IMG/VR virus record: IMGVR_UViG_2740892523_000006 | From: a virus | Taxonomy: Duplodnaviria > Heunggongvirae > Uroviricota > Caudoviricetes | DNA length: 55,003 nt | Direction: 5' to 3' (one strand) | In this document: one piece after another, positions 1 to 55,003 of the stretch | How the letters are laid out: the number at the start of each line of letters is the position of its first letter | How positions within the stretch are numbered: position 1 is the first letter of the stretch | Translations under genes and position numbers: made by a program | Notes under the pieces: generated by a model | Databases searched by the model: none | The model's input: the letters and a program-made list of their open reading frames with translations, nothing else | Told to the model about the DNA's origin: nothing

Positions 1-458
1 GACAGTACAAAAGAGGCACTCACCGCGCTCAGTTCGCTGCACTGCTCAATGCGCCAGCGGCTGATCACCTCCTGCTCCGGATCGGCGTCGCTGTTTCCGT
101 TGACGAAGTTCACCGCATCCAGAAAACGGGCGTAAACCTTACGCCGGACCACCGTTCCGCCGACCAGACTCTGCAGGTCTTCCGCCATCCCCGTGACCAT
201 GCCGTGCAGGTTAGAAACCGTCAGTGTCGGACGGGCAGAACTGCCCTTGCCGTTCAGTTCAAATCCCGTCCCCTGAATGGGGTATGCCTGATACTGCCGC
301 CCCTGCCAGGTAACCGGCTCACCTTTTTCGTTCTGCTCATTACAGAAAAAATAACGTTCACCACCGACCTCTGTCAGATCGATTTCCCAGAGCACCGCCT
401 GGGCTGACTGAGTGAGGCGTGTCGTCTCATGATGTGTTTCCTGTGGAATATCCTGCAT
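1..458 (-). CDS. L: Lambdoid minor tail protein L, N-terminal part (gene runs off window start)
   Basis: Manual translation from ATG at 458 gives MQDIPQETHH...VLWEIDLTEVGGERYFFCNEQNEKGEPVTWQGRQYQAYPIQG, matching recalled lambda gpL; directly downstream of M. Confidence 0.75.
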   Translation of the reverse strand, partial: MQDIPQETHHETTRLTQSAQAVLWEIDLTEVGGERYFFCNEQNEKGEPVTWQGRQYQAYPIQGTGFELNGKGSSARPTLTVSNLHGMVTGMAEDLQSLVGGTVVRRKVYARFLDAVNFVNGNSDADPEQEVISRWRIEQCSELSAVSASFVL

Positions 459-467
459 CAGAGCCTC

Positions 468-797
468 CTATGCCACGACCTGTTCAAAATCTGCCGTTAT
501 GGTTACCCACAGCGCCCCCACGCTTGCCGACCATTTACGACAAACCACCCTGATCGGTTTCCAGTCATAAGGTGGCGTCCACTGAAATGCACGGACGCCA
601 CCGTGCCGTTCCAGAAAGGCTTTTAAAGATGGGTGTTCACATTTACGAACACGTATCGTCACGCTGTAAGTCGACAACTGGTTATTCAGTCCCGCCGCAC
701 GACGCTGTTCATAACCATCGCCCAGCTTCACTGTCACCACTTTCGGCTCTGATACCACATTCATATCCGGGCGCACTTTCCAGTGAAACGTCTCCAT
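468..797 (-). CDS. M: Lambdoid minor tail protein M
   Basis: 109 aa, METFHWKV...AFQWTPPYDWKPI...ADFEQVV closely resembles recalled lambda gpM (109 aa); position between H and L. Confidence 0.85.
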   Translation of the reverse strand: METFHWKVRPDMNVVSEPKVVTVKLGDGYEQRRAAGLNNQLSTYSVTIRVRKCEHPSLKAFLERHGGVRAFQWTPPYDWKPIRVVCRKWSASVGALWVTITADFEQVVA

Positions 798-2161
798 TAC
801 CGATATGCTCCACTTAACCGACCACCATCACGGGCCTGCTGTTGCATAAAGTCCGCTGCCGCTTTTTTCCCGAGGTCATAAACCGCCTTCAGGGCAGCCG
901 GACCTATCTGCCCGTTCGTGCCATCGTTATTGATCTCGATGTTGTACTGCGGGGAAAACATCGCCATACCTGAACCCCCAATATCCGCCACAACCCCCAG
1001 CTTACCGTCAGCACCACGACGCAATGGCAGAATGGCTTCAGGTCCCGCTTCCCCCATCACACCCGCGCCTTTTGCAAAAGCAAAAAACGTCGGACGGTTA
1101 ACCACCGTGCCACTGTAACGACTCAAATCAGCAGACTGATAAATCCCCCCATTGGCATTCAGGGAAAGGCTGCTGAGATCAAATCCCAGTACACTGCCAA
1201 TCCCTTTTATCGATTTCATCATGGTTGCCTGCGCCAGGATTTTCGCCATATCTGACAGCACAGAAGAGGTGAAGGATTTGAAATTGAGTTTGCCGGTAGT
1301 GACAAAAGTTGCCAGGCCATTTCCCATGTTGCTGAAGGCTGACGAGAACACCTGTTCTGCTGTTTCTGCCGTATTATCTGCATCCACGGTAAAATCCTGA
1401 AATGCACGCAGGACTCCGTTTTTCCAGTTACCCTGTACAACTTCAAGCTGTTGCCAGTAACGGCGATTCTCATTCAGTTGTCGGTTCAGGCTCTCCGTCA
1501 GCGCCTGCTCGGCCTTTCTGTAGTCATCCGTGTTATATGTCCCTTTCTGCTCACTATCCCGCCTCAACTGCTCCAGCTGTTGCTGGTATTTCTGGCGAAG
1601 ACTCAGTTGTACCTGATATCGCTGTCGCTGCTGATCACCCATACCCACCGTGGCGATATCCAGGTCATGTTGCTGACGCTGAGCGCGCTCTTCTTCAGCC
1701 AGTTGACTGGTCAGCTGAATTGTTTTTTTCTTCAGCTCGTTGAGTGCCGTCTGTTTCTGAAGCTCCTGCTGTTTTACATCCAGCAGCGTCAGTGCCTGAA
1801 TCAGTTCATCTTTACGGGCCAGCACACTCTTTTCATCTGCCGTCAGTTTTTTCCCGTCCAGGTCGCTGATGCGCTGCTGCAGAGCCAGAAGCTGTTTACG
1901 CGCTTCTGTCATCCTTTCCGTGGCAATGCCTGCTGACTGTCTGGCAGCAGCAATCTGTCCTTCCACCTGTGCCTGTTGCTGACTGTACTGCAGCAATAAC
2001 CGGGTGGCCTCATCATTACGGGTTTCGCGTGTTTTTTTCTTACCGGATGCCAGGGCTTTCTCGTAACGTTCATTTTCACGTTGTATCGCCGCATCCCTGA
2101 CAGCCTGATCGGCGTACTGCATGGCATTAATACGCGCTATTTCACGCTGATTATAGCGCGG
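797..2161 (-). pseudogene. H: Lambdoid tail tape measure protein H, C-terminal fragment (gene interrupted by Mu-like prophage)
   Basis: ORF 797-2287; C-terminus INNDGTNGQIGPAALKAVYD matches recalled lambda gpH C-terminus; its first ~45 codons read through the Mu-like right-end repeats. Confidence 0.75.
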
Positions 2162-2240
2162 CGATTTTTTTGATACCGATTTGCATTTCATTTGATACCG
2201 CTGAAAAACGCCGATACGCAACTTATTTGATACTAAATCG
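2162..2240. repeat. Mu-like right-end terminal repeats (putative transposase binding sites)
   Basis: TTTGATACCG at 2169-2178 and 2191-2200, related TTTGATACTA at ~2226; closely spaced as for Mu R1-R3. Confidence 0.55.
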
Positions 2241-2279
2241 GCGCTTTTCTTTTGAGTTTTAGAATGAGTTTTTAAGCGC

Positions 2280-3017
2280 TCATTCACTCTCTTTCAAACC
2301 AGTTTTAACTGTTTGTGGTTTTGGGTAAGGCTGGACTTTGAATAGCTTTGTGTTGAGGCGTTTTCTGGCCCTCTTGTTCAGAAACCGGATGTAACGAAAC
2401 TGTCGGAACTTATGAACACTGGCTCTGTCAATATTAGCCCTCAGATGTTCACCTCGTTGTCCGCCTCGTTTAATGGCATTCCTGCAAATCTCGTGATACC
2501 ACTCGCCATCAAGTTCATAGAATATTGATTCATGGCTGCCTACATAATCAAAATTGCTTGCCTGATACACGACACCAAGACAGCCACAACGCTCATCTGC
2601 AAACGACTGAACCCACTGTACCTGCGGATAAAGCTGCCTGATTAGCTTGAGCGCGTAACTGATTGCCCTTGATTCGGAGTTTCTCGGCATACAGTCATGC
2701 AGCCATAGCCGGTTAAGCTCCATATATTCTCGGTTCTGCGTACCCGTTACGACGCGTGCACCACTGTTTGGGTTAAGGGCGTAACCCCATTGCATTACGC
2801 CAACAAGTTCCCGTTCTGAAAATATGCCCAGATGAAGGTAGGAGTTATTTACGAAACGGTGGCTGTAATGTTTATTGACGATGACCAGTCTGGCCAGCCA
2901 GCAACTTATTGTCTCAACCCGCAACTCACGGGAGCCATAACCAACGATATTGTCGTTATAGCGAATAAGTTCAGGCGTGCTGATGATTCGGGATGTGACT
3001 TGCTTTCTGTTCCCCAC
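2280..3017 (-). CDS. mom: Mom-like DNA modification protein
   Basis: 245-aa ORF immediately downstream of and overlapping a Com-like zinc-finger gene, ~120 bp from prophage right end, as in Mu; sequence identity to Mom not verified. Confidence 0.6.
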
Positions 3018-3216
3018 GACAGGATTTCCTTGTGTATGTGGGGTGCTCTGTGGCGCTCGGAGATGTGATTTGATTGAGGGTTTTACAGCGCGGACATTTT
3101 ACTTCCAGATAACTGAAACTGGCCCGTGCCAGTAGCTTATTGCAGTGTCGGCACCGTATGTTTCGATACATGACCGCATAACCTCCTGCTTTGTTGTTGA
3201 TGCCTTTCTCATGCAA
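2971..3216 (-). CDS. com: Com-like zinc-finger translational regulator of mom
   Basis: [10 protein letters not shown]...EVKCPRCKT...EHPT matches recalled Mu Com CxxC...CxxC pattern; TTG start at 3216 or ATG at 3171; overlaps mom start. Confidence 0.7.
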
Positions 3217-3218
3217 TC

Positions 3219-3235
3219 GATCGACAAAAACGATC
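3219..3235. promoter_or_regulatory. Paired GATC (Dam) sites upstream of com/mom
   Basis: GATC at 3219-3222 and 3232-3235 just upstream of com start; Mu mom promoter is controlled by Dam methylation of clustered GATC sites. Confidence 0.4.
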
Positions 3236-3582
3236 GATTCGATTTGTTTAATTGATACAACAAATAGATTGAAAAGTCATCAACAATGATTCAGGGAGGT
3301 GATTATTTACTTAAAGAAAACGAAGAGTTAGGTGGTGAAAACGATCATAAAATGATCATTTTATTGACTTTTTATACAGTGAAGGTAGGATCACGCGTAT
3401 ATGTAGTATGTTTCAAATCAACAGGATACTACATAAAAGTGAAACCCAGCATAGCTGGAACTATGCTGGGTCAATCTGTAAAAACTTGCATCAATGCTTT
3501 ACTTCGAGCTCGTGGCGTATCCTATGATATTCCCCGGTCTCCTGTAAAGCAGAGATGCATAAAAAGGAGATCTTTATCATGG

Positions 3583-3750
3583 ATGAAAGAGCCTGTTTGC
3601 CCTGCCTGTAAGACTCCCTTACAGCTCATCTATCGCCGTTCTCGATCTCAAAATGGCAAGACATACAAACCCAAAAATGCTTCCTGTTTCAGGATGCTGA
3701 TATGTCCTGCCTGTTCTCCCAGGAGGGAAAATACACAAAACGTGCATTAA
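3583..3750 (+). CDS. Possible small zinc-ribbon protein (CPxC...CPxC)
   Basis: AAGGAG at 3564-3569 ~13 nt before ATG 3583; MKEPVCPACKT...ICPACSP; lies inside a longer 154-aa ORF of doubtful coding quality. Confidence 0.25.
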   Translation: MKEPVCPACKTPLQLIYRRSRSQNGKTYKPKNASCFRMLICPACSPRRENTQNVH

Positions 3751-3788
3751 CAAACTCACCCGGCAGGGAAACCTGCCGGTCGGTATTG

Positions 3789-4034
3789 TTACATCATAGT
3801 ACCGTCAGTTCCGGGCTGAACCGGCTCTGGTTGCTCTACGGGTTGAGGATCATTTTCCGTGCTGTTTTCAGCCGGAGAACGGCCAACCATTCGGGCCAGC
3901 ACTTCATCAACATATGCGTCGATTTGTGCCTCAAAATCCTTGCGAACCTGCGCCTTCAGCACGCGGTTCACTTCTTCAGAATAAAGTGCCTGTTTGACAA
4001 GCTCTTCAGTAACCGTGCCTTTAATCTCTGGCAT
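3789..4034 (-). CDS. Hypothetical protein (81 aa), downstream of esterase gene
   Basis: ORF in same orientation as esterase; acidic Pro-rich C-terminus; no family recognised. Confidence 0.4.
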   Translation of the reverse strand: MPEIKGTVTEELVKQALYSEEVNRVLKAQVRKDFEAQIDAYVDEVLARMVGRSPAENSTENDPQPVEQPEPVQPGTDGTMM

Positions 4035-4069
4035 GAATATTCTCCTTTTGCAGGTATATTGCCCCGTTA

Positions 4070-4252
4070 TCAGAGCGGGGTCGGGTCGTTTGGGGATGAC
4101 GGTGCCTGTGCTGTTTTACTGAGTTTTTCAGCTGCCGCATCATCAATTTTACGGCGAATATAATTTCTGATGACCTTATAACCACCGCTCACCAGATATA
4201 ACGCACTGACCACAGCGCAGAAATAAAGCAGCATTGTATGAACGAATGTCAT
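4070..4252 (-). CDS. Hypothetical small membrane protein (60 aa)
   Basis: N-terminal hydrophobic stretch LLYFCAVVSALYLVSGG then charged tail; same strand as esterase. Confidence 0.4.
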   Translation of the reverse strand: MTFVHTMLLYFCAVVSALYLVSGGYKVIRNYIRRKIDDAAAEKLSKTAQAPSSPNDPTPL

Positions 4253-4364
4253 ATAACCTTACCTTTGATATTGACTACATAATTCGTTATCGGGTAAAAA
4301 CATCGAAGCGACTGATAACCACTCCTTCGGGAGTATTTTTATTTTCCTTTATGGGTTAGGTAGC

Positions 4365-4400
4365 TCCCGCCAGCCATATCATGACCGGCGGGATTTTTTT
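4365..4400 (+). terminator. Candidate intrinsic terminator facing plus strand, abutting esterase stop
   Basis: CCCGCC...GGCGGG stem followed by ATTTTTTTATT on plus strand (4366-4403). Confidence 0.35.
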
Positions 4401-6438
4401 ATTCTGTTACCGCTTTTTTCACTTCCACCACAATGCTGTCAATCAGCACCGGGTAAGTTGCATTTTTTGTGATATCCGTTACGCGGAGTTTGTCCACCGG
4501 GAAAGTTCCTACTGGTGACTGCGTCAGGGTAAACGCGGCACCATCCTGACCATCAATAACCGGAATAACCTGAAGGCTGTTATTTCCTGCAAAACGGAAG
4601 GCCAGCGTATGCCATTCATTATCAAATGCACCAAAGGTTCCCAGTTTCTGGTTATTTGTTGCCACTTTTGCATTGTGGTACATCACATTCAGGTCTTTTG
4701 CGTCTGTCTGGATGTAGAACGATGCCAGCAGATTATTCCCTGCATCCCCTGTCAGGGTGACACCCTGCGGCAGAGAGGAAACCGGCCAGTAAAGCCCCAT
4801 GACATACTGGTTTGCCACCAGGTCGCCAGGTACTTTAAAACGACAACTGATTAAACCACCATTTTTCAGCAGTTCAGCACCAGTACCGGCATCATGATCC
4901 AGATACCAAGATGATTTACCTGTTTCCTTGGTCAGTTTCATTGCCTTACCACCTGTGCCTCCTGCATCACTGATAATTTCAGCTTTACCGCCAGCCGGCT
5001 CCCAGCCCTGGGCTTTCAGATTTCCTTCTGACTCACTGACACGATAAGACAGCAGTGTTGTGGTTACTGCTTCAGTTTCTGAAGGTGACGGCACTGGTGC
5101 TTCAGTTTCAGAAGATGGAACATCGGCTTTTACTGTGGTTCGCCCCGCATGAGTCAGAACTGCCGTGGCCAGACGGTCGGAAATAATCCCACGACGTGCC
5201 CATGAACTGAAATGGCTGGCCCGGTCCGCAGATGTCCAGGTGGCGGCACTGTTACGCCACGTTGAGCCGTAATAACCAATGGATTCAATATCCGGGTCTT
5301 CTGCCGGATTGTTGGTGGGTACATTCGCGTCATTTTCATCTGTCATTAATGGAACGAAATGAATGTTTTTATCTGTTTTGTTTTTGTAGCCGCCATAGAT
5401 TGCCTGGTATGCCGGTTCATTTTTCTGTTTCCAGAAATACGTGGTATCGCCACAAATCCACGGAACGCCAGCAGCACTGCCACCGGTACACTGTTCCGCC
5501 TGTTCAGCCAGGTCTGCGCGGAATTTTTCCACCATCGCCAGAAACAGCGCGGAATGCTCCGTCGGCTTCGCATCAATATCAAACTCGCCCTGCATCCACA
5601 CCACAGCAAGCAGGCGGTTTTTCGGGTTCTTCGCCAGTGCCGCTTTTGTCCGGCTGATTAAGTCCTTATACAGCGGCTTATCCACACCCCAGCGGGCTGA
5701 GTCCTCTGAAGCACCCGTGCTGTCACTGTACGTGCCGTCAGCACCCGCCGTGAATGCAGAACCACCACGGCAGCAGGGAACCAGCAGAATCCCCGCATCT
5801 GCCGGAATAAACGGCAGCAGTTTTTTGGCAATGTGAAGCCCCTGACCCACGGTGCCATATTGCCCTTTAGCCACATCCGCTTTCGGGTGATTTTTTCCAC
5901 TCATATCCTGCACATCATGCAGACAGTGGTCGGCCAGAATGATGTCGTTATACTGACAGGCTTTACCTCCCGGCGTGACTGTACTGCGACGGGCTAACTG
6001 CATAATACGCGGTTCGGGGCGGTCATATGTCTCCGGCAGTGGCAGACCTTCACCGTAAGCCATACCGTTTGACTGACCAGCAAGAACCACCACGTAATAC
6101 CAGGAAGGGGAGCTGGAAGCAGTTTCATTTCCTGACGGACGGGTATGTGTTTCAGCATTATCCCAGTCTGACGGTTCAGCAGTACCGGCAACATCAGCAC
6201 TTAACGGAATGACCGCACCAATACCCGCTCCGGTAATTTCCACACTCGGATCACCGGATACTGGCCTTACCCACAGGCAATCCCGTGTATTAAAACTGAT
6301 GAGACAGTCAGCAAATGTCATTCCTCCTTTTGTTTCGGCCGGAGGAAAGGGAGCCTCAAGAAATGCCGCTGTACCACCGGAAACTTTAACAGTAAAGTTT
6401 CCGGGCATTGATGATAGTTGAACCCATTTGGACGTCAT
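4399..6438 (-). CDS. SASA/SGNH-family carbohydrate O-acetylesterase with C-terminal lectin-like domain (NanS-p-like cargo gene)
   Basis: 679 aa; VVVLAGQSNGMAYGEG matches the GQSN esterase motif; SETEAPVPSPSETEAV linker; beta-rich C-terminal ~230 aa; no signal peptide. Confidence 0.65.
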   Translation of the reverse strand: MTSKWVQLSSMPGNFTVKVSGGTAAFLEAPFPPAETKGGMTFADCLISFNTRDCLWVRPVSGDPSVEITGAGIGAVIPLSADVAGTAEPSDWDNAETHTRPSGNETASSSPSWYYVVVLAGQSNGMAYGEGLPLPETYDRPEPRIMQLARRSTVTPGGKACQYNDIILADHCLHDVQDMSGKNHPKADVAKGQYGTVGQGLHIAKKLLPFIPADAGILLVPCCRGGSAFTAGADGTYSDSTGASEDSARWGVDKPLYKDLISRTKAALAKNPKNRLLAVVWMQGEFDIDAKPTEHSALFLAMVEKFRADLAEQAEQCTGGSAAGVPWICGDTTYFWKQKNEPAYQAIYGGYKNKTDKNIHFVPLMTDENDANVPTNNPAEDPDIESIGYYGSTWRNSAATWTSADRASHFSSWARRGIISDRLATAVLTHAGRTTVKADVPSSETEAPVPSPSETEAVTTTLLSYRVSESEGNLKAQGWEPAGGKAEIISDAGGTGGKAMKLTKETGKSSWYLDHDAGTGAELLKNGGLISCRFKVPGDLVANQYVMGLYWPVSSLPQGVTLTGDAGNNLLASFYIQTDAKDLNVMYHNAKVATNNQKLGTFGAFDNEWHTLAFRFAGNNSLQVIPVIDGQDGAAFTLTQSPVGTFPVDKLRVTDITKNATYPVLIDSIVVEVKKAVTE

Positions 6439-6537
6439 AATAATCAGCCTGTTCCTGAATAAACTGAATTATCATATCCACAGACCGATAAACGCCATTT
6501 TGCGTTAATTCAGTAAAGGCCCAACAAAGGGAGCGTC

Positions 6538-7098
6538 TTATTTTTCCGAAACGCTCGCAGGATAATAACGATAAAGGGTTGAAAGGCCGATATCAAAAAT
6601 AAGTGCCACCTGTCTTCGACTGACACCCCCGGCCAGTAAACGCCCGACCTGCTCGTATTGTTCCTGCGTGAGACGACGGGGTCTGCCGCCGGTTCGTCCC
6701 CTTTCACGGGCAGCTGCAAGACCAGCCCGTGTCCGTTCGACAATTAATTCACGCTCCATTTCTGCCAGCGCACCCATTATGTGAAAAAAGAAGCGCCCCA
6801 TGGGGGTTGACGTATCAATGTTGTCAGTAAGACTACGAAAATTTATCCCCTGTTGCTGTAATTCATCTGTCAGCGCAACAAGGTGGCGCATACTGCGCCC
6901 CAGCCTGTCCAGTTTCCAGACCATCAGTGTGTCACCGGGTTTTAGTTTCTTCAGTGCCCGCTTCAGTCCCGGCCGCTGTGTCGTTTTACCACTCATTTTA
7001 TCTTCAAAAATCTGCTCACATCCTGCACATTCCAGCGCATTTCTTTGTAAACCTGTGTTCTGGTCATTTGTTGATACGCGTATATAGCCAATCAGCAT
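6538..7098 (-). CDS. gin: Gin/Pin-family serine DNA invertase
   Basis: 186 aa, MLIGYIRVSTNDQNTGLQ...GINFRSLTDNIDTST...C-terminal HTH; resolvase/invertase N-terminal serine signature; adjacent to invertible segment. Confidence 0.9.
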   Translation of the reverse strand: MLIGYIRVSTNDQNTGLQRNALECAGCEQIFEDKMSGKTTQRPGLKRALKKLKPGDTLMVWKLDRLGRSMRHLVALTDELQQQGINFRSLTDNIDTSTPMGRFFFHIMGALAEMERELIVERTRAGLAAARERGRTGGRPRRLTQEQYEQVGRLLAGGVSRRQVALIFDIGLSTLYRYYPASVSEK

Positions 7099-7154
7099 GT
7101 ATTTACCTTCCTTAAAAAGAGGTGGAAAGGCCTTTTAAAGCAGATATACGGCAT

Positions 7155-7185
7155 CCCTGAAACCTCGGTTTACGGGATACTGTAA
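7155..7185. repeat. gix-like inversion crossover site (gin-proximal)
   Basis: AACCTCGGTTTACGGGATAC at 7161-7180 is an inverted copy (18/20) of 8526-8545 and resembles recalled Mu gix core AAACCTCGGTTTAC. Confidence 0.7.
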
Positions 7186-7523
7186 ACAGGGCCGCGAATG
7201 CCCTGCCATCGAACGGAGCGGCTGTTGCAGCGAATAAACTCGCCACTCCAAGAAATATTAATGGTGTCCCATTTGACGGAACGCAGGATATAAATATTAC
7301 ATCGGGGATGACGCAGTCTGTGGCTGACTCACGTTATGTTCAAAGCATTCGAAGAGGTTCAAGGTCAACGATTGGAATGCAATATAATATTTTTGAGGTT
7401 CCTGACGGATGCGTACTTACAGGGCTTGATGTCGCTGGTGATGGTAATGCAACGGTAACCGCATATTATCGACCTGTTCAGTTTCTGATAGATGGTTCGT
7501 GGAAAACAGCTTCCAGCGCATAA
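7161..7523 (+). other. Silent alternative tail-fibre C-terminal cassette (Sv-prime), no own start codon
   Basis: Frame open from 7161; translation NLGLRDTVNRAANALPSNGAAVAANKLATPRNINGVPFDGT... parallels S residues 194-321; would be fused to S constant part after inversion. Confidence 0.65.
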
Positions 7524-7602
7524 AAGTGCAGTAGTTCAAAAAACAGATTATCTGAATAAATATATGATGATTTTGTCTTTTCAACAAAAACAAGGTGAAA
7601 TA

Positions 7603-8124
7603 ATGGAGCTTATTAACGTAAAACGATATTACCCGGAACACAAACCCTATGGTGAGGATGTTCAGTATTTCCAGAGTGAGGACGGAAGGGATTTTTATGA
7701 ATCTATCCCGCTTTTCACAAAGAAATACAAACTCTGTATTTCGCCTGTAACGGGTATTATCTGCTCTGTTGCTGAAGATGTCTCTGCTTTATATCCGGCA
7801 GGTTTTACTGTTGTTGAAGTGGACGAACTGCCGGAAGGTGTGAATATTGACGGTAACTGGCAGTTTTCTGATGGCCTGATATCAAAGGTGCCGGTAAACT
7901 GGAAGACGGTTGCTGAAAAGCGCCGCTCATCGCTGCTCCAGGAAGCCAACGAAACTGTGGATGACTGGAAAACGGAATTAAAACTGGACATGATTAGCGA
8001 TGAAAATAAATTACAGCTGACGCGCTGGATGGCGTATATCCGACAGCTTAAAGAAATGCACTTTAATGATATTGCCAGTGAGGGGCATTACCAGGCGATT
8101 CCCTGGCCGGAAAAACCGGAATAA
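7603..8124 (+). CDS. Tail fibre assembly protein (U-prime-like), inside invertible segment
   Basis: Starts MELINVKRYYPEHKP after AAGGTG; C-terminus QLTRWMAYIRQL...AIPWPEKPE typical of tail fibre assembly chaperones. Confidence 0.7.
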   Translation: MELINVKRYYPEHKPYGEDVQYFQSEDGRDFYESIPLFTKKYKLCISPVTGIICSVAEDVSALYPAGFTVVEVDELPEGVNIDGNWQFSDGLISKVPVNWKTVAEKRRSSLLQEANETVDDWKTELKLDMISDENKLQLTRWMAYIRQLKEMHFNDIASEGHYQAIPWPEKPE

Positions 8125-8158
8125 TTCAGAGGGTGCATTCAGCACCCTTTTCTGTGGT

Positions 8159-9070
8159 TTACACTGAACTTACCGTTCTCCAGGCATTATTAATATAAAT
8201 CTGAACCGGGCGATAATAGACCCCACCGATATTGTCCGCAGACCGGGAGCCGGTTTCCTGCACGTTAATTCCGGAAAGCATACAACCGGAAGGTGCGCTG
8301 TAATTCCATGACATTTCATTGCCTCCGGGTGAATGATAGCTCTGTGCTCCAAGCTGAACATTCTGTACATACCGGCCATCTGCGGTTGACTGCGTCATTC
8401 CTGACGTGATGTTGATATCCAGCGTTCCGTCAAAAGGAACACCATTAATATTTCTTGGGGTGGCGAGTCTGTTTGCTGCCACGGCGGTTCCACCCGATGG
8501 CAGGGCATCAGCAGCCTTATTTACCGTTTCCCGTAAACCGACGTTATCGATAAAAGCGCCTTTATCCGGAATGTCTGCGCCGTTCTGCTCCCTGCGCAGG
8601 TAACGGTTATCACCTTCGCTTTTGCTGTAAACATCCAGATTATTACGGGCGGTTCCCGCATTCTCCAGGTCGGCAAGGTTCTGATCCTTCGCCAGAGCAT
8701 TAACGTCACCGGGACCAAGACTGTTTTTTGTGGCAAGCGCCCCAAGACCAAGATAACCACGGGCAAGACGCTGGGCTTCCGCACCGGCATCAGCAATTTC
8801 TTTCAGGTTGTTTTTCCGGGAAAAGGCATTCGCAGCGATAATGGCTTTAATGGACAGCGTAAGCTGGTTTAACTGCGCCTTATCCGGCTGAATACTGGCT
8901 TCAGCCAGAATATTCAGCAGTTCGGCCTGGAGAATATTCAGCCAGTCCTGACCAATCCAGCTGATACCTTTTTGTCCGTCACCTTCGGTAAACCAGGTGG
9001 TGGTATTACTCTGCGCCGGTGCCAGCGCAGGCATATTCGCCACGCCGGAATTATTATCAACATGGAACAT
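8159..9070 (-). CDS. Tail fibre protein (Mu S-like; constant N-part plus invertible C-terminal part Sv)
   Basis: ATG at 9070 overlaps upstream stop (TAATG); C-terminal 127 aa lie within invertible segment and are homologous to Sv-prime cassette. Confidence 0.75.
   Translation of the reverse strand: MFHVDNNSGVANMPALAPAQSNTTTWFTEGDGQKGISWIGQDWLNILQAELLNILAEASIQPDKAQLNQLTLSIKAIIAANAFSRKNNLKEIADAGAEAQRLARGYLGLGALATKNSLGPGDVNALAKDQNLADLENAGTARNNLDVYSKSEGDNRYLRREQNGADIPDKGAFIDNVGLRETVNKAADALPSGGTAVAANRLATPRNINGVPFDGTLDINITSGMTQSTADGRYVQNVQLGAQSYHSPGGNEMSWNYSAPSGCMLSGINVQETGSRSADNIGGVYYRPVQIYINNAWRTVSSV
8522..8550. repeat. gix-like inversion crossover site inside tail fibre gene
   Basis: GTTTCCCGTAAACCGACGTT at 8526-8545, inverted repeat of 7161-7180; coincides with codons ~193-200 (DNVGLRET) where the two cassettes begin to align. 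Confidence 0.7.
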
Positions 9071-9630
9071 TAAATATTCTCCTCTTCGTGACTGTTTGCA
9101 TACACGTAAATAAACGTCTGCCATGCAGGCTTATAACGGTTCAGAATACATTCCAGCGCACCGCCTTCATAAATACGCAGCGGCGTGAGAATATCATCCA
9201 GCACATTCATATTCCGGTAGCCGGTTTCACTGTTAATCGTGACAATACTGACCCACTGTGAATCCGGTGATGGCTGAATATCTATTTCATAACCAAACTC
9301 TGCCGCAAACCGGATATAAAATTCACGGTTAAGAGAGGGTTTCATCCGGTATTTATTCCCGGCATAACGCTGACGCTCCTGAATGGTTGCGCCGGTCATA
9401 TCACATTCCGGTAACCCCAGATAACGCTCCCAGTCTTCCAGCAGCAGACGGGATGAATCAGGAAAACGTTCTGCCAGCATCTGGTTACCGGTCCAGGAAA
9501 CACGCTCCGTGGAATGACTGAGGCCCAGGCACAAAGCCGCAAGAACGGATGACGGCCGCTTATCCCATGCCAGCCCGTCAGGCAGCAACTGCAACAGGGC
9601 GCGCTGATGCGGGGTCAGGGTTACAGCCAT
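9070..9630 (-). CDS. Tail/baseplate protein (Mu gp48 position)
   Basis: 186 aa between baseplate J-like gene and tail fibre; assigned by synteny. Confidence 0.55.
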   Translation of the reverse strand: MAVTLTPHQRALLQLLPDGLAWDKRPSSVLAALCLGLSHSTERVSWTGNQMLAERFPDSSRLLLEDWERYLGLPECDMTGATIQERQRYAGNKYRMKPSLNREFYIRFAAEFGYEIDIQPSPDSQWVSIVTINSETGYRNMNVLDDILTPLRIYEGGALECILNRYKPAWQTFIYVYANSHEEENI

Positions 9631-10706
9631 GTGATTTCCCCCACGGTCAGCAACTCTGTATCTCCGGCCATCACGGACTTCAGCGGGCTGCGAACTTCAA
9701 AATCCTCCAGTCCTTTCACCCCTGCAACAGCCCGCCAGAATGATGAAGGCAATACAAGTCCACCCGGCCGCGATTCGTTATAAAGCAGGTCTGTTAATGC
9801 CTGTTTTACGGCAGCCTGATTTTCCGGCGTTTTGGGTACAATCCTGATCTCAAACGCCACCGGCTTATTGGTCAGCTTAAACACGCTGATTGTCGGCCCA
9901 AGTGGCTGACCAACGGGCTGGCCCGTCGCCGGATCATCATGACTGCGGATATAATCCGCCACCCGCTTCACATCACCTTCTCCGGGGAAAATGTCAGGGT
10001 TATTATCCTGAACAAAAGTCACACCAACACTACCCGCCTCAGGCCATTCAGGCTTACACCATGCCCGCGTCACGCCCGGTACTTCCCGTGCCCAGCGTTC
10101 AAAATCATACTGTGTTCCCCCTGATGGCGGGTTCTGTACCCGGAATACCAGCCTGGACAGCAACTCCGGCACCGTTTCCACATCCGCACCACCGGTGAGT
10201 CCCGTGCCGGTGACCGTGGCTGTCTGGTTGATGCCCGCCTGTGGCGTGATAAAGGACAGGCGGGTTCCGGTCGGGGTATTTCCAGCGCGCCCCGCACTTT
10301 CCGCCTCCACATTAACATTCAGTGTTCCGGCTTTTCCGGTCGCAGAGCCGGTGATGCGGTACACAACACCATCGCTTCGCTGAAGGAGTACGCCTTCCGT
10401 GATCCCTGCATCCGTGGTCAGCATCAGTTGTACCGGTCCGTCAGCGCGGGAAGCCGGTTTACGGATGACACCCCAGAATGCGCAGTGTTTCAGGAGTTCG
10501 GCTTCATCAGCTTCTGTCGGAATTATCTGCCGGGAGATCCAGGCCAGATGTTCATGCTCCTGTGCTGACAGACCCGCCAGTGCATACGCAATGGCATTCA
10601 GGGTGGTTTCATTCACGCCCGGCTGCGAACCGGGCAGGCGCTGGCTGATATCCTGTTGTGTCTGTGTGATCAGTTGCGCCAGTGGTAAGGGCTGATAAGG
10701 CATCAT
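9621..10706 (-). CDS. Baseplate J-like protein (Mu gp47 position)
   Basis: 361 aa; position and size in baseplate module; family not verified. Confidence 0.6.
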   Translation of the reverse strand: MMPYQPLPLAQLITQTQQDISQRLPGSQPGVNETTLNAIAYALAGLSAQEHEHLAWISRQIIPTEADEAELLKHCAFWGVIRKPASRADGPVQLMLTTDAGITEGVLLQRSDGVVYRITGSATGKAGTLNVNVEAESAGRAGNTPTGTRLSFITPQAGINQTATVTGTGLTGGADVETVPELLSRLVFRVQNPPSGGTQYDFERWAREVPGVTRAWCKPEWPEAGSVGVTFVQDNNPDIFPGEGDVKRVADYIRSHDDPATGQPVGQPLGPTISVFKLTNKPVAFEIRIVPKTPENQAAVKQALTDLLYNESRPGGLVLPSSFWRAVAGVKGLEDFEVRSPLKSVMAGDTELLTVGEITWL

Positions 10707-11140
10707 TCCCCCTTCATATCAGCATAAAAAATCATCGGATGTCTGCTTCCGTCCGGCAGGGTGATTTTCACGGAAAGCGAAAGGCGAGCATGCCCCACAC
10801 GCATGGCATGACATACCACGGATGTGGCAGCACCGCTTTTATGCAGCCACGCCAGCGCTTCATCAGCATAGGCCTGTGCACGGCTGACCACGGAGGACAG
10901 CGTCTTTTCACGGCTTAACAGCCAGAGACGGGAGCCAACGGGGCGCTCCCGGAAACTGTCTCCCCACCATCCCCGACGGTCACGGGTGCCGTCAGGGATT
11001 TCATCGGAATCCAGCGCCCGCCTGTCCGTAAACAGTGAAATAATGACCGCAGTCAGCAGGCTGTTATCCGTCAGAAGATCTGCGCCGTTCAGTTGCAGGG
11101 AACCGCAACCCTGATCCCAGACGACAGCAATATCAGCCAT
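10703..11140 (-). CDS. Baseplate protein (Mu gp46 position)
   Basis: ATG at 11140 (MADIAVVWDQGCGSLQL...) overlaps upstream stop; ORF track 5-prime extension is probably out-of-frame overlap. Confidence 0.55.
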   Translation of the reverse strand: MADIAVVWDQGCGSLQLNGADLLTDNSLLTAVIISLFTDRRALDSDEIPDGTRDRRGWWGDSFRERPVGSRLWLLSREKTLSSVVSRAQAYADEALAWLHKSGAATSVVCHAMRVGHARLSLSVKITLPDGSRHPMIFYADMKGE

Positions 11141-11747
11141 TCTCTGGTCCTCCCGTTTTGCTGCCTTCACCGTTATCGTGATGCACATGACCTGAATAGG
11201 TGATCCCGGCAATAACCGCTTCGGACATCGTGAACGTCCCCTGTGATCTTCCGGTGCCGTCAATGGACACATTGCCTTTGACATGCAGGTTCTTATCCAC
11301 TGTGACATTACCGGTAAAGTGAGCCTCCGGTGTATCCACCTGAACACCTTCATCGGCGTAAATCTCCAGCGTCTTACAGGTCACAATGATCCGGCCGTTC
11401 TTTGTCAGACGTATGCGGTGCCCCTCATGGTGATACACGCCGGTATCTCCGGCGGTAAGTCCGGTCGGGCGACTGCGGCGGTCTTCCACCACAAGCACCA
11501 CGGCCTGATCCCGTTGTCCGCCAGCACAGGCCAGAAAAACTTCCGCACCAGGCAGGGGGACGCTGATTTGCCCGTACTGCTGGGGGCGTTCAACGTCATC
11601 AAAGGTTTCACCATCCATACCGGTGATTTGCACATTCTGGATTTTCAGCGTGTCCGTTGTGCCGGTCAGTACACCACGCCCGAACAGCAGACGAACACCC
11701 CGCATCACGGGGGCCAGAAGGCGGCTGATGACTTCGTCATTCATCAT
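11133..11747 (-). CDS. Baseplate assembly/spike protein (Mu gp45 position)
   Basis: 204 aa in baseplate module; synteny. Confidence 0.55.
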   Translation of the reverse strand: MMNDEVISRLLAPVMRGVRLLFGRGVLTGTTDTLKIQNVQITGMDGETFDDVERPQQYGQISVPLPGAEVFLACAGGQRDQAVVLVVEDRRSRPTGLTAGDTGVYHHEGHRIRLTKNGRIIVTCKTLEIYADEGVQVDTPEAHFTGNVTVDKNLHVKGNVSIDGTGRSQGTFTMSEAVIAGITYSGHVHHDNGEGSKTGGPENG

Positions 11748-12861
11748 TGAATTTAATCCCCTGTTTTTTCATCTGTGCCCGCACGAAGGCGTCCACGTCA
11801 CCCGCATTTCCGCTTCCGCTGTTTCCCGGCTCTGCCGGAACAATAAAGCCGTCACGGGGTGCCAGAATCAGACGGGTGGTTTCGCCGTGATTTGCATCCA
11901 GCGAAAACTCCACCTGACAGACAAGAAGATCACGCTCTTCCACTCCGGTACGGGGAGCCGTGACAGCCGTCAGCAGGTTGATATCCCACAACTGGCCGTT
12001 CTCCCGAAACCAGTGCCGCACGGTGGCTGTCAGGCGCACAGAGCGGGCAACCGCCCGGCGCATTTCCCGGACAGCCCTCTGGCGTGCACCGTCTGCATCA
12101 ACAGCATGATCCGCCAGCACAATTTTCGGTCTGTAACGGTGGATGGCACTGTCTGTCACCGTACCAACTGGTGCGGCCAGCGTTCCGGCTGTCAGTGCAT
12201 CCCCGGCATGACCACCACCACGCCCGTGCCCCCGTACACGGTATTCACTGTGGCGCAGACGGTGATCCACGTTGTGATCCAAATCCAGCAGATTTTCGCC
12301 CAGCGTCAGCGTGTCACCACGCTGACTGCCGGCCTGAGTGAAAACCAGTTCACCGGCGGCATTACTGGTTACCAGGACGCCTCTGTGTCTCGCGGCCCGT
12401 GTCAGCGCATCTGCCACGGTTTCTGAATTTTCCAGTGTGAAGGTGGAAAAGGGCCGGGCTGCCGTTGCATCATTTACCTGCCAGCGCACCGTGACCCCGA
12501 ACGGAGCACACAAATCTGAAGCAATGTGCTCCAGCGTGCGGTTCCTCCACTGGCTGCCCGGATGAATGGCTGAACAGTCCACCAGGTCACCGGTTTTATC
12601 CCGTCCGCTGAGCGTGATCTGAAAACGCGTGGCGCTGATGCGCTGCCGGACCTGATCCAGCCAGCCAGTGATCACAGGCTGACCGTCAATGCGCAATTCC
12701 AGAGACTGACCGGCACGGACGGATGACGGAAGGCGTACACCGGGCATCATTACCCCCAGTTCAAAGGAGCCCGCCAGATGTTCAAGAGAGCGACGAACAC
12801 TCACCGTCAGCCAGCCGGAAAAAATCTCACCGCCCAGATACAGTTCAACCCTGCTGCTCAC
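11737..12861 (-). CDS. Baseplate hub/tail protein (Mu P/gp44 position)
   Basis: 374 aa downstream of DNA circularisation gene; synteny. Confidence 0.6.
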   Translation of the reverse strand: MSSRVELYLGGEIFSGWLTVSVRRSLEHLAGSFELGVMMPGVRLPSSVRAGQSLELRIDGQPVITGWLDQVRQRISATRFQITLSGRDKTGDLVDCSAIHPGSQWRNRTLEHIASDLCAPFGVTVRWQVNDATAARPFSTFTLENSETVADALTRAARHRGVLVTSNAAGELVFTQAGSQRGDTLTLGENLLDLDHNVDHRLRHSEYRVRGHGRGGGHAGDALTAGTLAAPVGTVTDSAIHRYRPKIVLADHAVDADGARQRAVREMRRAVARSVRLTATVRHWFRENGQLWDINLLTAVTAPRTGVEERDLLVCQVEFSLDANHGETTRLILAPRDGFIVPAEPGNSGSGNAGDVDAFVRAQMKKQGIKFNDE

Positions 12862-14215
12862 TAATCACCTCCACTGAATGGCCTCCGGGAATGAACAGCG
12901 GATCAATAATACCGTTACGGCGCACAAAACGTTGCCAGCCGGTACTGTTCCCGGTGGCACGGTACAGGGTCACCAGTGCAGGCTCGGTGGTACGTACAGT
13001 CACTACTGTTGCACCGGGTAGCTGAACTCCCCGTGTATTCAGATCCTCTGTCAGTGCCAGTCTGGCATCACGAAGCGTCAGCGCCGTGGCGGTATACCCC
13101 TGCCCGGACAGTGTCATCACCTGCCGTTCGAGCGCTTCGCTTAAGTCACGGTTAATGCGCTGAAGATCAACTGAACTTTCCAGCCAGACAGGCCAGGTAC
13201 GGTGGGCTGCGTCACTGTCCGGCAGGGTTTCCTGACTGAGAACCTGATCCAGCAGTTTTCCCACGGTCTGTGCCTGGGCCACCACGGCAGCACTCTGCAT
13301 TACCGCCCGTATCAGACGAATATTCTTTTGTGCTGCCGGTGTCAGACCGATGAGAGTCTGCGGATTATCCTGCTCATCCAGCACGTAACGCAGGGAAGAT
13401 AATGTCCTGTACAGTTGTGGCATTCCCTGAGAGACGGCGGATGTCGTCCGGCCGATACTGCCACCGGGCCGGGTATTCAGGCCTCCTGAAGACAGTGACG
13501 GCAGCGATGGCAGGGTGATCAGGGCACTGAAAAGCCCCGCAAAAGATGAGGCCATGCGGGAAGGTGCTGTCAGTAATGCCGTGGCATTCCCTTTCAGCGC
13601 CGTGAACGTGGCAGTAAAGGCACTGATATCCTGTACAATCCCCATGCCGGAAACGGCATTTTCCAGGGCGGACACCTTATCGCTGATGGTTTCGGTCATT
13701 GCCTGGACATCGTGCATTCCGTCAGAAATCACCGTCCAGCCCGCTTCCAGGGTTTCAAAAACCTTCCCGAGCGCGGTGGTACTCTTCTGCTCCAGAATGG
13801 CGGCCGTGTCCTGTGTGACAGCAGGTGCGGTATCATCACTTACCGGCGTGACATTAATGGTGAACTCAACCACGCCCTGTTCAGCAGCGTTATAACGACT
13901 TTCAAAGCTGTTTATCAGCACATTTAACGTGCCGTAATCCGGGTGAAGCAGCTCCCCGGCACCGGGAGCACGAAGGGCATCACGCAGACGATTTCGCTGT
14001 GTCTGAACATCATCCCCCATCACAAGTACACTGAACGTAAATTCAGCCAGTTTAGGTCCCAGATCGTCTGCACCACCGGTTTCCCGTAACGGATATTCCC
14101 GACGGACAATGTTTCGCCCGCCACGTTCGCGCTGCTCACGCCAGACGAGGAACGGCACACCACGGAACGCACCACGACCGTCACCAGAGGCCATAATTCC
14201 CTCCGTTCCAGACAT
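12845..14215 (-). CDS. DNA circularisation protein N-like (Mu gp43 position)
   Basis: 456 aa directly after tape measure; synteny. Confidence 0.6.
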   Translation of the reverse strand: MSGTEGIMASGDGRGAFRGVPFLVWREQRERGGRNIVRREYPLRETGGADDLGPKLAEFTFSVLVMGDDVQTQRNRLRDALRAPGAGELLHPDYGTLNVLINSFESRYNAAEQGVVEFTINVTPVSDDTAPAVTQDTAAILEQKSTTALGKVFETLEAGWTVISDGMHDVQAMTETISDKVSALENAVSGMGIVQDISAFTATFTALKGNATALLTAPSRMASSFAGLFSALITLPSLPSLSSGGLNTRPGGSIGRTTSAVSQGMPQLYRTLSSLRYVLDEQDNPQTLIGLTPAAQKNIRLIRAVMQSAAVVAQAQTVGKLLDQVLSQETLPDSDAAHRTWPVWLESSVDLQRINRDLSEALERQVMTLSGQGYTATALTLRDARLALTEDLNTRGVQLPGATVVTVRTTEPALVTLYRATGNSTGWQRFVRRNGIIDPLFIPGGHSVEVISEQQG

Positions 14216-16256
14216 TCACATCCAGTCCGTGACCGGACGTGTCATCAATATCAATACTGCGAGCCTGCCACCCTTCCGGGGCAACCAGCTCCACACGGGC
14301 AGAGGCTTTTTGTACCGCCTGTCCACTGCTTTCATCATCACTGCCCCGTAATTTCTGCCAGGCTTCAGTCAGCCATCCCCCCAGATAGTTACCGAGATAG
14401 CTGCCCACCGTAGAACCAATGGCAATCCCCACAGGTCCGGCTGCCGCCCCCAGCGCACCACCGGCAATACTGCCTGCAAGAGAGCCGACCGCTTCTCCCT
14501 TGTCTGTGGCACTGGCGCTGCCATCCAGCAGAACCGGGGCTGCCATCGCGCCAGCCCACAGGGCACCTCCACCCAGCCGGCCGGCCAGTCCACCGGCACT
14601 GCGGAAAAAGCCGGAGAAACGCCCCAGCCCCATGCGGCTACCGACAGACGAAAGTAACCCACCGGCGCGCCCCATCATGCGCCCCCAGAACCCTGCCCCA
14701 CCAGAAGAGGGAGACGGTGGCACTGGGGACGGTGGCAGGGGAGGCGTGACCGGTCTTCCGCGCCCCGGTCCGCGTTTCCTGCGGCCCCGCCCCTGACGTC
14801 CGCCTGAGGATGTATCGGTCGCGCCGGTGCCGGACAGTCCTCCTGTGGGCCAGTTTGTTACAAGTACTGGCTGAACGGCTGCCGGATTTACCCCGGTAAG
14901 AAAGTTTATAAAACGTTGCCCTCGTCCCTGAGATGTGCCTGGTGGTGTTCCGGCCGGAGGAGAGCGCCGGAAAGGTGAGGTCAGGAAGGCCGCCGCTGAT
15001 AATCCGTATCCCAGCAATGCAGCACCCGGACGTATAATCCCCGTTCCGACAGCCCGCGCCATTTTCAGGGCACGGGTGGCGAGATACATGTACAGCAGGT
15101 ATTTCGCGGCGGTCTGTGCCCCCTGACCAATGCGATCCAGCGCATCACCATAGCCCGCATCCCGCAGAGCCTGAAGCGTGTCGCGTACCTTTCTGATCGC
15201 CTGATAAAACCCTGTCACTGCATCACGGGCATACTCAAAGCCCTGGTTCATGGCTGATGCCGTGCTTTCCGCCAGGGAATGGTAACTGCCATCAGATTTG
15301 GCACTGTCAACCCATGAAAGAAATCCCCTGAGATTACCCTTCAGTTTTTCAAATGGCCCACTGTCCATCACATCCCGGGCAAACTGGTCCCAGACGTCAC
15401 CCATCATGGCCGTCAGGCCACTCCAGGAATTCATTGCGTCCTTTTGTGCTCCCCTGGCCTGTTCCGCCAGCGTCTGAAATAACAGGCGAATACTGTCCGG
15501 CCCAAGCAGCCCTTTTTCACCAAGTTTTCTGACCACTTTCTGGTCCACACCCAGACGATCAGCCAGCACGCGGTAGGCATTAATGCCGTAGGTGGCAAGA
15601 ATATTTGCATCCGCCGCCTGAATACTGCCTCTTGCATACATCTGTTTCAGTTGCAGGGATGCCCCCTGTGCATCGGACAGTGACCAGCCGCCCACGGCAC
15701 CCTGATCCTGAAGCATGGTGACAAAATTTCGGGCCTCCCTGTCACTCATACCAAAGCCCAGACTGGACGTATATTCCTGCATGACGCCAGCCAGCCCCCA
15801 GGTGGTTTCCTTCGCATTCTGTATTGCCCACCTGCGGACATCATCAGTTTTCGCCCGATCCCCTTTGTAAAGGGAGTTCAGGCGAATCATATAGGTTTCC
15901 ATCTCCGCTGCCGGGCGAATAAATCCCCGGTTAAAGCCATATACAGCAGCACCACCGGCCAGCATTCCGTAAAGATTGCTGATCCGCCCGATGGTGCCGG
16001 TAATACTGCCCTGAAGACGGTCAAAATCAGAAGTGACATGGCGGATACTGCCCCGCACCCCGGCCAGCGTGCGCTGCATCCTGCTTCCGAGTACATCTGT
16101 TTCCTGCCCGGCACGGCGGGCAGCATTTCCCAGGCCACCCAGCCCCGCCTGGCCGGAGCGTGAGAATGCCCCCAGCTCCTGTGACCACTGGCGGGATTTG
16201 GCTGAGATATTGCCGAGCAAATCAACTATCAGAGATGCTCTGAGATTTCGGGCCAT
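14181..16256 (-). CDS. Tail tape measure protein (Mu-like)
   Basis: 691 aa, Gly/Ala-rich hydrophobic C-terminal region and Pro/Arg-rich stretch; follows tube and chaperone genes. Confidence 0.75.
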   Translation of the reverse strand: MARNLRASLIVDLLGNISAKSRQWSQELGAFSRSGQAGLGGLGNAARRAGQETDVLGSRMQRTLAGVRGSIRHVTSDFDRLQGSITGTIGRISNLYGMLAGGAAVYGFNRGFIRPAAEMETYMIRLNSLYKGDRAKTDDVRRWAIQNAKETTWGLAGVMQEYTSSLGFGMSDREARNFVTMLQDQGAVGGWSLSDAQGASLQLKQMYARGSIQAADANILATYGINAYRVLADRLGVDQKVVRKLGEKGLLGPDSIRLLFQTLAEQARGAQKDAMNSWSGLTAMMGDVWDQFARDVMDSGPFEKLKGNLRGFLSWVDSAKSDGSYHSLAESTASAMNQGFEYARDAVTGFYQAIRKVRDTLQALRDAGYGDALDRIGQGAQTAAKYLLYMYLATRALKMARAVGTGIIRPGAALLGYGLSAAAFLTSPFRRSPPAGTPPGTSQGRGQRFINFLTGVNPAAVQPVLVTNWPTGGLSGTGATDTSSGGRQGRGRRKRGPGRGRPVTPPLPPSPVPPSPSSGGAGFWGRMMGRAGGLLSSVGSRMGLGRFSGFFRSAGGLAGRLGGGALWAGAMAAPVLLDGSASATDKGEAVGSLAGSIAGGALGAAAGPVGIAIGSTVGSYLGNYLGGWLTEAWQKLRGSDDESSGQAVQKASARVELVAPEGWQARSIDIDDTSGHGLDVNVWNGGNYGLW

Positions 16257-16258
16257 AC

Positions 16259-16441
16259 TTACTGCTTCGTTCTGATGATTTTTTCTGTCTGTCGGCAGTG
16301 CCGGTAAAGTTGCGACAGGGGGAGGTTAAGCGCCCATTCCGGACCGCTTTTTGTCACCATCCCCAGGATAATTGCCGCTTCTTCAATCTGATCCCGACAC
16401 TGCGCCTGATCGCCCCCGGTCAGCTGCCAGCTTTCCGGCAA
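16259..16441 (-). CDS. Small ORF overlapping end of tail chaperone gene (possible frameshift extension)
   Basis: 60-aa ORF in +1 frame relative to 16383-16877, overlap 59 nt, immediately upstream of tape measure. Confidence 0.35.
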   Translation of the reverse strand: MPESWQLTGGDQAQCRDQIEEAAIILGMVTKSGPEWALNLPLSQLYRHCRQTEKIIRTKQ

Positions 16442-16877
16442 GCGCGGTATCCAGCAGGCTGACCGCTGCCATCAGGCGGGAGAGATCGCGCTCGCTTAAC
16501 TGTCCAATCTGACGGGGTGACAACGGACCTTCAATGTCTCCCACTGCGGCAATCTGACGGCGCAGCAGTGCAACACCGCGTAACGACGGAGACGCTATCA
16601 GCATCGGGCCATTGTTTGTCTCCACCACGCGCTCGGCTTCTGCTTCTGCGTCAATACTGTCTTTCGCTGTCAGTTCCCGGAACGTGACACGATATTCACG
16701 GGTCTCACCAAACGGCAGACCATCAAGCAGATCCACATATCCCTTTGCCAGTTGCTCTGTCAGCCCGGCAGTGCGTGGATCAGCCCCCTCAAGTGCTTCC
16801 CGGATTGCCTCCATCACGGCTGCCTCGGAAACTGCCGTTTTTTTCTTACGTGTGGTCATTTTATTTTTCCTGATCAC
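16383..16877 (-). CDS. Tail assembly chaperone (Mu gp41 position)
   Basis: 164 aa between tube and tape measure; synteny. Confidence 0.55.
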   Translation of the reverse strand: MIRKNKMTTRKKKTAVSEAAVMEAIREALEGADPRTAGLTEQLAKGYVDLLDGLPFGETREYRVTFRELTAKDSIDAEAEAERVVETNNGPMLIASPSLRGVALLRRQIAAVGDIEGPLSPRQIGQLSERDLSRLMAAVSLLDTALAGKLAADRGRSGAVSGSD

Positions 16878-17239
16878 TGAACACGGGTACTGGAGGCGCT
16901 GGCGAACTTCACGGAGATCTCCCCGCCACCGTCAAGCGAGGCCGGTTCACTGCTCCAGGCCTTCGTCATCATGTGGACTTCGCCGGTATCCGCCACAAAC
17001 TCGATAGTGACCGCAGTCCAGTTGTTGATTTCATCGGCGGCTGGTGAACCTTCTCCGCCTGCCGGAAATTTGCAGTCCAGCGTCGCTTCACGTGGTTTCT
17101 GGCGGTAACCATAGACTTTCGCGCCTTTCACCACTTCACGTTCAAAACCAGACGGAGAAAATGTAGCTCCCTCAAGCGTCTCGTATTCCTGACCGTTCAC
17201 ACGGATAGTGGCCGTACCCTGATACTGTTTTCCGCTCAT
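16874..17239 (-). CDS. Tail tube protein (Mu M-like)
   Basis: 121 aa immediately after sheath gene. Confidence 0.7.
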   Translation of the reverse strand: MSGKQYQGTATIRVNGQEYETLEGATFSPSGFEREVVKGAKVYGYRQKPREATLDCKFPAGGEGSPAADEINNWTAVTIEFVADTGEVHMMTKAWSSEPASLDGGGEISVKFASASSTRVQ

Positions 17240-17247
17240 GCCTTACC

Positions 17248-18750
17248 TCACAAAATGAAACGGATCTGTGCTGCCAGGAAGCGGAACTGGTTAACCAGAT
17301 CCGGCGTGCATAACACGTCAAGACGGTTTCGATCTGACGCATTACGCTCCACAAGCAGATTCTTTTTAAAGGTGTCCAGATTTTCGACCAGCCCGAGTTC
17401 CACCCACTCTTCACCCAGCGAAATTAACTGAAGCTTCATGATCTCCGGCGTCACGATATTCTGACCGGCACGAACGGGCGTCCCGTCATCAGCCAGTTTA
17501 TGGCGCGGAAAACGTTGTGTGATAAAAGTACGCAGGGAATAACGCAGCCAGGAGAGGGTGTAGATGGTTTCCACATCCAGATAGCTGGGATCACTTTCGC
17601 CGTACACGTTCTGGCGATACATGGTCACCTGACGTTCGATCTGAACCACATCACCGGCAGCCACACTGACCGTGGCAATCCCTCCCCACAGCAGACTGTT
17701 ACGCTCTTCACGCGTCAGACGATCGGCCGGAGCCGGGGCCATGCGTGACGGAAGCGCCAGCGTCTGAAGCGGACGCGCAGGATCTGCTCCCAGAGAGGGT
17801 GCACAGGTGGCACAGACCGCCGCTGCCCAGAGGTAATCCGGTTCAGGGGCTTTGGGAATGGATGTGCAGGTCGCCAGAAAATCATTGCGTTTTGCCCCGA
17901 ATGCCTGCACCTCACCAAACGTGCCGGTATGTGCCAGCCACAGCACGCCGTCAGACATTTTGGCCGGTCCCCAGCGTTTCAGAAGCTCATCACTGATGAT
18001 TTTCAGGTTTGCATCATCCTTATAGGGCATGACGACATAGTTGTACTGGCGATCGCCCATACCCGCCACGCTTCGGGTGATATCCGGGTTAGCCGCTTTT
18101 TGTTTCGGATAGGCTATAGCGACCTGTATTCCTTCCGGGGTTGCTTCCCCGTCGTGATAGTTCAGGCGCACATCATGAACGGAGCATTCACCGGTAAAGC
18201 GGGCGGTGATCCCCAGAGACCCTTTCAGACCTGCGCCATTATCACCACTTCCTGCACCAGAGGAGGCCGTGAAGGGCGCGTCAGGATCGGCATTGATCAG
18301 CGCGGCCAGCTCGTCGGTCAGTTCTTTGCCTTTCTTACCTTTTGGTGCCGGGAGTGTATAACGCCGCCCCCCCACGCAGGCATAAACAATCCCGTCACGG
18401 GTGACCGTTCCGGTCAGATTCATGGCCGCAGCCGTTGCCTGTCCGGTGCCGTTCCCCTGAGCAATGGCATACAGTTCAGCATCAGGATTGATGGCGATAA
18501 ATTCCGCCACCATCAGGGCAATCATGGAGCCGCGCCCCCAGAGTTCTGTTGCCTGAGACGCACGGGTGATCCTGACCGGAACATCCAGAACACCGGCACC
18601 GTCCACGGCATTCTCTTTCATTCTCGCCTGACCAAACAGCAGCACACACTGACGCTGTGCCGGAGTGCCGGTGACAGCCATGGAGTTATTAAACTCAACC
18701 TCAATCAGCGGTATACGGCGGTCATTACCGATCCCGTCAAAATTAATCAT
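17248..18750 (-). CDS. Contractile tail sheath protein (Mu L-like)
   Basis: 500 aa, size and position as Mu L. Confidence 0.8.
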   Translation of the reverse strand: MINFDGIGNDRRIPLIEVEFNNSMAVTGTPAQRQCVLLFGQARMKENAVDGAGVLDVPVRITRASQATELWGRGSMIALMVAEFIAINPDAELYAIAQGNGTGQATAAAMNLTGTVTRDGIVYACVGGRRYTLPAPKGKKGKELTDELAALINADPDAPFTASSGAGSGDNGAGLKGSLGITARFTGECSVHDVRLNYHDGEATPEGIQVAIAYPKQKAANPDITRSVAGMGDRQYNYVVMPYKDDANLKIISDELLKRWGPAKMSDGVLWLAHTGTFGEVQAFGAKRNDFLATCTSIPKAPEPDYLWAAAVCATCAPSLGADPARPLQTLALPSRMAPAPADRLTREERNSLLWGGIATVSVAAGDVVQIERQVTMYRQNVYGESDPSYLDVETIYTLSWLRYSLRTFITQRFPRHKLADDGTPVRAGQNIVTPEIMKLQLISLGEEWVELGLVENLDTFKKNLLVERNASDRNRLDVLCTPDLVNQFRFLAAQIRFIL

Positions 18751-18992
18751 TGCGGTTTCTCCTTATCGGATGCCGGTTGGGCGACCGGTTTTTCTGTCGC
18801 AGTCGTTGCATCCGCAGATACAGCCGGAGCCTCTTCAGCGGCTTTTTCAGCCTGAATGACATCGCCGTCATCAAGACGCCGACACCAGAACGGCGTAAAG
18901 GGCTTTTCCTCCCCCTCCTGTGCCAGCGGGCGCATTGTGTCGGGATCACGAATCAGGCGTCCCGGCGCGGGTTTGATAAAGATGGTTTTCAT
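18747..18992 (-). CDS. Hypothetical structural protein (Mu gp38 position)
   Basis: 81 aa; synteny. Confidence 0.45.
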   Translation of the reverse strand: MKTIFIKPAPGRLIRDPDTMRPLAQEGEEKPFTPFWCRRLDDGDVIQAEKAAEEAPAVSADATTATEKPVAQPASDKEKPQ

Positions 18993-19553
18993 TTACAGTT
19001 CCTCCGGCGGTTCGACCGCCGTTGTCGTGTTCCCCGGCAAATCAATATGTGCCTCAAACGGCGGCGTACCGGGCGGCTCCACAAAGGTTTCGTAATGACG
19101 CAGGAAGTCGTCCAGCGAGCTGGTATCGGTCAGCGGTGCGATCATTTCCTCGCAGGAGAAATAAAGCGCATACATCACCGCACCACTGTCCGCCTGGGTT
19201 TCGGTGTAACCGTTGACCGCCTTTTCAAAGTAAAGCGGTGAGGTTTTTTCTGTTCTGAAGCCGTTAAGCACGGCAATCAGCCGGGCCACAATCTGATACA
19301 GTCCGGGACGGCTGGCCTCACGCCCGTTGAGCATGTCGCCGATGACGTAGAACACCCAGTGACTGACCAGGCGACCACGGGTACGGCCTTCACCGGCACC
19401 CAGCCAGGCAACGTAGATCGCCGGGGCGTTAATCAGCATGGTGCGCAGTACGCTGTCGCTCCAGTCGCCGGGATGCGTGTCAACAGACACCAGTTCATTC
19501 CCGAAATACTCACGGATACGGGCGATGTATGCCTGTTCGGTTTCCGTAATCAT
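18993..19553 (-). CDS. Hypothetical virion protein (Mu gp37 position)
   Basis: 186 aa; synteny. Confidence 0.5.
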   Translation of the reverse strand: MITETEQAYIARIREYFGNELVSVDTHPGDWSDSVLRTMLINAPAIYVAWLGAGEGRTRGRLVSHWVFYVIGDMLNGREASRPGLYQIVARLIAVLNGFRTEKTSPLYFEKAVNGYTETQADSGAVMYALYFSCEEMIAPLTDTSSLDDFLRHYETFVEPPGTPPFEAHIDLPGNTTTAVEPPEEL

Positions 19554-19969
19554 ATGAAGCCCTTCTGGTTGCGCCCGAATACCGCTGCATCAGACTGAAC
19601 CTGTGGTAAATCCCCGGATTCAGGGGCCGCACCGTTCGTATCCACACCGACCGGCACATTGCCGTTCATGACATCTTTCAGCCAGGCCAGCGCTTCACGG
19701 TAACGGTCACGCGCCTGATCGGAGGCTCGCTGATCGCACAGGTAATAAAAGGCAATCGCGCAACAGTGCTGAACAAGAACGGCCGGAATAACCTCCAGCG
19801 GCAACGTGTAACGGGCGGACAGATAGCTGTCGATAAGGGCTGACGCATCTGTCAGCGCCCGGTTCAGCTTGCGCGTGTCCGGCTCATCCGAACGGGGCAC
19901 AGCCAGTAACGGCCTGAGCAAATCCTCGCGGTAACGCGCCCGCATATCGGTTTCAGTGGCGTAATTCAT
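19550..19969 (-). CDS. Hypothetical head-tail protein (Mu gp36 position)
   Basis: 139 aa; synteny. Confidence 0.5.
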   Translation of the reverse strand: MNYATETDMRARYREDLLRPLLAVPRSDEPDTRKLNRALTDASALIDSYLSARYTLPLEVIPAVLVQHCCAIAFYYLCDQRASDQARDRYREALAWLKDVMNGNVPVGVDTNGAAPESGDLPQVQSDAAVFGRNQKGFI

Positions 19970-20358
19970 GCACGGGCCTGTTCCGCTTTGTTACCGGTCT
20001 TTTTCCGGGGAGCATCCTGTCCGGCTTCGGCTTCGGCTTCGGCTTCGGCTTCGGCTTCGGCTTCGGCTTCGGCTTCGGCTAAATCTGTACCGGCCACTGC
20101 ATGAACCACACCCGCCACGCTCCCCGCATCATCAGCAGACGTCTGTAGTATTCGCACAGTGAGGCATGGCTCCTCCTCCAGTCGGGCAAGCTGCTCCGGG
20201 GTGACCTCAACCTGCTGACGTCCACGCGTGAACAGGAACCCCGCACGACGAAACGCCGAACGACTGCAACGCACTTCTGCCAGCACCGTGACAGAATTGT
20301 CACCACTGACCTGAAGACCTGAATCATCTGTTGCTGCCACAGTGTGATGTTCATTCAT
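19966..20358 (-). CDS. Hypothetical head protein carrying an (EA)10 repeat (Mu gp35 position)
   Basis: 130 aa; ...TDLAEAEAEAEAEAEAEAEAEAGQD encoded by a perfect hexanucleotide repeat. Confidence 0.5.
   Translation of the reverse strand: MNEHHTVAATDDSGLQVSGDNSVTVLAEVRCSRSAFRRAGFLFTRGRQQVEVTPEQLARLEEEPCLTVRILQTSADDAGSVAGVVHAVAGTDLAEAEAEAEAEAEAEAEAEAGQDAPRKKTGNKAEQARA
20023..20080. repeat. Perfect tandem hexanucleotide repeat (GGCTTC) x ~9.7
   Basis: ggcttc repeated from 20023 to 20080 without interruption. Confidence 0.95.
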
Positions 20359-20401
20359 ATTTGCCCTCCGCAGGGGCCGGGCCGTAAGCCCGGCTCACCG
20401 T

Positions 20402-21349
20402 TTACAGATAATCCGCGACAACCAGCTCCAGCTTGCCCTTCATCTCGTTAGAGACGGTTGCGTTTCCGTCTGCGAACAGTTCACGCTCCAGCAGCTGCAC
20501 CGCCTGTTTTTCCAGCGAGGTGGGGACAACAATATGGGTGGGTTTAATGCCGAGTTTGCGGCCACCGTCAGCGGTAAATTCGCGCATGGCTGACCAGCCG
20601 TGCCACAGTGCATCCAGCGTCAGCGGTGACTGCATCATGTAGGCCATCTGCCAGAAGCCGTAGCCCACATTGCGACGGGCGGATGCACCAAACACAAATT
20701 CGTTATCGGTGAATGCGCGACCTTCATCGACTTTGGTCTGGGCAACCAGTTCAGCCTTACGGCGATCCTGATAAATCAGCGGTTTTACCGCGCGGGAGCA
20801 GTCAAGCAGATACCAGGCCGGACCGCTGTAATCAGCCTGTGCGCCGACAGAGCCGGTTTTTGCCACAAACATATTGCTGACCATCTGCGCATCCCCGGAG
20901 CCATCCACTTTGGGGTAAACCGGATGTTCGGTATCAAAGAAGTTCTGACCGTCATAGCAGGCCGCACTGATCCCGTCACGCAGGGCAGCAAAGACCAGCT
21001 CATCCGGTTGTACCGCCGCAGCGCGCCCCATCTCCTGGAACAACGGGGAATAAATACCGAGGTTGTCGTCTTCGAAGTCATCGCGGCTAATGGCGACAGT
21101 GCCTTCAAAAGTTTTGTTCACGATGGCATAGCCATAGGCTTTCATCTTCTCGATGACGCGGGAGCCGATCCACTCACGGAACTGCGGGAACTGCCCCAGC
21201 CAGCCGTAGGTGTTGGATTTCGATGTGGAGGGCACGGTCATCGCAATTTTTTTATACTGCGACGGGGCCATGGACATCCCGGCCTGAAAATCAGAACGGT
21301 AGCCCGTCATCAGGGCGGTGATCATCGCCGGTGTAATCGGGGTAGGCAT
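20402..21349 (-). CDS. Major head subunit (Mu T-like)
   Basis: 315 aa downstream of protease/scaffold gene; synteny. Confidence 0.7.
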   Translation of the reverse strand: MPTPITPAMITALMTGYRSDFQAGMSMAPSQYKKIAMTVPSTSKSNTYGWLGQFPQFREWIGSRVIEKMKAYGYAIVNKTFEGTVAISRDDFEDDNLGIYSPLFQEMGRAAAVQPDELVFAALRDGISAACYDGQNFFDTEHPVYPKVDGSGDAQMVSNMFVAKTGSVGAQADYSGPAWYLLDCSRAVKPLIYQDRRKAELVAQTKVDEGRAFTDNEFVFGASARRNVGYGFWQMAYMMQSPLTLDALWHGWSAMREFTADGGRKLGIKPTHIVVPTSLEKQAVQLLERELFADGNATVSNEMKGKLELVVADYL

Positions 21350-22473
21350 TATTGCATTTCCTCTTTCATTTTCAGGAACTCGGCTTCGGTTTTACCCAGC
21401 AGTTTGGCGGCCGCGATATCTTCAGCCGACAGCGCAGCGGTGGCAGTCTTTTTATCCGGCACGGTCACGGTGTCGGTCTGAAGAGAGGTCAGGGCCGCAA
21501 CCGGCTGGCGGGCGTCAAGCTGTGCAGAAAGTGCCGCAACGCCAATCTGCCCGCCCAGTTGTTCCAGATAGCCGCGTTCGCTTTTGAAGATGCGCCCTTC
21601 GGATTCAGCCTTGTCCAGCACCTGCTCCAGCGTGGTGCTGCCGTGCTGCGCCGACAGCGCAACGTATTCGGTACGCAGGGCGTTATACGTTTCAACGGGC
21701 ACGTATTTCGTCAGATCAATAATGCCGCCAGCCGGTGTGCCTTTTGCGGTTTCCAGCTCTGCCGACAGACTGGCGACCTGTGTTTTCAGGTTGTCGTGTG
21801 CATCCGCACGGGTTTTGATCCCGGTGAGGGCAGACAGCGCCGCCGTGCCCAGCTCCGGCGTAAATTCGTCACCGTCAGCCACGGTCAGACCGAGCGCCGT
21901 CAGCAACTGGCGTAATTGCTCATTCATGGAGGTATCCTTTAAAGGAGGGTTTAAGGCGTTATAAAGGTCATCCGCCGACAGCGCGGCGACAGGATTCATG
22001 CCGGTCAGACCGGGGTCACCGGTAATAGCCAGCATCCGAAGTTCGACAGGTTCGCCGGTGTTCTCGTCATAGCCAATCACCGGTGAAAACCAGGGGAATT
22101 CGTTATTACGCAGATGTTCAAGGGCCGGAGGGTTCCACTTCGGGCGCACCTCGAAGCCACGCTCTTCACTGAAGCGAAAATTCTCCGGTGAGGCCATCAC
22201 AAAACCGGCAGCCGGTGCCTGATGCCCCTTAATCAGGGTCTGGTGGTTGTAGTCAATTTTCACCGGCTGATTGAGCGCCACAACCCGGGATACCATGCGC
22301 TCAACGGTCGCACGGTTAATCAGCCAGCCCTCGGCCGGTTTTTCCGGGCGACCGTCACGGGCCTTTACCCGACCGGCTGGCATGATCTGACACCAGTCAC
22401 CGTCCCCGTCTGCGGACAGGCTGATGGCATTCAGAATGGCATAAGCAAGTTTGGGCGTGTTTTTCGTCTTCAT
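21349..22473 (-). CDS. Head protease/scaffold protein (Mu I-like)
   Basis: 374 aa; N-terminal part then Ala-rich coiled-coil C-terminus typical of scaffolds; synteny. Confidence 0.65.
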   Translation of the reverse strand: MKTKNTPKLAYAILNAISLSADGDGDWCQIMPAGRVKARDGRPEKPAEGWLINRATVERMVSRVVALNQPVKIDYNHQTLIKGHQAPAAGFVMASPENFRFSEERGFEVRPKWNPPALEHLRNNEFPWFSPVIGYDENTGEPVELRMLAITGDPGLTGMNPVAALSADDLYNALNPPLKDTSMNEQLRQLLTALGLTVADGDEFTPELGTAALSALTGIKTRADAHDNLKTQVASLSAELETAKGTPAGGIIDLTKYVPVETYNALRTEYVALSAQHGSTTLEQVLDKAESEGRIFKSERGYLEQLGGQIGVAALSAQLDARQPVAALTSLQTDTVTVPDKKTATAALSAEDIAAAKLLGKTEAEFLKMKEEMQ

Positions 22474-22649
22474 TCCGGCAGCATAAGCCGGGAATTTTCA
22501 GGGCGGGTTTTGCGGGATTTCAGGAAGTGCTTCCAGGGGAAAAATACAAAGGCGCTTCACGCAGATTTTAAAGCCCGTTAAATACAGGTTAGAAAATCAC
22601 GACACGCGCCTGAAGGGGGTAAGGTAATGCATTTGCATACCTTAAACAA

Positions 22650-23123
22650 TTAAGGCGTTTCTGTGGCCTTTTTAAAGCGTTTTCTGATTTCGTCCATGAT
22701 CTCCTGCTCTGCCACCTGATCAAAGCCCATATACGGGCGTGCGCCAATGGCCGCCGGTCCCGGTGGCATACCAGGCAGGCCACCCCACTGATGAATGGCC
22801 GCATAAGGCTCATTTGATCCAATCAGCGCCCAGGTATCGCCATAATCCGTGGTCAGGCGTCGGGCCAGATCGCCGTTCAGCGTCAGGATTTTGCCGGGCA
22901 TGTATCCCTTACGGGTACGCCACTTGCGGTAAGGATCTGACCAGTCATGCCAGCGTTCGCCGTCCGGCTCTTTTTCCTGTTCAAACGCCATTTCTGACGA
23001 TGACAGAAGACTCGCCGCCACACTGCGGGCCAGGTCTTTCCCTCCACCCACAAACTGAAGCCGGGCAAAGACCCGCTGGAGACGCGTAACGTCAACAACG
23101 ACAGCGGCATCAATGGATGACAT
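22650..23123 (-). CDS. Virion morphogenesis protein (Mu G-like)
   Basis: 157 aa between F-like and I-like genes. Confidence 0.55.
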   Translation of the reverse strand: MSSIDAAVVVDVTRLQRVFARLQFVGGGKDLARSVAASLLSSSEMAFEQEKEPDGERWHDWSDPYRKWRTRKGYMPGKILTLNGDLARRLTTDYGDTWALIGSNEPYAAIHQWGGLPGMPPGPAAIGARPYMGFDQVAEQEIMDEIRKRFKKATETP

Positions 23124-23244
23124 ATTGCCTCCGCATAAAGGATGAATATAAAATAAACAGGCGGTCAGTGTACGCTTAACTGGTAAAGTCGGTGCCTGCC
23201 TCCGGGTGGATCATGTATGCGGGTTCAACCCCCGCCACTGACCG

Positions 23245-24576
23245 TTAATCAATATCTCCTTCCAGTACCTCAAGCATTCCACCCCGGATATCCGATTTCA
23301 GCTTATCCATATTGATAACCCGGTAAGCATTCACAATCACATCCAGTTTATCCGGCTGACGCTTCAGGCTGTACGGCGCATTAACGGCAATCTGCACACT
23401 GCTATCCTTACTTTCCACGATATACATCAGATTGTTGTGGCGTTTGTCCCACAGCACCGCTTTTGGCTTTGCCAGCATTGCCGGTAATCGACCGAAATCC
23501 TCCGGCGTCAGGGCGATACCGTCATTCTGATGTTTCATGCTGTCCGCATGGAGCACATTTTTACCGCTCATCGCCAGCAGGCGGGCCGGTGGCGTTCCCG
23601 TCCGGCTTTCCACCGCCTGCGCAATGCTTTCGGTCATAAAGCCCAGCGTGCGGATATCGTTACCGCCTCGCCGGGTTTTCATGATGTTTTTTGCCCAGAT
23701 GCGGAACGCCAGCTGCCGCTCCGGGCTGTTGTTCATCTCCTGCACTACCATTTCCCGCAGCGCCGGGCTTTTCACCTCGATCAGTTTACGGATCAACGCC
23801 TGGTCTGTGCCGAACGCCGCCGAGCCGGGGTTATATGACCAGCCCACATCCGGTGTCATGGTTCTGGTGCCATCTGAATATGTGGTCACCGGCATTTCTC
23901 TGACTTCTCCGGTCTGCTTATCCACGCCAGCCTCAACATTGCGGGTGGAGAGATGATCCTGACCGGATGAAACAGACAGCCCCATCGCATCCAGACGGGC
24001 CTGAGACAATGGCCGGACACGGCAGCGACAGTTCCAGCCATTGGGCGGGTAGTGTGTATTCCAGAACGGATCGTCATAGCGGAATACCAGCCCGTTAAGG
24101 GCGGAATGTGCCGGGCGGGTGCGGCTGTCCATCACCGCCACATACTGCCAGAACGGATGCGTGTCCGTGTTGTTCATCATCTGCGTGTAACGCCCGGCAT
24201 TGTAAGCCACACGGGTGTTCACGTTGTAAATCAGCGCCAGACGGCGGGGACTGCCCAGCTGCACTTCTTCCGCGTTACCGGCACTGTCCACCACAATCTG
24301 TTTTCCCCACCATCCCAGCTTTTGCAGGCGGGGTGTCAGCGTGCGAATAAATGCTTTCTGTGAAATCCCCTCATCAACAGCACGCTGCACTTCCGCCTGT
24401 AGTGTGGTCAGTACGTCCAGGCGTGCCACTTTTGCCGCCGTGAATGAACGGGCATGAACATCCGCGTCTGTTTCGAACCAGTTCCAGCTGATATGCGCCC
24501 CTTTGGCGCGGAAGTATGCCACCGCCTCTTTTGAGGCAAGTGTGGCGGCATAACCTAAATCAATCCCTTGTGCCAT
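23245..24576 (-). CDS. Minor head protein (Mu F/gp30-like)
   Basis: 443 aa directly after portal; synteny. Confidence 0.65.
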   Translation of the reverse strand: MAQGIDLGYAATLASKEAVAYFRAKGAHISWNWFETDADVHARSFTAAKVARLDVLTTLQAEVQRAVDEGISQKAFIRTLTPRLQKLGWWGKQIVVDSAGNAEEVQLGSPRRLALIYNVNTRVAYNAGRYTQMMNNTDTHPFWQYVAVMDSRTRPAHSALNGLVFRYDDPFWNTHYPPNGWNCRCRVRPLSQARLDAMGLSVSSGQDHLSTRNVEAGVDKQTGEVREMPVTTYSDGTRTMTPDVGWSYNPGSAAFGTDQALIRKLIEVKSPALREMVVQEMNNSPERQLAFRIWAKNIMKTRRGGNDIRTLGFMTESIAQAVESRTGTPPARLLAMSGKNVLHADSMKHQNDGIALTPEDFGRLPAMLAKPKAVLWDKRHNNLMYIVESKDSSVQIAVNAPYSLKRQPDKLDVIVNAYRVINMDKLKSDIRGGMLEVLEGDID

Positions 24577-26158
24577 CCAGCATCCCCTTCATTTCCGCAG
24601 CAAACATGGCATCACTGAGCAGCGTCATCAGGCGGGAATCATCCATTTCACGGTAAAGGGCAGGCAGGTCTGCCAGTGCCTCCGCCAGCCCCCGCGTTCT
24701 GATGGCATCAATGACCGGCTCCAGTACCGGGTCGATGGCCTCCTGTAACCGACGGGCAGGCACCGCATCCCCCATGTCGTCCAGTTCATCTCGGGGGCTG
24801 CTCTTCGCTTCCGGCAGTCTGGCAGCCAGCGCCGTCTGCTCTGTCTTCTCCTGTTTTTCCGGTGGCATCTCTTTGTCTGTCTGAGCAGGTTCATTGCCAC
24901 TCTGACGGACACGGAAGATGGCTTCGCCGGGCGTGGGCTGCGGAATACCCGTCTGCTCACGTATCCAGGGATCAGAAATATCCATCCCCGTACTGAGCTG
25001 CATCACCGCACTGGTGATTTTGGTGATATCCCCCGGCTCTTTTGTCTGGAAACAGATACGCGGCAGGCGACGGATATCTATGGCGTGGGCGGTGTTCAGG
25101 GCATACAGCGGATACACCAGATCGCGGTTCAGCGTGGCGGCCAGCTGACGTAAATCAGAATCCCTGATTTCCCGGCGCACCTCGTTATGCACTTCACCCA
25201 GCGAGCGCGCGCCCTTGTCTCCGGCTTCCGTGGTCAGCGTGCCGCCGAGGATAGCTTTGGAGATGGAACGCTCCCCCCACGAAATCATGGTTTCAAACGG
25301 ATCGGCCTGACCGTTCGCTGCCGCCTGAAACTCCAGCGACATCCCGGCCGGGATGATCCCGCCTGTACGTCGCCCGATATCCATCACCGCCCGCATCAGG
25401 GCGCTTTTCTGCTCCGGCGTTGCCCCGGACGGGTATTTACCGACCTTCATCGGCAGGCCGTACACCTCCAGAAATTCAGCCAGATCGCGCACGGAATAGT
25501 TTTTGAAAATGAACGGCCAGATAAGCGTCCTGACAAGCCCCGTTGCGCCGCCGTAACCGGTGCGTGAACGTGACTGATGCACTATCCAGCCAAAGGGCTG
25601 AAACGCCACCCCGGCATGGCTGCCGTCACGCAGCCGCAGTTCGCTCAAATCATCCGGGTTAAGGCAGAAATGCCCGCTGTCACGCCAGCGGATGGCGCGG
25701 ATGATGTGCATTTTACCGAGCATCCCGTGCTCAATCTCCATGCAGGAATAGCCTTTCAGGATGGCATCGGTGGCATCAAACAGCATGGCATCAAACCAGT
25801 CGGCGGAATGCAGATATTCGTCGAGCATTTCCGCGTCCTTTTTCTCATTCGCGCTGGCGTTCGGTGGCGGCTCAATACTCCAGGGCACCCCCTGAATGGC
25901 AAGGCGTCGCTTGCCCAGCTCAGCAAAAAGGTGGGTATCCTTTTCTTCAATGTCAGCGGCAAGATCGGACTGGGCAATCAGATCGCCACGTTCAGCCCCG
26001 CGAAGGCACTGTGCCGCCCGGTTCGGGGTGATACCCGAGGCCGGATGTTCAATATAACGGCTGGCAATCTGCGGAATATCCAGCGCGGCACTCTGCATCT
26101 CCGGGTCAAAGGAGAAAGGTTTTCCGTCAAGATCAATTATGCGTCCCACTACCAGCAC
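24560..26158 (-). CDS. Portal protein (Mu gp29-like)
   Basis: 532 aa after large terminase; synteny. Confidence 0.7.
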   Translation of the reverse strand: MLVVGRIIDLDGKPFSFDPEMQSAALDIPQIASRYIEHPASGITPNRAAQCLRGAERGDLIAQSDLAADIEEKDTHLFAELGKRRLAIQGVPWSIEPPPNASANEKKDAEMLDEYLHSADWFDAMLFDATDAILKGYSCMEIEHGMLGKMHIIRAIRWRDSGHFCLNPDDLSELRLRDGSHAGVAFQPFGWIVHQSRSRTGYGGATGLVRTLIWPFIFKNYSVRDLAEFLEVYGLPMKVGKYPSGATPEQKSALMRAVMDIGRRTGGIIPAGMSLEFQAAANGQADPFETMISWGERSISKAILGGTLTTEAGDKGARSLGEVHNEVRREIRDSDLRQLAATLNRDLVYPLYALNTAHAIDIRRLPRICFQTKEPGDITKITSAVMQLSTGMDISDPWIREQTGIPQPTPGEAIFRVRQSGNEPAQTDKEMPPEKQEKTEQTALAARLPEAKSSPRDELDDMGDAVPARRLQEAIDPVLEPVIDAIRTRGLAEALADLPALYREMDDSRLMTLLSDAMFAAEMKGMLDGTRD

Positions 26159-27813
26159 CCCCGATCAAATTCATGATATGCCTCATCGTCATCACGATAA
26201 CCGCCCTCTATTGCCCGCGACCGCTCCGGCAGCGCCTGACAGGCTGATTCATCCAGGATGAAGCCCTCCATGTATGACGCCCGGTTTGCCATACAGAGCG
26301 CCACGGCAAAATCACCATGGCGGCGGGCGTTCACAGCCGTTGCGTTCTGGTCCTTCGTACGCCCCTTGTCGATTTGCGGGATACCGTTAACCACCTTCAC
26401 ATGGCGCAAATCATCAAGCGTGGTCTGATGGCGGGCGACGAGGATATTCTGATCTTCAAACTCGGCCTTCAGTTTTGGCATCCACTCGCCGTACCACTTC
26501 GGCGATAACATCACGCTGTCGATGATGTCCGGGCCAAAGGCCAGCAGCGCGGCTTCGGCCAGATAGCCGCCGTTACCGGTGGCGTCGAACGCTGCACCAA
26601 CCAGGGCCGGAACGCGGGTCAGGATGTACATCATCACCTGCTCCTGCTGGGCATATGGCAGGTTACGCAGCTCCACGCGAAACACCTCGCGTTTTGCCAG
26701 GGATTCAGTGATTTCCAGCAGCACAAAGCAGGAGAGGTCACCGGTGCGGGCAAAGTCTTCCCCGAAGCTGAAGCGGGAACGGGGATTTAACGCCTCTAAA
26801 AGCGGTTTTAAATGTTCTTCAGACCAGGTTAAAACCTCCGATTCACGCAGCCATGCGGCACGGCTGATGAAGTCGTCCGGGGCTTCAAACGTCAGAATCG
26901 GGATGTCGCGGATCATCGCCATTTCAATAAGCGCGTGAGGAATATAGGCACCGCCGGATTTTTTCGGGATACAGCCGTATTCCTCGTCGGCATCCTCACG
27001 GGTCGGGGCGTTTTTGTAGAGATCATCACGCCACTTCTGCTCGCTTTCCGGCGACCATTCGCGGCCGGTGACATAACAGATACGACGGTACAGCCCGTCC
27101 GCAATGGCATCATCCAGGGTAATGCGGTGGACGCTGTAATCCTTGCGCCCCTCGCGGGCTTCCTGAATGTACTGATTAAACAGATTATCGACGCCGTTAT
27201 GCGTGGAGATAATACGCACGCGCGCGCCCCACATGGTGAGCGCCATTGCCGCCTTGAGAAGCTCATCCAGTGACTCGTGGAACGCGGCTTCATCAATCAC
27301 CACATCCCCCTGAAGGCCGCGCAGGTTTGACGGACGGGAAGACAGTGCCTGAATTTTGAATCCACTGTTCGGAAAGCGGATCATGTAGGTCAGAATTTCT
27401 TCTTTTTTATCCCGATCCCAGAAGGTCTGCTCATACACATCAGCATCTGCCAGCTGGTTAAAGGCACGGGAGAACAGTGCGCAGGCAGAAATATATTCCA
27501 GCGCCATCTCCTGCTTTGACCCCACATAAAACACATTGCGGCCACCGCGCCGCTTCGGTTTTGCAGCGGTAATGACGTTACGCCCGGCTTCCGCCCAGGT
27601 AAGCCCGGTACGGCGGGATTTTTCCGCGATGCAGACCTCGCTTTCATCCTCAAACCAGCGGGCCTGATAATCCAGAAACACCGGCATATCACCGGGCAAA
27701 TCAAGGCTGTCCGGCACATCCACGCCCAGCAGGGCTTTTTCACCGGCCAGATCAATTTTGCGGGTGGAGACGGTATTCGTCAGTAAGGGTGAGAGTTCTT
27801 CGGCGTTATTCAT
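26149..27813 (-). CDS. Terminase large subunit (Mu gp28-like)
   Basis: 554 aa; size and position. Confidence 0.75.
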   Translation of the reverse strand: MNNAEELSPLLTNTVSTRKIDLAGEKALLGVDVPDSLDLPGDMPVFLDYQARWFEDESEVCIAEKSRRTGLTWAEAGRNVITAAKPKRRGGRNVFYVGSKQEMALEYISACALFSRAFNQLADADVYEQTFWDRDKKEEILTYMIRFPNSGFKIQALSSRPSNLRGLQGDVVIDEAAFHESLDELLKAAMALTMWGARVRIISTHNGVDNLFNQYIQEAREGRKDYSVHRITLDDAIADGLYRRICYVTGREWSPESEQKWRDDLYKNAPTREDADEEYGCIPKKSGGAYIPHALIEMAMIRDIPILTFEAPDDFISRAAWLRESEVLTWSEEHLKPLLEALNPRSRFSFGEDFARTGDLSCFVLLEITESLAKREVFRVELRNLPYAQQEQVMMYILTRVPALVGAAFDATGNGGYLAEAALLAFGPDIIDSVMLSPKWYGEWMPKLKAEFEDQNILVARHQTTLDDLRHVKVVNGIPQIDKGRTKDQNATAVNARRHGDFAVALCMANRASYMEGFILDESACQALPERSRAIEGGYRDDDEAYHEFDRGCW

Positions 27814-28394
27814 CAGGCTTTACCCAACAGAATCCCCTTAATACGGGACTCAAGCTGTTCACTCATCCCGTCCACGCCGCGCAGCTCGTCGGTGACCGCG
27901 TTTGCCATCTCTTCAGCAAATGCGGCCCGGATTTCTTTTTCACGCTTAATGCTGCGCTCGGCGGCACTTTCCGCACGCTGTGCTGACAGGAGGATGTCTT
28001 TGATGAGGCGCATATCCACGTCGCTGTCGCTGTTCAGAGATTCGGTCGCGGCACGCAGGCGGCGGTACATCAGGGCGCGGGACATTTCCAGAATCAGCGC
28101 TGTGGTTTCACCGGTTGGCTTGTCCCCCAGTTCGGCCATCATGGCTTTTGTCTGCTCGCGTAAATCACGCAGGTTACGGGCAATCAGCTCATTACGGGAG
28201 GCTTCCCGGCTGATGGCCGCCGGTGAAAGCTGCTGCTCTTCCGGCAGGCCCGCCTCACGGATCAGACGGTTGATTTCCTCGCGGATCTGGACCTGCGTCA
28301 GACGTTTTTCACGCAGCATTTCCAGCAGCGGCTTACGGATGCTGTCGGGGAGCAAATCCACCTTGCGTACACGACCACGCGTCGGCTTGTCCAT
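27813..28394 (-). CDS. Terminase small subunit-like protein (Mu gp27 position)
   Basis: 193 aa coiled-coil-rich protein immediately upstream of large terminase. Confidence 0.55.
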   Translation of the reverse strand: MDKPTRGRVRKVDLLPDSIRKPLLEMLREKRLTQVQIREEINRLIREAGLPEEQQLSPAAISREASRNELIARNLRDLREQTKAMMAELGDKPTGETTALILEMSRALMYRRLRAATESLNSDSDVDMRLIKDILLSAQRAESAAERSIKREKEIRAAFAEEMANAVTDELRGVDGMSEQLESRIKGILLGKA

Positions 28395-28396
28395 CG

Positions 28397-28687
28397 TTAC
28401 CCCCTTGCGCGTGGTTTCTTCACACCCGGAACGCAGGCCCGGCCTTCCGCCACATCCTGCCCCCGGCCGGTCAGCTCTGCGATGAAATAACCGTTAATCA
28501 GAACGCGTTTGCGCACCAGTCCCTGCTCGGCAAGCCAGGCAATGTGGGTGTGAACGGTGTCGCGGGACACGCGGTGGCCGTAATCATCCAGACAGTCCTG
28601 GAGCACGGATTCACCCAGTTCACCGTTGTAATCTGCCAGCGACCGCAGAATGACCAGACGCTGATCTTCAGTAATGAAATCACTCAT
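28397..28687 (-). CDS. Hypothetical winged-helix protein
   Basis: 96 aa; synteny only. Confidence 0.4.
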   Translation of the reverse strand: MSDFITEDQRLVILRSLADYNGELGESVLQDCLDDYGHRVSRDTVHTHIAWLAEQGLVRKRVLINGYFIAELTGRGQDVAEGRACVPGVKKPRARG

Positions 28688-28992
28688 TGCGTTTTTTTCC
28701 TTACAGCCTGCTCCAGCAGCAGTTCGTTCTGATAGGAGACAGAGCGGAGCGTGGCGTTCGTGGTTTTCAGTTCACCCCGCAGGGTCACGATTTCCACATT
28801 CAGACGGTTGACCTCGGCTTCTGTCGGCAGTGACGACAGGCGGGTTTCCACCTTCTCAACGCGGTCGGAGAGTTTTTCAAAGGCCTCGCGGGGGACAAAC
28901 GTTTTGCGCATCAGCGCCATGAATATCCCGCCAGCGGTTGCCGTCGCCGAAAGGATCGGCACAACATAATCTTTAACGATGCTGACCCACAT
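28684..28992 (-). CDS. Hypothetical membrane-anchored coiled-coil protein (lysis-region, releasin/holin-like candidate)
   Basis: 102 aa; N-terminal TM VVPILSATATAGGIFMAL then coiled coil. Confidence 0.4.
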   Translation of the reverse strand: MWVSIVKDYVVPILSATATAGGIFMALMRKTFVPREAFEKLSDRVEKVETRLSSLPTEAEVNRLNVEIVTLRGELKTTNATLRSVSYQNELLLEQAVRKKTQ

Positions 28993-29200
28993 GACGGGCC
29001 TCCATGATGTTCTGGCAGTTCACACAACGGATGGCATCCGGCACAGCAACAAGACGTGCGGCGGGGATCTCTCCGCCACAGTCCGCGCAGACACGTCTGC
29101 CCGGAGCATCCATTGCCCGGCGCTTACGTGTCAGCCGGTTACAAAGGGCGCGTTCTGATCCCCGCTCCATCACAGCCTGAGCACGATCTGAATCATCCAT
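28973..29200 (-). CDS. TraR/DksA-family C4 zinc-finger protein
   Basis: CADCGGEIPAARL...AIRCVNCQ four-Cys motif; start likely MDDSDRAQ at 29200. Confidence 0.55.
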   Translation of the reverse strand: MDDSDRAQAVMERGSERALCNRLTRKRRAMDAPGRRVCADCGGEIPAARLVAVPDAIRCVNCQNIMEARHVGQHR

Positions 29201-29210
29201 ACCTTTTTCC

Positions 29211-29582
29211 TTACTTCGTCTTTCCTGCCGGAACAGCAGGCGTTCCGGCCATATCAGTAAATTCATGTTGTCGCCGCGCCTCCAGACGACGAATACTGGC
29301 CTTGTCCACGTTGCAGTTCTTGATCACCGCCAGCAGTTGCAGGTTGTAAGTGACCGATGCCCCAAACGTGAACGGCTCCGGCGCAGGAGGGACCAGGCAG
29401 TCAGCCAGCCATTCAGCGGGGATCGGCACCGGCTTCACAGGCACGTATTTCACAGACGGCCCGGCGCACCCGATCAGCCACATCATCAGGAACAGGGGCA
29501 GAGGCCGCAGGCACTGCCGCCAGCGACCGGCGGACAACGCTCTGCTGCCCCTCGCTGTGCTGAATGTTCTGTTGTTTTTCAT
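29211..29582 (-). CDS. Outer-membrane spanin lipoprotein (Rz1-like), overlapping i-spanin
   Basis: MKNNRTF...LPLFLMMWLIGCAGP signal peptide with lipobox; Pro-rich mature part; overlaps 29413-29763 in another frame. Confidence 0.5.
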   Translation of the reverse strand: MKNNRTFSTARGSRALSAGRWRQCLRPLPLFLMMWLIGCAGPSVKYVPVKPVPIPAEWLADCLVPPAPEPFTFGASVTYNLQLLAVIKNCNVDKASIRRLEARRQHEFTDMAGTPAVPAGKTK

Positions 29583-29763
29583 TCGTGGCCGCCTCACTGA
29601 TTTGTGAAATGAGTTGCAGGGTGTGCTGCTGATTTGCCAGCACCTGACGCGCCTCATCCCGCTCACGCACAAGCACCTGATTATTGTCTTCAAGGCGCTG
29701 CGTCTTCTGGTGCATTCCCCATATAGCGGCAACCAGTACAGCGATAATCCCCAGCGCCGCCAT
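29413..29763 (-). CDS. Inner-membrane spanin (Rz-like); start uncertain
   Basis: N-terminal TM MAALGIIAVLVAAIWG then coiled coil; ORF track start at 29934 would overlap endolysin. Confidence 0.45.
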   Translation of the reverse strand: MAALGIIAVLVAAIWGMHQKTQRLEDNNQVLVRERDEARQVLANQQHTLQLISQISEAATNEKQQNIQHSEGQQSVVRRSLAAVPAASAPVPDDVADRVRRAVCEIRACEAGADPR

Positions 29764-29875
29764 GCACGCCCCGGCAATCAGGGCCGGTAAGGCATTATTC
29801 ACCGCAGCCACAGGACACCCCGTAACAGCAGTACCGCACACAGCAGCGCTATCATGAGCGGTCGCCAGAAGCGGT

Positions 29876-30376
29876 TCAGACTTTCGGCAAGTCGTAGCGA
29901 CATAACCATTCATCCGCCGAACGGCGGGCCTCAAGGCCGGGGAGTTTCACCCCCTTTGAATAAATCCAGCGGATATACTGCTTACAGGACGCGGGCATCT
30001 GCCCGGCATTGATCAGGCGCAGAAGCGTGGAGTTGCGAAAGTTCGTTTCACCGGCCCAGAAGATCCACGAAGCCAGCGCCACCGTCTGACCACGGGTAAG
30101 CGGCACCTGAACACGCCGATCAATGGCCGCAAAGGCCCATTTCATGTCCTTTTCCAGTAGTTCCAGGCATTCTTCATCTGTCAGGGTCATACCCGGTTTC
30201 ACATCCGGGCCGGTATGGCCGTAACAGATGGTGGGTGTACCGGTGGGATCGATATACGTGGAGTTTTCTTTCCCTTCCCAGTAACCGGTGTAATGCGTGG
30301 CAATCGTGAACGTCCCGGCACCGGCCAGAACAAGGGCAATCAGCTTTTTACGCAGTGGTGCGGGGAGTTTTGGCAT
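29876..30376 (-). CDS. SAR endolysin (lysozyme, Mu lys-like)
   Basis: 166 aa; N-terminal hydrophobic LIALVLAGAGTFTIA then lysozyme-like region sharing the TICYGHTG/CHGHTG and [18 protein letters not shown] motifs with the lambdoid endolysin at 53557. Confidence 0.8.
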   Translation of the reverse strand: MPKLPAPLRKKLIALVLAGAGTFTIATHYTGYWEGKENSTYIDPTGTPTICYGHTGPDVKPGMTLTDEECLELLEKDMKWAFAAIDRRVQVPLTRGQTVALASWIFWAGETNFRNSTLLRLINAGQMPASCKQYIRWIYSKGVKLPGLEARRSADEWLCRYDLPKV

Positions 30377-30447
30377 TGTTACGCTGTCTCATGATGTTCT
30401 CTGAGTCAGCGTAACGGTGAAGGAGAGGCGGCAGGCTTTGCGGAATA

Positions 30448-30873
30448 TCAGAAAAGTGGCGGTTGCGTTCTTACCAGATGCAGACGGCGCTGTTCGCGTA
30501 TGACGGTATAAATCTGGGTTTCTGACATCCGGTAATGGCGGCGAAGGGATTCAATTTTCTCGCCCCGGTCCCAGCGCGAAAATATCTCATTGTTTCGCAG
30601 CTCGGCAAAGAGAGATTCCCCGACCGGCAGGTAATAACCCCGTCCGCCCATATAGGCTGCCTGAGCCGCAGCCACCTTGCGTGCCAGTTTACCGGCCAGT
30701 ACCGGCTCAATCCCCTGACGCTGAAGTTCTGCGCCGGTGACTTCAACCAGTTCTGACAGGGTCCGCGGCCAGTTCTTTTTGAGAACATCATCAGGGATGT
30801 CATCAAGGCGGTCGATAAGGGCGTGCAGTTGCTCACTGTCACCACCAAACATGCTCATCTGAGTTTCTGCCAT
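30448..30873 (-). CDS. Mor/C-family transcriptional activator
   Basis: 141 aa, C-terminal HTH (RRHYRMSETQIYTVIREQRR); sits between gemA-like gene and lys. Confidence 0.65.
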   Translation of the reverse strand: MAETQMSMFGGDSEQLHALIDRLDDIPDDVLKKNWPRTLSELVEVTGAELQRQGIEPVLAGKLARKVAAAQAAYMGGRGYYLPVGESLFAELRNNEIFSRWDRGEKIESLRRHYRMSETQIYTVIREQRRLHLVRTQPPLF

Positions 30874-30942
30874 ATCAGCCTCCGGTTCTCGCGTTCCCGG
30901 TAAGTTTAAAATAAAAATCCCGCGTTGTGGCGGGATTTGGGG

Positions 30943-31452
30943 TTAACGGGGAAGTGATTTTTCATACTGCCTGCAAACGGCGTCATACCCCATCAGCGTG
31001 CGTTCGGGCATTCCCATCGCGGCCAGCATTTTGCGGCGGTGCCATCGCTTGAGACGCTCCAGCACATCTGAGGCCAGGGCGGGGTGTTGCTCCAGCCACT
31101 GCCAGTTTGCCACACCTTCGCCGCCGTTCTGCGCGGCCGTCTGCGATTTCACCCAGCGGTTAAGAGCGGTTTCCGCACCATCAGAGATAAAGCCCTGCCG
31201 GTGCATCACTTTCCAGATGGCGCGAATTTTGGCGGTCACCGTACCCGGTTTTAAGGCCCGGTTAACCGGTTTCTGACGCACTTTAAAACCGCGTTTTTTG
31301 AAAACATCCAGCACGCGGGATAACTCACCGGGTGACATATCCCGGCAGCTGGTTTTGCCGGTGGCTGCCAGTAGTACGAATGTGTAGGTCTCATCATCTA
31401 GGGCAAGCTCGCGCTTTGCCACATGAATAGCGGATATCAGTTTCCCTCTCAT
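30943..31452 (-). CDS. GemA-like regulatory protein
   Basis: 169 aa, MRGKLISAIHVAKRELALDDETY... recalled as typical GemA/DUF1018 start; position upstream of Mor/C. Confidence 0.6.
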   Translation of the reverse strand: MRGKLISAIHVAKRELALDDETYTFVLLAATGKTSCRDMSPGELSRVLDVFKKRGFKVRQKPVNRALKPGTVTAKIRAIWKVMHRQGFISDGAETALNRWVKSQTAAQNGGEGVANWQWLEQHPALASDVLERLKRWHRRKMLAAMGMPERTLMGYDAVCRQYEKSLPR

Positions 31453-31745
31453 GCTGTATCAACACTCCTGCTGATATGATAGATATTACTTTCCCGATCG
31501 AGCTGAACCCGATACTCCGGAGGAATCACAAAAATATTAAAACCATCATCAGTTTTTATTCTTGAGTAGTATTCCCCCTTATGATATCTGGCAAGTGCAT
31601 TAATCAGAGAAGTCGCCGCCAGCCCAATCAGGTATTTTTTATGAAAAATACTGATAACTTTCCGGCACAGCCATCGTGTAATGACGAATGCACCGAAAAA
31701 CGATGTGATATATAAACACCAGAACAACTGCGAACTACTGTCCAT
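31449..31745 (-). CDS. Hypothetical membrane protein (low-GC islet)
   Basis: 98 aa, N-terminal TM; AT-rich codon usage. Confidence 0.45.
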   Translation of the reverse strand: MDSSSQLFWCLYITSFFGAFVITRWLCRKVISIFHKKYLIGLAATSLINALARYHKGEYYSRIKTDDGFNIFVIPPEYRVQLDRESNIYHISRSVDTA

Positions 31746-31932
31746 TATCTTTCTCCTTATTCAGTCTTCTGCGACATTCGGCACAGTCATCAGGGCTTTC
31801 AAATGTATCCGGCTCGCGATTATGAGCCAGATATAACCACCGCCTACATATACTGATATTATCGCCAGTTTTAAAAAAATGATGCTTCTTAGCCATCAGA
31901 GGGCGCGCCCATCCAGCGGGTAGACTATTCAT
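31735..31932 (-). CDS. Hypothetical Cys-containing small protein (low-GC islet)
   Basis: 65 aa, C...CAEC spacing suggestive of zinc binding. Confidence 0.4.
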   Translation of the reverse strand: MNSLPAGWARPLMAKKHHFFKTGDNISICRRWLYLAHNREPDTFESPDDCAECRRRLNKEKDNGQ

Positions 31933-32299
31933 TTGCTTTATCCTCCATACTGGACAAAATCATCTGTATTAATGTCGGGCGTGGAGATATACGCATTTCA
32001 TTAAGCGTCTGAAGGGCAGCAACAGCTGCCTGTTTATCGGTGCCTTTGGCAATTTCCGCAAGAGAATGCACAATCCATAACGGACTTAACGCCACGACTG
32101 AATCCAGAATCATGTCATCCATAATAATTTCTGACACATCCCGCTTATCACATTCCTTATCCATAAAAGAAACGATTTTTTCCACATCTTCCGGTTTCAT
32201 GCCTCCGGCGATAAGAAATTTGCGATACTCATAAGACGATCTTAATTCAATACTCATATTCATCTCCTGTAACTCTGACAAGGACGTGATTTTTCTCAT
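31925..32299 (-). CDS. Hypothetical protein (low-GC islet)
   Basis: 124 aa; no family recognised. Confidence 0.45.
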   Translation of the reverse strand: MRKITSLSELQEMNMSIELRSSYEYRKFLIAGGMKPEDVEKIVSFMDKECDKRDVSEIIMDDMILDSVVALSPLWIVHSLAEIAKGTDKQAAVAALQTLNEMRISPRPTLIQMILSSMEDKANE

Positions 32300-32481
32300 T
32301 TATGTTTTCCAGTAATACGGATATATATGTCGATAAGAAGATTCATAATAAACAGGAAGAGCGACATCCTGATAAAGAACCAAATATCTGGCATCATGGA
32401 CAGGTTTCCTGTAATCGCAAATATAAAACCAACCCCCAACACCGGAACGAAAATTGCGAAAAATACAAGTCTCTTTATCAT
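32296..32481 (-). CDS. Hypothetical small two-TM membrane protein (low-GC islet)
   Basis: 61 aa, two hydrophobic helices. Confidence 0.4.
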   Translation of the reverse strand: MIKRLVFFAIFVPVLGVGFIFAITGNLSMMPDIWFFIRMSLFLFIMNLLIDIYIRITGKHK

Positions 32482-33029
32482 GGCGTTAACTCCCGTAATA
32501 CAGCGTCCTCGGCAGTCCGGCGATGGTGATAAATAAAATTCACCGTACTCTCGGATAATTCAAATTTCTCGCCTATTTCCCGGAAGGTAAGACGTCGTGG
32601 TGATTCAGCATCCCGTAATTCACGAATAAGATGAACATCATCGTCAGGTATACGGGTGAAGGGCAGCAATTCTCCGTATTTTTTCATGCTTACGCCAATA
32701 TATCGCGCCCGATTGTGGACAGAATCCCGGTCTCGCCCCAGATATTCTCCTATTTGCTTACCGGTCATCGTTCTGGCATTTTTTCGGATAAATTTATCTT
32801 CATCATGTTTAAATCTTGGACGTTTGCATTTGAGCAACTCCGGGTAAGTACCGCGTAATAAAACAATCCGGTTATGTACACCCCAGAAACTTCTTTTTAC
32901 CCTGACAGCAATATCCTTAACCGGGGTGGATGGATAAAGCGCAATCAGCAGCGCATCTTCTTCAGGTGTCCACGCACGGACATGAGCAGGTGCCTGACCT
33001 TTTCGCCCCATGGGTTGTAAAATCATCAT
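32478..33029 (-). CDS. Hypothetical DNA-binding protein with repeated HTH-like segments
   Basis: 183 aa; WTPEEDALLIALY (SANT-like), TGKQIGEYLGRDRDSVHNR and LTFREIGEKFELSESTV HTH-like stretches. Confidence 0.5.
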   Translation of the reverse strand: MMILQPMGRKGQAPAHVRAWTPEEDALLIALYPSTPVKDIAVRVKRSFWGVHNRIVLLRGTYPELLKCKRPRFKHDEDKFIRKNARTMTGKQIGEYLGRDRDSVHNRARYIGVSMKKYGELLPFTRIPDDDVHLIRELRDAESPRRLTFREIGEKFELSESTVNFIYHHRRTAEDAVLRELTP

Positions 33030-33032
33030 ACA

Positions 33033-33548
33033 TCACCCCCTGACTCGCTTTTCAGCAGCATAAAACTCATCAGACAGAATTTCGGTCATTTTCTGATTTG
33101 CGGGTTTTACGCCGCACTCAAGGTAAATCACATCGTCAACGCAGAACCACTTCACAGGGCCAAACATGATTGCCGAGAAATCAATACCCAGCCAGAACAA
33201 CAGTGCATCGGTTCTGGCATACGTGACGGGCGAATATTCACGCCACAGACTGTTAAGTTCGTCAGAGGCAACGCGCAGGGCTTTGGGAATACGTGATGTG
33301 CGCGGTGTGCAGCTCCAGCCATTCGACGCAGTCGGTTTTCGCCATAAGTCGCGATGAAAAGGATATTTGTCATCCATAAAGCGCAGCCCTTTAAAACAAA
33401 AGCCACTGATACCGGATACAAATACCGACCGGCACGCAACATTCAGCACGGCCTCAAGGCGTTTTGCCTCATCCTTAACTTTCTGGCAGTCCTGCTGATA
33501 TTTTTGCCACGCGGCCAGCGCGGAAGGGTTTGATGTTTTAAAGAACAT
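33033..33548 (-). CDS. Hypothetical early protein
   Basis: 171 aa; synteny only. Confidence 0.45.
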   Translation of the reverse strand: MFFKTSNPSALAAWQKYQQDCQKVKDEAKRLEAVLNVACRSVFVSGISGFCFKGLRFMDDKYPFHRDLWRKPTASNGWSCTPRTSRIPKALRVASDELNSLWREYSPVTYARTDALLFWLGIDFSAIMFGPVKWFCVDDVIYLECGVKPANQKMTEILSDEFYAAEKRVRG

Positions 33549-34081
33549 TACGCCACCTCCGCAGATATCCCAGCAGGCGCGGCCGTCCGGTCAACAATCA
33601 GGTAACGCAGAACGCGCGAGGTGATATTCCAGCCGCTTAAACCGCAGATAATGACACCCAGGCGTATGTCGATATACGCCATCACAAACTGGGGCACGCC
33701 TTCTTTCATGGCCTGCTCATCAACTTCAGCCACCACATAAACGGTTTCACAGGTCAGAACGCCCTGAGCAAATTCCCACGCCATTGACGGAATATCATGC
33801 CCCTCAATCCACGGCAGGGATTTTCTGAAGCTGCACCACTGAACATCATCAGCCGCACCTTCCTGGCTGCATTTGCGACGAACCGGCTGCACCGGGCGGG
33901 GACGCGGAATATCATAAAAACCGTTACATTCCGTCAGCACCCCGGCATCGACCGCATCACGCAGAAAATAAACCATCGAGGATGGCGGCATATTCATTTT
34001 TTCAGCCAGAATGCCGCAGGTCAGACGCCCGTAAATACTCAGCCAGTTTTTAACCCCTTCAAGCACTTTTGCATCAATCAT
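33548..34081 (-). CDS. Hypothetical early protein
   Basis: 177 aa; synteny only. Confidence 0.45.
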   Translation of the reverse strand: MIDAKVLEGVKNWLSIYGRLTCGILAEKMNMPPSSMVYFLRDAVDAGVLTECNGFYDIPRPRPVQPVRRKCSQEGAADDVQWCSFRKSLPWIEGHDIPSMAWEFAQGVLTCETVYVVAEVDEQAMKEGVPQFVMAYIDIRLGVIICGLSGWNITSRVLRYLIVDRTAAPAGISAEVA

Positions 34082-34084
34082 GAA

Positions 34085-34627
34085 TTATTCCTCCGTCAGC
34101 GCCACATATTCAGAATGTTTAATCTCCTGGCATTCTTCAGGAATACCCCCTTTTATTTCCCTGCCATAAGCGCCTACTTTAAACACCACGCACAGGGCAT
34201 CACGGGAGAGCGACGGGGTCCACCAGGAGTCCATGTTAAACATGGAGGGGATTCTCATTACCCCCAGCTTTTCACAGAGCCAGACAAGGAAATCAGGACG
34301 CTTTCTTAACTCGCGTTCAGCGGCTTCAATCATTGCGGCAATCGCCGGTCCTTCAGGGCATGACTCATCAGGTCTGGCAATAAAGCACGGTCCGTCCCCG
34401 ACAAAAGCCACATCATCGCGCTTACGCCAGCCCGCAGGCAGAGCACCAGAAAAATAAAACTCACTGATTACGTCCATGGCAAACGGCTTTAAGCGCAATC
34501 CGGCAGCGCCTGTATTTTTCAGTAATGCCCGAAGAATACTGTTGCGTAGCGGTAAAACAGTCTGTTGATATTTGGTGAAATATTTATTTGTCTGCACACG
34601 GTCTAATTTGAAATAAAAATATGCCAT
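34085..34627 (-). CDS. Hypothetical early protein
   Basis: 180 aa; synteny only. Confidence 0.45.
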   Translation of the reverse strand: MAYFYFKLDRVQTNKYFTKYQQTVLPLRNSILRALLKNTGAAGLRLKPFAMDVISEFYFSGALPAGWRKRDDVAFVGDGPCFIARPDESCPEGPAIAAMIEAAERELRKRPDFLVWLCEKLGVMRIPSMFNMDSWWTPSLSRDALCVVFKVGAYGREIKGGIPEECQEIKHSEYVALTEE

Positions 34628-34724
34628 ATATCCTGTTCCTTATTTTCAGTTTACAGGCGCAGGCAGTCCCCTGACGCGAGCGCCATAATTAAAACGAAGT
34701 GATATTTAATTGATTAATGCGGTG

Positions 34725-35255
34725 TTATTTATTCAGTCCAGCGTCCTGTTCAAAAGGCTCGACATAAAAACTTTCAGCGCCTTTATTCACCTTAATACCG
34801 GCAATCCCTTTCACCGCATCCGGCTCCGCCAGGACCGCTTCCTTGTTCACTTCCTCTTTCGTGCGGATAAAACGCTCAAGGCCCATACGGCGCAGCATTT
34901 CAATCACACCTTCCACATCACGACTGACGCTGCATGATGGATTCCCCAGTCGCCATGACACCGTTCCGGTGGTCAGATTGGCAGTTTTGGTTTTGCCGCC
35001 GTTCGTCAGCTCATCTCGGTTGGTTTTGCACCAGTCCTGAATCCCCTTAAAAAGCACTTTGATTTCTTTTTTAAGGTTTTCAATCTGCGGCGTATAACGG
35101 GCGGTGATTTCTGCCACTTCATCATTCATCGCCGTTTCCAGCCGCAGCGCCTCTCGCTGAATATCGCCCAGGGTGCGGATATCGCGGCTGACCTCTTCAC
35201 GGGTCTGCGGTGCCGCCTCTGCTGCGGCCTTTAATTTTGTAACGCGTTTTGCCAT
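34725..35255 (-). CDS. gam: Host-nuclease inhibitor Gam (Mu Gam-like)
   Basis: 176 aa; RLETAMNDEVAEIT...WCKTNRDELTNGGKTKTANLTTGTVSWR...FIRTKEEVNKEA matches recalled Mu Gam. Confidence 0.85.
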   Translation of the reverse strand: MAKRVTKLKAAAEAAPQTREEVSRDIRTLGDIQREALRLETAMNDEVAEITARYTPQIENLKKEIKVLFKGIQDWCKTNRDELTNGGKTKTANLTTGTVSWRLGNPSCSVSRDVEGVIEMLRRMGLERFIRTKEEVNKEAVLAEPDAVKGIAGIKVNKGAESFYVEPFEQDAGLNK

Positions 35256-35266
35256 TTTGTTTTTCC

Positions 35267-35560
35267 TTATTGCAGTGTGCCTGATGCTTTATGCACGCGG
35301 TGGCGTTTAATGATGGCATCCGCCCCAAAAGCCTGTACAGATGCCTGAAATTCCGCTGAGAGAAACTGAATAATTTCAGGACTGTGATACTGGAGAATAC
35401 TTGCATAAACGTCACAGAGTGACGTCGGCCTGTTATTCGTATCACGTTCTGTTTTTACATCCACACCAATCTTTTCATGCACTTCAACACAGTCATTGCC
35501 TGCCGGTTTTTCGTCATGCGAAACATGCTTAAATTCAAAAATAACGCGTACTTTGCTCAT
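35267..35560 (-). CDS. Hypothetical small protein, paralog of 35565-35837
   Basis: Starts MSKVRVIFEFKHV; neighbour starts MSKVVRIIFEYKEHV. Confidence 0.45.
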   Translation of the reverse strand: MSKVRVIFEFKHVSHDEKPAGNDCVEVHEKIGVDVKTERDTNNRPTSLCDVYASILQYHSPEIIQFLSAEFQASVQAFGADAIIKRHRVHKASGTLQ

Positions 35561-35564
35561 GGAA

Positions 35565-35837
35565 TTACCCCTGCTGATTAAATTCATTACCTTTAATAAC
35601 CCCGGAACGCATGCTCATATCTTTCATGAGCGCACTGGCTTTCATTGCCACAAGTTCAGCAAAGTCTCTGCTTTCCGCGAGCATAACCACCCCAAAAATC
35701 ATGGCGGGTCCATCACCCTTCTGCTTTATCCCGGTTGAACGTATGTCCAGACTTACCCCCATGCGCACTGTTCCATCAGCGTTTTTATGGATAACGTGCT
35801 CCTTGTATTCGAAAATAATGCGTACGACTTTACTCAT
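35565..35837 (-). CDS. Hypothetical small protein, paralog of 35267-35560
   Basis: 90 aa; shared N-terminal motif with downstream gene. Confidence 0.45.
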   Translation of the reverse strand: MSKVVRIIFEYKEHVIHKNADGTVRMGVSLDIRSTGIKQKGDGPAMIFGVVMLAESRDFAELVAMKASALMKDMSMRSGVIKGNEFNQQG

Positions 35838-36115
35838 CCTCTGGTCCTCGTTCTGTTTGGATAACTGACCCGGCGTCTGACCTCACGGCAGAACCGAATC
35901 ATGGCATTAAAGGCTTCTTCCTCCGTCACCGCTTCCGGTATCCCCGGAACCAGTAACTGCTCCTGTTCATCACGTCCATGACGCGCCATAACCTCAATCA
36001 CATGCCGTACCGTGGCAGGCTTTCCGGCAACTATCGGCAATGCACCTTCCGGCAGGACGTAACCAAACTCAATAAGACCACTCGACCACGCCCATGCAAT
36101 GAGATTTTTTTTCAC
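35834..36115 (-). CDS. Hypothetical early protein
   Basis: 93 aa; synteny. Confidence 0.4.
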   Translation of the reverse strand: MKKNLIAWAWSSGLIEFGYVLPEGALPIVAGKPATVRHVIEVMARHGRDEQEQLLVPGIPEAVTEEEAFNAMIRFCREVRRRVSYPNRTRTRG

Positions 36116-36116
36116 C

Positions 36117-36383
36117 TCACACCTCCCAGTAAACCGTGCAGCCGCTGATGCGGGTGGCCTTCACACGGCGGCGCAGGCCGTTGGTCTGTATGGTGATTTC
36201 AATTTCACCGGTTCCCTGCACGTTGCCTACCGGCGGCGTGGTTTTCAGTGCAAAACGTTGCGGATAGCGCTTACTGCGTTCCAGTACCGCACCGGCAAGT
36301 TCGGTCAGACGGCGCGCGCTGTTCAGGGAGTCGAATAAATTCATTTTGTTACCGCAGGATTGCATATTCATATAACACCTCAT
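36117..36383 (-). CDS. Hypothetical early protein (kil region)
   Basis: 88 aa; synteny. Confidence 0.4.
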   Translation of the reverse strand: MRCYMNMQSCGNKMNLFDSLNSARRLTELAGAVLERSKRYPQRFALKTTPPVGNVQGTGEIEITIQTNGLRRRVKATRISGCTVYWEV

Positions 36384-36611
36384 TTAGCTGACTTGTTTCG
36401 CACCAACAGAACGGCATATTCCGCTGTAAACGTCTGTCGCACCTTCTCGATCAAGTCCGGCAGATATCACCATTCGTGTGCGGTCATTAAATTCAAAAAG
36501 TAAATCGCCACATTCTTTATTTTCGGCCAGTGAAATCACCTTCACGTTATCGAAATTAACCAGGTAAAAGCGTCCGTAAATATCAGGAATATTAAATACC
36601 GCCATAATCAC
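36384..36611 (-). CDS. Hypothetical early protein (kil region)
   Basis: 75 aa directly after B. Confidence 0.4.
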   Translation of the reverse strand: MIMAVFNIPDIYGRFYLVNFDNVKVISLAENKECGDLLFEFNDRTRMVISAGLDREGATDVYSGICRSVGAKQVS

Positions 36612-37540
36612 ACCTGTGAGAGTAATTCAGGGTTGGTATAAACCTCTTTAAAGGCCGCATTAATATGTTTTTCTGTCAGCGCCGCGCCTTCACCGCTGGC
36701 GGTGAGCCACGCCTGGTTAAGCGTATGTGTCAGAACGCGTAACGCTCCCGGCTTTTCAGCGATAGCCTGCATGACGGCCAGCTCGGCCTCACCACTGATC
36801 CCCCACGCCCTGGCAATGGCCAGCACATCCGCCTTTTTGGCCTTGCGAAGTTGTTTTGTACGGGCAAGACGGCTGAACAGGCGCGATAAATCATCAAAGG
36901 TGCGGCGTCCACCTTTAAACAATCCGCGCGGGTTACCAATAAGCACCATCCCGATCCCCGTGGCGTCCTGAATTGCCCGGAGTTGCTCCAGACCGTCAAT
37001 ACCAAGATGATCCGCCTCATCCACAATAACCAGTCCACGCGTTCCCATCAGGCGACGGCGGATGGCGCGGGATAATGCCCCTTTGTTCGCGCGGGTGTAA
37101 TCAATCCCCAGCGCATCGGCCAGCTCCAGCAGACACTCCGTGACGCTGGAGTGCGCGGGTGACAGGGTGATCATCCAGGTGTTTGGTTGCTCCTGGCAGT
37201 AATTACGGGCAGTGGCCGTTTTACCCACACCCGGTACGCCCACAATAACGTTAATACAGCCCATCAGACGAACCGCCTGAAACAGTGCGCGCAGCTCCTG
37301 GACTGTCTGCGTTTCCACAAACTGCGGCGGTTCCGGCAGTGCGCTTTGTTTATTCCAGTTCTCATACCAGGAACGCAGGGAAGCAGCCACAGCAGCGTTA
37401 TCGCCTTTATATTTTCCCTTACGGAAAGCCGATAATGTGCCGTCGGAAATTCCCGCCTCTCTGGCGATGGCATACTGCGTCAGTACGCCGCCATCAATAA
37501 GTTCATCAATGGTCTTGATTACATCGTTAATATCAGTCAT
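36608..37540 (-). CDS. B: Transposition ATPase B (MuB-like AAA+)
   Basis: 310 aa; Walker A GVPGVGKT, DEADHLG, KKADVLAIARAWGISGE closely parallel recalled MuB. Confidence 0.9.
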   Translation of the reverse strand: MTDINDVIKTIDELIDGGVLTQYAIAREAGISDGTLSAFRKGKYKGDNAAVAASLRSWYENWNKQSALPEPPQFVETQTVQELRALFQAVRLMGCINVIVGVPGVGKTATARNYCQEQPNTWMITLSPAHSSVTECLLELADALGIDYTRANKGALSRAIRRRLMGTRGLVIVDEADHLGIDGLEQLRAIQDATGIGMVLIGNPRGLFKGGRRTFDDLSRLFSRLARTKQLRKAKKADVLAIARAWGISGEAELAVMQAIAEKPGALRVLTHTLNQAWLTASGEGAALTEKHINAAFKEVYTNPELLSQV

Positions 37541-37611
37541 ATTATTAACCTCTCATTTGATACCTTGTTTAATCAAATAACCTGAGTCGCCGCTCGGGTT
37601 ATTTTTTTATT

Positions 37612-39702
37612 TCAGGCCAGCGGGTCATTTTCTTTTAATTTCGCTTCCAGCAACTGCAATCCCCGCTGGAAATTACGCTCGTATTCTTCATCAGGTTCAT
37701 CGTCAGCGACCGGTTGCTGAACGGTCACCGTATTACCCACAGGGCGGTATATGTTTTCCAGCCAGGGCTCCTGCGGCTTGTGCTCCAGCACGTTGACAAC
37801 CTCATCCTCGGCATCACGGATTTTTTCCTCTGCGCGTTTACGCATGCCTTTAAGGCGTTGCTGCTGTTTGTAGTATTCCGCGCTAACCGGGAAGGCTTCG
37901 CGTTTATTACCGTCCCATACCGCCTCGCAAATCACGCTGCCATCCAGGCGACGTACGGTAATTCGTTCGGCATCATGAATGTCATAGCTGATAAGCACCT
38001 TACGACCATGCTCGTCACGCAGCTCGGGCGCGTAGTAAATATTATTCAGCCAGCGTATTTCACAGCGTCTTACAGGGCGTTCCACCATCGGCCGGAACAT
38101 ATCCCGCAGCTCAACATCGGACAGCCATTCAATTTCCGTGTCCTCTTCCGCCAGGCGTTTTTTTCTGAACTCCGCCGGGCTGTAATGCTTGCCGTTCGGC
38201 TTCACCGGTAATTCATCGTGCGGCCGGTTGTTGTACCACTCAACACCGTCACGAATGGCATCAATCAGTTCAGACCAGGACGGTAAATCACGCATCGCTG
38301 ACTGCTGCCGGGCGTTCAGCCGTTTGCCCTGTTGCAGGGCAGTAAATGCCGAGCGTAAATCGCGGTTGGTTTTGCGTAACGTCTCGCGATCTGCACCTTT
38401 CCCGAAATAGGTGCGGTATTTACGGGCTATGCGCATCGGTAATGTGCGGTTAAGCCGTTCGATAATGCCTCGTCCCTGCGGATTACCGGCAATCCCGGTC
38501 GGGTGATTAATCCCCAGTCGCGGCAGTATCCCCACAACCTCCTTATCCAGGATGTCGGCGGTTTCCCCGGAGCCGTTATCCGAGTAATACAGAAACGGTT
38601 TGCCGTGATGGCGAATGCCGTGCTGTATGGCACCGGCTACGGCGAAAACATTTTCAGCCAGGTCAAGGCTCCAGCCCACCACAAAGCGCGTGCCACCGTC
38701 GATAACAAAGGTCACTTCCGGTGCAAATGGCCGACCGTGAACCGGGTGTGCGCATTTCAGCTTCATGCCGTGACCGTCACCAATCCAGACATAATTCACC
38801 GGCATTCTGGACCAGTCGCGGCGCGTGAATCCCTCAAGCTGGCGGTATTCACTGCCGGTCACCCGGCCTTTTTGTTTCACCACTTCCGGCAGTTTCTTCA
38901 TTGCGCGGCGAATGGTGTCATAAGACGGCATGATATCGAGCATATAAGGCTCATCAGCGTGCCGGTGCTGCCATTCAGCGACAAAATCCTCGTAAGCCTC
39001 GGTCATTGGTCGGCCGTTTGACTGGCGATACTGCGCCAGAAATTCGGGCAGCCAGTTAATATCTTCGGCTTTTATTTCCTGGCGCTTACCCGGTGCCAGT
39101 AAAAGCAGGCGTTCAGCGGCGTTCTGCGCCTTGTTAAAGGCCGCAATCCAGCGTTTCAGCGTTATTTCACTCAACGCACGGCTGTTTCCCTTTTTGGCGT
39201 TCGCCGTCTCAACCATTGCCACAATGCGCTCGTCCAGTTGCGAACGTGCCAGGTTGTCAACGATAAACCGGATAGCTTTCGCACAGCTGAAACCGGGTTG
39301 TTGCGCGACTTTCATCACTTCGCTGACGATCGCGATTCGTGCATCAGCCACCTGGCGCTGGTTTTCAGTCAGGGCATTAAGGCGTTCAACCATCAGTTGT
39401 GGTGATCCGCGATATGCCTCCACCGCATCAACCACGGCAGGCGAGCGTCTGGCCTTTGTCACCACCGGAGCCGGTGATTCATCAGCTTTTTGCGTCATCA
39501 GTTGAAGGGCATAACGTTCACGCAATACTTGTTGCGCGCCAGAAGGCAAACAATCGATATTAAATTCGATTGCTTTTGTCCCCTTACGTTTGCGTAACAT
39601 GGCTGCATTTCCCGCAGCTGCTTTTGTGAGTCGATGGCGAATGTTATGTTCCATCATTGGTAAATCAGGAAGACCAACACATTCTTTTGCTGTTACCCAC
39701 AT
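37612..39702 (-). CDS. A: DDE transposase A (MuA-like)
   Basis: 696 aa; N-terminus MWVTAKECVGLPDLP...KGTKAIEFN resembles MuA; followed by B. Confidence 0.9.
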   Translation of the reverse strand: MWVTAKECVGLPDLPMMEHNIRHRLTKAAAGNAAMLRKRKGTKAIEFNIDCLPSGAQQVLRERYALQLMTQKADESPAPVVTKARRSPAVVDAVEAYRGSPQLMVERLNALTENQRQVADARIAIVSEVMKVAQQPGFSCAKAIRFIVDNLARSQLDERIVAMVETANAKKGNSRALSEITLKRWIAAFNKAQNAAERLLLLAPGKRQEIKAEDINWLPEFLAQYRQSNGRPMTEAYEDFVAEWQHRHADEPYMLDIMPSYDTIRRAMKKLPEVVKQKGRVTGSEYRQLEGFTRRDWSRMPVNYVWIGDGHGMKLKCAHPVHGRPFAPEVTFVIDGGTRFVVGWSLDLAENVFAVAGAIQHGIRHHGKPFLYYSDNGSGETADILDKEVVGILPRLGINHPTGIAGNPQGRGIIERLNRTLPMRIARKYRTYFGKGADRETLRKTNRDLRSAFTALQQGKRLNARQQSAMRDLPSWSELIDAIRDGVEWYNNRPHDELPVKPNGKHYSPAEFRKKRLAEEDTEIEWLSDVELRDMFRPMVERPVRRCEIRWLNNIYYAPELRDEHGRKVLISYDIHDAERITVRRLDGSVICEAVWDGNKREAFPVSAEYYKQQQRLKGMRKRAEEKIRDAEDEVVNVLEHKPQEPWLENIYRPVGNTVTVQQPVADDEPDEEYERNFQRGLQLLEAKLKENDPLA

Positions 39703-39712
39703 ACATCCCCCA

Positions 39713-39979
39713 TCAAGCCACTTCTCTGGCGTCCACCTGGTATCTGCTGGGCCAGATTACAGCAGGTTCAACCCCTATTTTTTCGGCGATGGCGGCTTCG
39801 TATTTACGGCACTGGCGGTAAAACACATTGCGCATTGATCCGCTTTTTAATCCTAACTCCCTTTCCAGTTCAGGGAGGTCTGTGCCTTTGTTTTCAAGGG
39901 CTGCATATACCGCTTTAGCAGACCAGTCACACCCCTCTCGAACAAACAAATTATTCGATGCTTGTCTGGATACCCTCAT
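39713..39979 (-). CDS. ner: Ner-like DNA-binding regulator
   Basis: 88 aa; C-terminal VIWPSRYQ shared with recalled Mu Ner; divergent from repressor gene. Confidence 0.8.
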   Translation of the reverse strand: MRVSRQASNNLFVREGCDWSAKAVYAALENKGTDLPELERELGLKSGSMRNVFYRQCRKYEAAIAEKIGVEPAVIWPSRYQVDAREVA

Positions 39980-40135
39980 TGTGTGATCCTCTCATGTTTA
40001 CCTGAACCGATAATCAAAACCGGTTATCGATTTAGGTAAATCATAATCGCAAAATAATTCGATATCAACGGTTTTTTGCGAGCACATCGAAATTAAATGC
40101 GATGTTGATAATTTCTTTGTTTTATAGGGGGTTAT
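39980..40135. promoter_or_regulatory. Divergent early promoter/operator region between ner and repressor
   Basis: AT-rich; palindrome CGATAATCAAAACCGGTTATCG and further TCGATA/ATCGAA motifs. Confidence 0.5.
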
Positions 40136-40747
40136 ATGGATAAGGCAGAAAAAACCGTATCCAGTGCGGAACGGTTTATTGATATGGAAGGAATAAACCG
40201 ATTTTCAGAACGCTTAGCTATGGCTATGGGAAACATGACAAACGTCGAACTGGCGACCCTTTGTGGACTATCTGAAGCCACAGTAAGAAATTACAGGAAG
40301 GGGAAAAACTTCCCTCCTTTGGATAAACTGGCCTTAATAGCTAAAGCCTGTAATTGTTCACTCGAATGGTTGGCCACAGGCAAGAACGAAGATGAATGCG
40401 GAAAAATCGAAAACAATTGCGATTCAGGTTCGGGTATTGATCAGGCGCTTAGCTCTCTAAGCCCCCAAGAGAAGCAATTAATCCTTACATTCATCAGGCG
40501 AGAAGGTACTAACAACCTTGTCAGGCTGGCAGCAATGAATACATCTACAATCAGCCAGGATGCGGTAGAAAGCATCATTGATGCCTTGCCATTACGTCCC
40601 GTACTAAAAAATGCAATAAAGATAGGAATGGCGGGAAGTGAAGAAACAGACAAAGAGATTTTGCGCGTTATTGAGAAGTACAACTCGAGCAATAACGCCA
40701 CCCAGGAATCAGGGGCAGTGACAGTAAAGAAAAATGTTGTTGGTTAA
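40136..40747 (+). CDS. Prophage repressor (HTH XRE-type), in Mu c position
   Basis: 203 aa; HTH NVELATLCGLSEATVRNYRKGKNFP; divergent from ner-A-B operon. Confidence 0.75.
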   Translation: MDKAEKTVSSAERFIDMEGINRFSERLAMAMGNMTNVELATLCGLSEATVRNYRKGKNFPPLDKLALIAKACNCSLEWLATGKNEDECGKIENNCDSGSGIDQALSSLSPQEKQLILTFIRREGTNNLVRLAAMNTSTISQDAVESIIDALPLRPVLKNAIKIGMAGSEETDKEILRVIEKYNSSNNATQESGAVTVKKNVVG

Positions 40748-40919
40748 GCGCCATCGCTATCATGAGGTGGTGCTGTAAATACATATAGAGATCATATGAC
40801 TCATCCCAAGATAATCACGCTATTGAATAGTAATTCATGATGATTATCATACTGATTATAGTTAGATCGATTATGTGAGCATTTTGGCAGTTTGAAGATG
40901 TTTTGAAGAAGATTTTAAG

Positions 40920-41093
40920 GGTAAATTAGCAGTATCAAATGTGTCGCCGTTTTTTGATCTTTTGACTATTTGTTGAGCAGTCGGTATCAAAAAGAGTTTT
41001 CCGTCCGAAGTATACATCACCTGTTTTATTTCAGCATCTTACAGGTGATTTCACCTCCTTTCACTAAAACCCTTGTCGGTATCAAATGATTCA
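40920..41093. repeat. Mu-like left-end terminal repeats (putative transposase binding sites)
   Basis: On minus strand TGAATCATTTGATACCGAC at terminus (41093 downward), TTTTTGATACCGA ~100 bp in, ATTTGATACTG ~150 bp in; spaced like Mu L1-L3. Confidence 0.55.
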
Positions 41094-42848
41094 CCTGGTT
41101 ACATGATGTCGTGCTGCTTCCGTTTCATTCATCCGGTTCAGTGCAGCATTTTCAGCATTACGGCGTTTCTGTTGCTCCTGATAATTCCGCTCTGCCTGCT
41201 CTTTTGCATCCTGCAAATCCTTCTGGCGTTTTTTCTCCTGAAGATCGTTAAGACGCTGCTGATCGTATTCAACCTGAGAAGATGATGCCGTCCAGGGGAG
41301 TCTTTTCGCCCGCGACACTTTCTCCTGTAAAGCGGCAATCTGTTCATCCAGCGAGTCTTCACGACCAATATTCATGGCCGCATCCCAGAAACGACTCCAC
41401 AAATCAGACAGATACTTCAGCGTACTGCCAAGCGCATTGAGGTTATTATCAATATCCGCAGTACGCCGACCGGTTTCCTCTGCCAGTGCAGACATGGCTA
41501 TCCGTGCAGCATCACTGGACCGCCCCTGCTCCCCAAGGACGCGTATCTGCTCAAGCTGAGTGGCAGTAAGAAAATGCAGCTCATTGTCCAGAGCCTTCGC
41601 GGCATTTACAGGATCATCCTTCAGCCGCTTAAACTGATTTATGGTATCGCTGACCGACTGGCCAACCGATCGCTCCATCTGTGCGGCAGCTCTCGCCACC
41701 ATACCGATATCGTTTCCACGAAATGCACCACTCCCCACCACCTGAGCCAGCGCACCGGCTGCAGCATGTTGCGTGATACCATTCCCGGAAATAGCACGAC
41801 TGAGCGTCCACAGCTGCCCGGCAGTGACTCCGGCATAATGCCCCGTCAGCGACAGCTGGCGGTTAAATTCTTCCCCCTCCTTCTGACCGTCATACCAGGC
41901 TTTACCCAGACCATAGACAGCCGCGGCAATACCGCCAATAACCGCTCCTGGCATCATGCCTTTCGGTGACATCAGTGTGTCTATCCACCCGGCACGGTTA
42001 GCCAGCGTTATTCCGGATCCCCTCAGCGCACCTAAATTGCCGCGGGCCAGTTCACCTATCAGAACGCCTATCTCCTGACGGGCTGCTGCACTTTTCAGAC
42101 CCAGCGAATGCGTGGCTTTTCCTGCCTGCTCCATTTTGCGGATATACACTTCTGCAGCACTGCTTACCCCCAGCTGGGCAGCCTTAGCACGAAGCAACTC
42201 AGAAGAAGAAAGATTCTGGCGGGTTGCCTGCTCTTTAAGCTGACGGATAAACGCCACTTTCTGTCGGGTAGCCTCTTCCTCAGCCTGTGTAAGAACACGG
42301 GTTTTCGCCGTAACCTCAGAAATCAGCGCCAGATAATCCTGCTGACCAATCCCGCCACTGTTTCTGGCCTGTCGGATCTGTTGCTGAATACGCTGTAATT
42401 CCTGCAGCCCCGCACCGGCCTGTTTCACACTGTCAATCTGACGATAAAACGCAGCAGCCGCTTTATCCTGAGCCTCCGCCAGAGCCATGGCCTGCGCCTG
42501 TTCCTCGCGCATTTTCTGGCTCAGTGCCTCCATACGCTGGCGGGTTTGCTCCACCTCGCGGGCCATGCGTTCATGAGCCTGTGCGCTCTTCTCCACCGTC
42601 TGCGCATGGACGGATGCGGCTGTTGCAGCCGAAGAAGCCGCCTGCATTGTCTGCCGGGCGGCCTGAGTCTGACGCTCCATAAAACGCTGCATACGGGCAG
42701 AAGACCGTTCTGCATCGCTGGCTGCACCATTCAGAAGGTTTTTGATACGGGGAATTTCATTTTTAAACTCTGCCGCATCAATCCCCAAATCAATGACCAG
42801 GTTGGCTATCTGGTCCATAACGCACACCTCCGGAAATACCTTCCCCAA
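41091..42848 (-). pseudogene. H: Lambdoid tape measure protein H, N-terminal fragment, truncated at Mu-like insertion
   Basis: 585 aa; N-terminus MDQIANLVIDLGIDAAEFK resembles recalled lambda gpH start; stop codon TGA 41091-41093 coincides with first bases of Mu-like end. Confidence 0.75.
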
Positions 42849-43119
42849 GATGCATCAGTTCTTCGTCCGTTCGCTCCGGTATCCCGTTCTCTTCCGGTAA
42901 AAGGCTGAAATCAGCCACCGCAGCATCACTGCTACCGGACACCATTCTCACGATCAATGCCTTCAGCGAGGCAAACTGCGCATCCATCCACACATCACTG
43001 AAGCTCTGCATCCGGAAATAATCGCCCCACTCACCAAGCTCAGTGGCCGACATTTCCGACAGCATCCGCCGCCAGTCTGCCCGCCGGAACTCCCGGGCAA
43101 GCCGCATGACAAACTGCAT
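42790..43119 (-). CDS. T: Tail assembly chaperone T-frame (expressed as G-T fusion by -1 frameshift)
   Basis: ORF in -1 frame relative to G, open across G stop; overlaps H start; lambda G/GT arrangement. Confidence 0.65.
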   Translation of the reverse strand: MQFVMRLAREFRRADWRRMLSEMSATELGEWGDYFRMQSFSDVWMDAQFASLKALIVRMVSGSSDAAVADFSLLPEENGIPERTDEELMHLGEGISGGVRYGPDSQPGH

Positions 43120-43127
43120 TTCCCGCG

Positions 43128-43517
43128 TCAGGACTTTTCCGGCGTCAGCACCTCATGCTCCAAATCCCCGGCATTCTCAATGGCTCCCATACCGCTCAGC
43201 GACAGAACCATCTCCGCCCCCGCTCCCAGGGCATCATACGACCATGTTGTAATAACGGATGCGCAAAGCGTCTCAACATCCTGAGACTGTTCCGCATTCC
43301 ACAGTGAGCGGGAAACCAGCCAAGCATTGATATCCATCCCCATCCGCAGAAAAGCAATCTGTCGTTCAGCCTCCGGCAGTTCTCCCTCTTCGGCATCAAA
43401 CTTTGCCGTTCGCTGCTGAACAAACGCCAGATATTCAATTCTCTGCAGCCCGGACAGCTCACTGAGCACCACGGACTGCTTTTCATAATTAAACGTGCCC
43501 TGTTTCAGAAACATCAT
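43128..43517 (-). CDS. G: Tail assembly chaperone G
   Basis: MMFLKQGTFNYEKQSVVLSELSGLQRIEYLA resembles recalled lambda gpG start. Confidence 0.75.
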   Translation of the reverse strand: MMFLKQGTFNYEKQSVVLSELSGLQRIEYLAFVQQRTAKFDAEEGELPEAERQIAFLRMGMDINAWLVSRSLWNAEQSQDVETLCASVITTWSYDALGAGAEMVLSLSGMGAIENAGDLEHEVLTPEKS

Positions 43518-43574
43518 GTTCTCCACCTGCAAAAAAGCCCCGGATAACCGGGGCAAATGATGAGTATCGTCCTG

Positions 43575-44318
43575 TTAACCTGCAGCGCTGACAGTCACCG
43601 CAGCCACAGCCACAAAATTCCCGTCAGCGGTCATGCCCACAATGCTGACGCTGCCCTGCTTCACGCCTTTCACCGTGGCCACAAGTCCGTTCAGGGTCAC
43701 AGTGGCTGTCTGTGGATCTGTCGAATGCACACTGATCGCTTTGTCACTGGCTCCGTCAGGTTTTACTGTAAAGGTCAGCGTGGTGGTTGCTCCCACATTG
43801 ACACTGGCGGATGCCGGTGCCACCGTCAGCCCGGTAACGCCCACAGTTTCAGTGCCCTCCTCTGCCAGATATGGACGCCCCACACCGCTGATTTTCACTG
43901 TGCGGGTCATCACGTCTTTTGAGGCAATGGTTTTACCCAGTGAGCTCAGCCAGCCGCGGAAAACATCAACAGTGCCGTTGGGATATTTGATACGAAACGC
44001 GCAGACTTCACCGGAGTCGAACAACTGAACCAGTTTTTTCTGCCCGCTGTCACCCGGACGCCAGGCCAGCGTCGCCGAAGTATCACCAACGGATTTCTGC
44101 CCCTGGGTTGTCGTTTTCCAGTCTGCATCTTCATCATCGAGATAAGTGTCATCTTCTGCATCAGCGGTCATTTCGCCAGGTTGCAGATCCTTCACCATCG
44201 CAAGACGCAGCCAGTCAGTGTCCGACAAAGGGTTCGCAAACGCATCGCCGTTGCCGGTATACATCCAGAACGTCGTCCCCGCACCTTTCGTCTTTGCCAG
44301 TGGATTTGGCGTGGTCAT
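43575..44318 (-). CDS. V: Major tail protein V
   Basis: From MTTPNPLAKTKGAGTTFWMY (246 aa, as lambda gpV); Ig-like C-terminal region. Confidence 0.85.
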   Translation of the reverse strand: MTTPNPLAKTKGAGTTFWMYTGNGDAFANPLSDTDWLRLAMVKDLQPGEMTADAEDDTYLDDEDADWKTTTQGQKSVGDTSATLAWRPGDSGQKKLVQLFDSGEVCAFRIKYPNGTVDVFRGWLSSLGKTIASKDVMTRTVKISGVGRPYLAEEGTETVGVTGLTVAPASASVNVGATTTLTFTVKPDGASDKAISVHSTDPQTATVTLNGLVATVKGVKQGSVSIVGMTADGNFVAVAAVTVSAAG

Positions 44319-44328
44319 TACCACCTCC

Positions 44329-44742
44329 TTAATTCGTGTACGTGATCTGGTACGTGATTTCCGCCATCGCCCAGGTGGCCATCTCATTATCACGTTGATA
44401 GTTAAAACCGAGTGGGATCAGGGTGTCGATGAGTCCGGAAAGTGCCGATACATCATTCAGGGCCGGGAAAATGGTGCTCTCCATCCACATATCCAGCTCT
44501 GAATCCGGTGCCTGTGCCCGGATGAAGACAGCAATATGCAGAACAGCCTGCCAGTCATCTTCATCCGTCATTTTTCCGGTGTACTGAGCATCACTCAGCC
44601 ACACCGCCACGGCAGGCAGTTCCTGCGCATCAACAAATGCCGGAAGCCCGTCAAAAAACGTGGCGCTGTCTCCACACTGTTCCCGAAGGCGTGCCAGTAC
44701 GACCTGGCGGATTTGTGTATGTCGGTTCATCGGGTCAGCCAT
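44329..44742 (-). CDS. U: Tail terminator protein U
   Basis: ATFFDGLPAFVD...AVAVWLSDAQYTG...PDSELDMWMES parallels recalled lambda gpU. Confidence 0.8.
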   Translation of the reverse strand: MADPMNRHTQIRQVVLARLREQCGDSATFFDGLPAFVDAQELPAVAVWLSDAQYTGKMTDEDDWQAVLHIAVFIRAQAPDSELDMWMESTIFPALNDVSALSGLIDTLIPLGFNYQRDNEMATWAMAEITYQITYTN

Positions 44743-45305
44743 AACCTCAGTTGTTGTTTCAGTGCATACCCCAGCTGTTTCGGCATTTCCGCAGCAATGA
44801 TGCGGTCGCGGGCATCTTCAAATGCCTGTGTCAGCGGTCCGGACAGCGGGATTTTCACCACATCAATGGGGTAACGATTTTTGCCATCAATACGCCGCAT
44901 CACATGCCAGCGACCATTCGCCAGTTGCTGAATAAACGCATCCCGGAAAAGATATTTACCCACCTTCAGCACACTGCCACGGTACTGCAGTTTTCCACCA
45001 CGCTGGGCCAGTCTGACCCGGGCTGTCCCCAGCTTAATGGCGGGCAGATTGCCCCGGTTAACGCGGATCCTGGCCGTCATTTTTCCTGACGGACTGGCTT
45101 TAAACACCCGGACACGCTGACGAACCAGTTTCAGGGGGATCCCTTTCACCTGGTTATCTCCCGCAACGGTATTCCCGGCAACCTGCCGGGTGGCAACCGA
45201 GCCCGCTTTCTGTGCCACACGGTTTATCGCCCATGCGCTGGCCTGTGGCACCATACGGGTATCAAGGCTGTTCAGATTGCGGATGGCATTCTCAAGCCCC
45301 TTCAT
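44727..45305 (-). CDS. Z: Tail completion protein Z
   Basis: 192 aa (same as lambda gpZ), position between FII-like and U. Confidence 0.7.
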   Translation of the reverse strand: MKGLENAIRNLNSLDTRMVPQASAWAINRVAQKAGSVATRQVAGNTVAGDNQVKGIPLKLVRQRVRVFKASPSGKMTARIRVNRGNLPAIKLGTARVRLAQRGGKLQYRGSVLKVGKYLFRDAFIQQLANGRWHVMRRIDGKNRYPIDVVKIPLSGPLTQAFEDARDRIIAAEMPKQLGYALKQQLRLWLTR

Positions 45306-45316
45306 CCCACACCTCT

Positions 45317-45592
45317 TTACTCAATAAAGATCATTGGCTTACCGTTAAAGCGTTCATGCCGTGTGACCGTCCATTGTTGTCCGTCATAAACAACGCGATC
45401 CCCGCGCCGTGGGCGGTATCCCGAAGAAAACACCACCAGAGAGACCGCAGGTCCGGACAGAGCATTCAGCTCTGCCAGTGTTTCTCCCGGGATCACAGTC
45501 ATATCGACATCATTAATCGAGGCTGTCTTTCCCATCTTTCTGACCGTGATAGCATCCATACGCGCTGCCAGCCGGGAAAAGGGATCAGACAT
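45317..45592 (-). CDS. Head-tail joining protein (FII-like)
   Basis: 91 aa; position upstream of Z; weak resemblance to lambda FII. Confidence 0.5.
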   Translation of the reverse strand: MSDPFSRLAARMDAITVRKMGKTASINDVDMTVIPGETLAELNALSGPAVSLVVFSSGYRPRRGDRVVYDGQQWTVTRHERFNGKPMIFIE

Positions 45593-45908
45593 TGAGTTTT
45601 ACCGGCACTTCTTCTGCACTGGTTCCGGCATCTGCCCAGACAACCCCGACCAGCGGATCAGAGCCGCTGTTAGTCAGCTGAACTTTTCCTGACTTCAGAT
45701 AAACCTTCTTACCCGTTTTCATGTCATCCGTTTTCAGCTTAGGCAGCATAAACACACCTTCGGTCATGCCGTCGCCTGTTTCACCCTGTGGAATATCGGT
45801 CAGCGCCACCGCAAAAACATCGCCCACCTGCACCAGATCTCCGCTGCTGATGGCTGCACTGGCAACAATCGCCACCGTTTTTCCTTCTTCTACAAAATTC
45901 TTTGCCAT
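45585..45908 (-). CDS. Putative head protein (decoration/packaging-like)
   Basis: ~107 aa from MAKNFVEEGK; between capsid and FII-like gene. Confidence 0.4.
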   Translation of the reverse strand: MAKNFVEEGKTVAIVASAAISSGDLVQVGDVFAVALTDIPQGETGDGMTEGVFMLPKLKTDDMKTGKKVYLKSGKVQLTNSGSDPLVGVVWADAGTSAEEVPVKLNV

Positions 45909-45994
45909 AACTGTCTCCGCACAGCCCCGTTCAGGGGCTGATTTCAGGTACAAAAAAAGCCCTTACGGGCCATCAGAGTTGTTGTCTGCGACGT

Positions 45995-47953
45995 TTACGC
46001 CGTACATTTCACCAGACCGCGGTGATCAACTGGCGCGACACCGGCGTCAATACGCACTTTCGTTGTCACGCCATCCACACTGAAGCCCTCCATCTGATCA
46101 ATATATGGCGTATCCACACCGTTGAGATAAGCCACTTCAATCGTATCGGAGCCTTTTGACGCAGCCAGGTAGAAGGTGGTCTGGCTGTTATCATCAAGAC
46201 GAGGCTCTGCAATAACGGTCGCAAAATCTTTCACCGGGTTAATAATACCGGCGTTAATGTCAGCCCCCTTGACACTTGAGGAGCGAATGACCTGGTTAGC
46301 AACAGACTCCATCGCCGTCGGTACCAGTACGAACGCAGGACGAATATTCAGATGACGCTCCCCCTCTTTCTGAACGCGCATCAACTGGCGGGCTTTATCC
46401 AGCGATGCCACGTCCATTGCAGCGCTCTCCAGTACGTTTGCATGTTTCGCTTTATCGAACAGACTTACATTATCTGTGGAGATTTTCGGGTTAGACGTCA
46501 GAATGGCATAAACCAGATCGGCAATAGTGGATTTCGCCGCACGGCCCAGTTTCATCGGGACATCGGTCAGCATATTCAGATCATCATTGATAATGGCCTG
46601 ACGGGTGATACTGAACAGCTCGCCATAGGTCGCCAGTGCAATAGTGGCCTGTTTATCTCCGGTGGTGACGTATTTATATTCCGCCCCTTCACGCACCTGA
46701 CGCAGAGCACTGAAGCCCCCCATACCCACACGATGGGCAATTTTAAAATCAGACAACTGACCTTTCCGCGTCCACTGTTCATAGGTTTCAGGGGCATCTT
46801 CCCAGCCCTGCAGAATGGCTTTGTTCGCAACATCCAGCAGAATATTACCGAAGTCAGACGTACTGTGTGTGAACGCCGCACCGACCATCTGCATCGGGTT
46901 ATAACTGGAAACCCCAATACCCCGTTCAGTCAGTGACATACGGGCATATTCACGCAGGGTCATCCCGTTGTAGACATTATCACGTTCGGTTTTTTCAAAT
47001 CCGGCACGCGCCATCAGCGCCTGGCGGATCCCATCCCCCACAAAATTACCGTTTCCGGCATAAATATGAGCCGGGGTATTTTTATTAGATGGCGTGGACT
47101 CGCGCCCCATCTCGTTCAACAGCTTTTCGCGGGCCTGCTCCAGCGAACATTCAGGATCGGCAAGACACTGAGCCTGCAGCGTCTGATAACGCCCGCCAAA
47201 CATGGCAAACAGATCATTAATACCGTTTACACGCGCTTTTTGCTCTGCCAGTACCTGCGCACGGATACTGTTTTCATCCACCACAGGTGCTGCTGCCTGC
47301 ACTGGCGTCCGGGAGGCTGCAGGTCCATCATCCTGTACGCGTGGAGCACTGTTGCGTGGCGGAGTAATCATGTTTCGAATGGATTCCGGCATCTTTTTAA
47401 ATTCCTCTGTACGTTTTGACTGAATACATGCCATTGCCTTAACGGCTGGCGTCACCTGATCAGCAAATCCATGTGCCAGACATTCGGCACCGGACATCCA
47501 GGTCTCATCCGCCAGCATGGCAGCAATTTCATCGGTGGTTTTCCCGGTTTTCTGTGCATAAGCGGGTAACAGAACCGCCTCAACTTTATCGAGCAGGTCG
47601 GCATAGGTGCGCATGTCCTCCGCATCACCGCCCGTAAAGCCAAATGGTTTATGAATCATCATGAAGGAGTTTTCCGGCATAATGACCGGTTTTCCCACCA
47701 TCGCAATGACCGACGCCATTGACGCCGCCACACCGTCGACATAAACGGTAATGGACGCACCATGTGTTTTCAGTGCATTAAAAATGGCGATGCCTTCAAA
47801 GACATCGCCACCCGGTGAATTGATATTGAGATTAATGTGGGTGATATCGCCCAGTGCATTCAGATCACTGATAAACTGCTTCGCTGTAACACCCCAGAAA
47901 CCAATCTCGTCATAAATATAAATATCCGCGTCACTCTGGTGACCAGCCTGCAT
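45995..47953 (-). CDS. Prohead protease (ClpP/S49-like) fused to major capsid protein
   Basis: Protease signature INSPGGDVFEGIAIFNAL...IAASMASVIAM in N-part, long C-terminal capsid-like region; likely start MQAGHQSDADIYIYDEIG at 47953. Confidence 0.7.
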   Translation of the reverse strand: MQAGHQSDADIYIYDEIGFWGVTAKQFISDLNALGDITHINLNINSPGGDVFEGIAIFNALKTHGASITVYVDGVAASMASVIAMVGKPVIMPENSFMMIHKPFGFTGGDAEDMRTYADLLDKVEAVLLPAYAQKTGKTTDEIAAMLADETWMSGAECLAHGFADQVTPAVKAMACIQSKRTEEFKKMPESIRNMITPPRNSAPRVQDDGPAASRTPVQAAAPVVDENSIRAQVLAEQKARVNGINDLFAMFGGRYQTLQAQCLADPECSLEQAREKLLNEMGRESTPSNKNTPAHIYAGNGNFVGDGIRQALMARAGFEKTERDNVYNGMTLREYARMSLTERGIGVSSYNPMQMVGAAFTHSTSDFGNILLDVANKAILQGWEDAPETYEQWTRKGQLSDFKIAHRVGMGGFSALRQVREGAEYKYVTTGDKQATIALATYGELFSITRQAIINDDLNMLTDVPMKLGRAAKSTIADLVYAILTSNPKISTDNVSLFDKAKHANVLESAAMDVASLDKARQLMRVQKEGERHLNIRPAFVLVPTAMESVANQVIRSSSVKGADINAGIINPVKDFATVIAEPRLDDNSQTTFYLAASKGSDTIEVAYLNGVDTPYIDQMEGFSVDGVTTKVRIDAGVAPVDHRGLVKCTA

Positions 47954-47966
47954 CCTGAACCAGGAA

Positions 47967-49476
47967 TTATTCTTCGGACTGGTCGTCGGTGTGCTGCGGC
48001 TCCTGTCGTTTCGTTGCGGCACTGCTGCCTCCTTTATCACTGGCCGGATCGGTATCAAATACCAGATCCAGCTTGCGGTTTTCATCAATTTCGGCCTTGC
48101 GCCGACGTTTGACATCATCCGGATTACGACCACCTGCACGTACCCAGTCTGATTCTGTCGCTGCTCCACCACGAATCTGAATTTTCCAGGCCTCAGCCTC
48201 CTTAACAGGGTCAATCCACGGCATCACCGGTCCGGAATACACCGCGGTATACAGTGAAGAACGGTCAAGATCGCGGGGTAGCCTGATAACACCGGATGCC
48301 ACAGCCTGTTTCAGCCAGGCACGATACATCGGGCGGGTGACGGCACCAATAAACCAGTCCTGCAGGATCAGGTAGCCATCAGTGGATTCAACCAGCTCCT
48401 GACGCTGGGCGCTGTAAGTGCCGTTATAGTTGCGCGCTGTACTGGAAAAAATTCAGACGACTGCCCGCCGCCACGGCACGCAACTGACCATTACGAAAAG
48501 TTTCAAGGTTAGGATTGGGGCGATCCGACTTCACCATTCCGATTTCTTCGCCGGGTTTCAGATCGTCGTAAATAATGCCTGGCTGAATGGTAAGCTCGCG
48601 TTCCTTATCCTTGCTGCCATTACCATCCGGTTCATAGCTCTGCCCATCGCCTTTCCGGATGTACATCCCCAGAGCAGCGGCGATCCTTGCTGCAGTCAGC
48701 TCAGAATCCTCATACTCTTTCAGGGCACTGAGGCGGATCAGCACACCGGACAACAAAGACGTCCCGCGCATCTGGTGCAGACGGCGAACAAATTTAAGAT
48801 GCAGCATTCGCTCTGCATCCACTTCTTTGGTTTCCATCTGCCGTCCGGATACGGGACGGCTTTTATACACCAGATATTTTTCGGGACGCCCCCAGTCATC
48901 AACAAACACGCCCTGATTCAGCCTGTTGCTCTCATCACTGGTCATGGGAATAAAGTCTGGCTCGAGCGCCTCCAGCCAGAAATGAACACCGGCAGAAGGC
49001 GTCAGGCTGTTTATGCGCCCGGAAACCATCTGGGCAAACACCTCACCATCGCGCAGCCAGGTACGCAGCATCAGACGTTCCAGCATCGGACGGGTAAACT
49101 GCCCGGTGACTTCCGGACTGACAGACCATTCACTCCATCGGGTGCGTATCTCCGCTGCCAGATCACGGGCAATGGCCCCATTGCGTAATACCGGATGTGG
49201 CTCGACAATAATCCCGTTTTTCCCCACCACCCGTTCTTCCAGCTTGTCAAATACACCAATAACCAGATCGTGGTTGTTATCAAGGTAACGGGCCTGCTCA
49301 CGTAACGACACGGCCCCGTACTGGCTTAACTGGTCGGCAGTTCGGTTTTCCCGCCGGGCTTTGTGTGTCCGCGTCGTTTTTACGGCCTCATAAGCCTGGA
49401 TCACCGCACGGGAACGCAGCCTTGCCGCTTTCCATCCTGGTGAAAAAACGCCAATCACATCATCAAGAATTGCCAT
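47967..49476 (-). pseudogene. Portal protein, apparently frameshifted at a T6 run (~48446-48451)
   Basis: 374-aa ORF from ATG 49476 ends at 48424; a second frame stays open from 48452 to 47967 (120-aa ORF plus upstream extension); combined ~500 aa. Confidence 0.5.
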
Positions 49477-49694
49477 CAGAACCTCGCCAGCCGGTACCCG
49501 GGATGCCCCCGTCGTCGTGTAATCAGAGCCGCAAGGCGGCGCTCCCACTCCTGCCGTCCCTGCCGGATCTCAGATAAGTTTTCCATGGTCATCTGCTGAC
49601 CATTAAAGGTGACGGATTTTCCGTCCAGCACCGCCATTTCAGCTTCCGTATAACGCTGAATCATGGCTTCGATATCATTCTGGTTCATAACCAT
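49476..49694 (-). CDS. W: Head-tail joining protein W-like
   Basis: 72 aa, ...ITRRRGHPGYRL resembles lambda gpW C-terminus; between terminase and portal. Confidence 0.6.
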   Translation of the reverse strand: MVMNQNDIEAMIQRYTEAEMAVLDGKSVTFNGQQMTMENLSEIRQGRQEWERRLAALITRRRGHPGYRLARF

Positions 49695-51787
49695 CCTCCG
49701 GAAGTCAGCCAGGGGTTAACATCGTCAGTTACTGTTTTCTTCCGTTTTTGTTTTTTAACAGGCGTGGATACCGGTTCCGGTGAGGGTGACGGTTCGGTAC
49801 TGTCCGGGACACTCTCCAGCCAGGTTTCCCGGCTCGCCCACCCCGGTGCATCCGGCCAGCGGATCTTTTCGTATCCATGCAGAATGACCAGAGCCTCGGC
49901 ATACACCATCAGGTCAAAAGCTTCGTTGGCACCGCGACCCGGCTTACTCCATTTCCCGTCACTACTCCGCTCTTCATACGTCAGTTCGTCGTAAAACCAG
50001 CTCCCCAGCCAGTCAGGGAAATGCACATAGCCGGGACCTGGAGAGTCACGCCATAACGCGTTATTCACCCGGTCTTTCAGTGCATCCGTCTGAAGAAGCC
50101 AGAGCGGCACATCACCTGCGGCCTGCGCCCGTCGGCCCGTTCGTCCGGTGTTATCAGGGAATGTACGGGTGATCAGTTTTGCGCGCCGGATGCTGTCGCC
50201 CTTAAACAGGTAAATACGTTTACCAAGGCCATCACGACGGCAACGACGCCAGAATTTATAGGCATTATCAGTGACCCCGTCTTCACCGCCGGAGTCCACC
50301 GCCATTGCCATCAGTCGCATTTGTTGAGAAGGATCGGAGGCCAGCGGCCAGCTTTTATGAAAAACATCCGTCAGCAGGACATCCCAGTCTTCCGGATAGC
50401 TGGCCGGATCAATTCGCTGGCTCTCACCGTCGCTGTCACCGCGCAATGACTGCGTGATGTTGTAACGATCAATAATCCAGCGTTCGCCACGGCTGCCATA
50501 GCCCGTTACCTGAACCACAAAACGGCGATGACGTCCCGCCTGCACATCCACTGTCGCCACAAGGAAATTAACGCCATCCGGCACACTGCTGGAAGGAACT
50601 GGCTCTGCCCGCTGCTCAAGCAGTTCACTTTTTCGTTGCTCCATGCTGGCGCGGGGAAGATAAGGTAATCCCCAGTCGGTATTGATAACCGTCTTGAGTG
50701 TTTCTTCACTTCCGGTTGTCTCGTATTCCTGTTCTGCAGTAAGCAGTTTGTAAACGAGTTGCGAGAGTGTCTGGTAAGCAGCTGCCGGACCCTCCATCCA
50801 GAATGACGCAATACGTGAGCGTCGGGGATCACCATAACGACTACCATCCGCATTGATGGATTCACCATCCCGCAACCAGACCCCACGTCCGTTCAGCTCA
50901 CGTTTTTGTTCAGGCATAATCCGTCCTGAACAGGAAGGACACTGAATATAAGCCGCCTCACTTGCCAGCACGGGATCGGCAATATCACGGAAACCAGCAA
51001 CCACATCGCCGCAGGGCTGAAAATACTCACCACAGTGTGGACAGGGCCAGTACCAGCGACGGCGATCGCCACGGTTATAGAGCGACAGTATCCCCGTGGT
51101 TGGTGGAGCCTCATGCGGTGAAGTCCGTCGCCATTTCACATCCTTCACATCCCTGCCGGGGGAACTCTCCACCAGCGTCATACCACTGGACATAAATGTG
51201 GTGGTACGTTTTGAGGCAAGAGAGAAGGCATCCCCCTCGCCATCAATATCTTCCGGAAAACGGTCATAATCCGTCAGCGCCACGCATTTATAATCTGATG
51301 AGGACATGATATTGACTGACGGCCAGCCGATTTTCAGGTAGTTGCCAGCAAGGAATGTTCTGTCATAAACGTTGTTGTCATTTTTGTTCGGACTCAGGCG
51401 ACTGACCACTTCCGGGCTGACGCGAAACGTTCTGGCGAGTCGTTTTTTGGAGTGTTCGCGGGCTTTTTCCTCCGTCATCTGAATGATCAGCATATCCGCA
51501 GGATCGCAAATCACGTTGTAAATCACCCAGCCGTCAATCAGGCCGATAGTCTTGCCGGTTCGTGCCGGGCCAACAAATATCACTGCGTCGTATTCACGCG
51601 AGGCCAGGCAGTTCATCGGCTCAATAACATACGGTGCCACCAGCGGATCCCACGGGACTGAGTTCCCGGCCCCCATGGGCACCCGCATATACTGAGCAAC
51701 GGCATCAGCAACCCGCATTCGTCTCGGTGCGCGAAGGATATAACCTGAATCGGTTCGTGCTGCCTTTGCGGTTTCCTGATTCAGCAT
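49685..51787 (-). CDS. A: Terminase large subunit (lambda gpA family)
   Basis: 700 aa; Walker A FVGPARTGKT; Cys cluster WPCPHCGEY...CPSCSG; follows Nu1-like gene. Confidence 0.85.
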   Translation of the reverse strand: MLNQETAKAARTDSGYILRAPRRMRVADAVAQYMRVPMGAGNSVPWDPLVAPYVIEPMNCLASREYDAVIFVGPARTGKTIGLIDGWVIYNVICDPADMLIIQMTEEKAREHSKKRLARTFRVSPEVVSRLSPNKNDNNVYDRTFLAGNYLKIGWPSVNIMSSSDYKCVALTDYDRFPEDIDGEGDAFSLASKRTTTFMSSGMTLVESSPGRDVKDVKWRRTSPHEAPPTTGILSLYNRGDRRRWYWPCPHCGEYFQPCGDVVAGFRDIADPVLASEAAYIQCPSCSGRIMPEQKRELNGRGVWLRDGESINADGSRYGDPRRSRIASFWMEGPAAAYQTLSQLVYKLLTAEQEYETTGSEETLKTVINTDWGLPYLPRASMEQRKSELLEQRAEPVPSSSVPDGVNFLVATVDVQAGRHRRFVVQVTGYGSRGERWIIDRYNITQSLRGDSDGESQRIDPASYPEDWDVLLTDVFHKSWPLASDPSQQMRLMAMAVDSGGEDGVTDNAYKFWRRCRRDGLGKRIYLFKGDSIRRAKLITRTFPDNTGRTGRRAQAAGDVPLWLLQTDALKDRVNNALWRDSPGPGYVHFPDWLGSWFYDELTYEERSSDGKWSKPGRGANEAFDLMVYAEALVILHGYEKIRWPDAPGWASRETWLESVPDSTEPSPSPEPVSTPVKKQKRKKTVTDDVNPWLTSGGWL

Positions 51788-52278
51788 TACTCCTCCTGCT
51801 GTAATTCCTCCTCATCATCCGCACCTGCTTCGGTCACCCGCAGGGCTATCTGATCGCGCAGATCATCAATAATGGACTGAACACGGCTCACAGCGGCAGG
51901 CTGCAGACCACAGTCACGTTCCAGAATATCCGGTAATGTCTCCAGCACCTGCACGACCGCTTTTGCCCAGATGGCAAACTCCCGTCTGACATCACTGGCC
52001 GGAATGAGTTGTGCCGTTTCCTGTTCGAACTTAAGACGCTCACGTTCAGACTGATACCAGGCTTTGCGTTCATGTGGATCCATTTCGCCCTCAGCAACCG
52101 GCGGTGGTAACCCCATAAATTCAGTCAGAATATCGGTCAACCGGTATAGCTTGAGTTTGTCATGTCCACCAGCGGGACGAATGTTTTTCAGTCTTGCCAC
52201 GACAGTCTGGCGGTGCAGACCAGATAAAGCCGCCAGTTGATTAATATTCAGCACCAGGTTTTTCAACTCATGATCCAT
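51787..52278 (-). CDS. Terminase small subunit (Nu1-like)
   Basis: 163 aa; N-terminal HTH LNINQLAALSGLHRQTV; ~190 bp downstream of cos-like site. Confidence 0.7.
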   Translation of the reverse strand: MDHELKNLVLNINQLAALSGLHRQTVVARLKNIRPAGGHDKLKLYRLTDILTEFMGLPPPVAEGEMDPHERKAWYQSERERLKFEQETAQLIPASDVRREFAIWAKAVVQVLETLPDILERDCGLQPAAVSRVQSIIDDLRDQIALRVTEAGADDEEELQQEE

Positions 52279-52439
52279 ATTTCCTCCGGAGAGCTTTAAA
52301 CATGCATCGTGCGAACAACTTTAAGAAAACGCGTTCGATGTCGAACAAAAAACACTCAATTCGACATACAAAAAACAAATAACCATTAATAATCAATAAG
52401 ATGCAAAGATGATGGTGGCCGATAAAAATGCAAAAACTA

Positions 52440-52470
52440 GCCTTTTTCCGCGACGCTCCCGCCCCGTGGC
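52440..52470. other. Candidate cohesive-end site (cosN-like)
   Basis: Minus strand reads CACGGGGCGGGAGCGTCGCGG, resembling recalled lambda ACGGGGCGGCGACCTCGCGGG. Confidence 0.45.
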
Positions 52471-52893
52471 AGGCCACCCCACCGGGAGGAGCCGTCAGCC
52501 TGAAAGCCATGACGAACGTCTGATACAGCCCTTGCATGAATGGCATCGGGATAATCCAGAAAGGAATAGCATCGACCCACAAGAATCTGTGTGAGTGTCC
52601 TGTTTCTTCCACCCCCGCACAGGACTGGCGAGCATGAGGGACAAACCCGCGAATCATTAGCGCGGTAAAAACCCGGTGTGCATCGTTTTTGATTATTCCC
52701 GCACACTCGCGCAGAAGGAGTTCCCCGTCGGGCTACGGTCATGGTTAATGCGGGAATACAGCGACGATACAGCGCATGATGTGTCAGGCTTGAATACCTT
52801 TATCCGTTAAAAGGGATATCAGTTAAGTTATCCCGTGTAGGGTATAAGCCATTATCAAAGCCACTCTGTAGGGAGTGGCTTTTGTAATGGCAA

Positions 52894-52918
52894 TAAAAAA
52901 GCCCCGCGAATGCGAGGC
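52894..52918 (-). terminator. Candidate intrinsic terminator downstream of Rz
   Basis: Minus-strand RNA CCUCGC AUUC GCGGGG followed by CUUUUUUAUU. Confidence 0.4.
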
Positions 52919-53092
52919 TAAATCCAGGTATTTTTAATGACTGGCTCTTATCTCAACGCAGCCCCTTACCGCGCGCCAGATGCTCAATATCAAGCATCAG
53001 CAATGAGATGTTTAACCATGATTCACTCCAGAAGTGAGCACCACCCTGTCTACAGAGCCAGATGTGAAGGATGATGAGTAAAATTATCGCTA

Positions 53093-53572
53093 TCATCGAA
53101 GGCATTGCGTCCTGATGTATTCCTGAAGCGTTCTCAGTGCTGTTTGGTCGCGGATAATTCCGTCCCGGATACCGAGAACGTTTCGTCCAGCAACTGGAGA
53201 GAGTTCGACGGTGGCATCATTGCCCATGCCGGAGGCGCTGGAGGTTTCGTCTGAGGATGGCACAGGGCATTTTCCTTTGACGAACACCCGACCACCATTA
53301 TCAAGCTTGCGCCGAAGAGCATCATTTTTAGCTTTCGCATCAGCTAACTCCTTCGTGTATTTAGCATCGAGTGCATCAGCAGCACGCTGGCGCTGCTGCA
53401 TGTCAGTAATGGTGGCGGTCGCCTGCTTCAGCTCACTGACTTTTTTATCACGCTGTTCTTTATAGGCGATGGCGTTATCACGGTAATGATTAACCGCCCA
53501 TGACTGGCAGACGATGATGCAGATAACCAGAGCGGAGATAATCGCGGTTACTCTGCTCATTGTTGCCCCCAC
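53093..53572 (-). CDS. Rz: Inner-membrane spanin Rz
   Basis: [29 protein letters not shown] near-identical to recalled lambda Rz N-terminus. Confidence 0.85.
53134..53340 (-). CDS. Rz1: Outer-membrane spanin lipoprotein Rz1 (embedded in Rz)
   Basis: [21 protein letters not shown] lipobox, PPAPPAW proline stretch as in lambda Rz1; nested in Rz in another frame. Confidence 0.8.
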
Positions 53573-54054
53573 AAACAGACTTCACGCTCAATCTCGCGGC
53601 GAGTCATCAGCCCTTTCCATTGCTTACCGCCAGCGTATGTCCAGCGCCGTAGCTGATCACATGCGCCTTTGATATCACCCTGGTTTATTTTGCGAAGAAG
53701 CGTCGATGTTCTGAAATTACCAGCGCCCACGTTGTAAACGAACGAGTAAAGAGCGCCGCGCGTTGTTTCCGGTATATCGACTTTGATGTACGGGTTAATT
53801 TGTCTGGCGACCGTGGCAAGGTCTTTATTCAGGAGGGCTTTGCATTCTGCTTCGGTATACGTTTTACCGGGAATGATGTCTTTTCCGGTGTGTCCGTGAC
53901 ATACAGTCCATACGCCAACGATATCTTCGTATGGTATGTAGCTGACACCTTCCAGGCCATCGTCACCACTCGGACCAGTGATGAGCACAGACGCTATGGC
54001 AGCAGCCCCACCACCAATAGCAGCAGCAACAGCCTTGCGTAATGATGGCGACAT
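53557..54054 (-). CDS. SAR endolysin (phage 21 R-like lysozyme)
   Basis: 165 aa; N-terminal SAR segment [18 protein letters not shown] then lysozyme domain; closely resembles recalled R21. Confidence 0.85.
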
Positions 54055-54260
54055 TATTCACCTCTCGCAGCCTTACGCTTATCTTCTTTAATCTTGAAAT
54101 AAAGGTTTGTCAGATACGTCAGCAAGCCAAACACCAAGCTACCCAATACGCCTATTGCCACCCACTGGGATGGGGAGACTTTGTCCAGCAACTGCAGTAG
54201 CCAGTATCCCGTCCCCACCGCTGACGTGGTGTATGACACACCTGTTGTTATTTTTTCCAT
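54054..54260 (-). CDS. Pinholin (phage 21 S-like)
   Basis: From [12 protein letters not shown]... 68 aa, two TM helices, resembles recalled S21/EssD; ORF track start at 54314 is probably an upstream extension. Confidence 0.75.
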
Positions 54261-54890
54261 CTGGTACATACCCCGTCTCCCGTTATCCGGAAGCTGACAA
54301 CAATAAAAAGCCACCAGTTAATTCCTGATGGCCCTGATGCATAAACGTCATAATACCTGACTGTTATGATTGACAATAATGATAATGTTTATATAGAAAG
54401 GTTCCCGATGTGTGTTACATATCATTTCTCCACGGGGAATATCCCCACGCCAGCGCAGACTCTTTTACCCGTTCTCTTCTGCGCTGGCTCTTTTTTATTA
54501 TGCTGCTGCATTTACCTCTGGCACCATGCTTTCTATCTCAACACAATACGTGGTACTTCTTGTAACCAATATCATAACGATTAATCGACATAGAATTTCT
54601 CCCGTGTACAGGAACAGAGTTAAAAAGCCGGAACCGGAATCAAATCACAGGATGACCATCTGCCAGTGGCAGGTCATAAAAAAAAGGCCGCGCCATGCGC
54701 AGCCAGAACTCACAAGGAAAATGATAGAAGGAAATAACATTAGTGATGTACGCATGGCGCCTCCCGCTAAGTTCTGCAATGATCAAACAGAACTCGCTAC
54801 GTGCCCTTAAAACTCGATCATTTAGCCCCTCCAAGGAGGATTCACCATGCGGTTGATTTTTTAATAAACAGTAAACAAAAAAGTCAAGAA

Positions 54891-55003
54891 TTATTCATTC
54901 TGTTCTTTCATCATCGGCCACAGCAATACCACAATGCCGCAGACCAGAGCGCCATCAGTCAGTACCAACATTATCCTGCTGGTGAAATCCATCATCACCA
55001 TCA
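54891..55003 (-). CDS. C-terminal end of a small hypothetical membrane protein (gene begins beyond window end)
   Basis: Minus strand translates ...MMDFTSRIMLVLTDGALVCGIVVLLWPMMKEQNE then stop at 54891-54893. Confidence 0.3.
   Translation of the reverse strand, partial: MVMMDFTSRIMLVLTDGALVCGIVVLLWPMMKEQNE

Follow-up and report, generated by a model that had tools for sequence, protein, structure and literature searches.

A Mu-like prophage of the Sp18 family splits the tape-measure gene of the lambdoid prophage Sp3 of Escherichia coli O157:H7

Mu-like transposable phages replicate by transposition and, owing to headful packaging, have variable host DNA attached to both ends of the DNA in the virion. 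The Mu-like prophage Sp18 of Escherichia coli O157:H7 Sakai is active; it replicates and gets packaged without circularisation (PMC2669165). Insertions of Mu-like phages into mobile elements and into Stx phages have been published (Nakamura et al. 2023, PMC10132054). The lambdoid prophage Sp3 lacks repressor and replication functions, its integrase and portal genes are disrupted, and excision, replication and packaging do not occur (PMC2669165). Here we describe a stretch of 55,003 nucleotides (IMG/VR record IMGVR_UViG_2740892523_000006; the window, to which all coordinates refer unless stated otherwise) in which a complete Mu-like genome is flanked on both sides by parts of a single lambdoid tape-measure gene, H. 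The nested insertion is real, but its kind is already documented in Shiga-toxin-producing E. coli (STEC).

The Mu-like prophage occupies positions 2152-41103 on the minus strand and, with 38,952 bp, has the size of about 36-39 kb expected of a Mu-like genome. Removal of the phage together with one copy of the tetranucleotide ATCA yielded an intact tape-measure gene of 3,066 nt, which was identical to the intact gene of O157:H7 strain TR01 in 3066/3066 positions and showed 100% identity to ECs_0837 of Sakai Sp3 over all compared bases. The match of the flanks to one tape-measure gene is far beyond chance. The first-pass annotation had proposed the nesting and had suggested aligning both flanks to an intact homologue. 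In the empty site of strain TR01 the flanks mapped to 917439-919183 and 919180-920534, i.e. they were contiguous with an overlap of exactly 4 bases, and the proposal was borne out. The comparison of the junctions with the empty site identified the overlap as a target-site duplication, ATCA, with a left copy at 41104..41107 and a right copy at 2148..2151, both on the minus strand (read from 41107 to 41104 and from 2151 to 2148). The insertion is a simple one: the 4-bp duplication is perfect and no target DNA was lost.

The duplication had escaped the first-pass annotation, which reported no clean repeat, for two reasons: its ends at about 2161 and 41091 were set 9 and 12 bases too far inward, and the duplication in this lineage has 4 bp, not 5. 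Phage Mu duplicates 5 bp of its target and B3 duplicates 6 bp. A 4-bp duplication was present in nine out of nine independent insertions of Sp18-family phages that we examined; in the insertion of Sakai Sp18 in sorM it is TAAA, and for the Mu-like insertion in GenBank LC727881 the depositors annotate a duplication of the same length. A duplication of 5 bp was considered and rejected: most insertions differ at the fifth base, and the A that stays constant is part of the phage end. The motif G-N-GTGAAA directly followed the duplication in 3/9 targets.

The ends of the element were set by independent copies at other sites. In more than 200 E. coli genomes, matches started at query base 148, which is position 41103, and ended no earlier than query base 14149, which is position 2152. 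The left terminus (41103) reads TGTAACCAGG, the right one (2152) GCGCTATA. Three TTTGATACCGA-type repeats are located within 175 bp of the left end (40929..41103, minus strand; repeats at 41076-86, 40981-91 and 40929-39) and three inverted ones, on the opposite strand, within 85 bp of the right end (2152..2236, plus strand; 2169-79, 2191-2201 and 2226-36). At each terminus 17 nt precede the first repeat. In the whole window TTTGATACCGA-type matches numbered 28 compared to 12.3 expected, and we presume that the terminal ones are transposase-binding sites. The left end starts with TG, whereas the right end reads ...CTATA-3', so that its terminal dinucleotide is TA-3' instead of CA-3'. The termini thus depart from 5'-TG...CA-3', a pattern reported to be conserved among Mu-like and B3-like phages, although Leptospira has TA-TA exceptions (PMC8705779). 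The TA-3' right end was found in every related copy examined; judging from these sequences it is family-wide and hence no defect particular to this copy.

The insertion splits gene H at codon 572 of 1,021. The 5' part, nt 1-1715, is located at 41104..42818 on the minus strand as delimited by the comparison with TR01, and contains the Pfam domain TMP_2 (PF06791). The true start of the gene is the ATG at 42818 and not the TTG at 42848. The truncated product consists of 571 native residues followed by HVTR and a stop codon at 41091-41093, within the left end of the Mu-like phage. The 3' part, nt 1716-3066 (2147..797), together with the second ATCA covers 797..2151 on the minus strand by sequence comparison and lacks a native start codon; the open reading frame listed at 797..2287 is a chimera, which starts in the right end of the phage. 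Features of a lambda-type gpH are present, with TMP_2 on the N-terminal fragment and Phage_TAC_2 and Phage_tail_T upstream. The names that PGAP gives to the intact gene of 1,021 aa and to the genes around it likewise fit a lambda-type tape measure, located after the chaperone genes G/T and before M/L.

The surrounding DNA belongs to the late region of the host prophage, all on the minus strand. Upstream, 42790..55003 contains T, G, V, U, Z, head genes, terminase and lysis genes, with a portal gene split into 48424-49548 and 47967-48329. Downstream are M (468-797) and the start of L (1-458). These tail genes, Z, U, V, G and T on one side and M and L on the other, had been named correctly from the start. 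The flanks were identical to the H-M-L region of the Sakai prophage Sp3, which spans 891124-929709, in 2151/2151 and 973/973 bases, and the upstream flank agreed with strain TR01 in 2996/2997 bases. On the grounds of gene order and sequence identity as in Sakai Sp3, we identify the host prophage as Sp3 of E. coli O157:H7.

The gene content of the nested element is that of a transposable phage, with minus-strand genes unless noted. At the left end a repressor gene and a Ner-type regulator gene are divergent. The c-like repressor (40136..40747, plus strand) has 203 aa and a CI-type HTH according to Pfam (Phage_CI_repr/HTH_3), and an identical protein is annotated in a related copy; the Ner-like regulator (39713..39979) matched HTH_35 in Pfam. 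Transposase A (37612..39702, 696 aa) carries the Pfam domains Mu-transpos_C and HTH_Tnp_Mu_1, the latter a Mu DNA-binding domain, and in a direct pairwise comparison was 23% identical to MuA with an E value of 1e-13. A sequence search of solved structures with transposase A did not retrieve MuA and gave weak matches to retroviral integrase cores only (E ~1e-4). The transposition ATPase B (36608..37540, 310 aa; Pfam Phage-MuB_C and AAA_22) was 49% identical to MuB. The early and middle region (30448..35255) encodes Gam (34725-35255) and, by Pfam, a Gp11-like protein (33548-34081), GemA/gp16 (30943-31452) and Mor (30448-30873); among the early genes, Pfam returned only Mu Gp11, GemA and one weak HTH match.

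In the late region (8159..30376), PGAP names of identical or near-identical copies include lysis genes, protease, tube, baseplate and tail fibre. Located there are the terminase (26149-27813), a Mu-type portal (Portal_Mu, 24560-26158), a major head protein of the Mu gpT type (20402-21349), the sheath (17248-18750) and the phage's own tape measure (14181-16256). In the segment 6538..8545, a gene at 6538-7098 encodes a Gin-like serine invertase, and inverted repeats of 182 nt at 7161-7342 and 8364-8545 enclose an invertible tail-fibre segment with a tail-fibre assembly gene (7492-8124, plus strand). The accessory right arm (2280..6438) contains a SASA esterase + DUF6645 protein (4399-6438), DUF1378 (4070-4252), DUF826 (3789-4034), an ORF of 154 aa (3286-3750, plus strand), Com (2971-3171) and Mom (2280-3017). 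PADLOC found no match to a defence system among the accessory and early genes. No tRNA was detected by ARAGORN in the whole window, and no Rfam family reached the gathering score within it. The copy in strain NE 1092-2 has a 'tRNA-OTHER' annotated between two head genes. In a simple scan between mom and the right end, no terminator-like site was seen on the minus strand, and hits on the plus strand were within expectation. All phage-strand ORFs are equal in length to those of three related copies. Judged by its sequence, the Mu-like prophage appears intact, looks fully functional and has kept its repressor.

Phages of the Sp18 family were present in about 200-230 of 5,426 complete E. coli genomes at varied sites. 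Ten different insertion sites were seen across genomes: Sp3 H, the ycjN region, a glycine-zipper gene, a terB-family gene, the frvR region, an ABC transporter gene, a quinone reductase gene, a lambdoid gpJ gene, sorM and an Stx2c phage. Neither of the two junctions in Sp3 H was found in any of the 5,426 complete genomes. Yet, at least two draft assemblies, GCA_001619145.1 and GCA_001619075.1, share the junction: both encode the identical truncated product of 575 aa, and the repressor, Ner and transposase genes that come next are the same as well. Over its right 14 kb the element matched the NCCP 15739 copy with 100% identity, whereas the best identity of the left 25 kb to any complete genome was 99.0%. 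The element is a mosaic, which shows recombination among family members.

We consider it very probable that a phage of the Sp18 family integrated by transposition into the tape-measure gene of a resident Sp3. Transposase-mediated strand transfer into the homologue of ECs_0837 would join both 3' ends of the phage DNA to phosphates that lie 4 bp apart in the target, and gap repair would then produce the duplication of ATCA. The route was presumably infection with non-replicative integration of the infecting phage DNA, because a simple insertion without loss of target is expected from that process. The tape-measure protein is truncated after residue 571 of 1,021 and the downstream tail genes are moved 39 kb away from the lambdoid late promoter. 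The first-pass annotation had stated that the insertion would have inactivated the lambdoid tail; the truncation of the tape measure stands, but the consequence was overstated, since the host Sp3 was defective already. Because this prophage was grounded beforehand, the insertion was probably close to neutral.

Alternatively, the phage may have transposed within the cell from a Mu-like prophage residing elsewhere in the same chromosome. Phages of the Sp18 type are reported to replicate by transposition (PMC2669165; PMC10132054). Furthermore, up to five places per E. coli genome match the phage. Intramolecular replicative transposition of Mu results in inversions or deletions with donor DNA on one side of each copy, and a cell in lytic Mu-type replication normally dies. 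In the present case, collinear target DNA lies on both sides, and a duplication is present. Both the inversion or deletion pattern and the lytic cell death expected from Mu biology count against intracellular transposition, which we regard as unlikely. Even less probable, and by a good deal, is the import of a ready-made Sp3::Mu allele from another strain by recombination or transduction. The mosaic structure of the element, with 100% identity on the right and at most 99.0% on the left, would agree with it, but the flanks are identical to the resident Sp3 of O157, Sp3 is not mobile (PMC2669165) and no complete genome has the junction. An assembly artefact, in which a Mu-like contig was joined to repeated lambdoid sequence, might be suspected from the many near-identical lambdoid tail regions in O157 genomes and the up to seven places per genome matched by the C-terminal H fragment; it deserves hardly any credence, as the junctions coincide exactly with the phage termini, show one target position duplicated over the 4 bp typical of the lineage, and recur in independently assembled draft genomes. 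A deletion or rearrangement during insertion, suggested earlier for want of a visible 5-bp repeat and having no other support, is refuted by the base-for-base restoration of the gene and by a 4-bp duplication like that of all nine insertions.

The insertion in Sp3 gives a clean, base-exact example of how one prophage can disrupt another within the crowded prophage pool of O157, and it shows how grounded prophages can serve as landing pads for active elements. The junction in Sp3 H, seen in 0/5,426 complete genomes and in a few draft assemblies, is a lineage marker, and the duplication of 4 rather than 5 bp matters for the automatic delimiting of such prophages. No new kind of system is revealed. 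Because of the MuA identity of only 23%, the putative 4-bp stagger and the non-canonical TA-3' right terminus, one may tentatively ask whether the Sp18 lineage is a mechanistically distinct branch of transposable phages, whose frequent occurrence within prophages and other mobile elements might come from a true target preference, a reading that we hold to be possible but rather doubtful. As an alternative to such a preference, insertions may simply survive better in dispensable DNA.

Among known systems, Sp18 of O157:H7 Sakai and STEC Mu-like prophages such as Phi804-3 are most similar, with the same gene order, termini and 4-bp duplication. Members of this family share about 95-100% DNA identity with the element and have proteins such as WP_010917876.1 in common with it. 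Sp18 measures 38,754 bp between the same termini compared to 38,952 bp here, and the insertion site differs. The immunity region differs as well, with a CI-type repressor of 203 aa here, compared to a protein of 176 aa in the NCCP 15739 copy and one of 194 aa in others. The Mu-like insertions of LC727881 and LC727895 belong to the same phage family and are likewise nested in lambdoid prophages; what sets the present case apart from these published ones is the host, Sp3, and the target, a tape-measure gene. A further nested case was found in strain TX 265-1, where an Sp18-family phage is inserted in a lambdoid gpJ gene. Among isolated phages, the closest transposase is that of the Yersinia phages vB_YpM_5 and vB_YpM_6 with 78% identity, while in the left 25 kb DNA similarity is limited to about 6% of the length.

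None of the megablast hits listed was Mu DNA. Still, the element has in common with Mu the divergent repressor and Ner genes, A and B, Gam, GemA, Mor, the contractile tail, the Mu-type portal and head, the Gin-invertible fibre segment, Com/Mom, three repeats per end and a left end starting with TGTA. It differs from Mu in its transposase, to which MuA is only 23% identical, in the duplication of 4 instead of 5 bp, in TA-3' instead of CA-3' and in an extra block of esterase, DUF1378 and DUF826 genes between gin and com/mom. Taken together, the A and B genes, the repressor/Ner pair, the end repeats, the varied insertion sites and the late genes identify the element as a Mu-like transposable phage.

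On the minus strand of the window a Mu-type gene set sits between two pieces of a lambdoid tape-measure gene, H, with Z, U, V, G and T as neighbours on one side and M and L on the other. By alignment, each H fragment matched about 1,800 of 5,426 complete E. coli genomes at ≥80% coverage, many with 100% identity, and in the matched genomes both fell within one annotated 'phage tail tape measure protein'. In the O157:H7 strain TR01, which has an intact copy, the N-terminal fragment extends to 919183 and its C-terminal counterpart starts at 919180; therefore the two flanks abut and have 4 bases in common. Joining window 42818..41104 to 2147..797 yielded 3,066 nt, every base of which matches the intact gene of 1,021 codons. 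Gene ECs_0837 in prophage Sp3 of O157:H7 Sakai also matches the window flanks with 100% identity. The proposal of the first-pass annotation that the halves of a tape-measure gene flank a Mu-like genome was thus borne out, and the alignment to an intact homologue that it had suggested located the exact junctions within a single gene.

About 200-230 complete genomes matched the insert's left 25 kb and its right 14 kb at ≥80% coverage; the matching copies lie at many places on chromosomes and in one case on a plasmid. Most of the matches listed start at the base corresponding to window 41103, a few extending by chance up to 10 bases into the flank, and no match to the right 14 kb stops short of the counterpart of window 2152. 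We therefore place the element at 41103..2152 (minus strand; 38,952 bp), from 5'-TGTAACCAGG to GCGCTATA-3'. At both ends 17 nt are followed by a TTTGATACCGA repeat, with two more of this type close by at each end; the left-end and right-end repeats are inverted relative to each other. The right terminus is TA-3'.

The junction reads ...CGAC ATCA / phage / ATCA GCGTG..., the empty target site is CGACATCAGCGTG, and the target duplication at H is ATCA, 4 bp. Together with this insertion we surveyed eight other independent insertions of the phage family. The duplications were AGCT in NCCP 15739 (AR-0428 has the same site), CGCA in 2014C-3011, ATCA in FDAARGOS_293, TGTA in TX 265-1, TTCT in OkiPb01685, TCTG in Balcarce_24.2, TAAA in Sakai Sp18 and CATC in the Stx2c phage LC727881. 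All eight share the constant terminal A adjoining a 4-bp repeat, so that the comparison with related termini called for earlier gave a uniform result, and the would-be fifth base is unequal between the sides in most of the insertions. Because nine of nine insertions show a 4-bp duplication with a TA-3' right terminus (window 2148-2152 / 41103-41107; L002-L004, L006-L014, L016, L017, L020 and L021, loci from other genomes with related copies or their flanks) and GenBank LC727881 labels repeat regions of 4 bp 'duplication due to insertion of Mu', the 4 bp are a property of the lineage and not damage. Despite this annotation, we found no papers discussing the lineage's 4-bp duplication. The first-pass annotation found no clean 5-bp repeat at its inferred ends, yet a clean duplication of 4 bp is present. 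Its suggestion of an accompanying deletion or rearrangement is refuted by the 3,066 identical nucleotides of the rebuilt gene and by a duplication of normal length for the lineage. In three of the nine targets G-N-GTGAAA directly follows the duplication (window 2135-2151; right flanks at L009 and L004), and two of these three have in common the 10-mer ATCAGCGTGA, duplication included; this may reflect either a target preference or coincidence.

The steps of insertion we propose rest on established Mu biology. Within H, the transposase would have linked each 3' end of the phage DNA to a target phosphate, the two phosphates lying 4 bp apart, and gap repair would have produced the ATCA repeat. 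Because both flanks are collinear target DNA, the event is a simple insertion, as expected when infecting DNA integrates non-replicatively; replicative transposition within one molecule would leave an inversion or deletion instead.

Pfam searches of the element identified a CI-type repressor, a Ner-type regulator, a transposase with Mu C-terminal and Mu DNA-binding domains, a MuB-type ATPase, Gam, Gp11, GemA, Mor, a Mu-type portal, a Gin-type invertase and Mom. Names for Com and for the other head, tail, baseplate and lysis genes come from the PGAP annotation of near-identical copies. A 182-nt inverted repeat flanks the invertible fibre segment. All phage-strand ORFs equal those of three related copies in length, mostly with 100% identity, and this comparison revealed no disruption. 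Thus the restored H, the exact ends and the Mu-type genes together support a Mu-like prophage nested in a lambdoid tape-measure gene. The element belongs to the Sp18 family of Sakai. Sp18 is predicted intact and is reported to replicate and to be packaged without circularising (PMC2669165); its position reportedly differs among strains (PMC7430833). The nearest transposases among isolated phages are those of Yersinia phages vB_YpM_5 and vB_YpM_6 (78% identity). A sequence search of solved structures with the transposase gave only weak matches to retroviral integrase cores.

The element is a mosaic relative to known copies (window 2152-41103). Its right 14 kb are 100% identical to the NCCP 15739 copy, while the best identity of the left 25 kb is 99.0% (NE 1092-2) in an alignment of 2-3 pieces; this pattern therefore indicates recombination among family members. 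At the repressor position, otherwise near-identical members encode at least four different proteins of 203, 176, 194 and about 168 aa (window 40136-40747; L002 38708-39238; L003 38743-39327; L010 520-901), which suggests several immunity types. If so, these would permit multiple copies per genome; the family occupies up to 5 places per genome. Between gin and com/mom (window 3789-6438, minus strand) lie a gene for a 679-aa SASA (sialate O-acetylesterase) and DUF6645 protein and then DUF1378 and DUF826 genes, a block which we take to resemble the nanS-p block that lambdoid phages carry downstream of stx. It probably accounts for the up to 13 places per genome that match the right arm at 60-80% identity. 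In the NE 1092-2 copy (L001 18161-18240; NZ_CP038328.1) PGAP places a 'tRNA-OTHER' between the genes for head morphogenesis and virion morphogenesis; neither ARAGORN nor Rfam found a tRNA or other RNA in the matching window interval ~23124-23244.

The insertion shortens the H product to 571 native residues plus HVTR and places the C-terminal 450 codons of H, M, L and later tail genes 39 kb away from the lambdoid late promoter. A predicted 496-aa ORF (window 797-2287, minus strand) has a GTG start inside the Mu right end and runs in frame into the C-terminal H fragment; it starts 7 bases upstream of where the mom stop codon ends (2280, the last base of the mom coordinates), and a search of the stretch from mom to the phage end gave no terminator-like site. 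Sp3 already lacked repressor and replication functions and has disrupted integrase and portal genes; its excision, replication and packaging were not detected (PMC2669165). The lambdoid portal gene of the window is broken into two ORFs, of 374 aa and about 111-120 aa (47967-49548), as in TR01, in agreement with the published 'defective portal'. The earlier claim that the insertion would have inactivated the lambdoid tail therefore goes too far: H is cut after residue 571, but Sp3 was already defective in portal, integrase and replication. For the same reason the insertion probably cost the cell nothing.

Neither junction occurs in complete RefSeq genomes (5,426 complete E. coli genomes searched). 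Yet the exact 575-aa truncated product is present in four contigs, including the NCBI drafts GCA_001619145.1 and GCA_001619075.1, where the same repressor, Ner and transposase genes follow. The insertion is real and common to several isolates. Mu-like phages nested in other STEC mobile elements have been published; in CC119 genomes six of ten lay in mobile elements, several in Stx phages (PMC10132054). Two GenBank Stx phage records annotate such insertions, and in TX 265-1 (O157:H7; L012/L013, NZ_CP038290.1, 2751060-2790366) a member of the family has inserted into gpJ, the tail-tip gene of a different lambdoid prophage. Thus the insertion into H is a new instance of an already known kind of nesting.

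Divergence from Mu is very unequal between the two transposition proteins, with 23% identity to MuA for transposase A (window 37612-39702) and 49% to MuB for B (36608-37540). The end repeats are similar to sites L1-L3 and R1-R3 of Mu. Published values for the target duplication are 5 bp (Mu) and 6 bp (B3), and the published ends are TG-CA (PMC8705779). The phage family described here differs from Mu, with its 5 bp and CA-3', by a 4-bp duplication and a TA-3' right terminus.

Follow-up and report, generated by a model that had tools for sequence, protein, structure and literature searches.

The window analysed here, that is, the whole stretch of 55,003 nucleotides, carries at the right end of an Sp18-type Mu-like transposable prophage of E. 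coli what we consider, with a probability of roughly 0.85, to be a functional com-mom operon under double gating of the Mu type. The identity of the locus as com and mom is virtually certain. The DNA modification made by Mom protects phage DNA against many restriction enzymes, and the expression of Mom is gated twice because the protein is toxic. In the preliminary description of this DNA, the locus had been interpreted as a Mu-type com/mom anti-restriction module, and the protein families, the conserved residues, the overlap of the two genes, the translational hairpin and the homology of the upstream GATC sites support this interpretation. The module is already known: it is an intact Mu-type com-mom operon, annotated in public genomes and ordinary except for its more compact control region. 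The features of the locus are listed in Table 1.

Table 1. Features of the com-mom operon, its upstream region and the related prophage elements (positions in the window).
Feature	Position	Strand	Basis
mom (245-aa Mom enzyme, GNAT fold)	2280..3017	minus	GTG start at 3017-3015; Pfam, PHROG, Mu alignment, PDB
com (66-aa CCCC zinc-ribbon translational activator)	2971..3171	minus	Pfam, PHROG, Mu Com alignment, RefSeq start
Shine-Dalgarno AGGAGG of com	3182..3187	minus	Read from sequence
Predicted Com RNA operator GAGCGCC-ACA-GAGCACC(CC)	3040..3058	minus	Core CC-ACA-GAG at 3053-3046; SELEX motif
Translation-inhibition hairpin of mom	3012..3043	minus	MFE and centroid folds
Putative weak com-mom promoter	3197..3227	minus	Inference only: -35 TTGTCG (3227-3222), 19-bp spacer, -10 CATCAA (3202-3197), TSS near 3190
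GATC pair, predicted Dam-sensitive OxyR half-site	3215..3239	.	GATC at 3219-3222 and 3232-3235, in perfect dyad
Upstream AT-rich dyad TCGATTTGTT / AACAAATAGA with conserved ATCAATTAAA element	3239..3287	.	Inverted repeat
Further OxyR-like half-sites	3242-3256, 3251-3265, 3273-3287	.	Consensus matches
C-like late activator	30448-30873		Pfam Mor family 109 bits, PHROG 532
Right end of Mu-like prophage	2152..2279	minus	Repeated TTGATACCG/TTGATACT motifs

The mom and com genes

A profile search with the 245-aa protein, which the preliminary description had proposed as a check on its Mom-like gene, gave a match to the Pfam family Mom (PF25680) of 258.9 bits against a cut-off of 27.1, extending over profile positions 1-202 of 202. 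The protein also matched PHROG 1384 (281 bits) and the structure PDB 8bv8 (E 4.5e-124), and its alignment with Mu Mom is ungapped, with 79% identity. Mutagenesis of Mu Mom has established R111, S124, D149 and R151 as essential or important for catalysis and dimerisation, together with H58, Y59, Y159, W48 and W181 (PMC13219725). When numbered in the present protein (Mu numbering minus 8), W48, H58, Y59, R111, S124, D149, R151, Y159 and W181 of Mu correspond to W40, H50, Y51, R103, S116, D141, R143, Y151 and W173, and all of them are identical. The HTH-like insertion required for activity (approximately residues 175-209 in Mu) is aligned free of gaps and is mostly identical. Judged from its sequence, the gene encodes a full-length Mom; the family match and the retention of all the listed residues clearly dispose of the concern that similarity to Mom or the catalytic residues might be lacking.

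Mom is a GNAT enzyme that depends on Gly-tRNA and produces N6-carbamoylmethyl-adenine (PMC13219725). The protein of this prophage is presumably active in the same manner, and as in Mu it would transfer glycine from Gly-tRNA(Gly) to the adenine N6 in double-stranded DNA, the product then rearranging to N6-carbamoylmethyl-adenine.

The gene for Com is directly upstream of mom, and its end (2971) extends beyond the start of mom (3017), so that the two overlap by 47 nt on the minus strand. The protein matched the Pfam family Zn_ribbon_Com (PF10122) at 46.1 bits, where the cut-off is 22.9, as well as PHROG 13819 ('gpCom'), and its identity with Mu Com is 47%, with C7, C10, C27 and C30 all aligned to cysteines of Mu. 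The Com-like zinc-finger reading frame overlapping the start of mom, as previously noted from the sequence, is thus a genuine com gene. The program-made reading frame spans 2971..3216 and encodes 81 aa from a TTG codon, but translation most probably begins with the ATG at 3171, giving 66 aa. This ATG is located 10 nt after an AGGAGG sequence and is the start used in RefSeq, and the AGGAGG is kept in all the members of the clade except for one variant (AGAAGG).

The order and the place of the genes are those of Mu (Mup54/Mup55, NC_000929), where com-mom is likewise the last operon before the right end and the GTG of mom is located within com, with an overlap of 50 nt counted from the GTG. Both phages also have a gene for a late activator of the C family. 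The differences are that gin is adjacent to com in Mu and not in the present prophage, and that there is one activator of the Mor/C family here and two in Mu.

Probable translational gating of mom by Com

Control of mom translation through Com and a hairpin is highly probable from the sequence and its likeness to Mu. In the bicistronic mRNA, com would be translated freely while the GUG of mom would be sequestered in a CCCCAC/GUGGGG hairpin, and Com would open this hairpin by binding to CC-ACA-GAG just on its 5′ side. The preliminary description had suggested a search for a stem-loop sequestering the mom start, and such a structure was found in both the MFE and the centroid folds: the 5′ arm CCCCAC (3043-3038) pairs with the 3′ arm GUGGGG (3017-3012), which includes the GUG start, and the Shine-Dalgarno sequence AGGA (3030-3027) is located in the loop. 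In a model of the 251-nt transcript, the pairing probability was 1.0 for the mom GUG and 0.51 for the com AUG. The equivalent hairpin of Mu is CCCAC...GUGGG, and in both phages a CC-N3-GAG Com operator is followed by a hairpin of this type in which the start codon is paired. Here the stem has 6 bp and the loop 20 nt; in Mu the stem has 5-8 bp and the loop 7-11 nt.

The z-score of the 91-nt hairpin segment was only -0.5, and the support for the hairpin therefore comes from its homology with Mu and not from thermodynamic excess. When 12 com-containing sequences (the window, Mu and 10 relatives) were folded separately, the MFE structure paired at least one candidate mom start codon or its Shine-Dalgarno sequence in all 12, often with an entirely different sequence; the stems were near-invariant within alignable clades and unalignable between clades. 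Conservation of the operator and the hairpin may also reflect coding constraint on the C-terminus of Com (E-H-P), with which it is confounded.

The RNA motif selected by Com in SELEX experiments is NGAGNNCC(N)2-3GAGNNCCNN (PMC6483171). Its bipartite form GAGNNCC-N3-GAGNNCC (GAGNNCCNNNGAGNNCC) has a single match on both strands of the 55 kb, where 0.12 are expected, and this match, at 3042-3058 on the minus strand, is located 25 nt upstream of the mom GUG. The predicted operator is homologous to AAUGCCUGCGAGCAUCC of Mu. Its small stem GCGC/GCAC is weak, with one C·A mismatch and only 2 bp in the MFE fold, whereas the corresponding stem pairs fully in Mu (AUGC/GCAU) and in the relative L003 (GCAC/GUGC).

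The GATC pair upstream of com

Two GATC sites 13 bp apart had been noted upstream of com, and they are indeed present, at 47 and 60 nt from the com ATG (13 bp from start to start) and within a perfect 9-bp inverted repeat, AATCGATCG-N7-CGATCGATT. By chance statistics alone the pair is unremarkable. The window contains 196 GATC sites compared with 223 expected, which is not a significant difference, and six pairs at a distance of 13 bp or less; GATC-N9-GATC was seen once against 0.94 expected per window, and at least one was found in 63 of 100 shuffles. Since these statistics are not significant, the case for the pair has to be made from homology and conservation.

The 13-bp pair is also found upstream of com in Mu, Edwardsiella, Symbiopectobacterium, Apirhabdus, Pantoea and other relatives in the Enterobacteriaceae. 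When the Mu upstream region was anchored manually on the 13-bp pair (automatic alignment misplaced the GATC block), ATCGATCG-N7-CGATCGATT of the window corresponded to ATCGATCG-N8-GATCGATT of Mu, indicating homology to GATC2/GATC3 of Mu; in both phages GATC-N9-GATC has the same flanks (ATCGATCG...GATCGATT in Mu) and is preceded by ATCAATTAAA. Within the clade of the present prophage, the 25-bp dyad with the GATC pair is unchanged among 11 distinct variants of the upstream region, and the next 15 nt or so vary freely.

Mu has three GATC sites with spacings of 18 and 13 bp, and the one located 18 bp upstream of the pair is missing here; the 120 bp upstream of com contain only two. The nearest outgroups (L003, L050 and L051) have three sites spaced by 31 and 13 bp, and four more distant com-mom operons (L010, L011, L093 and L097) have no GATC upstream. 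The com-mom operons of the Mu family therefore differ in their arrangement of GATC sites, with no fewer than three types (18/13, 31/13 and pairs only), a natural series in which to dissect how OxyR reads Dam methylation.

These observations bear on the alternative that the com and mom genes are genuine while the GATC pair is a relic that plays no part in regulation in this lineage, the third GATC having been lost and the promoter rearranged, so that only the late activator and Com would exert control. That a GATC-N9-GATC is expected about once per window, that the distal GATC of Mu and the three nearest outgroups is absent, and that operons with no upstream GATC exist at all would fit such a relic; nevertheless, we regard it as improbable because the dyad is invariant next to a highly variable spacer, the pair recurs across genera, and the region is the top cluster of OxyR-consensus matches in the 55 kb, as described below.

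OxyR-like sites and the putative promoter region

The full-site OxyR consensus, ATAGnTnnnAnCTAT-N7-ATAGnTnnnAnCTAT, was scored as a crude, uncalibrated count out of 20. The score was 13/20 at 3220-3256 and 14/20 at 3251-3287, and the site of Mu itself reached 13/20 by the same scoring. Five positions in the window reached 13 or more, and four of them were located in the com upstream region. In local shuffles, the probability of a maximum of 14 or more was 0.0055, and four such positions were obtained in none of 2000. The ATCAATTAA element of the upstream dyad is common to Mu and the relative L007.

The design of the pair resembles that of the gtr promoter of P22, whose half-sites are bound by OxyR experimentally in a methylation-sensitive manner (PMC2909390). 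The gtr half-sites ATTGATCGGTAACAACGATCAATT and ATTGATCGCTTGTATCGATCAAAA follow the same design as the present pair, with GATC sites 13 bp apart, each pair within one OxyR dimer half-site; ATTGATCGGTAACAACGATCAATT and ATCGATCGTTTTTGTCGATCGATT of the window are near-identical in design. The promoter-proximal pair of gtr is located at -46 and -33, and the present pair would be at about -45 and -32 if the transcription start site (TSS) is placed near 3190. On the other hand, gtr has two pairs and three half-sites and shows ON/OFF phase variation, whereas a single pair is found here, upstream of unrelated genes and with a putative OxyR site and TSS.

From these similarities, we consider control by Dam and OxyR through the GATC pair to be likely. 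The pair at 3219/3232 would constitute one OxyR dimer half-site, which together with the AT-rich half-sites at 3242-3287 may bind OxyR in the unmethylated or hemimethylated state and thereby repress the operon, and full Dam methylation would release OxyR. Most likely the pair overlaps the -35 and the spacer of a weak promoter with its TSS near 3190, and this promoter presumably still needs the single C-like late activator of the prophage, a protein with 39% identity to Mu C and 27% to Mor.

The proposed -10 hexamer is TATCAT or TATCAA in the close relatives L032, L036 and L039. A scan for the sigma-70 consensus on the minus strand upstream of com found no promoter, and the proposed CATCAA is poor. 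The proximal GATC is located 47 nt from the com ATG here and 74 nt in Mu, that is, 27 bp closer, and a Mu C site (TTAT-N6-ATAA) is not visible between the GATC and com, where there are 27 bp less room than in Mu. Therefore, the Mu layout of OxyR site, C site and -35 cannot be copied one to one: a C site like that of Mu would not fit in, and the GATC pair is likely to overlap with the core promoter. In this comparison, the footprint coordinates of Mu were in part derived from the Mu sequence. Of the Mu methylation logic proposed in the preliminary description, the homology of the pair to the methylation-sensitive OxyR site of Mu thus stands, whereas the number of GATC sites (two, not three) and the C-site layout depart from it. 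No convincing motif was common to the region upstream of com and the upstream regions of lys, the Mor/C gene, I and the other late operons; hence the dependence on an activator draws no support from a shared late-operon sequence.

In a compact variant of the Mu arrangement, which we put forward only tentatively and consider rather unlikely, a single Dam-sensitive OxyR half-site would be located inside the core promoter (about -45 and -32, the geometry of the OFF state of P22 gtr) and not upstream of a C site. In that case OxyR would repress by occluding the promoter directly, activation might need no C site of the Mu type, and heritable ON/OFF heterogeneity of mom expression among induced cells could follow from the methylation of just two GATC sites.

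Alternatively, the dyad could be a methylation-sensitive element that acts not via OxyR but as the site of a phage factor such as the C-like activator, or through an effect of methylation on the binding of RNA polymerase at the -35 and the spacer. At Pmom of Mu, C binds in the region of about -28 to -50. With the TSS near 3190, the dyad would span about -28 to -50, the same place, and a perfect 9-bp inverted repeat is typical of a dimer site; moreover, methylation of the promoter-proximal GATC of P22 gtr affects promoter activity directly (PMC2909390). We nevertheless judge this alternative to be no more probable than a relic, because a scan for ATTTGTT-N10-AACAAAT found no similar dyad upstream of the other late operons of the prophage, and because the homology of the dyad is with the part of Mu bound by OxyR, not with the C site, and it resembles the OxyR half-sites of gtr.

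Prophage context and distribution

The stop codon of mom is 128 bp from the prophage end at 2152, in agreement with the position at a prophage right end given in the preliminary description. The TTGATACCG/TTGATACT motifs of the right end (2170-2178, 2192-2200 and 2227-2234) recur in inverted orientation at the left end, e.g. at 41077-41085, and identity with the same prophage inserted in a different gene of E2855 begins at 2152. The interrupted gene encodes a lambdoid tape-measure protein, which matches up to 2151, resumes at 41104 and is intact in other genomes; the insertion junction was absent from all the complete genomes searched. The target-site duplication is ambiguous, with TGAT duplicated and a 5-bp reading giving CTGAT versus ATGAT.

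Besides intact Mu A and B (Mu-transpos_C, MuB_C), the prophage has genes for GemA, a Mor-family protein, Gp27 and the Gin resolvase, and 3.3 kb of lambdoid-type cargo is located between gin and com. Sp18-type prophages occupy different sites in different strains (PMC7430833). With a length of 38.95 kb, the present one is comparable to the Sp18-type prophages such as Sp18 of O157 Sakai and Phi804-3 of FRIK804 (38.76-39.18 kb, at strain-specific sites; PMC7430833) and differs from them only in its insertion site inside the tape-measure gene. The intact Mu A and B and the differing insertion sites argue that the prophage is a live element. It is very improbable that com-mom is a silent remnant drifting in a defective prophage and never expressed, even though many EHEC prophages are defective (PMC2669165) and some copies in other genomes have tail genes annotated as frameshifted, because both reading frames are intact with all catalytic residues and zinc ligands kept, many genomes contain the sequence with 100% identity, the Mu A and B genes are present, the insertion sites are strain-specific with one seen only here, and Sp18 is rated intact (PMC2669165).

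Of 5,426 complete genomes, 233 contain the 1251-bp com-mom region at an identity of 90% or more, and in many the match is 100%; mom and Com are already annotated in the 233 complete E. coli genomes with this sequence. As a textbook anti-restriction module already labelled in hundreds of E. coli genomes, the operon has little importance beyond correct annotation. Nevertheless, Mu-like prophages of STEC carry an apparently active Mom, and this may have consequences for restriction barriers and for methylome calls made by sequencing in these pathogens.

The RefSeq names are 'protein mom' (WP_000528251) and 'Com family' (WP_001310452). The NCBIfam models gave no match for Mom or Com, and the PGAP names must therefore derive from other rule types. 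The name given to Com by PGAP, 'DNA-binding transcriptional regulator', clashes with its experimentally established function as an RNA-binding translational activator.

Identity of the com and mom genes

The feature is a known and already annotated com-mom operon of the Mu type. In a profile search, the product of the 245-aa minus-strand ORF matched the Pfam Mom family (PF25680) end to end with 258.9 bits, and the product of the small zinc-ribbon ORF that precedes mom on the same strand and overlaps its start matched Zn_ribbon_Com (PF10122) with 46.1 bits, confirming the preliminary description of a Com-like zinc-finger ORF overlapping a Mom-like gene. The PHROG labels agreed ('gpCom control of modification' and 'Mom-like DNA modification protein'). 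Window Mom and Mu Mom share 79% identity across 229 residues in an ungapped alignment, and window Mom matched the solved Mu Mom structure 8bv8 with an E value of 4.5e-124; window Com shares 47% identity with its Mu counterpart, and the four zinc-binding cysteines all align. The mechanical com ORF begins at TTG (3216), and the actual start is likely ATG at 3171, a codon preceded by AGGAGG and chosen as start in RefSeq. PGAP names the product of 2971-3171 'Com family DNA-binding transcriptional regulator', which conflicts with the experimental evidence that Mu Com is an RNA-binding translational activator (PMC6483171).

According to Silva et al. 2026 (PMC13219725), Mu Mom uses Gly-tRNA(Gly) as donor to attach glycine to the N6 position of adenine in dsDNA, after which rearrangement gives N6-carbamoylmethyl-dA. 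In the numbering of that report, which an alignment check showed to be that of the 241-aa Mu Mom annotation, R111, S124 and R151 are essential and an HTH-like insertion spanning residues ~175-209 is needed, with H58, Y59, Y159, W48 and W181 being important; D149A strongly lowers activity according to earlier alanine mutagenesis cited there. When the two proteins were aligned, every one of these residues had an identical counterpart in the window protein (W40, H50, Y51, R103, S116, D141, R143, Y151 and W173) and the insertion was present without gaps; therefore, the lack of Mom similarity or catalytic residues that had been named as counter-evidence was not found.

Coordinates of the com-mom region and the surrounding prophage
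Feature	Position	Strand	Remarks
mom	3017..2280	minus	245-aa ORF, GTG start
Predicted Com operator	3058-3042	minus	GAGCGCC-ACA-GAGCACC; SELEX motif match
Predicted mom inhibition hairpin	3043-3038 / 3017-3012	minus	CCCCAC/GUGGGG; SD AGGA in loop
GATC pair	3219, 3232		in perfect dyad AATCGATCG-N7-CGATCGATT
ORF154	3286-3750	plus	154 aa, divergent from com; RefSeq 'hypothetical protein', phrog_26524
Second GATC cluster	3338-3392		GATC at 3343, 3354, 3389; tandem repeat AAAACGATCAT/AAAATGATCAT and palindrome
Promoter-like TTGACT-16-TAGGAT	3364-3391	plus	overlaps second GATC cluster
Terminator-like hairpin in ORF154	3443-3472	minus	13-bp stem
Perfect 8-bp hairpin	3759-3780		CCGGCAGG-gaaa-CCTGCCGG; between convergent ORF154 and DUF826 genes
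Cargo in gin-com block	3789-6438		~2.65 kb; 679-aa SASA/DUF6645 esterase (NanS-p-like), DUF1378, DUF826
Mor/C-family activator	30448-30873	minus	between gemA and lysozyme gene; sole one in prophage
Mu-like prophage	2152..41103		38.95 kb, carries com-mom
Tape-measure 5' part	41091-42848		TMP_2
Tape-measure 3' part	797-2151		Tape_meas_lam_C

Predicted translational gate of mom

The Com target of Mu is a short hairpin with 5'-CC(N)2-3GAG-3', closely followed by a translation-inhibition hairpin that holds the mom GUG in its stem (PMC6483171). The bipartite SELEX motif GAGNNCC-N3-GAGNNCC has a single match in the 55 kb (0.12 expected), located on the correct strand 25 nt upstream of the mom GUG. 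The CCCCAC/GUGGGG hairpin lies directly downstream, and Mu has CCCAC...GUGGG at the equivalent place. Modelling of a 251-nt transcript gave the GUG a pairing probability of 1.0, so the stem-loop sequestering the mom start that the preliminary description suggested looking for is predicted here. The operator stem is AUGC/GCAU in Mu, GCAC/GUGC in Edwardsiella and GCGC/GCAC, with one C·A mismatch, in the window.

Twelve com-containing sequences were folded: those of the window, of Mu and of 10 relatives in other genera. Each MFE fold paired at least one candidate mom start codon or its SD, and several relatives pair via unrelated sequences (UCUCCGA/UCGGAGA in Symbiopectobacterium and Pantoea, CCUCCA/UGGAGG in Endobugula). 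The local folding energy was unexceptional (z = -0.5), and conservation of the operator and hairpin is partly a coding effect because both are embedded in com codons (E-H-P).

GATC sites and putative promoter upstream of com

Two GATC sites 13 bp apart lie upstream of com, as first noticed. The pair alone is statistically meaningless; the comparative evidence is strong. In Mu the arrangement is GATC-N14-GATC-N9-GATC, the final two sites falling within ATCGATCG...GATCGATT, and the window can be aligned with Mu and with loci of Edwardsiella, Symbiopectobacterium, Apirhabdus, Pantoea and gut Enterobacteriaceae if the 13-bp pair serves as anchor. Among 48 distinct com upstream sequences out of 100 further loci, most enterobacterial ones carried an 18/13 triplet, a 31/13 triplet (start-to-start spacings in bp) or one of two pairs, and more distant com-mom loci, the majority of them in marine bacteria or on uncultured viral contigs, had no GATC. 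The layouts upstream of Mu-family com are discrete (18/13 triplet, 31/13 triplet, 18-bp pair only, 13-bp pair only, or none), as seen on comparing the related loci L056, L063, L082, L084, L086, L090 and L099 with L003, L050 and L051, and their distribution appears clade-specific. The third GATC is missing from the window com upstream at either position (18 or 31 bp). The dyad is invariant in 11 distinct variants of the window's clade, and the next ~15 nt differ widely among them.

Support for an OxyR site in this region came from two indirect tests. When matches to ATAGnTnnnAnCTAT-N7-ATAGnTnnnAnCTAT were counted out of 20, four of the five window positions scoring at least 13 fell at 3220-3287, including the best one (14/20); the experimentally defined OxyR site of Mu scored 13/20 by the same count. 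In local 129-bp dinucleotide shuffles the maximum reached at least 14 in 0.55% of trials, and four positions of at least 13 never occurred. The P22 gtr half-sites ATTGATCGGTAACAACGATCAATT and ATTGATCGCTTGTATCGATCAAAA, which bind OxyR only if unmethylated (PMC2909390), are 13-bp-spaced GATC pairs, and ATCGATCGTTTTTGTCGATCGATT of the window is of almost the same design.

The proximal GATC is 47 nt from the com ATG, compared with 74 in Mu. Upstream of window com we found no counterpart of the Mu TTAT-N6-ATAA dyad, T-run and TAAGAT -10, and a consensus scan gave no promoter there. As the com-mom promoter we tentatively propose TTGTCG-19 bp-CATCAA (3227..3197), on the ground that close relatives have TATCAT or TATCAA where the -10 would lie; the GATCs would then fall near -45 and -32, comparable with -46 and -33 for GATC3 and GATC4 of gtr (PMC2909390). 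In the next clade out (loci L049-L051), a near-consensus TATACT or TATAGT occurs 7-9 nt past the proximal GATC. On either promoter reading, the pair would fall within the core promoter, not upstream of an activator site. Judged from sequence, this compact two-GATC control region, probably a variation on the Dam/OxyR designs of Mu and gtr, is the only mildly new part of the operon, and the proposed Mu logic is supported by the protein families, catalytic residues, gate hairpin and homologous GATC pair.

The prophage activator is 39% identical to Mu C versus 27% to Mor. Mu has two such activators acting in a Mor-then-C cascade, and with a single one the middle-to-late switch in this phage type may be simpler. 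Comparison with the prophage's other upstream regions found no shared candidate activator binding site.

Further upstream, ORF154 has a broken frame in several relatives of 97-99% identity and is missing in others. Its annotation may be wrong, since only the C-terminal CxxC...CxxC part (from ATG 3580, SD AAGGAG) is fully conserved. The second GATC cluster could be another Dam-sensitive promoter, and the hairpin at 3759-3780 looks like a bidirectional terminator.

Prophage context

The prophage, with Pfam matches to Mu A, Mu B, GemA, Mor/C-family activator, lysozyme, Gp27 and Gin, corresponds to the EHEC Sp18/Phi804-3 type, which is 38.76-39.18 kb long, rated intact and inserted at strain-specific sites (PMC2669165, PMC7430833). 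Intact homologues of the interrupted lambdoid tape-measure gene match the flank up to 2151 and again from 41104, and in strain E2855, where the same prophage end adjoins a DUF1367 gene, identity with the window starts at 2152. As mom stops 128 bp from this end (115 bp in Mu), its placement at the prophage right end was correct. The Mu-like prophage is nested in a lambdoid prophage, whose tail tape-measure gene it splits, and is flanked by a TGAT repeat (CTGAT versus ATGAT as 5 bp).

None of the 5,426 complete E. coli genomes searched has this junction. The 1251-bp com-mom region is 100% identical in many complete STEC genomes and reaches 90% identity or more in 233 of the 5,426, in which com is annotated as 'Com family DNA-binding transcriptional regulator' and mom as 'protein mom' or 'Mom family adenine methylcarbamoylation protein'.

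In Mu and Edwardsiella L003 gin adjoins com, whereas in the window a 3.3-kb block separates gin (6538-7098) from com. SASA/DUF6645 esterase, DUF1378 and DUF826 genes are the usual cargo of lambdoid/Stx phage late regions; here such cargo is borne by a Mu-like phage.

Follow-up and report, generated by a model that had tools for sequence, protein, structure and literature searches.

NanS-p esterases are thought to open the O-acetylated sialic acids in gut mucus to Shiga-toxin-producing Escherichia coli as a food source, and they occur in many copies per strain. Another phage SGNH esterase, gp63.1 of phage G7C, is a virion-borne O-antigen deacetylase tailspike; deacetylases of this type are trimeric tailspikes that are encoded among the tail genes and have bacterial LPS as their substrate. 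The known systems closest to the locus described here are the NanS-p proteins of lambdoid phages, Stx phages among them, namely L0105/z1466 of 933W, vb_24B_21/gp84 of phi24B and gp44 of the Stx2 phage 1717. NanS-p proteins of EDL933 and O104:H4 have been reported to act on Neu5,9Ac2 and mucin glycans (PMC8319020; reviewed in PMC8065619), and these are the only alleles for which activity on Neu5,9Ac2 and mucin sialoglycans is documented (PMC8065619). Enzymes of the NanS family work with a catalytic pair of Ser and His, and the 'acid' is supplied by a carbonyl of the main chain (PMC10792757); the proposed carbohydrate site of the phi24B protein carries the aromatic residues Y510, Y515, Y540 and F611 (PMC10462455). 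phi24B gp84 is reported to decorate the capsid, where its N-terminal DUF1737 domain, described as a fold of one helix and three strands, forms a hexamer on the hexons (bioRxiv 10.64898/2026.04.10.717836).

A NanS-p-type esterase between gin and com

The sequence analysed here (the window, 55,003 nucleotides) comes from a prophage whose Mu-like nature is evident from MuA, MuB, gpT (the head protein, 20402-21349), gpI and Mom. An earlier note on the window had described a large esterase gene carried as cargo between gin and com/mom, at a position that is empty in Mu. In phage Mu, 94 bp separate the end of gin (35673) from the start of com (35768) and the position is indeed empty, whereas the same gap spans ∼3.3 kb here (Table 1). 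We consider it quite probable that the product of this gene is a sialate O-acetylesterase of the NanS-p type, borne by the phage, made late and freed at lysis.

Table 1. Positions of the esterase gene, its domains, its neighbours and the promoter-like sites in the window.
Feature	Position	Strand	Basis or remark
Esterase gene	4399..6438	(-)	Intact ORF, ATG start, 679 aa; stop codon 4399-4401 (ORF list)
Predicted orphan all-beta domain, residues 1-80	6199..6438	(-)	Stands in place of DUF1737 of canonical NanS-p
Linker 1, residues 81-112	6103..6198	(-)	Predicted disordered, pLDDT <50; ends ASSSPSW
SGNH/SASA catalytic domain, residues 113-432	5143..6102	(-)	3PT5 NanS, Pfam SASA, block positions
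Linker 2, residues 433-460	5059..5142	(-)	Pro/Ser/Thr/Glu-rich; RTTVKADVPSSETEAPVPSPSETEAVTTTL
C-terminal lectin-like jelly-roll domain, residues 461-679	4402..5058	(-)	Pfam DUF6645, 6YP6
gin	6538-7098	(-)	Neighbour of the esterase gene
DUF1378 small membrane-type protein, 60 aa	4070..4252	(-)	Pfam PF07125, E 1.2e-38; downstream partner
DUF826 protein, 81 aa	3789..4034	(-)	Pfam PF05696, E 2.8e-15; downstream partner
Convergent 154-aa ORF with CxxC pairs	3286..3750	(+)	phrog_26524, E 2.5e-52; in the same extra segment
com	2971-3171	(-)	Neighbour of the esterase region
mom	2280-3017	(-)	Neighbour of the esterase region
Candidate late activator-dependent promoter	6471..6512	(-)	TGAATTAACGCAAAA, 21 nt, TATGAT; without -35 hexamer
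Promoter-like motif copy	30408-30450	(-)	Between Mor/C-family activator (30448-30873) and lysozyme gene; Plys-equivalent
Promoter-like motif copy	22480-22522	(-)	Between G and I homologues; PI-equivalent
Terminator-like G+C-rich hairpin, then T7	4365..4400	(+)	Read from sequence; overlaps esterase stop codon

The DUF1378 gene follows the esterase gene in 32 of 35 related loci, the sequence of the other three (L010, L032 and L040) stopping within or just past the esterase gene, and the position of the DUF826 gene is kept as well. The same pair of genes follows nanS-p in some lambdoid late regions (PMC10462455). At the DNA level, no similarity between the DUF1378–DUF826 segment here and lambdoid phage records was detectable. 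The convergent ORF is present in only some of the related loci and has no Pfam, NCBIfam or PADLOC match; the last two collections yielded zero matches for the esterase and its three small neighbours alike. The hairpin at the end of the esterase gene is terminator-like for convergent transcription of the plus strand and has no U-run on the esterase strand; a consensus scanner missed it because its loop is longer than 8 nt. In some RefSeq records the protein begins at Met11 (669 aa), but the start in Table 1 is favoured because the residues preceding Met11 (K/Q-W-x-x-L) are conserved at the protein level in two diverged lineages.

The locus differs from those of the lambdoid phages in its carrier, a transposable Mu-like myovirus, in its position between gin and com rather than between stx/Q and the holin gene, and in its predicted control by a Mor/C-type activator instead of Q antitermination. 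The surrounding 5 kb (window 2200–7200) recurs at ≥99% identity in 131 complete E. coli genome records; at least 80% of it is present in 168 genomes out of 5426. A cluster representative 99% identical to the esterase stands for 1046 member sequences, and public records already label the gene 'sialate O-acetylesterase'. In other lineages the same slot is filled by a protein whose overall identity is 66%, against 29% in the N-terminal region.

Catalytic and lectin-like domains

The product belongs to a known enzyme family, with a new architecture and in a new type of phage. Its assignment draws on homology, active- and binding-site residues, domain architecture, genomic context and selection, all of which are observed. 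Residues 104–428 match the structure of E. coli NanS (YjhS, 3PT5; E 2e-118, with 58% of 320 aligned residues identical), Pfam SASA (PF03629) scores 46 bits where 24.8 is the cut-off, and phrog_143 matches residues 62–677 with an E value of 0. Identity to the NanS-p of Stx2 phage 1717 is 78% over residues 102–673 and 82% in the catalytic domain, where dN/dS is 0.10–0.12; for the two known domains, catalytic and C-terminal, the range is 0.10–0.24. These matches, together with those to phi24B given below, bear out the SASA-type esterase of NanS-p type that the earlier note had proposed for this 679-residue ORF.

All four active-site blocks of NanS are found: GQSNG at 121–125 (the GQSN already recognized in the earlier note being residues 121–124, with Ser123), RGGSAF at 224–229, MQGEFD at 282–287 and RASHFS at 406–411 (with His409). 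When the blocks of 3PT5 are taken as given in PMC10792757, and RSSH/RASH as in PMC10462455, RGGSAF, MQGEFD and SHFS are identical in the two proteins of this SGNH fold family, and GQSNA of NanS is replaced by GQSNG. The prior expectation of an esterase with a catalytic Ser/His/Asp arrangement stands as regards the blocks, whereas the family uses a Ser/His pair and not a triad. A full-length AlphaFold2 (AF2) model from a 15-sequence alignment had a mean pLDDT of 54.5, with the esterase domain poorly modelled; it was therefore left out of the fold comparison and gives no independent confirmation of the fold. NanS itself is a single domain (a 337-residue chain) belonging to the sialic-acid regulon of the host, in contrast to the phage-encoded protein with its additional N- and C-terminal domains.

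The beta-rich C-terminal domain is recognized by DUF6645 (PF20350; 231 bits, E 2.4e-69), and residues 459–674 match the lectin-like domain of phi24B NanS-p (6YP6; E 1e-111, 79% identity, within the 78–79% found for lambdoid proteins). Tyr545, Tyr550, Tyr575 and Phe646 correspond, in this order, to the four phi24B binding-site aromatics listed above, all of which are kept. The Pro/Thr/Glu-rich linker was also correctly noticed; it resembles the Pro/Ser-rich linker of lambdoid NanS-p in kind, with 36% identity to the 1717 protein and a length that varies in the alignment. As a side observation, SSP-type linker motifs are proposed self-cleavage sites in phi24B gp84, and the present protein has SSSP at residues 107–110 and only PSPS in linker 2; we do not count this as evidence.

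A Kyte–Doolittle hydropathy scan found no signal-peptide-like hydrophobic stretch in the first 50 residues, where the 12-residue mean peaks at 1.19; over the full sequence the 19-residue mean peaks at 1.38. The protein may therefore be made without a signal peptide, as previously noted; the lambdoid NanS-p, also prophage-borne, has none (PMC10462455). Exit from the cell would then be by phage lysis.

Substrate, expression timing and release route are inferred. Ser123 would be the nucleophile and His409 the base, with a main-chain carbonyl taking the place of the catalytic acid as in NanS, and the reaction of the catalytic domain would be the de-O-acetylation of sialic acids, for instance Neu5,9Ac2. 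The specificity is extrapolated, since its support comes from paralogues 58–82% identical in the catalytic domain. The lectin-like domain would grip the glycan substrate, for example mucin O-glycans. The enzyme would be made during the lytic turn of the Mu-like prophage and be absent from the quiescent lysogen, and the surviving kin of the lysed cell would gain de-acetylated sialic acid that they can catabolize. The term glycan-modifying depolymerase, also offered in the earlier note, does not apply, an esterase not being a depolymerase.

A candidate late promoter

Upstream of the esterase gene lies a candidate promoter in which a motif is followed by a spacer of 21–22 nt and TAYGMT. This combination is present at three sites in the 55-kb window, all on the minus strand, the other two being at the positions of Plys and PI (Table 1). 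It appeared 0 times in 300 shuffles of the sequence, a statistic that is partly circular because the definition of the pattern is post hoc, its refinement having come after the sites had been seen. A transcript from the candidate esterase promoter is predicted to begin near 6464. The motif covers about -48 to -34 of this candidate promoter and is kept upstream of the clade-2 esterase genes; in Mu, C-dependent activation needs the region from -52 to -34, and the candidate geometry fits the Mu late promoters (PMC2582627). The region upstream of com/mom, the place of the fourth Mu-type late promoter, is without the motif, and a generic sigma-70 scan returned no promoter above chance. A resemblance of the motif core, AATCCCGCA, to the Mu Plys and PI sequences was dropped because its register relative to the -10 element differs.

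The candidate promoter suggests that expression of the esterase is late and activator-dependent. Through a promoter of its own, of the type that precedes the lysis and head genes, the esterase gene would join the late regulon; the lysozyme gene is ∼23 kb away. Membership in the late lytic regulon is more likely than classical lysogenic conversion, which had been an initial suggestion for this gene. Alternatively, the gene may be transcribed by read-through from gin or from the tail operon.

The basic understanding of the NanS-p family is unchanged by these findings. They indicate that the enzyme body has also been taken up by a transposable phage of the Mu-like kind, which is common among O157:H7 and other E. 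coli strains; there it has a different N-terminal module and a gene apparently plugged into the phage's own late regulon. Through the esterase sequence that they share, Mu-like and lambdoid prophages might also undergo homologous recombination with each other.

An N-terminal domain seen only in Mu-like phages

In place of the usual DUF1737 (residues 3–53 in 933W), the protein begins with an unrelated beta domain of ∼80 residues that, as judged from its sequence and predicted fold, is an undescribed module. DUF1737 (PF08410) has no match in the whole protein, nor in residues 1–115 at E ≤ 10, and the N-terminus fails to align with DUF1737-bearing proteins. The predicted fold is all-beta, a small cupin-like barrel. 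Residues 1–80 have no significant fold match among solved structures, no family was assigned to the N-terminal region, and the fold matches in BFVD are free-standing phage proteins of ∼90 residues whose role is unknown. The domain is seen only fused to esterases of this kind and only in Mu-like phages, at 35 of 35 loci in three lineages. A word-indexed homologue search with residues 1–111 retrieved only near-identical fragments, a scan of GTDB species representatives with the domain alignment gave no confirmed case, a tblastn search of a phage collection reached only two Stx-phage records, both with an inserted Mu-like phage, and no paralogue of the domain is present within the window. Two candidate matches were rejected: nine alignments of residues 53–103 to P0005 (1445 aa, with Ala/Gly/Thr-rich repeats) were judged compositional, and that of residues 3–68 to phrog_4772 (79 positions, function unknown; E 0.0066) was too weak. 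The difference of this region from canonical NanS-p had gone unnoticed in the earlier note.

The canonical N-terminal domain is a reported capsid anchor, and its replacement therefore constitutes a natural test of virion membership. The new domain might anchor the esterase to the Mu-like particle, on its capsid or its tail, so that the particles would bear an enzyme that binds and edits mucin. This reading shares its enzymology with release at lysis and differs only in delivery; we regard it as possible but rather unlikely. It would account for a different domain standing where phi24B gp84 has its capsid-binding DUF1737, followed by a disordered linker, and for a candidate late promoter in common with head gene I. 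It would suit a domain that persists in Mu-like phages with identities of 57–59% (clade 2) and 29% (third lineage), that is under purifying selection, nonsynonymous change being well under synonymous change, and whose fold recurs in small free-standing phage proteins. It would also suit loci L019–L022, in which the N-terminal domain is 96–98% identical while the esterase (67–69%) and C-terminal (38–45%) domains are swapped. However, vertical descent explains the restriction to Mu-like phages equally well, and the mosaicism could equally result from recombination taking place only where homology to lambdoid alleles exists, from about window position 6093 downward. The predicted cupin-like barrel is moreover unlike DUF1737 and matched no known decoration protein, and a long distance separates the gene from those for head and tail. 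The gp63.1-type deacetylases, as phage SGNH esterases joined by an N-terminal adaptor to a carbohydrate-active body, are a possible analogue for such a virion anchor.

By extension, the N-terminal domain could be a swappable adaptor fitted to each particle, DUF1737 in lambdoid phages and the orphan beta domain in Mu-like ones; this we hold to be doubtful. If it were true, the surface of Mu-like phages from pathogenic E. coli would bear a sialate deacetylase able to bind mucin, and the 80-residue domain would be a new family of virion-anchoring modules.

Substrate and integrity of the gene

A bacterial surface glycan, such as an O-acetylated O-antigen, capsule or colanic acid, could be the substrate in place of host sialic acids, so that the enzyme would aid adsorption or release in the manner of tailspike deacetylases. 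Such a role has been raised as an open possibility for NanS-p (PMC8065619), and the C-terminal domains vary between alleles (38–100% identity) as receptor-facing modules would. We nevertheless find it improbable, given the 58% identity to the sialate-specific NanS, the closeness to the 1717 protein of the Neu5,9Ac2-active family (82%) and the four aromatics unchanged from phi24B. Removal of O-acetyl groups from sialic acids is the activity we favour.

That the gene is instead a decaying hitch-hiker, a NanS-p fragment acquired through illegitimate recombination and extended at its N-terminus by meaningless sequence, is suggested by the N-terminal region without family assignment and by the Met11 start of some RefSeq records, but is scarcely credible and largely refuted by conservation, as the reading frame is intact across the cluster of 1046 sequences, the N-terminal domain is predicted to fold and is constrained down to the third lineage, and no catalytic or binding residue has been lost.

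A NanS-p-type esterase gene between gin and com

The long ORF downstream of gin had been described in an earlier note as a SASA-type O-acetylesterase resembling NanS-p-type sialate O-acetylesterases; homology to two solved structures and the presence of the active-site blocks bear this out, and the coordinates and length proposed for the gene were correct (see table). Residues 104–428 align with E. coli NanS/YjhS (3PT5; E 2e-118, 58% identity over 320 aligned residues), a 9-O-acetyl-N-acetylneuraminate esterase, and residues 459–674 align with the lectin-like C-terminal domain of phi24B NanS-p (6YP6; E 1e-111, 79% identity). The GQSN motif on which the identification had drawn lies at residues 121–124, within the first of four blocks (GQSNG 121–125, RGGSAF 224–229, MQGEFD 282–287, and RASHFS 406–411) that correspond to the active-site blocks GQSNA, RGGSAF, MQGEFD, and R-x-SHFS of 3PT5 (PMC10792757). 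Because a main-chain oxygen serves as the catalytic acid in that structure (PMC10792757), a Ser123/His409 pair with no Asp side chain is to be expected here. The proposed Pro/Thr/Glu-rich linker is a Pro/Ser/Thr/Glu-rich stretch at residues 433–460, the last third, set apart earlier as a C-terminal domain, matches Pfam DUF6645 (E 2.4e-69), and no segment resembling a signal peptide shows up in a hydropathy scan, in line with the earlier claim. The carbohydrate site of phi24B NanS-p has been proposed from the aromatics Y510, Y515, Y540, and F611 (PMC10462455), the counterparts of which are Y545, Y550, Y575, and F646.

Residues 102–673 are 78% identical to gp44 of Stx2 phage 1717, a canonical full-length NanS-p of 645 aa (catalytic domain 82%, C-terminal domain 78.5%, linker 36%), and the catalytic and C-terminal domains are under purifying selection (dN/dS 0.10–0.24). 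The protein shares both of these domains with NanS-p but lacks DUF1737 and a position in the late region of a lambdoid phage; judged from its sequence, it appears to work as NanS-p does. Existing public annotation reads 'sialate O-acetylesterase' or 'DUF6645 domain-containing protein'. The 90%-identity cluster of the protein holds 1046 member sequences. Records of 131 complete E. coli genomes, including O157:H7 strains, match the 5 kb around the gene at 99% identity or more, and at least 80% of this region is carried by 168 of 5426 genomes; the gene is genuine and no chance ORF.

Genes around the esterase and candidate promoter sites in the Mu-like prophage (window coordinates).
Feature	Coordinates	Strand	Remarks
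gin	6538–7098	minus	resolvase and HTH_7 domains
Esterase ORF	4399–6438	minus	679 codons, ATG start
DUF1378 gene	4070–4252	minus	
DUF826 gene	3789–4034	minus	
154-aa ORF	3286–3750	plus	convergent with the cargo genes; two CxxC pairs; phrog_26524
com	2971–3171	minus	
mom	2280–3017	minus	
Composite site	30408–30450	minus	between Mor/C-family activator gene (30448–30873) and lysozyme gene (29876–30376)
Composite site	22480–22522	minus	between G (22650–23123) and I (21349–22473) homologues
Composite site	6471–6512	minus	upstream of esterase

The gap between gin and com spans ~3.3 kb in the window versus 94 bp in phage Mu. The 154-aa ORF within it, for which searches of Pfam, NCBIfam, and PADLOC gave no match, is found in some related Mu-like loci, not all. 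A G+C-rich hairpin followed by seven T's (4365–4400, plus strand reading) abuts the esterase stop codon; in this orientation it would terminate plus strand transcription coming from the convergent ORF, which would be antisense to the DUF826 and DUF1378 genes. GATC-containing repeats, aatcgaatcgatcgtttttgtcgatcgatt, are clustered at 3220–3260, upstream of com, and are reminiscent of the Dam/OxyR-controlled region of Mu Pmom.

The Mu-like prophage and its insertion site

The Sp18-type prophage is already well described (PMC2669165, PMC7430833). A pairing of nanS-p with Mu-like phages is not mentioned in the searchable literature, which takes in the subscription papers only in part, so an earlier description is possible. 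The Mu-like prophage occupies about 39 kb (2152–41103) and encodes MuA, MuB, a CI-type repressor, GemA, a Mor/C-family activator, lysozyme, gpI, gpT, and tape-measure and baseplate proteins. It splits a lambdoid prophage's tape-measure gene into 797–2147 and 41108–42848 and is flanked by the 4-bp direct repeat TGAT (2148–2151 and 41104–41107). Removal in silico of the element and one TGAT yields a sequence that matches intact tape-measure genes of many O157:H7 genomes at 100% identity over 600 nt. The Mu duplication is classically 5 bp. A 4-bp duplication is also annotated for a related insertion in GenBank LC727895. The 10 nt just outside the Mu right end, TCACGCTGAT (2142–2151), recur at 5943–5952 of the related locus L001; the two sites differ, lying in the tape-measure gene here and in an frvX-like aminopeptidase gene in strain FDAARGOS_293, and their shared sequence is either coincidental or the mark of a target preference of unusual specificity.

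An orphan N-terminal domain

Canonical NanS-p opens with DUF1737, located at residues 3–53 in the 933W protein (PMC10462455). The earlier note overlooked that the N-terminus differs here: neither DUF1737 nor any other Pfam family matches residues 1–115, even at E ≤ 10, BLASTP against the 1717 protein found no similarity before residue 102, and DNA similarity to Stx phages is limited to ~4410–6093. By these searches, the esterase is without DUF1737. An exhaustive phmmer search with residues 1–105 over 1.84 billion cluster representatives returned five hits, of which four are fragments of esterase genes of this type; the fifth, an Ala/Gly-rich repeat protein, was regarded as compositional.

In an AF2 model based on six sequences, the N-domain (residues 1–80) is a six-stranded beta domain, with block-mean pLDDT of 72–87 for residues 1–70 that drops to 58 for 71–80, followed by a disordered linker (residues 81–112). 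Fold searches with this model gave weak, generic matches only, those in BFVD being uncharacterised ~90-aa phage proteins at E about 1e-2. The N-domain contains no histidine, which makes a metal-cupin enzyme unlikely. Relative to a gene of clade 2, a diverged group of esterases with the same architecture, the nonsynonymous difference in the N-domain is 0.24 and the synonymous difference 0.79 (saturated); it is a real domain under selection.

The phi24B protein gp84 is reported to be capsid-decorating and proteolytically processed, with a DUF1737 hexamer that holds it on hexons (2026 preprint, bioRxiv 10.64898/2026.04.10.717836). By analogy, the N-domain may anchor the esterase to the Mu-type particle. 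Its Mu-only distribution and the mosaic pattern of the gene fit such an anchor, but both are equally explained by vertical descent, and equally by recombination with lambdoid alleles being confined to regions of homology. Possibly, the N-domain is instead an additional carbohydrate-binding module.

Candidate late promoters

The 100-bp spacer between gin and the esterase contains two blocks conserved between both clades, one of which, TGAATTNNCGCAAAA, is followed 21 nt later by TATGAT (TATTCT or TATGCT in clade 2). A search of the whole window with the 15-mer located a one-mismatch copy at 22508–22522, immediately before the gene I homologue. A relaxed composite pattern (motif TGAWWTNNCGCAAAN, 20–23 nt, TAYGMT) occurs at exactly three sites in the 55 kb, all on the late-gene strand and with spacers of 21–22 nt; those at lys and I correspond in position to Plys and PI of Mu, and no copy of the motif precedes com/mom. 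Late promoters of Mu combine a −10 hexamer with a required C-binding element within −52 to −34 and have no −35 hexamer (PMC2582627); if transcription starts ~7 nt past the hexamer, the motif falls at about −48 to −34. The pattern was found in none of 300 Markov shuffles, a significance that is overstated since the pattern was refined after the sites had been seen. Independent evidence comes from the one-mismatch copy at a known late-promoter position; by our own calculation, ~0.07 such hits are expected by chance in the whole window.

The three sites are candidate activator-dependent late promoters for the lys, I, and esterase genes. From the motif shared at late-promoter positions, we place the esterase, with moderate confidence, among the late genes of the Mu-like phage, in agreement with nanS-p in Stx phages, which is expressed late from pR′/Q (PMC8065619). 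Such expression argues against classical conversion from a silent prophage, a role suggested earlier for the gene. Upon lytic entry, the activator would turn on the esterase alongside the lysis and head genes, and the enzyme, which apparently has no export signal, would be freed by lysis. The lectin-like domain would then bind sialoglycans while the SGNH domain strips O-acetyl groups, and the de-acetylated sialic acids would become accessible to sialidases and to the sialic-acid pathway of kin that survive.

Distribution and mosaicism

Full-length homologues fall into two architectures: DUF1737 + SASA + DUF6645 (~645 aa, lambdoid prophages) versus the new N-domain + SASA + DUF6645. The latter comprises the 679-aa group and clade 2 (681–691 aa, 64–66% identical), the sources of which are E. 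coli and Shigella sonnei. All examinable loci encoding the new N-domain (four clade-2 contigs, 34 IMG/VR loci, and one third-lineage contig with an N-domain just 29% identical) lie at the right end of Mu-like phages.

Four related loci (L019–L022) retain 96–98% identity to the window in the N-domain, 67–69% in the esterase domain, and 38–45% in the C-terminal domain; the gene is a mosaic, the body of which goes on exchanging with lambdoid alleles. In the phage collection, blastn matches to the DUF1378-DUF826-ORF154 DNA were confined to Mu-like inserts, which marks the cassette as long resident in the Mu-like lineage rather than recently imported.

A hybrid esterase locus is present in L008, a contig of the draft genome GCA_012426925.1 (1–4789, compared with window 2149–6084). 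Up to the esterase domain it is of lambdoid type, with late-region sequence and a DUF1737 N-terminus; where the esterase domain starts, it switches to a body that shares 98% identity with the gene in the window, and DUF1378, DUF826, com, and mom follow as far as the Mu right end. This junction suggests homologous recombination of lambdoid and Mu-like prophages within their esterase genes; a short-read assembly chimera is also possible.

Such loci typically run from baseplate, tail fibre, and assembly genes through gin, the esterase, DUF1378, and DUF826 to com and mom. A gin match is missing in seven of the IMG/VR loci, and some clade-2 loci (L004–L007) carry a DNA methylase gene (PF00145) after com instead of mom. 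The Mu-like prophages at L004–L007 adjoin type VI secretion genes.

Follow-up and report, generated by a model that had tools for sequence, protein, structure and literature searches.

Gin-type switches of the tail fibre are textbook examples of programmed host-range variation, and in the accepted picture each alternative tip has a chaperone of its own and the invertible segment carries no promoter of its own. The locus described here raises the question of how such a switch could operate with two fibre tips and one gene for tail fibre assembly (tfa). It lies in a window of 55,003 nucleotides, the whole stretch of viral DNA that we analysed. The window carries a Mu-like prophage of the Sp18 type from STEC E. 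coli, and a region of 3.3 kb matches prophages of numerous complete STEC genomes at 100% identity (O157:H7, O111:H8, O103:H2 and others). The late genes of the prophage are encoded on the minus strand, in the order gp47 (9621-10706), gp48 (9070-9630; Phage_Mu_Gp48), the tail fibre gene S, the invertible segment, gin, an esterase-like gene of 679 amino acids (4399-6438) and, beyond the latter, com and mom (2280-3216).

In strain Sakai, the counterparts of the region are ECs4989 to ECs4993, which belong to the annotated prophage Sp18 and are oriented as in the window. Like the window, Sp18 combines a 303-amino-acid fibre and an invertase with a fragment of a cassette and a tfa gene that is read from the other strand (ECs4989-ECs4992); the window copy differs in occupying another chromosomal site, where the flank is not sorM/sorA. 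Spontaneous induction of Sp18, packaging of its DNA and the formation of Mu-like particles have been observed (PMC2669165), and the insertion site of Sp18-type prophages varies among strains (PMC7430833). The element is already known: the prophage has been catalogued, and Asadulghani et al. (2009) noted the region as atypical, recording an invertible region that is present yet distinct from that of Mu and scoring the host specificity as atypical. In the literature that we searched, we found no discussion of a single chaperone or of one tfa gene for both orientations.

Anatomy and natural inversion of the segment

The gin gene (6538-7098, minus strand) encodes a serine DNA invertase of 186 amino acids with the build of a small serine recombinase, that is, an N-terminal catalytic domain (Pfam Resolvase, E 1.4e-51) followed by a C-terminal helix-turn-helix (HTH_7, E 1.7e-14), and it matches the PHROG DNA invertase family with an E value of 6e-95. 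The protein aligns with the Mu Gin structure 3UJ3 over residues 1-182 (E 2.3e-91), contains the catalytic-serine motif YIRVSTNDQ and is ~75% identical to Mu Gin by tblastn; at the nucleotide level, the identity of gin to Mu is 69% overall, with the first 240 nt aligning well. In Din-type switches, a Fis-dependent recombinational enhancer is located in the 5' part of the invertase gene. Between gin and the nearer crossover site there is a spacer of about 62 bp (7099-7159) that showed no strong sigma-70 match upon reading of the sequence and that, we infer, must hold or adjoin the gin promoter.

Adjoining this full-length gin is a segment of ~1.38 kb, bordered by two crossover sites. The original prediction had placed 20-bp inverted gix-like sites at 7161-7180 and 8526-8545, and their identity of 18/20 was borne out on recomparison. 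A search of the 55-kb window with the 21-bp pattern AAACCTCGGTTTACGGGAAAC returned two matches only, where 0 were expected from shuffled sequences: one on the gin side (7160-7180, plus strand, 1 mismatch), with the crossover TC at 7165-7166, and one inside S (8526-8546, minus strand, 2 mismatches), with the crossover TC at 8540-8541. The two can be aligned with gixL and gixR of Mu, and each has retained the TC dinucleotide at its centre, as expected of Din-type inverted crossover sites, which measure ~26 bp and share an identical central dinucleotide. The position within S is also that of Mu, at the motif NLGL(Q/R)ETVN. Homology extends beyond the sites into arms of 182 nt with 79% identity (7161-7342 and 8364-8545), because both cassettes open with the same coding sequence.

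Translation confirmed that the fibre gene crosses one gix site and that a homologous cassette without a start codon is located at the other, both of which had been predicted. The tail fibre gene S (8159-9070, minus strand) encodes 303 amino acids, and its start ATG overlaps the gp48 stop codon. Its constant N-terminal part, Sc (8546-9070, 175 codons), lies outside the segment and is homologous to Mu S residues 1-191 (PDB 5YVQ_A, E 4e-49), while the C-terminal cassette fused to Sc in the window, Sv (8159-8545, 128 codons plus stop), carries a tip homologous to Mu S residues 435-503. The second cassette, Sv' (7161-7523, plus strand, 120 codons plus stop), which was identified by translation and by matches to PHROG tail fibre families, is silent in the window, and its frame opens directly after a TGA at 7158-7160. 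The predicted anatomy was thereby retained, with the starts corrected to 7603 for tfa and to 7161 for the cassette frame. Sv and Sv' have a common fold, that of the Mu S / P2 H tip, yet their receptor-binding parts show only 29-39% identity, and the two therefore probably recognise different receptors. When genome contigs were scanned with a profile of the cassette alignment, the matches were mostly to a widespread collar motif, INGVPFDG, in unrelated bacteria; the scan yielded one full-length tip relative, from Providencia, on a short contig with no Gin or Tfa match.

The tfa gene (7603-8124, plus strand) encodes a tail fibre assembly protein of 173 amino acids that is homologous to Mu U. It belongs to the Caudo_TAP family (Pfam E 1.9e-18; PF02413 at 67.3 bits against a cut-off of 22.1) and to PHROG_136 (E 1e-57), and it matches Mu U (PDB 5YVQ_B) with an E value of 2.3e-15; the structure of Mu U was solved in complex with the S tip (5YVQ). 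As had been predicted, the segment departs here from the four-gene G segment of Mu: rather than an assembly gene for each alternative tip (U and U'), it contains one Caudo_TAP gene, the one at 7603-8124. A chaperone overlooked between 8124 and 8159 had been named as a finding that would overturn this view, and the 34-bp gap between the stop codons of tfa and Sv was found to contain a hairpin only. We also considered a hidden chaperone downstream of Sv, encoded antisense to tfa, and rejected it, the open reading frames concerned (44, 98, 41 and 74 amino acids) being unconserved with the other tfa types; among the relatives, there was no conserved open reading frame downstream of Sv in the Sv sense.

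To follow inversion in nature, the segment was inverted in silico and searched against 5,426 complete E. coli genomes at a threshold of at least 80% coverage. The inverted form was present in 26 genomes, several of them at 100.0% identity in one piece, and the window orientation in 182, a ratio of 182:26 that is inflated by clonal relatedness and in which reference-guided assemblies could bias the orientation. Strain 07_3636 contains two copies, one per orientation. L001 is a copy that became inverted in nature, and its arm mismatches are reassorted exactly as predicted for an exchange at the central TC, with the exchange point bracketed by two arm mismatches that flank this dinucleotide; the hybrid site that was predicted is present in the naturally inverted genomes. 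The fused Sc-Sv' is annotated in L001 as an in-frame protein of 295 amino acids (CDS 4784-5671), with tfa 79 nt downstream. The exact hybrid junctions, together with the 100% matches to the in silico inversion, therefore demonstrate that inversion occurs in nature, and the prediction of an invertible segment is upheld, as both orientations are found in complete E. coli genomes and gin is full length.

Probable pairing of the chaperone with the two tips

The explanation that we consider, on balance, to be the probable one is a Gin-driven A/B switch of a short Mu-type fibre, served by one shared chaperone whose expression would be independent of orientation. The original prediction had stated that the tip expressed in the window is without a cognate chaperone. 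While it is correct that no chaperone gene follows Sv, the lack of a cognate partner was not supported: the chaperone is probably present and shared, not downstream in cis, because homologues of Tfa follow Sv-like tips in fixed loci and because tfa and the cassette are transcribed apart from S in Sakai.

The nearest homologues of Tfa (52-57% identical) are encoded 3-15 nt downstream of Sv-like tips in fixed, non-invertible loci, and these tips are 58-64% identical to Sv and 36-38% to Sv'. In Rac-SA53, a tip with 63.6% identity to Sv and 38% to Sv' is followed, 3 nt after the fibre, by a tfa that is 52.6% identical to that of the window. In the Mu-like prophages L091-L094, which are without an invertase, S has 331 amino acids and a tip with 58.5% identity to Sv and 36% to Sv', and a tfa with 57% identity starts 15 nt after it. 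In a P2 variant, a tip with 62% identity to Sv is followed by tfa at a gap of 1 nt. A Caudo_TAP gene was thus always located ~1-15 nt after the Sv-like tip in the three fixed contexts examined. Judged by these comparisons, Sv-like tips normally appear to travel with a chaperone of this Tfa kind, and the Sp18 Tfa would, by homology, match Sv as well as Sv'. As the tfa genes of L091 and L095 are both 57% identical to the window tfa, though their tips differ, Tfa similarity is blind to tip subtype, and the homology argument therefore addresses compatibility, not specificity.

The relatives of the window locus provide a second view of the pairing. Sv' occurs in at least three types (A, C and D), as does tfa, and in most relatives the two vary together (A/A, C/C and D/D). 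One relative, L006, combines Sv' of type C with tfa of type A, while L002 and L003 carry Sv' of type C with tfa of type C; the L006 combination indicates that Tfa is not confined to a single kind of tip. The four tip types align over their full length and have the terminal motif (Y/F)R.(V/I/L)Q...W...S in common, with a mutual identity of only 28-39% over the last ~70 residues.

These pairings bear directly on an alternative that we regard as rather unlikely, namely that Sv folds without this Tfa, either unaided or with Tfa supplied in trans from other prophages, and that tfa serves Sv' only. The placement of tfa as a downstream partner of Sv' only and the co-variation of the two in most relatives would fit such an arrangement, as would the many lambdoid prophages with tfa genes in STEC genomes, from which Tfa could be supplied in trans. 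However, the Sv-like tips in all three fixed contexts have a Caudo_TAP gene just downstream, the Sv tip is homologous to the Mu S tip that was crystallised in complex with U (5YVQ), L006 breaks the co-variation between Sv' and tfa, and other prophages are normally repressed during growth of Sp18.

Transcription of tfa and selection on Sv

A chaperone shared between both orientations would need to be expressed in both. In the window orientation, tfa is convergent with S, and the late transcript therefore cannot supply tfa when Sv is the expressed tip. Sv' and tfa are separated by an AT-rich spacer of 79 bp (7524-7602, plus strand) with its own Shine-Dalgarno sequence (AAGGTGA) and a weak -10-like TATGAT at 7563. 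This spacer is 51-121 bp long in all relatives, AT-rich throughout and with its own Shine-Dalgarno sequence, while its sequences are unrelated among the three tfa types; in Mu, the S-U and U'-S' pairs are 2 nt apart. In a published growth curve of Sakai, with ten points measured on 70-mer oligonucleotide arrays, ECs4990 (tfa) and ECs4991 (Sv') rose by log2 2.13 and 2.12 upon entry into stationary phase, with near-identical profiles, and over the same time course ECs4989 (S) changed little, ECs4986 fell and ECs4993 stayed flat (PMC2241611); this culture was an uninduced lysogen in stationary phase, not in lytic growth, and the orientation assumed for it here is that of the published genome. The long spacer with a Shine-Dalgarno sequence and the joint rise on the arrays are hints of an independent Sv'-tfa transcription unit, and they point to a promoter distinct from that of the late operon, from which transcription would pass through the silent cassette and on into tfa.

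Scans for a sigma-70 promoter upstream of tfa or of the cassette (6900-9200, and with relaxed settings 7080-7610) returned none that was convincing; the candidates, TATAAT at 7383 and TATGAT at 7563, were weak, and the -35 element was poor in each case. A Mu C-protein box, sought by eye as an element common to the upstream regions of com, lys, I and P and to that of tfa, gave no convincing motif. The putative promoter may be located in the gin-gix spacer or, alternatively, towards the 5' end of the cassette, a position from which it would serve either orientation. At the other end of the gene, a terminator scan identified the hairpin between the convergent stop codons of tfa and Sv (8128-8150), which resembles an intrinsic terminator in the tfa sense. 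Its folding energy is -16.5 kcal/mol on the plus strand (z about -3.2) and -14.7 kcal/mol on the minus strand (z about -3.4), and its stem AAAGGGTGC...GCACCCTTT is kept in all relatives.

For the shared-chaperone switch, we propose the following scheme. Inversion of the ~1.38-kb segment by Gin joins the 175-residue Sc either to Sv, as in the window, or to Sv', and this exchange of the tip on the tail fibre would switch the host range, with the single Mu-U-type chaperone most likely folding both tips. In the Sv' orientation, tfa could be co-transcribed with S. In the Sv orientation, a separate transcript would run through the silent Sv' into tfa and end at the hairpin that faces the end of S, such that the hairpin would terminate the tfa transcript and keep it apart from the S transcript that approaches from the other side. 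On this scheme, which draws on homology, gene order and the stationary-phase arrays, Tfa would act on both tips, and the independent Sv'-tfa transcript would supply it during lytic growth. Only tentatively do we suggest that a single Tfa, with its own orientation-independent transcription unit that is induced as the lysogen enters stationary phase, folds two tips and, across the population, at least four. Mu-type Tfa proteins reportedly remain attached to the fibre and bind to cell surfaces, and Tfa that is expressed in lysogens might therefore also have a separate function there, such as exclusion or masking of the surface.

We found the one-chaperone layout to be conserved and the Sv cassette to be under selection. 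All six relatives, at 84-100% nucleotide identity, have the order cassette, single tfa, cassette, gin. Sv is an intact open reading frame of 128 codons in 7 of 7 loci, ending in YYRPVQIYINNAWRTVSSV, and its frame is intact even where the cassette is silent and at 72-79% nucleotide identity. The dN/dS of Sv is about 0.1 (range 0.07-0.32), and that of its tip domain is 0.06-0.21 in the informative pairs, with synonymous sites near saturation among lineages; for tfa, dN/dS is about 0.1 between types. Sv is hence under strong purifying selection. Taken together with the presence of the layout in relatives down to ~84% identity, this selection argues that the one-chaperone layout is no recent deletion or accident.

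The same data make it very unlikely that the segment is an ON/OFF switch, in which only the Sv' orientation would be infective and the Sv orientation would yield fibre-defective particles, limiting the spread from most lysogens. Such a switch could account for the absence of a chaperone gene downstream of Sv, and for most genomes being in the Sv orientation, as expected if that state is harmless to the lysogen, but purifying selection on the Sv tip and its exact 128-codon frame are unexpected for a non-functional ending, and tfa appears to be transcribed independently of S. We judge it similarly improbable that the segment arose by decay, through the deletion of one tfa from a G-like segment of four genes within a defective prophage: although Mu, P88, Fels-2 and KP12 show that four genes are the usual complement, and a relic of an older cassette end in the spacer of the type C relatives shows that the region does rearrange, the three-part layout is found in lineages that are 84-100% identical, with three Sv'/tfa types and all open reading frames intact, and Sp18 is active, being induced, packaged into particles and inserted at varied sites. 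An old deletion may be the origin of the layout, with the present state maintained by selection. Overall, folding of Sv without this Tfa, an ON/OFF switch and decay are each less consistent with the data on adjacency, dN/dS or layout than the shared-chaperone switch.

Comparison with known invertible fibre segments

If the shared-chaperone reading is true, Mu-U-type chaperones would be shareable among tips that are only about 30-40% identical, which is relevant to efforts to engineer the host range of phages and tailocins through the swapping of tips, and an invertible segment of this kind would be readable from both ends. The element is present in major STEC lineages and moves among them, and the tip that is expressed may affect which strains gain the prophage.

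The closest counterpart is the G segment of Mu with its Gin. The two systems have the order gp47, gp48, S, invertible segment, gin, com and mom in common, the same gix core and site position in S, and homologous Sc, tip, Tfa and Gin. They differ in the length of the segment (1.38 kb in the window versus 3.06 kb in Mu), in the fibre (303 or 295 amino acids, with the middle part missing, versus 504 in Mu) and in the assembly genes, as the window has one tfa at 79 bp from its cassette whereas Mu has U and U' at 2 nt from theirs. Unlike Mu, the window also carries the esterase-like gene of 679 amino acids between gin and com. In the four-gene segments of P2-like phages that we inspected (P88, Fels-2 with Fin, and Klebsiella KP12), two convergent tfa genes are present, one per cassette, in contrast to the one in the window. 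These segments, like those of P1 (Cin) and e14 (Pin), use a serine invertase that is 65-77% identical to the window Gin and is likewise encoded beside alternative fibre C-termini.

The Mu-like prophages L091-L097 (E. coli and Salmonella) and phage Rac-SA53 resemble the window in their short S-type fibres, which end in Sv-like tips, and in a Tfa that is 52-57% identical, but these differ from the window in having no invertase and no second cassette, with tfa directly after the fibre in cis; in L092-L095, a second large fibre gene and a DUF4376 gene follow, which is again unlike the window. We considered mEpX1 and the Yersinia phage vB_YenM_201.16 as precedents for a single chaperone and set them aside, as their fibres and accessory proteins belong to other families. 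A compact inversion of 790 bp that swaps only the fibre C-termini, as in the window, has reportedly been described for carotovoricin Er, a tailocin with a fibre of another family that is not known to have a chaperone gene inside the segment. Compared with these systems, the Sp18 segment is a conserved and active minimal variant of a well-known switch, and its interest lies in a chaperone that would be shared between the tips and expressed independently.

Apparent cassette exchange and broken fibre genes in relatives

The alternative tip cassettes (Sv') of related prophages carry apparent traces of past exchange. In two of these loci (L002 and L003), the spacer between the stop codon of a type C Sv' cassette and the single tail fibre assembly gene, tfa, begins with ~35 nt that encode a relic, …NGSWRTAGSA*, resembling the end of a type A cassette. 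Because this type A-like remnant lies 3' of a type C stop, cassettes seem to have been replaced through recombination, with the old 3' end staying behind. In a further relative, L006, a breakpoint lies within the first codons of tfa. Upon inspecting two diverged relatives, L003 and L005, we found the tail fibre gene S annotated as small fragments only, with no single intact open reading frame, despite intact cassettes and tfa. Hence, the fibre gene is broken in some prophage copies, while their cassettes and tfa are preserved.

Orientation bias and expression in the lysogen

Among complete E. coli genomes, the orientation that joins the constant fibre part Sc to its tip cassette Sv occurred in 182 vs 26 with the inverted one, a skew of ~7:1. 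If Gin switched symmetrically and had reached equilibrium, the two orientations would be expected at ~1:1. Any one of several factors could account for the skew: clonality, a founder effect during infection, a bias in assembly, or selection.

In published arrays of the uninduced E. coli O157:H7 Sakai lysogen, tfa and the silent cassette fragment (ECs4990 and ECs4991, corresponding to 7161-8124) rose ~4.4-fold upon entry into stationary phase, and they belonged to the cluster that includes RpoS-dependent stress genes (PMC2241611). As a side observation, tfa is a fibre chaperone gene, yet it is on in the lysogen, without an obvious explanation.

Related phages and the region between gin and com/mom

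A search of the phage database returned two matching records only, LC727881 and LC727895, which represent a Mu-like phage with 93.5% identity across the fibre-switch region, annotated as an insertion within Stx1a- and Stx2c-converting prophages. A sister group of Mu-like prophages from E. coli and Salmonella (L091-L095) lacks the invertase, and four of its members (L092-L095) share the order S, tfa, a second large fibre gene (657-840 aa) and a DUF4376 gene, followed in L092 and L095 by com and mom. These four thus have two fibres instead of a switch.

Between gin and com/mom, the window carries a gene on the minus strand (4399-6438) for a 679-aa protein with domain matches to SASA (sialate O-acetylesterase) and DUF6645. 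Small open reading frames lie nearby (3789-4034 and 4070-4252), and in relatives the small genes adjoining the SASA gene are annotated as DUF1378 and DUF826. This arrangement resembles the NanS-p-type cargo of Stx phages. Mu carries nothing at this site.

Follow-up and report, generated by a model that had tools for sequence, protein, structure and literature searches.

Contingency loci built on tetranucleotide repeats in Haemophilus and Neisseria genes have a repeat unit that is not a multiple of 3, which lets them turn genes on or off. Outbreak typing of EHEC in Japan relies on 17-18 loci, EHC-5 among them, in an MLVA scheme for EHEC O157/O26/O111 that reportedly goes back to Izumiya et al. 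in 2010 (Microbiol Immunol 54:569). EHC-5 is absent in most O157 isolates and highly variable where it is present (Hirai 2023, PMC10062581). In the portion of the S2 Table of that study considered here, EHC-5 is non-zero in 38/142 O157 isolates, with alleles 2-14 obtained by fragment-length MLVA with capillary electrophoresis, and isolates CEC18128 and CEC18136, identical at the other 16 loci, carry EHC-5 alleles of 5 and 9, respectively (PMC10062581). EHC-5 is treated there as an anonymous marker; that it lies in a gp35/HI1506 gene, and in the part encoding a disordered tail, is not stated in that paper (PMC10062581).

The protein family to which the locus belongs is that of phage Mu gp35 and the FluMu protein HI1506. 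We take HI1506 (PDB 2OUT) to consist of two domains joined by a flexible linker. Mu gene 35 has no letter name, and we know of no conditional-lethal mutants that defined it; the missing letter name is weakly consistent with an accessory role. Mu gp35 is listed as 'probably structural', yet it is not resolved in the 3.3-3.8 Å whole-virion maps; in the Mu virion structure the portal gp29, adaptor gp36, and terminator gp37 were built, and the Mu capsid contains no cement or decoration proteins (PMC11915804). Since Mu gp35 is unresolved in the maps and the capsid lacks cement proteins (PMC11915804), we dropped as unsupported the idea that the gp35-like protein studied here decorates the capsid. 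The SuMu virion proteome paper makes no mention of a gp35 homologue, and a full-text literature search for HI1506 returned no match. The Sf14 protein named 'gp35' was rejected as a homologue; it is an unrelated connector protein.

Here we analyzed a stretch of 55,003 nucleotides of Caudoviricetes DNA (IMG/VR record IMGVR_UViG_2740892523_000006), referred to here as the window, that contains a perfect hexanucleotide repeat within a gp35-like gene. Like the contingency loci, the array is a perfect short coding repeat of the kind subject to slipped-strand mispairing, with rates of change far above that of point mutation. Unlike the on/off loci, its 6-nt unit alters protein length only, and switching is impossible. 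Judged by its unit size, the array reads as a length polymorphism and not as a phase-variation switch. We consider it highly likely that the array, which is EHC-5, is a hypermutable in-frame microsatellite in the disordered C-terminal tail of a gp35/HI1506 protein and that it varies by near-neutral slippage.

The hexanucleotide array and its identity with EHC-5

We found that Tandem Repeats Finder, applied to the 55 kb window, reports an array at positions 20022-20080 with a period of 6, 9.8 copies, 100% matches, no indels, and a score of 118. Elsewhere in the window the program returned only matches of approximately 2 copies with scores of 31-44, which makes this array the strongest by far, and the chance expectation of a perfect 59-nt periodic run in 55 kb is essentially zero. 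Read directly, the sequence has GGCTTC nine times in full at 20023-20076 and then GGCT. The array is therefore a perfect VNTR that reads GGCTTC on the plus strand and GAAGCC, encoding Glu-Ala, on the coding (minus) strand. Codons 94-112 of the enclosing gene translate to A(EA)9, that is, 9 Glu and 10 Ala. The initial annotation of this DNA had described a perfect GGCTTC repeat of about ten units encoding an (EA)10 tract. The perfect repeat, at the same position, and the EA tract are borne out by both Tandem Repeats Finder and the direct reading, while the count was half a unit too high. The annotation also placed the array inside the open reading frame at 19966-20358, which the list of open reading frames supports as the correct enclosing frame (minus strand, 130 aa).

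Two candidate features of the array itself were set aside. As DNA the array folds weakly (-3.7 and -4.7 kcal/mol), and hairpin-driven slippage was dropped since a special structure is neither needed nor indicated. We dismissed a 64-aa open reading frame on the plus strand (19968-20162), whose translation would contain (LR)n, because it is antisense to a conserved, Pfam-supported gene and is a product of the repeat itself.

We found that the array is the published MLVA locus EHC-5 of EHEC and was thus already known. This identity is based on the EHC-5 primer pair as given in Hirai 2023 (PMC10062581, S5 Table). The Reverse primer, CCGCTTTGTTACCGGTCTTTTTC, matches the plus strand at 19983-20005 with 0 mismatches (0/100 shuffles matched), and the Forward primer, ATACTACAGACGTCTGCTGATGA, matches the minus strand at 20129-20151, also with 0 mismatches. 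The two primers are convergent, bracket 20022-20080, and give an in-silico amplicon of 169 bp (19983-20151). None of the remaining primers of the MLVA scheme matched the window. When in-silico PCR was extended to the window and 11 relatives (12 loci), amplicon length was 115 + 6n, ranging from 133 to 205 bp for n = 3-15. EHC-5 and the array in the window are the same DNA, with no difference at the DNA level. What tied the array to EHC-5 was the pattern of alleles reported in Hirai 2023, together with the primers tabulated there (PMC10062581); a full-text literature search for the repeat unit sequence in the context of O157 MLVA returned no match.

The gp35-like gene and its predicted protein

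Our data indicate that the gene at 19966-20358 (minus strand) is the homologue of Mu gp35 and FluMu HI1506 in a Mu-like prophage of the Sp18 type from Shiga-toxin E. coli. Its 130-aa product matches the Pfam family FluMu_N (PF17891) over residues 36-72 with 35.2 bits against a cut-off of 25.8, and it falls within phrog_3622 (E 7.7e-81), a family annotated as unknown function. The sole solved relative is PDB 2OUT (phmmer E 1.6e-4), which is HI1506 and bears the title 'Mu-like prophage FluMu protein gp35'. By tblastn, the gene matches Mu gene 35, which occupies the syntenic position. Gene 35 is labelled 'head-to-tail connector complex protein' in the curated Mu record, and RefSeq names the E. 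coli orthologues 'HI1506-related protein'.

The neighbors of the gene all lie on the minus strand and form the late head, neck, and tail block of a Mu-like phage. The major head subunit gpT (20402-21349; Pfam PF10124, E 6.6e-119) is directly upstream, preceded by protease I (21349-22473). Directly downstream is the Mu Gp36 head-tail adaptor (19550-19969; Pfam PF07030, E 3.5e-35; phrog_195, head-tail adaptor), and beyond it lie Gp37 (18993-19553), a DUF2635 gene (18747-18992), and the tail sheath gene (17248-18750); these three and protease I were assigned from the open reading frame list, Pfam, and phrog. The order gpT, gp35-like, gp36 is common to the window and phage Mu, and the earlier description of a head-region gene fits a gene of the head/neck module that has gpT on one side and gp36 on the other. 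An ATGA at 19966-19969 (minus strand) combines the stop codon of the gp35-like gene with the start codon of gp36. This arrangement is typical of translational coupling, and the two genes may be coupled in this way.

The intergenic region between gpT and the gp35-like gene contains possible expression signals on the minus strand. RNA folding revealed a GC-rich hairpin of 8 bp at 20376-20394, just past the gpT stop codon, and a strong Shine-Dalgarno sequence, GGAGGG (20364-20369), lies 5 nt upstream of the gp35-like ATG. A simple terminator scan of the window did not flag this hairpin because it has no T-run. Phage Mu has a predicted terminator and a ribosome-binding site at the equivalent place, between T and gene 35. 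The hairpin and GGAGGG may set the ratio of capsid protein to the products of the downstream genes.

We next considered how the protein is built. Given an alignment of 16 sequences, AlphaFold2 predicted a folded N-terminal domain at residues 23-73 (20140-20292, minus strand; pLDDT 83-91) made up of a beta-hairpin, a helix, and a strand, and assigned a pLDDT below 50 to residues 77-130, including the EA tract. Compared with the PDB by Foldseek, the model matches 2OUT best (probability 1.00, E 3.1e-3, identity 31%); over the whole chain the TM-score is low, 0.36, because of the disordered tail. The N-terminal domain carries the RRAG motif of the family, in which R38, A39, and G40 are invariant or nearly so (alignments A1/A2). 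By PF17891, phmmer, Foldseek, and the RRAG motif, the N-terminal domain is homologous to that of Mu gp35 and HI1506.

The C-terminal half of the protein differs from that of most family members. Distant homologues were recovered by an exhaustive profile search, and nine of them were aligned (alignment A1). Seven of these nine, and Mu gp35 as well, share the RRAG N-terminal domain, a variable linker, and a conserved C-terminal domain of approximately 50 aa, recognizable by the block ...F T..G.P.V.AV...LG......AAL. In this alignment the window protein lacks the second, C-terminal helical domain of the two-domain HI1506 architecture and has (EA)9 and 18 residues instead. These 18 residues, GQDAPRKKTGNKAEQARA (19969-20022, minus strand), form a basic end with a net charge of +3 and a pLDDT below 50. 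We found two alleles of this end: ...NKAEQARA in the window and, in relatives, ...NKAKQAKKARA, which is longer by 9 nt and has 5 more net positive charges. In the nearest two-domain relatives, from Edwardsiella, similarity to the Sp18-type proteins stops at '...GVAGVVH...D(L/M)', after which the latter continue with (EA)n and GQDAPRKKTGNKAEQARA. Thus, from the same junction, Mu gp35 has its conserved C-terminal domain whereas the Sp18-type proteins have (EA)n and a short basic end. Mu gene 35 has no evident tandem DNA repeat. In two further family members, low-complexity tails rich in Ala, Lys, and Glu take the position of the C-terminal domain.

Based on these alignments, the window protein appears to be a gp35/HI1506 member by its N-terminal domain only and a variant of truncated architecture. 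Since the tract region has a pLDDT below 50, and since the C-terminal domain is replaced in Sp18-type proteins and in two other members, we regard this region as predicted to be disordered and as apparently changeable in the evolution of the family. The initial annotation had called the tract a linker. This is loosely right in that the tract lies between the folded N-terminal domain and the 18-residue basic end, but nothing folded lies downstream of it, and predicted disordered tail is the more fitting term. The annotation also spoke of a virion protein, an assignment that is putative for the gp35-like product. Elsewhere in the family, two distant homologues (P0092 and P0096) have two tandem RRAG N-terminal domains, one of them with a long Ala-rich N-terminal extension. 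Such tandem copies suggest that the N-terminal domain might be an independent binding module.

Copy-number variation and its origin

The initial annotation had proposed that copy number could vary and that a hexamer unit would keep the reading frame. We found that both hold among related prophages. Direct counts in 34 related loci range from 1 to 17 units in whole 6-nt steps, and all of these alleles (34/34) are in frame. The 16 fetched E. coli and Stx-phage loci have 3, 4, 7, 7, 8, 9, 10, 10, 11, 12, 12, 13, 13, 14, 15, and 17 units of pure GGCTTC with identical junctions, while the 18 IMG/VR viral contigs have 1-16 units. A second, diverged flank lineage is present among the IMG/VR contigs, with 1, 4, 9, 14, and 16 units. 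In 57 complete E. coli genomes, an evenly spaced sample of the full-length matches with counts derived from match length, the lengths imply 1-17 units with no dominant allele; those lengths that are offset from the window by 3 modulo 6 are explained by the C-terminal allele that is longer by 9 nt. The n = 1 allele is frequent (9/57 sampled genomes), with protein clusters of 150 member sequences. Across the 16 fetched loci and the IMG/VR contigs, each pure unit uses the identical two codons, which indicates expansion at the DNA level and not convergence at the protein level.

Some database entries are irregular at the tract. In one E. coli protein of 119 aa (P0073), a shift of frame turns the tract in part into (KP)n (...TKPKPKPDEG...) before the normal C-terminal end; it is either a rare double-frameshift allele or a sequencing error. 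Many database copies of the protein (P0055, P0062, P0063, P0069, P0076, and P0078) are 'partial' and end inside the EA tract or start just past it, and one IMG/VR contig (L138) terminates within the repeat. We infer that short-read assemblies break at long alleles. Because long alleles would exceed the assembler k-mer, they would be under-represented in draft genomes and protein databases. A scan of genome contigs with a 19-nt pattern gave at least 120 matches, 0 of which had the right-hand flank; we rejected these as chance matches in GC-rich genomes, the pattern being too short.

We asked whether the differences in copy number might be an artefact of sequencing or assembly. The many database proteins that are partial at the tract, and the contig that ends in the repeat, are what such an artefact would produce. 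On the other hand, the differences are all exact multiples of 6 nt and in frame, and independently assembled cattle isolates agree with each other (113 with 139, 132, and 135; 131 with 120). Fragment-length MLVA by capillary electrophoresis independently gives a range of alleles, 2-14 in the published entries considered here (PMC10062581). An artefact thus appears extremely improbable.

The closest relatives of the window are the most informative. Among eight copies, made up of the window plus seven relatives, any two are separated by 0-6 substitutions in 6.4 kb of flanking DNA, and the arrays contain 8, 9, 11, 12, 13, 14, or 15 units. Cattle strain 113 has 14 units while strains 131 and 120 have 13, with 0 flank differences, one shared chromosomal site, and identical accessions for the neighboring proteins; in strains 139, 132, and 135 the match length is 551 nt, identical to that of strain 113. 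The array is thus far from invariant, since otherwise identical prophage copies differ in length. Given 8-15 units among copies with 0-6 flank substitutions, point substitution is far slower than change in the array, which proceeds by whole in-frame units.

These comparisons also bear on whether recombination or gene conversion between co-resident Mu-like copies, or re-infection, is the main source of alleles. Genomes contain up to 4 copies of the region, and Mu-like phages transpose to new sites, other prophages included, so that opportunities for exchange exist. Multi-step differences between otherwise identical MLVA types, such as 5 versus 9 in the published entries considered here (PMC10062581), could reflect recombination or prophage re-acquisition instead of slippage. 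However, strain 113 differs from strains 131 and 120 by exactly one unit at one site with 0 flank differences, and the consecutive ladder of alleles 8-15 in near-identical haplotypes is the signature of stepwise slippage. Unequal exchange within the array would, moreover, give the same products anyway. We consider it quite unlikely that recombination or re-infection is the main source; slippage explains the ladder of single-unit steps among identical haplotypes better than recombination does, and recombination may contribute.

We propose that replication slippage on the perfect (GAAGCC)n array would add or remove whole Glu-Ala units. Because the unit is 6 nt, every change would keep the reading frame and, with it, the ATGA overlap with gp36, which survives in-frame changes of the repeat only. 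Changes of 2 to 34 residues in length, and shifts of approximately 16 units in net charge, would be tolerated in the tail because the segment is predicted to be unstructured and stands in for the C-terminal domain of most family members. The net charge of the protein runs from about -3 to -19 over the observed alleles and from +2 to -14 for the allele with the long tail, and tolerance of this charge swing argues for weak constraint. The array would then undergo roughly neutral drift that outpaces point substitution by far. We conclude that the drift is probably near-neutral.

The same features might be read as a contingency locus, in which slippage is exploited to tune the acidic spacer of a head/neck assembly protein and selection maintains a pure, mutable array. 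The array is pure in 34/34 directly counted loci, up to 17 units, expansions have occurred in two diverged allele lineages, and net charge moves by approximately 16 units across alleles. The tract also has a basic folded domain on one side and a basic tail on the other, so that its acidic length could matter electrostatically, and positive patches suggestive of nucleic-acid binding have reportedly been seen by NMR on both domains of HI1506. Against this, the 6-nt unit is incapable of on/off switching, and purity is equally expected from rapid neutral slippage. Among the 57 genomes, the frequencies of alleles 1-17 form a flat spectrum in which no length is favored, and n = 1 is frequent. The tracts of database cluster representatives are shorter and often impure, with EV, ES, GA, KA, and ET among the dipeptides, so that short, impure alleles are common in databases. 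We therefore regard selection for a mutable array as unlikely, and it is equally unlikely that its tuning would alter DNA or connector binding or allow escape from a host defence sensor.

A related possibility is that (EA)n is an electrostatic 'rheostat' in which 1-17 acidic dipeptides are interposed between the basic RRAG domain and the basic end. We consider this very improbable. If it were true, there would be a standing pool of gp35-like variants differing in their engagement of DNA or of the portal-adaptor complex, or in recognition by a host anti-phage sensor, and a gene for phage morphogenesis would contain a contingency locus that stays in frame. Near-neutral slippage in a disordered tail remains our preferred explanation.

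The host prophage and EHC-5 as a typing marker

Of 5426 complete E. coli genomes, 228 contain the region, as do two Stx-phage records with an 'inserted Mu-like phage' (LC727895 and LC727881). Sp18 is an apparently intact Mu-like prophage (PMC2669165; PMC7430833). The right prophage junction in the window lies at approximately 41104-42300: the Mu-like prophage ends at approximately 41104, and the DNA beyond it belongs to a lambdoid gene for a 'phage tail tape measure protein' and matches many O157 genomes at 100% identity. The junction at approximately 41104 is spanned by 0/5426 complete E. coli genomes. Since tape-measure DNA adjoins the prophage end at a junction seen in 0/5426 genomes, the window copy appears to be inserted in the tape-measure gene of another prophage, similar to LC727895 and LC727881.

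Other features of the prophage were noted alongside. STEC799 and PA20 have a tail sheath gene whose annotation marks it as frameshifted (L008:350-1851 and L009:350-1851, orthologues of 17248-18750), and because of this some copies of this Sp18-type prophage are probably defective despite an intact EHC-5 array. A tRNA-like element is present on the plus strand at 23160-23244, with an acceptor-like stem (GGTCAGTG...CACTGACC) and a T-arm-like segment (GCGGGTTCAACCCCCGC). It is antisense to the late genes and lies between a G-like gene (22650-23123, minus strand) and an F-like gene (23245-24576, minus strand). Neither ARAGORN nor Rfam at the gathering threshold made a call for 23160-23244; RefSeq (PGAP) annotates 'tRNA-OTHER' at this site in five related loci (L007, L011, L013, L014, and L016), and the window differs from L007 by one T-loop base (GTTCAA versus GTTCGA).

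Our data provide context for a known marker rather than a discovery. Comparison of the copy number of this array across prophages has in effect been routine surveillance since the 2010 scheme. Other loci of the scheme, including O157-3, O157-9, O157-17, and O157-25, are likewise fast-evolving length markers, situated elsewhere in the genome or on pO157. EHC-5, unlike these, is carried by a transposable Mu-like prophage and for this reason varies in presence and absence as well as in length; its published behavior, mostly absent and with alleles 2-14 where present, fits a locus on a mobile prophage. The placement of EHC-5 on a Mu-like prophage means that a '0' allele corresponds to absence of the prophage, and a strain that has more than one copy of the prophage could yield a mixture of EHC-5 alleles. 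Near-neutral drift that is faster than point substitution would account for the use of the array as an epidemiological marker.
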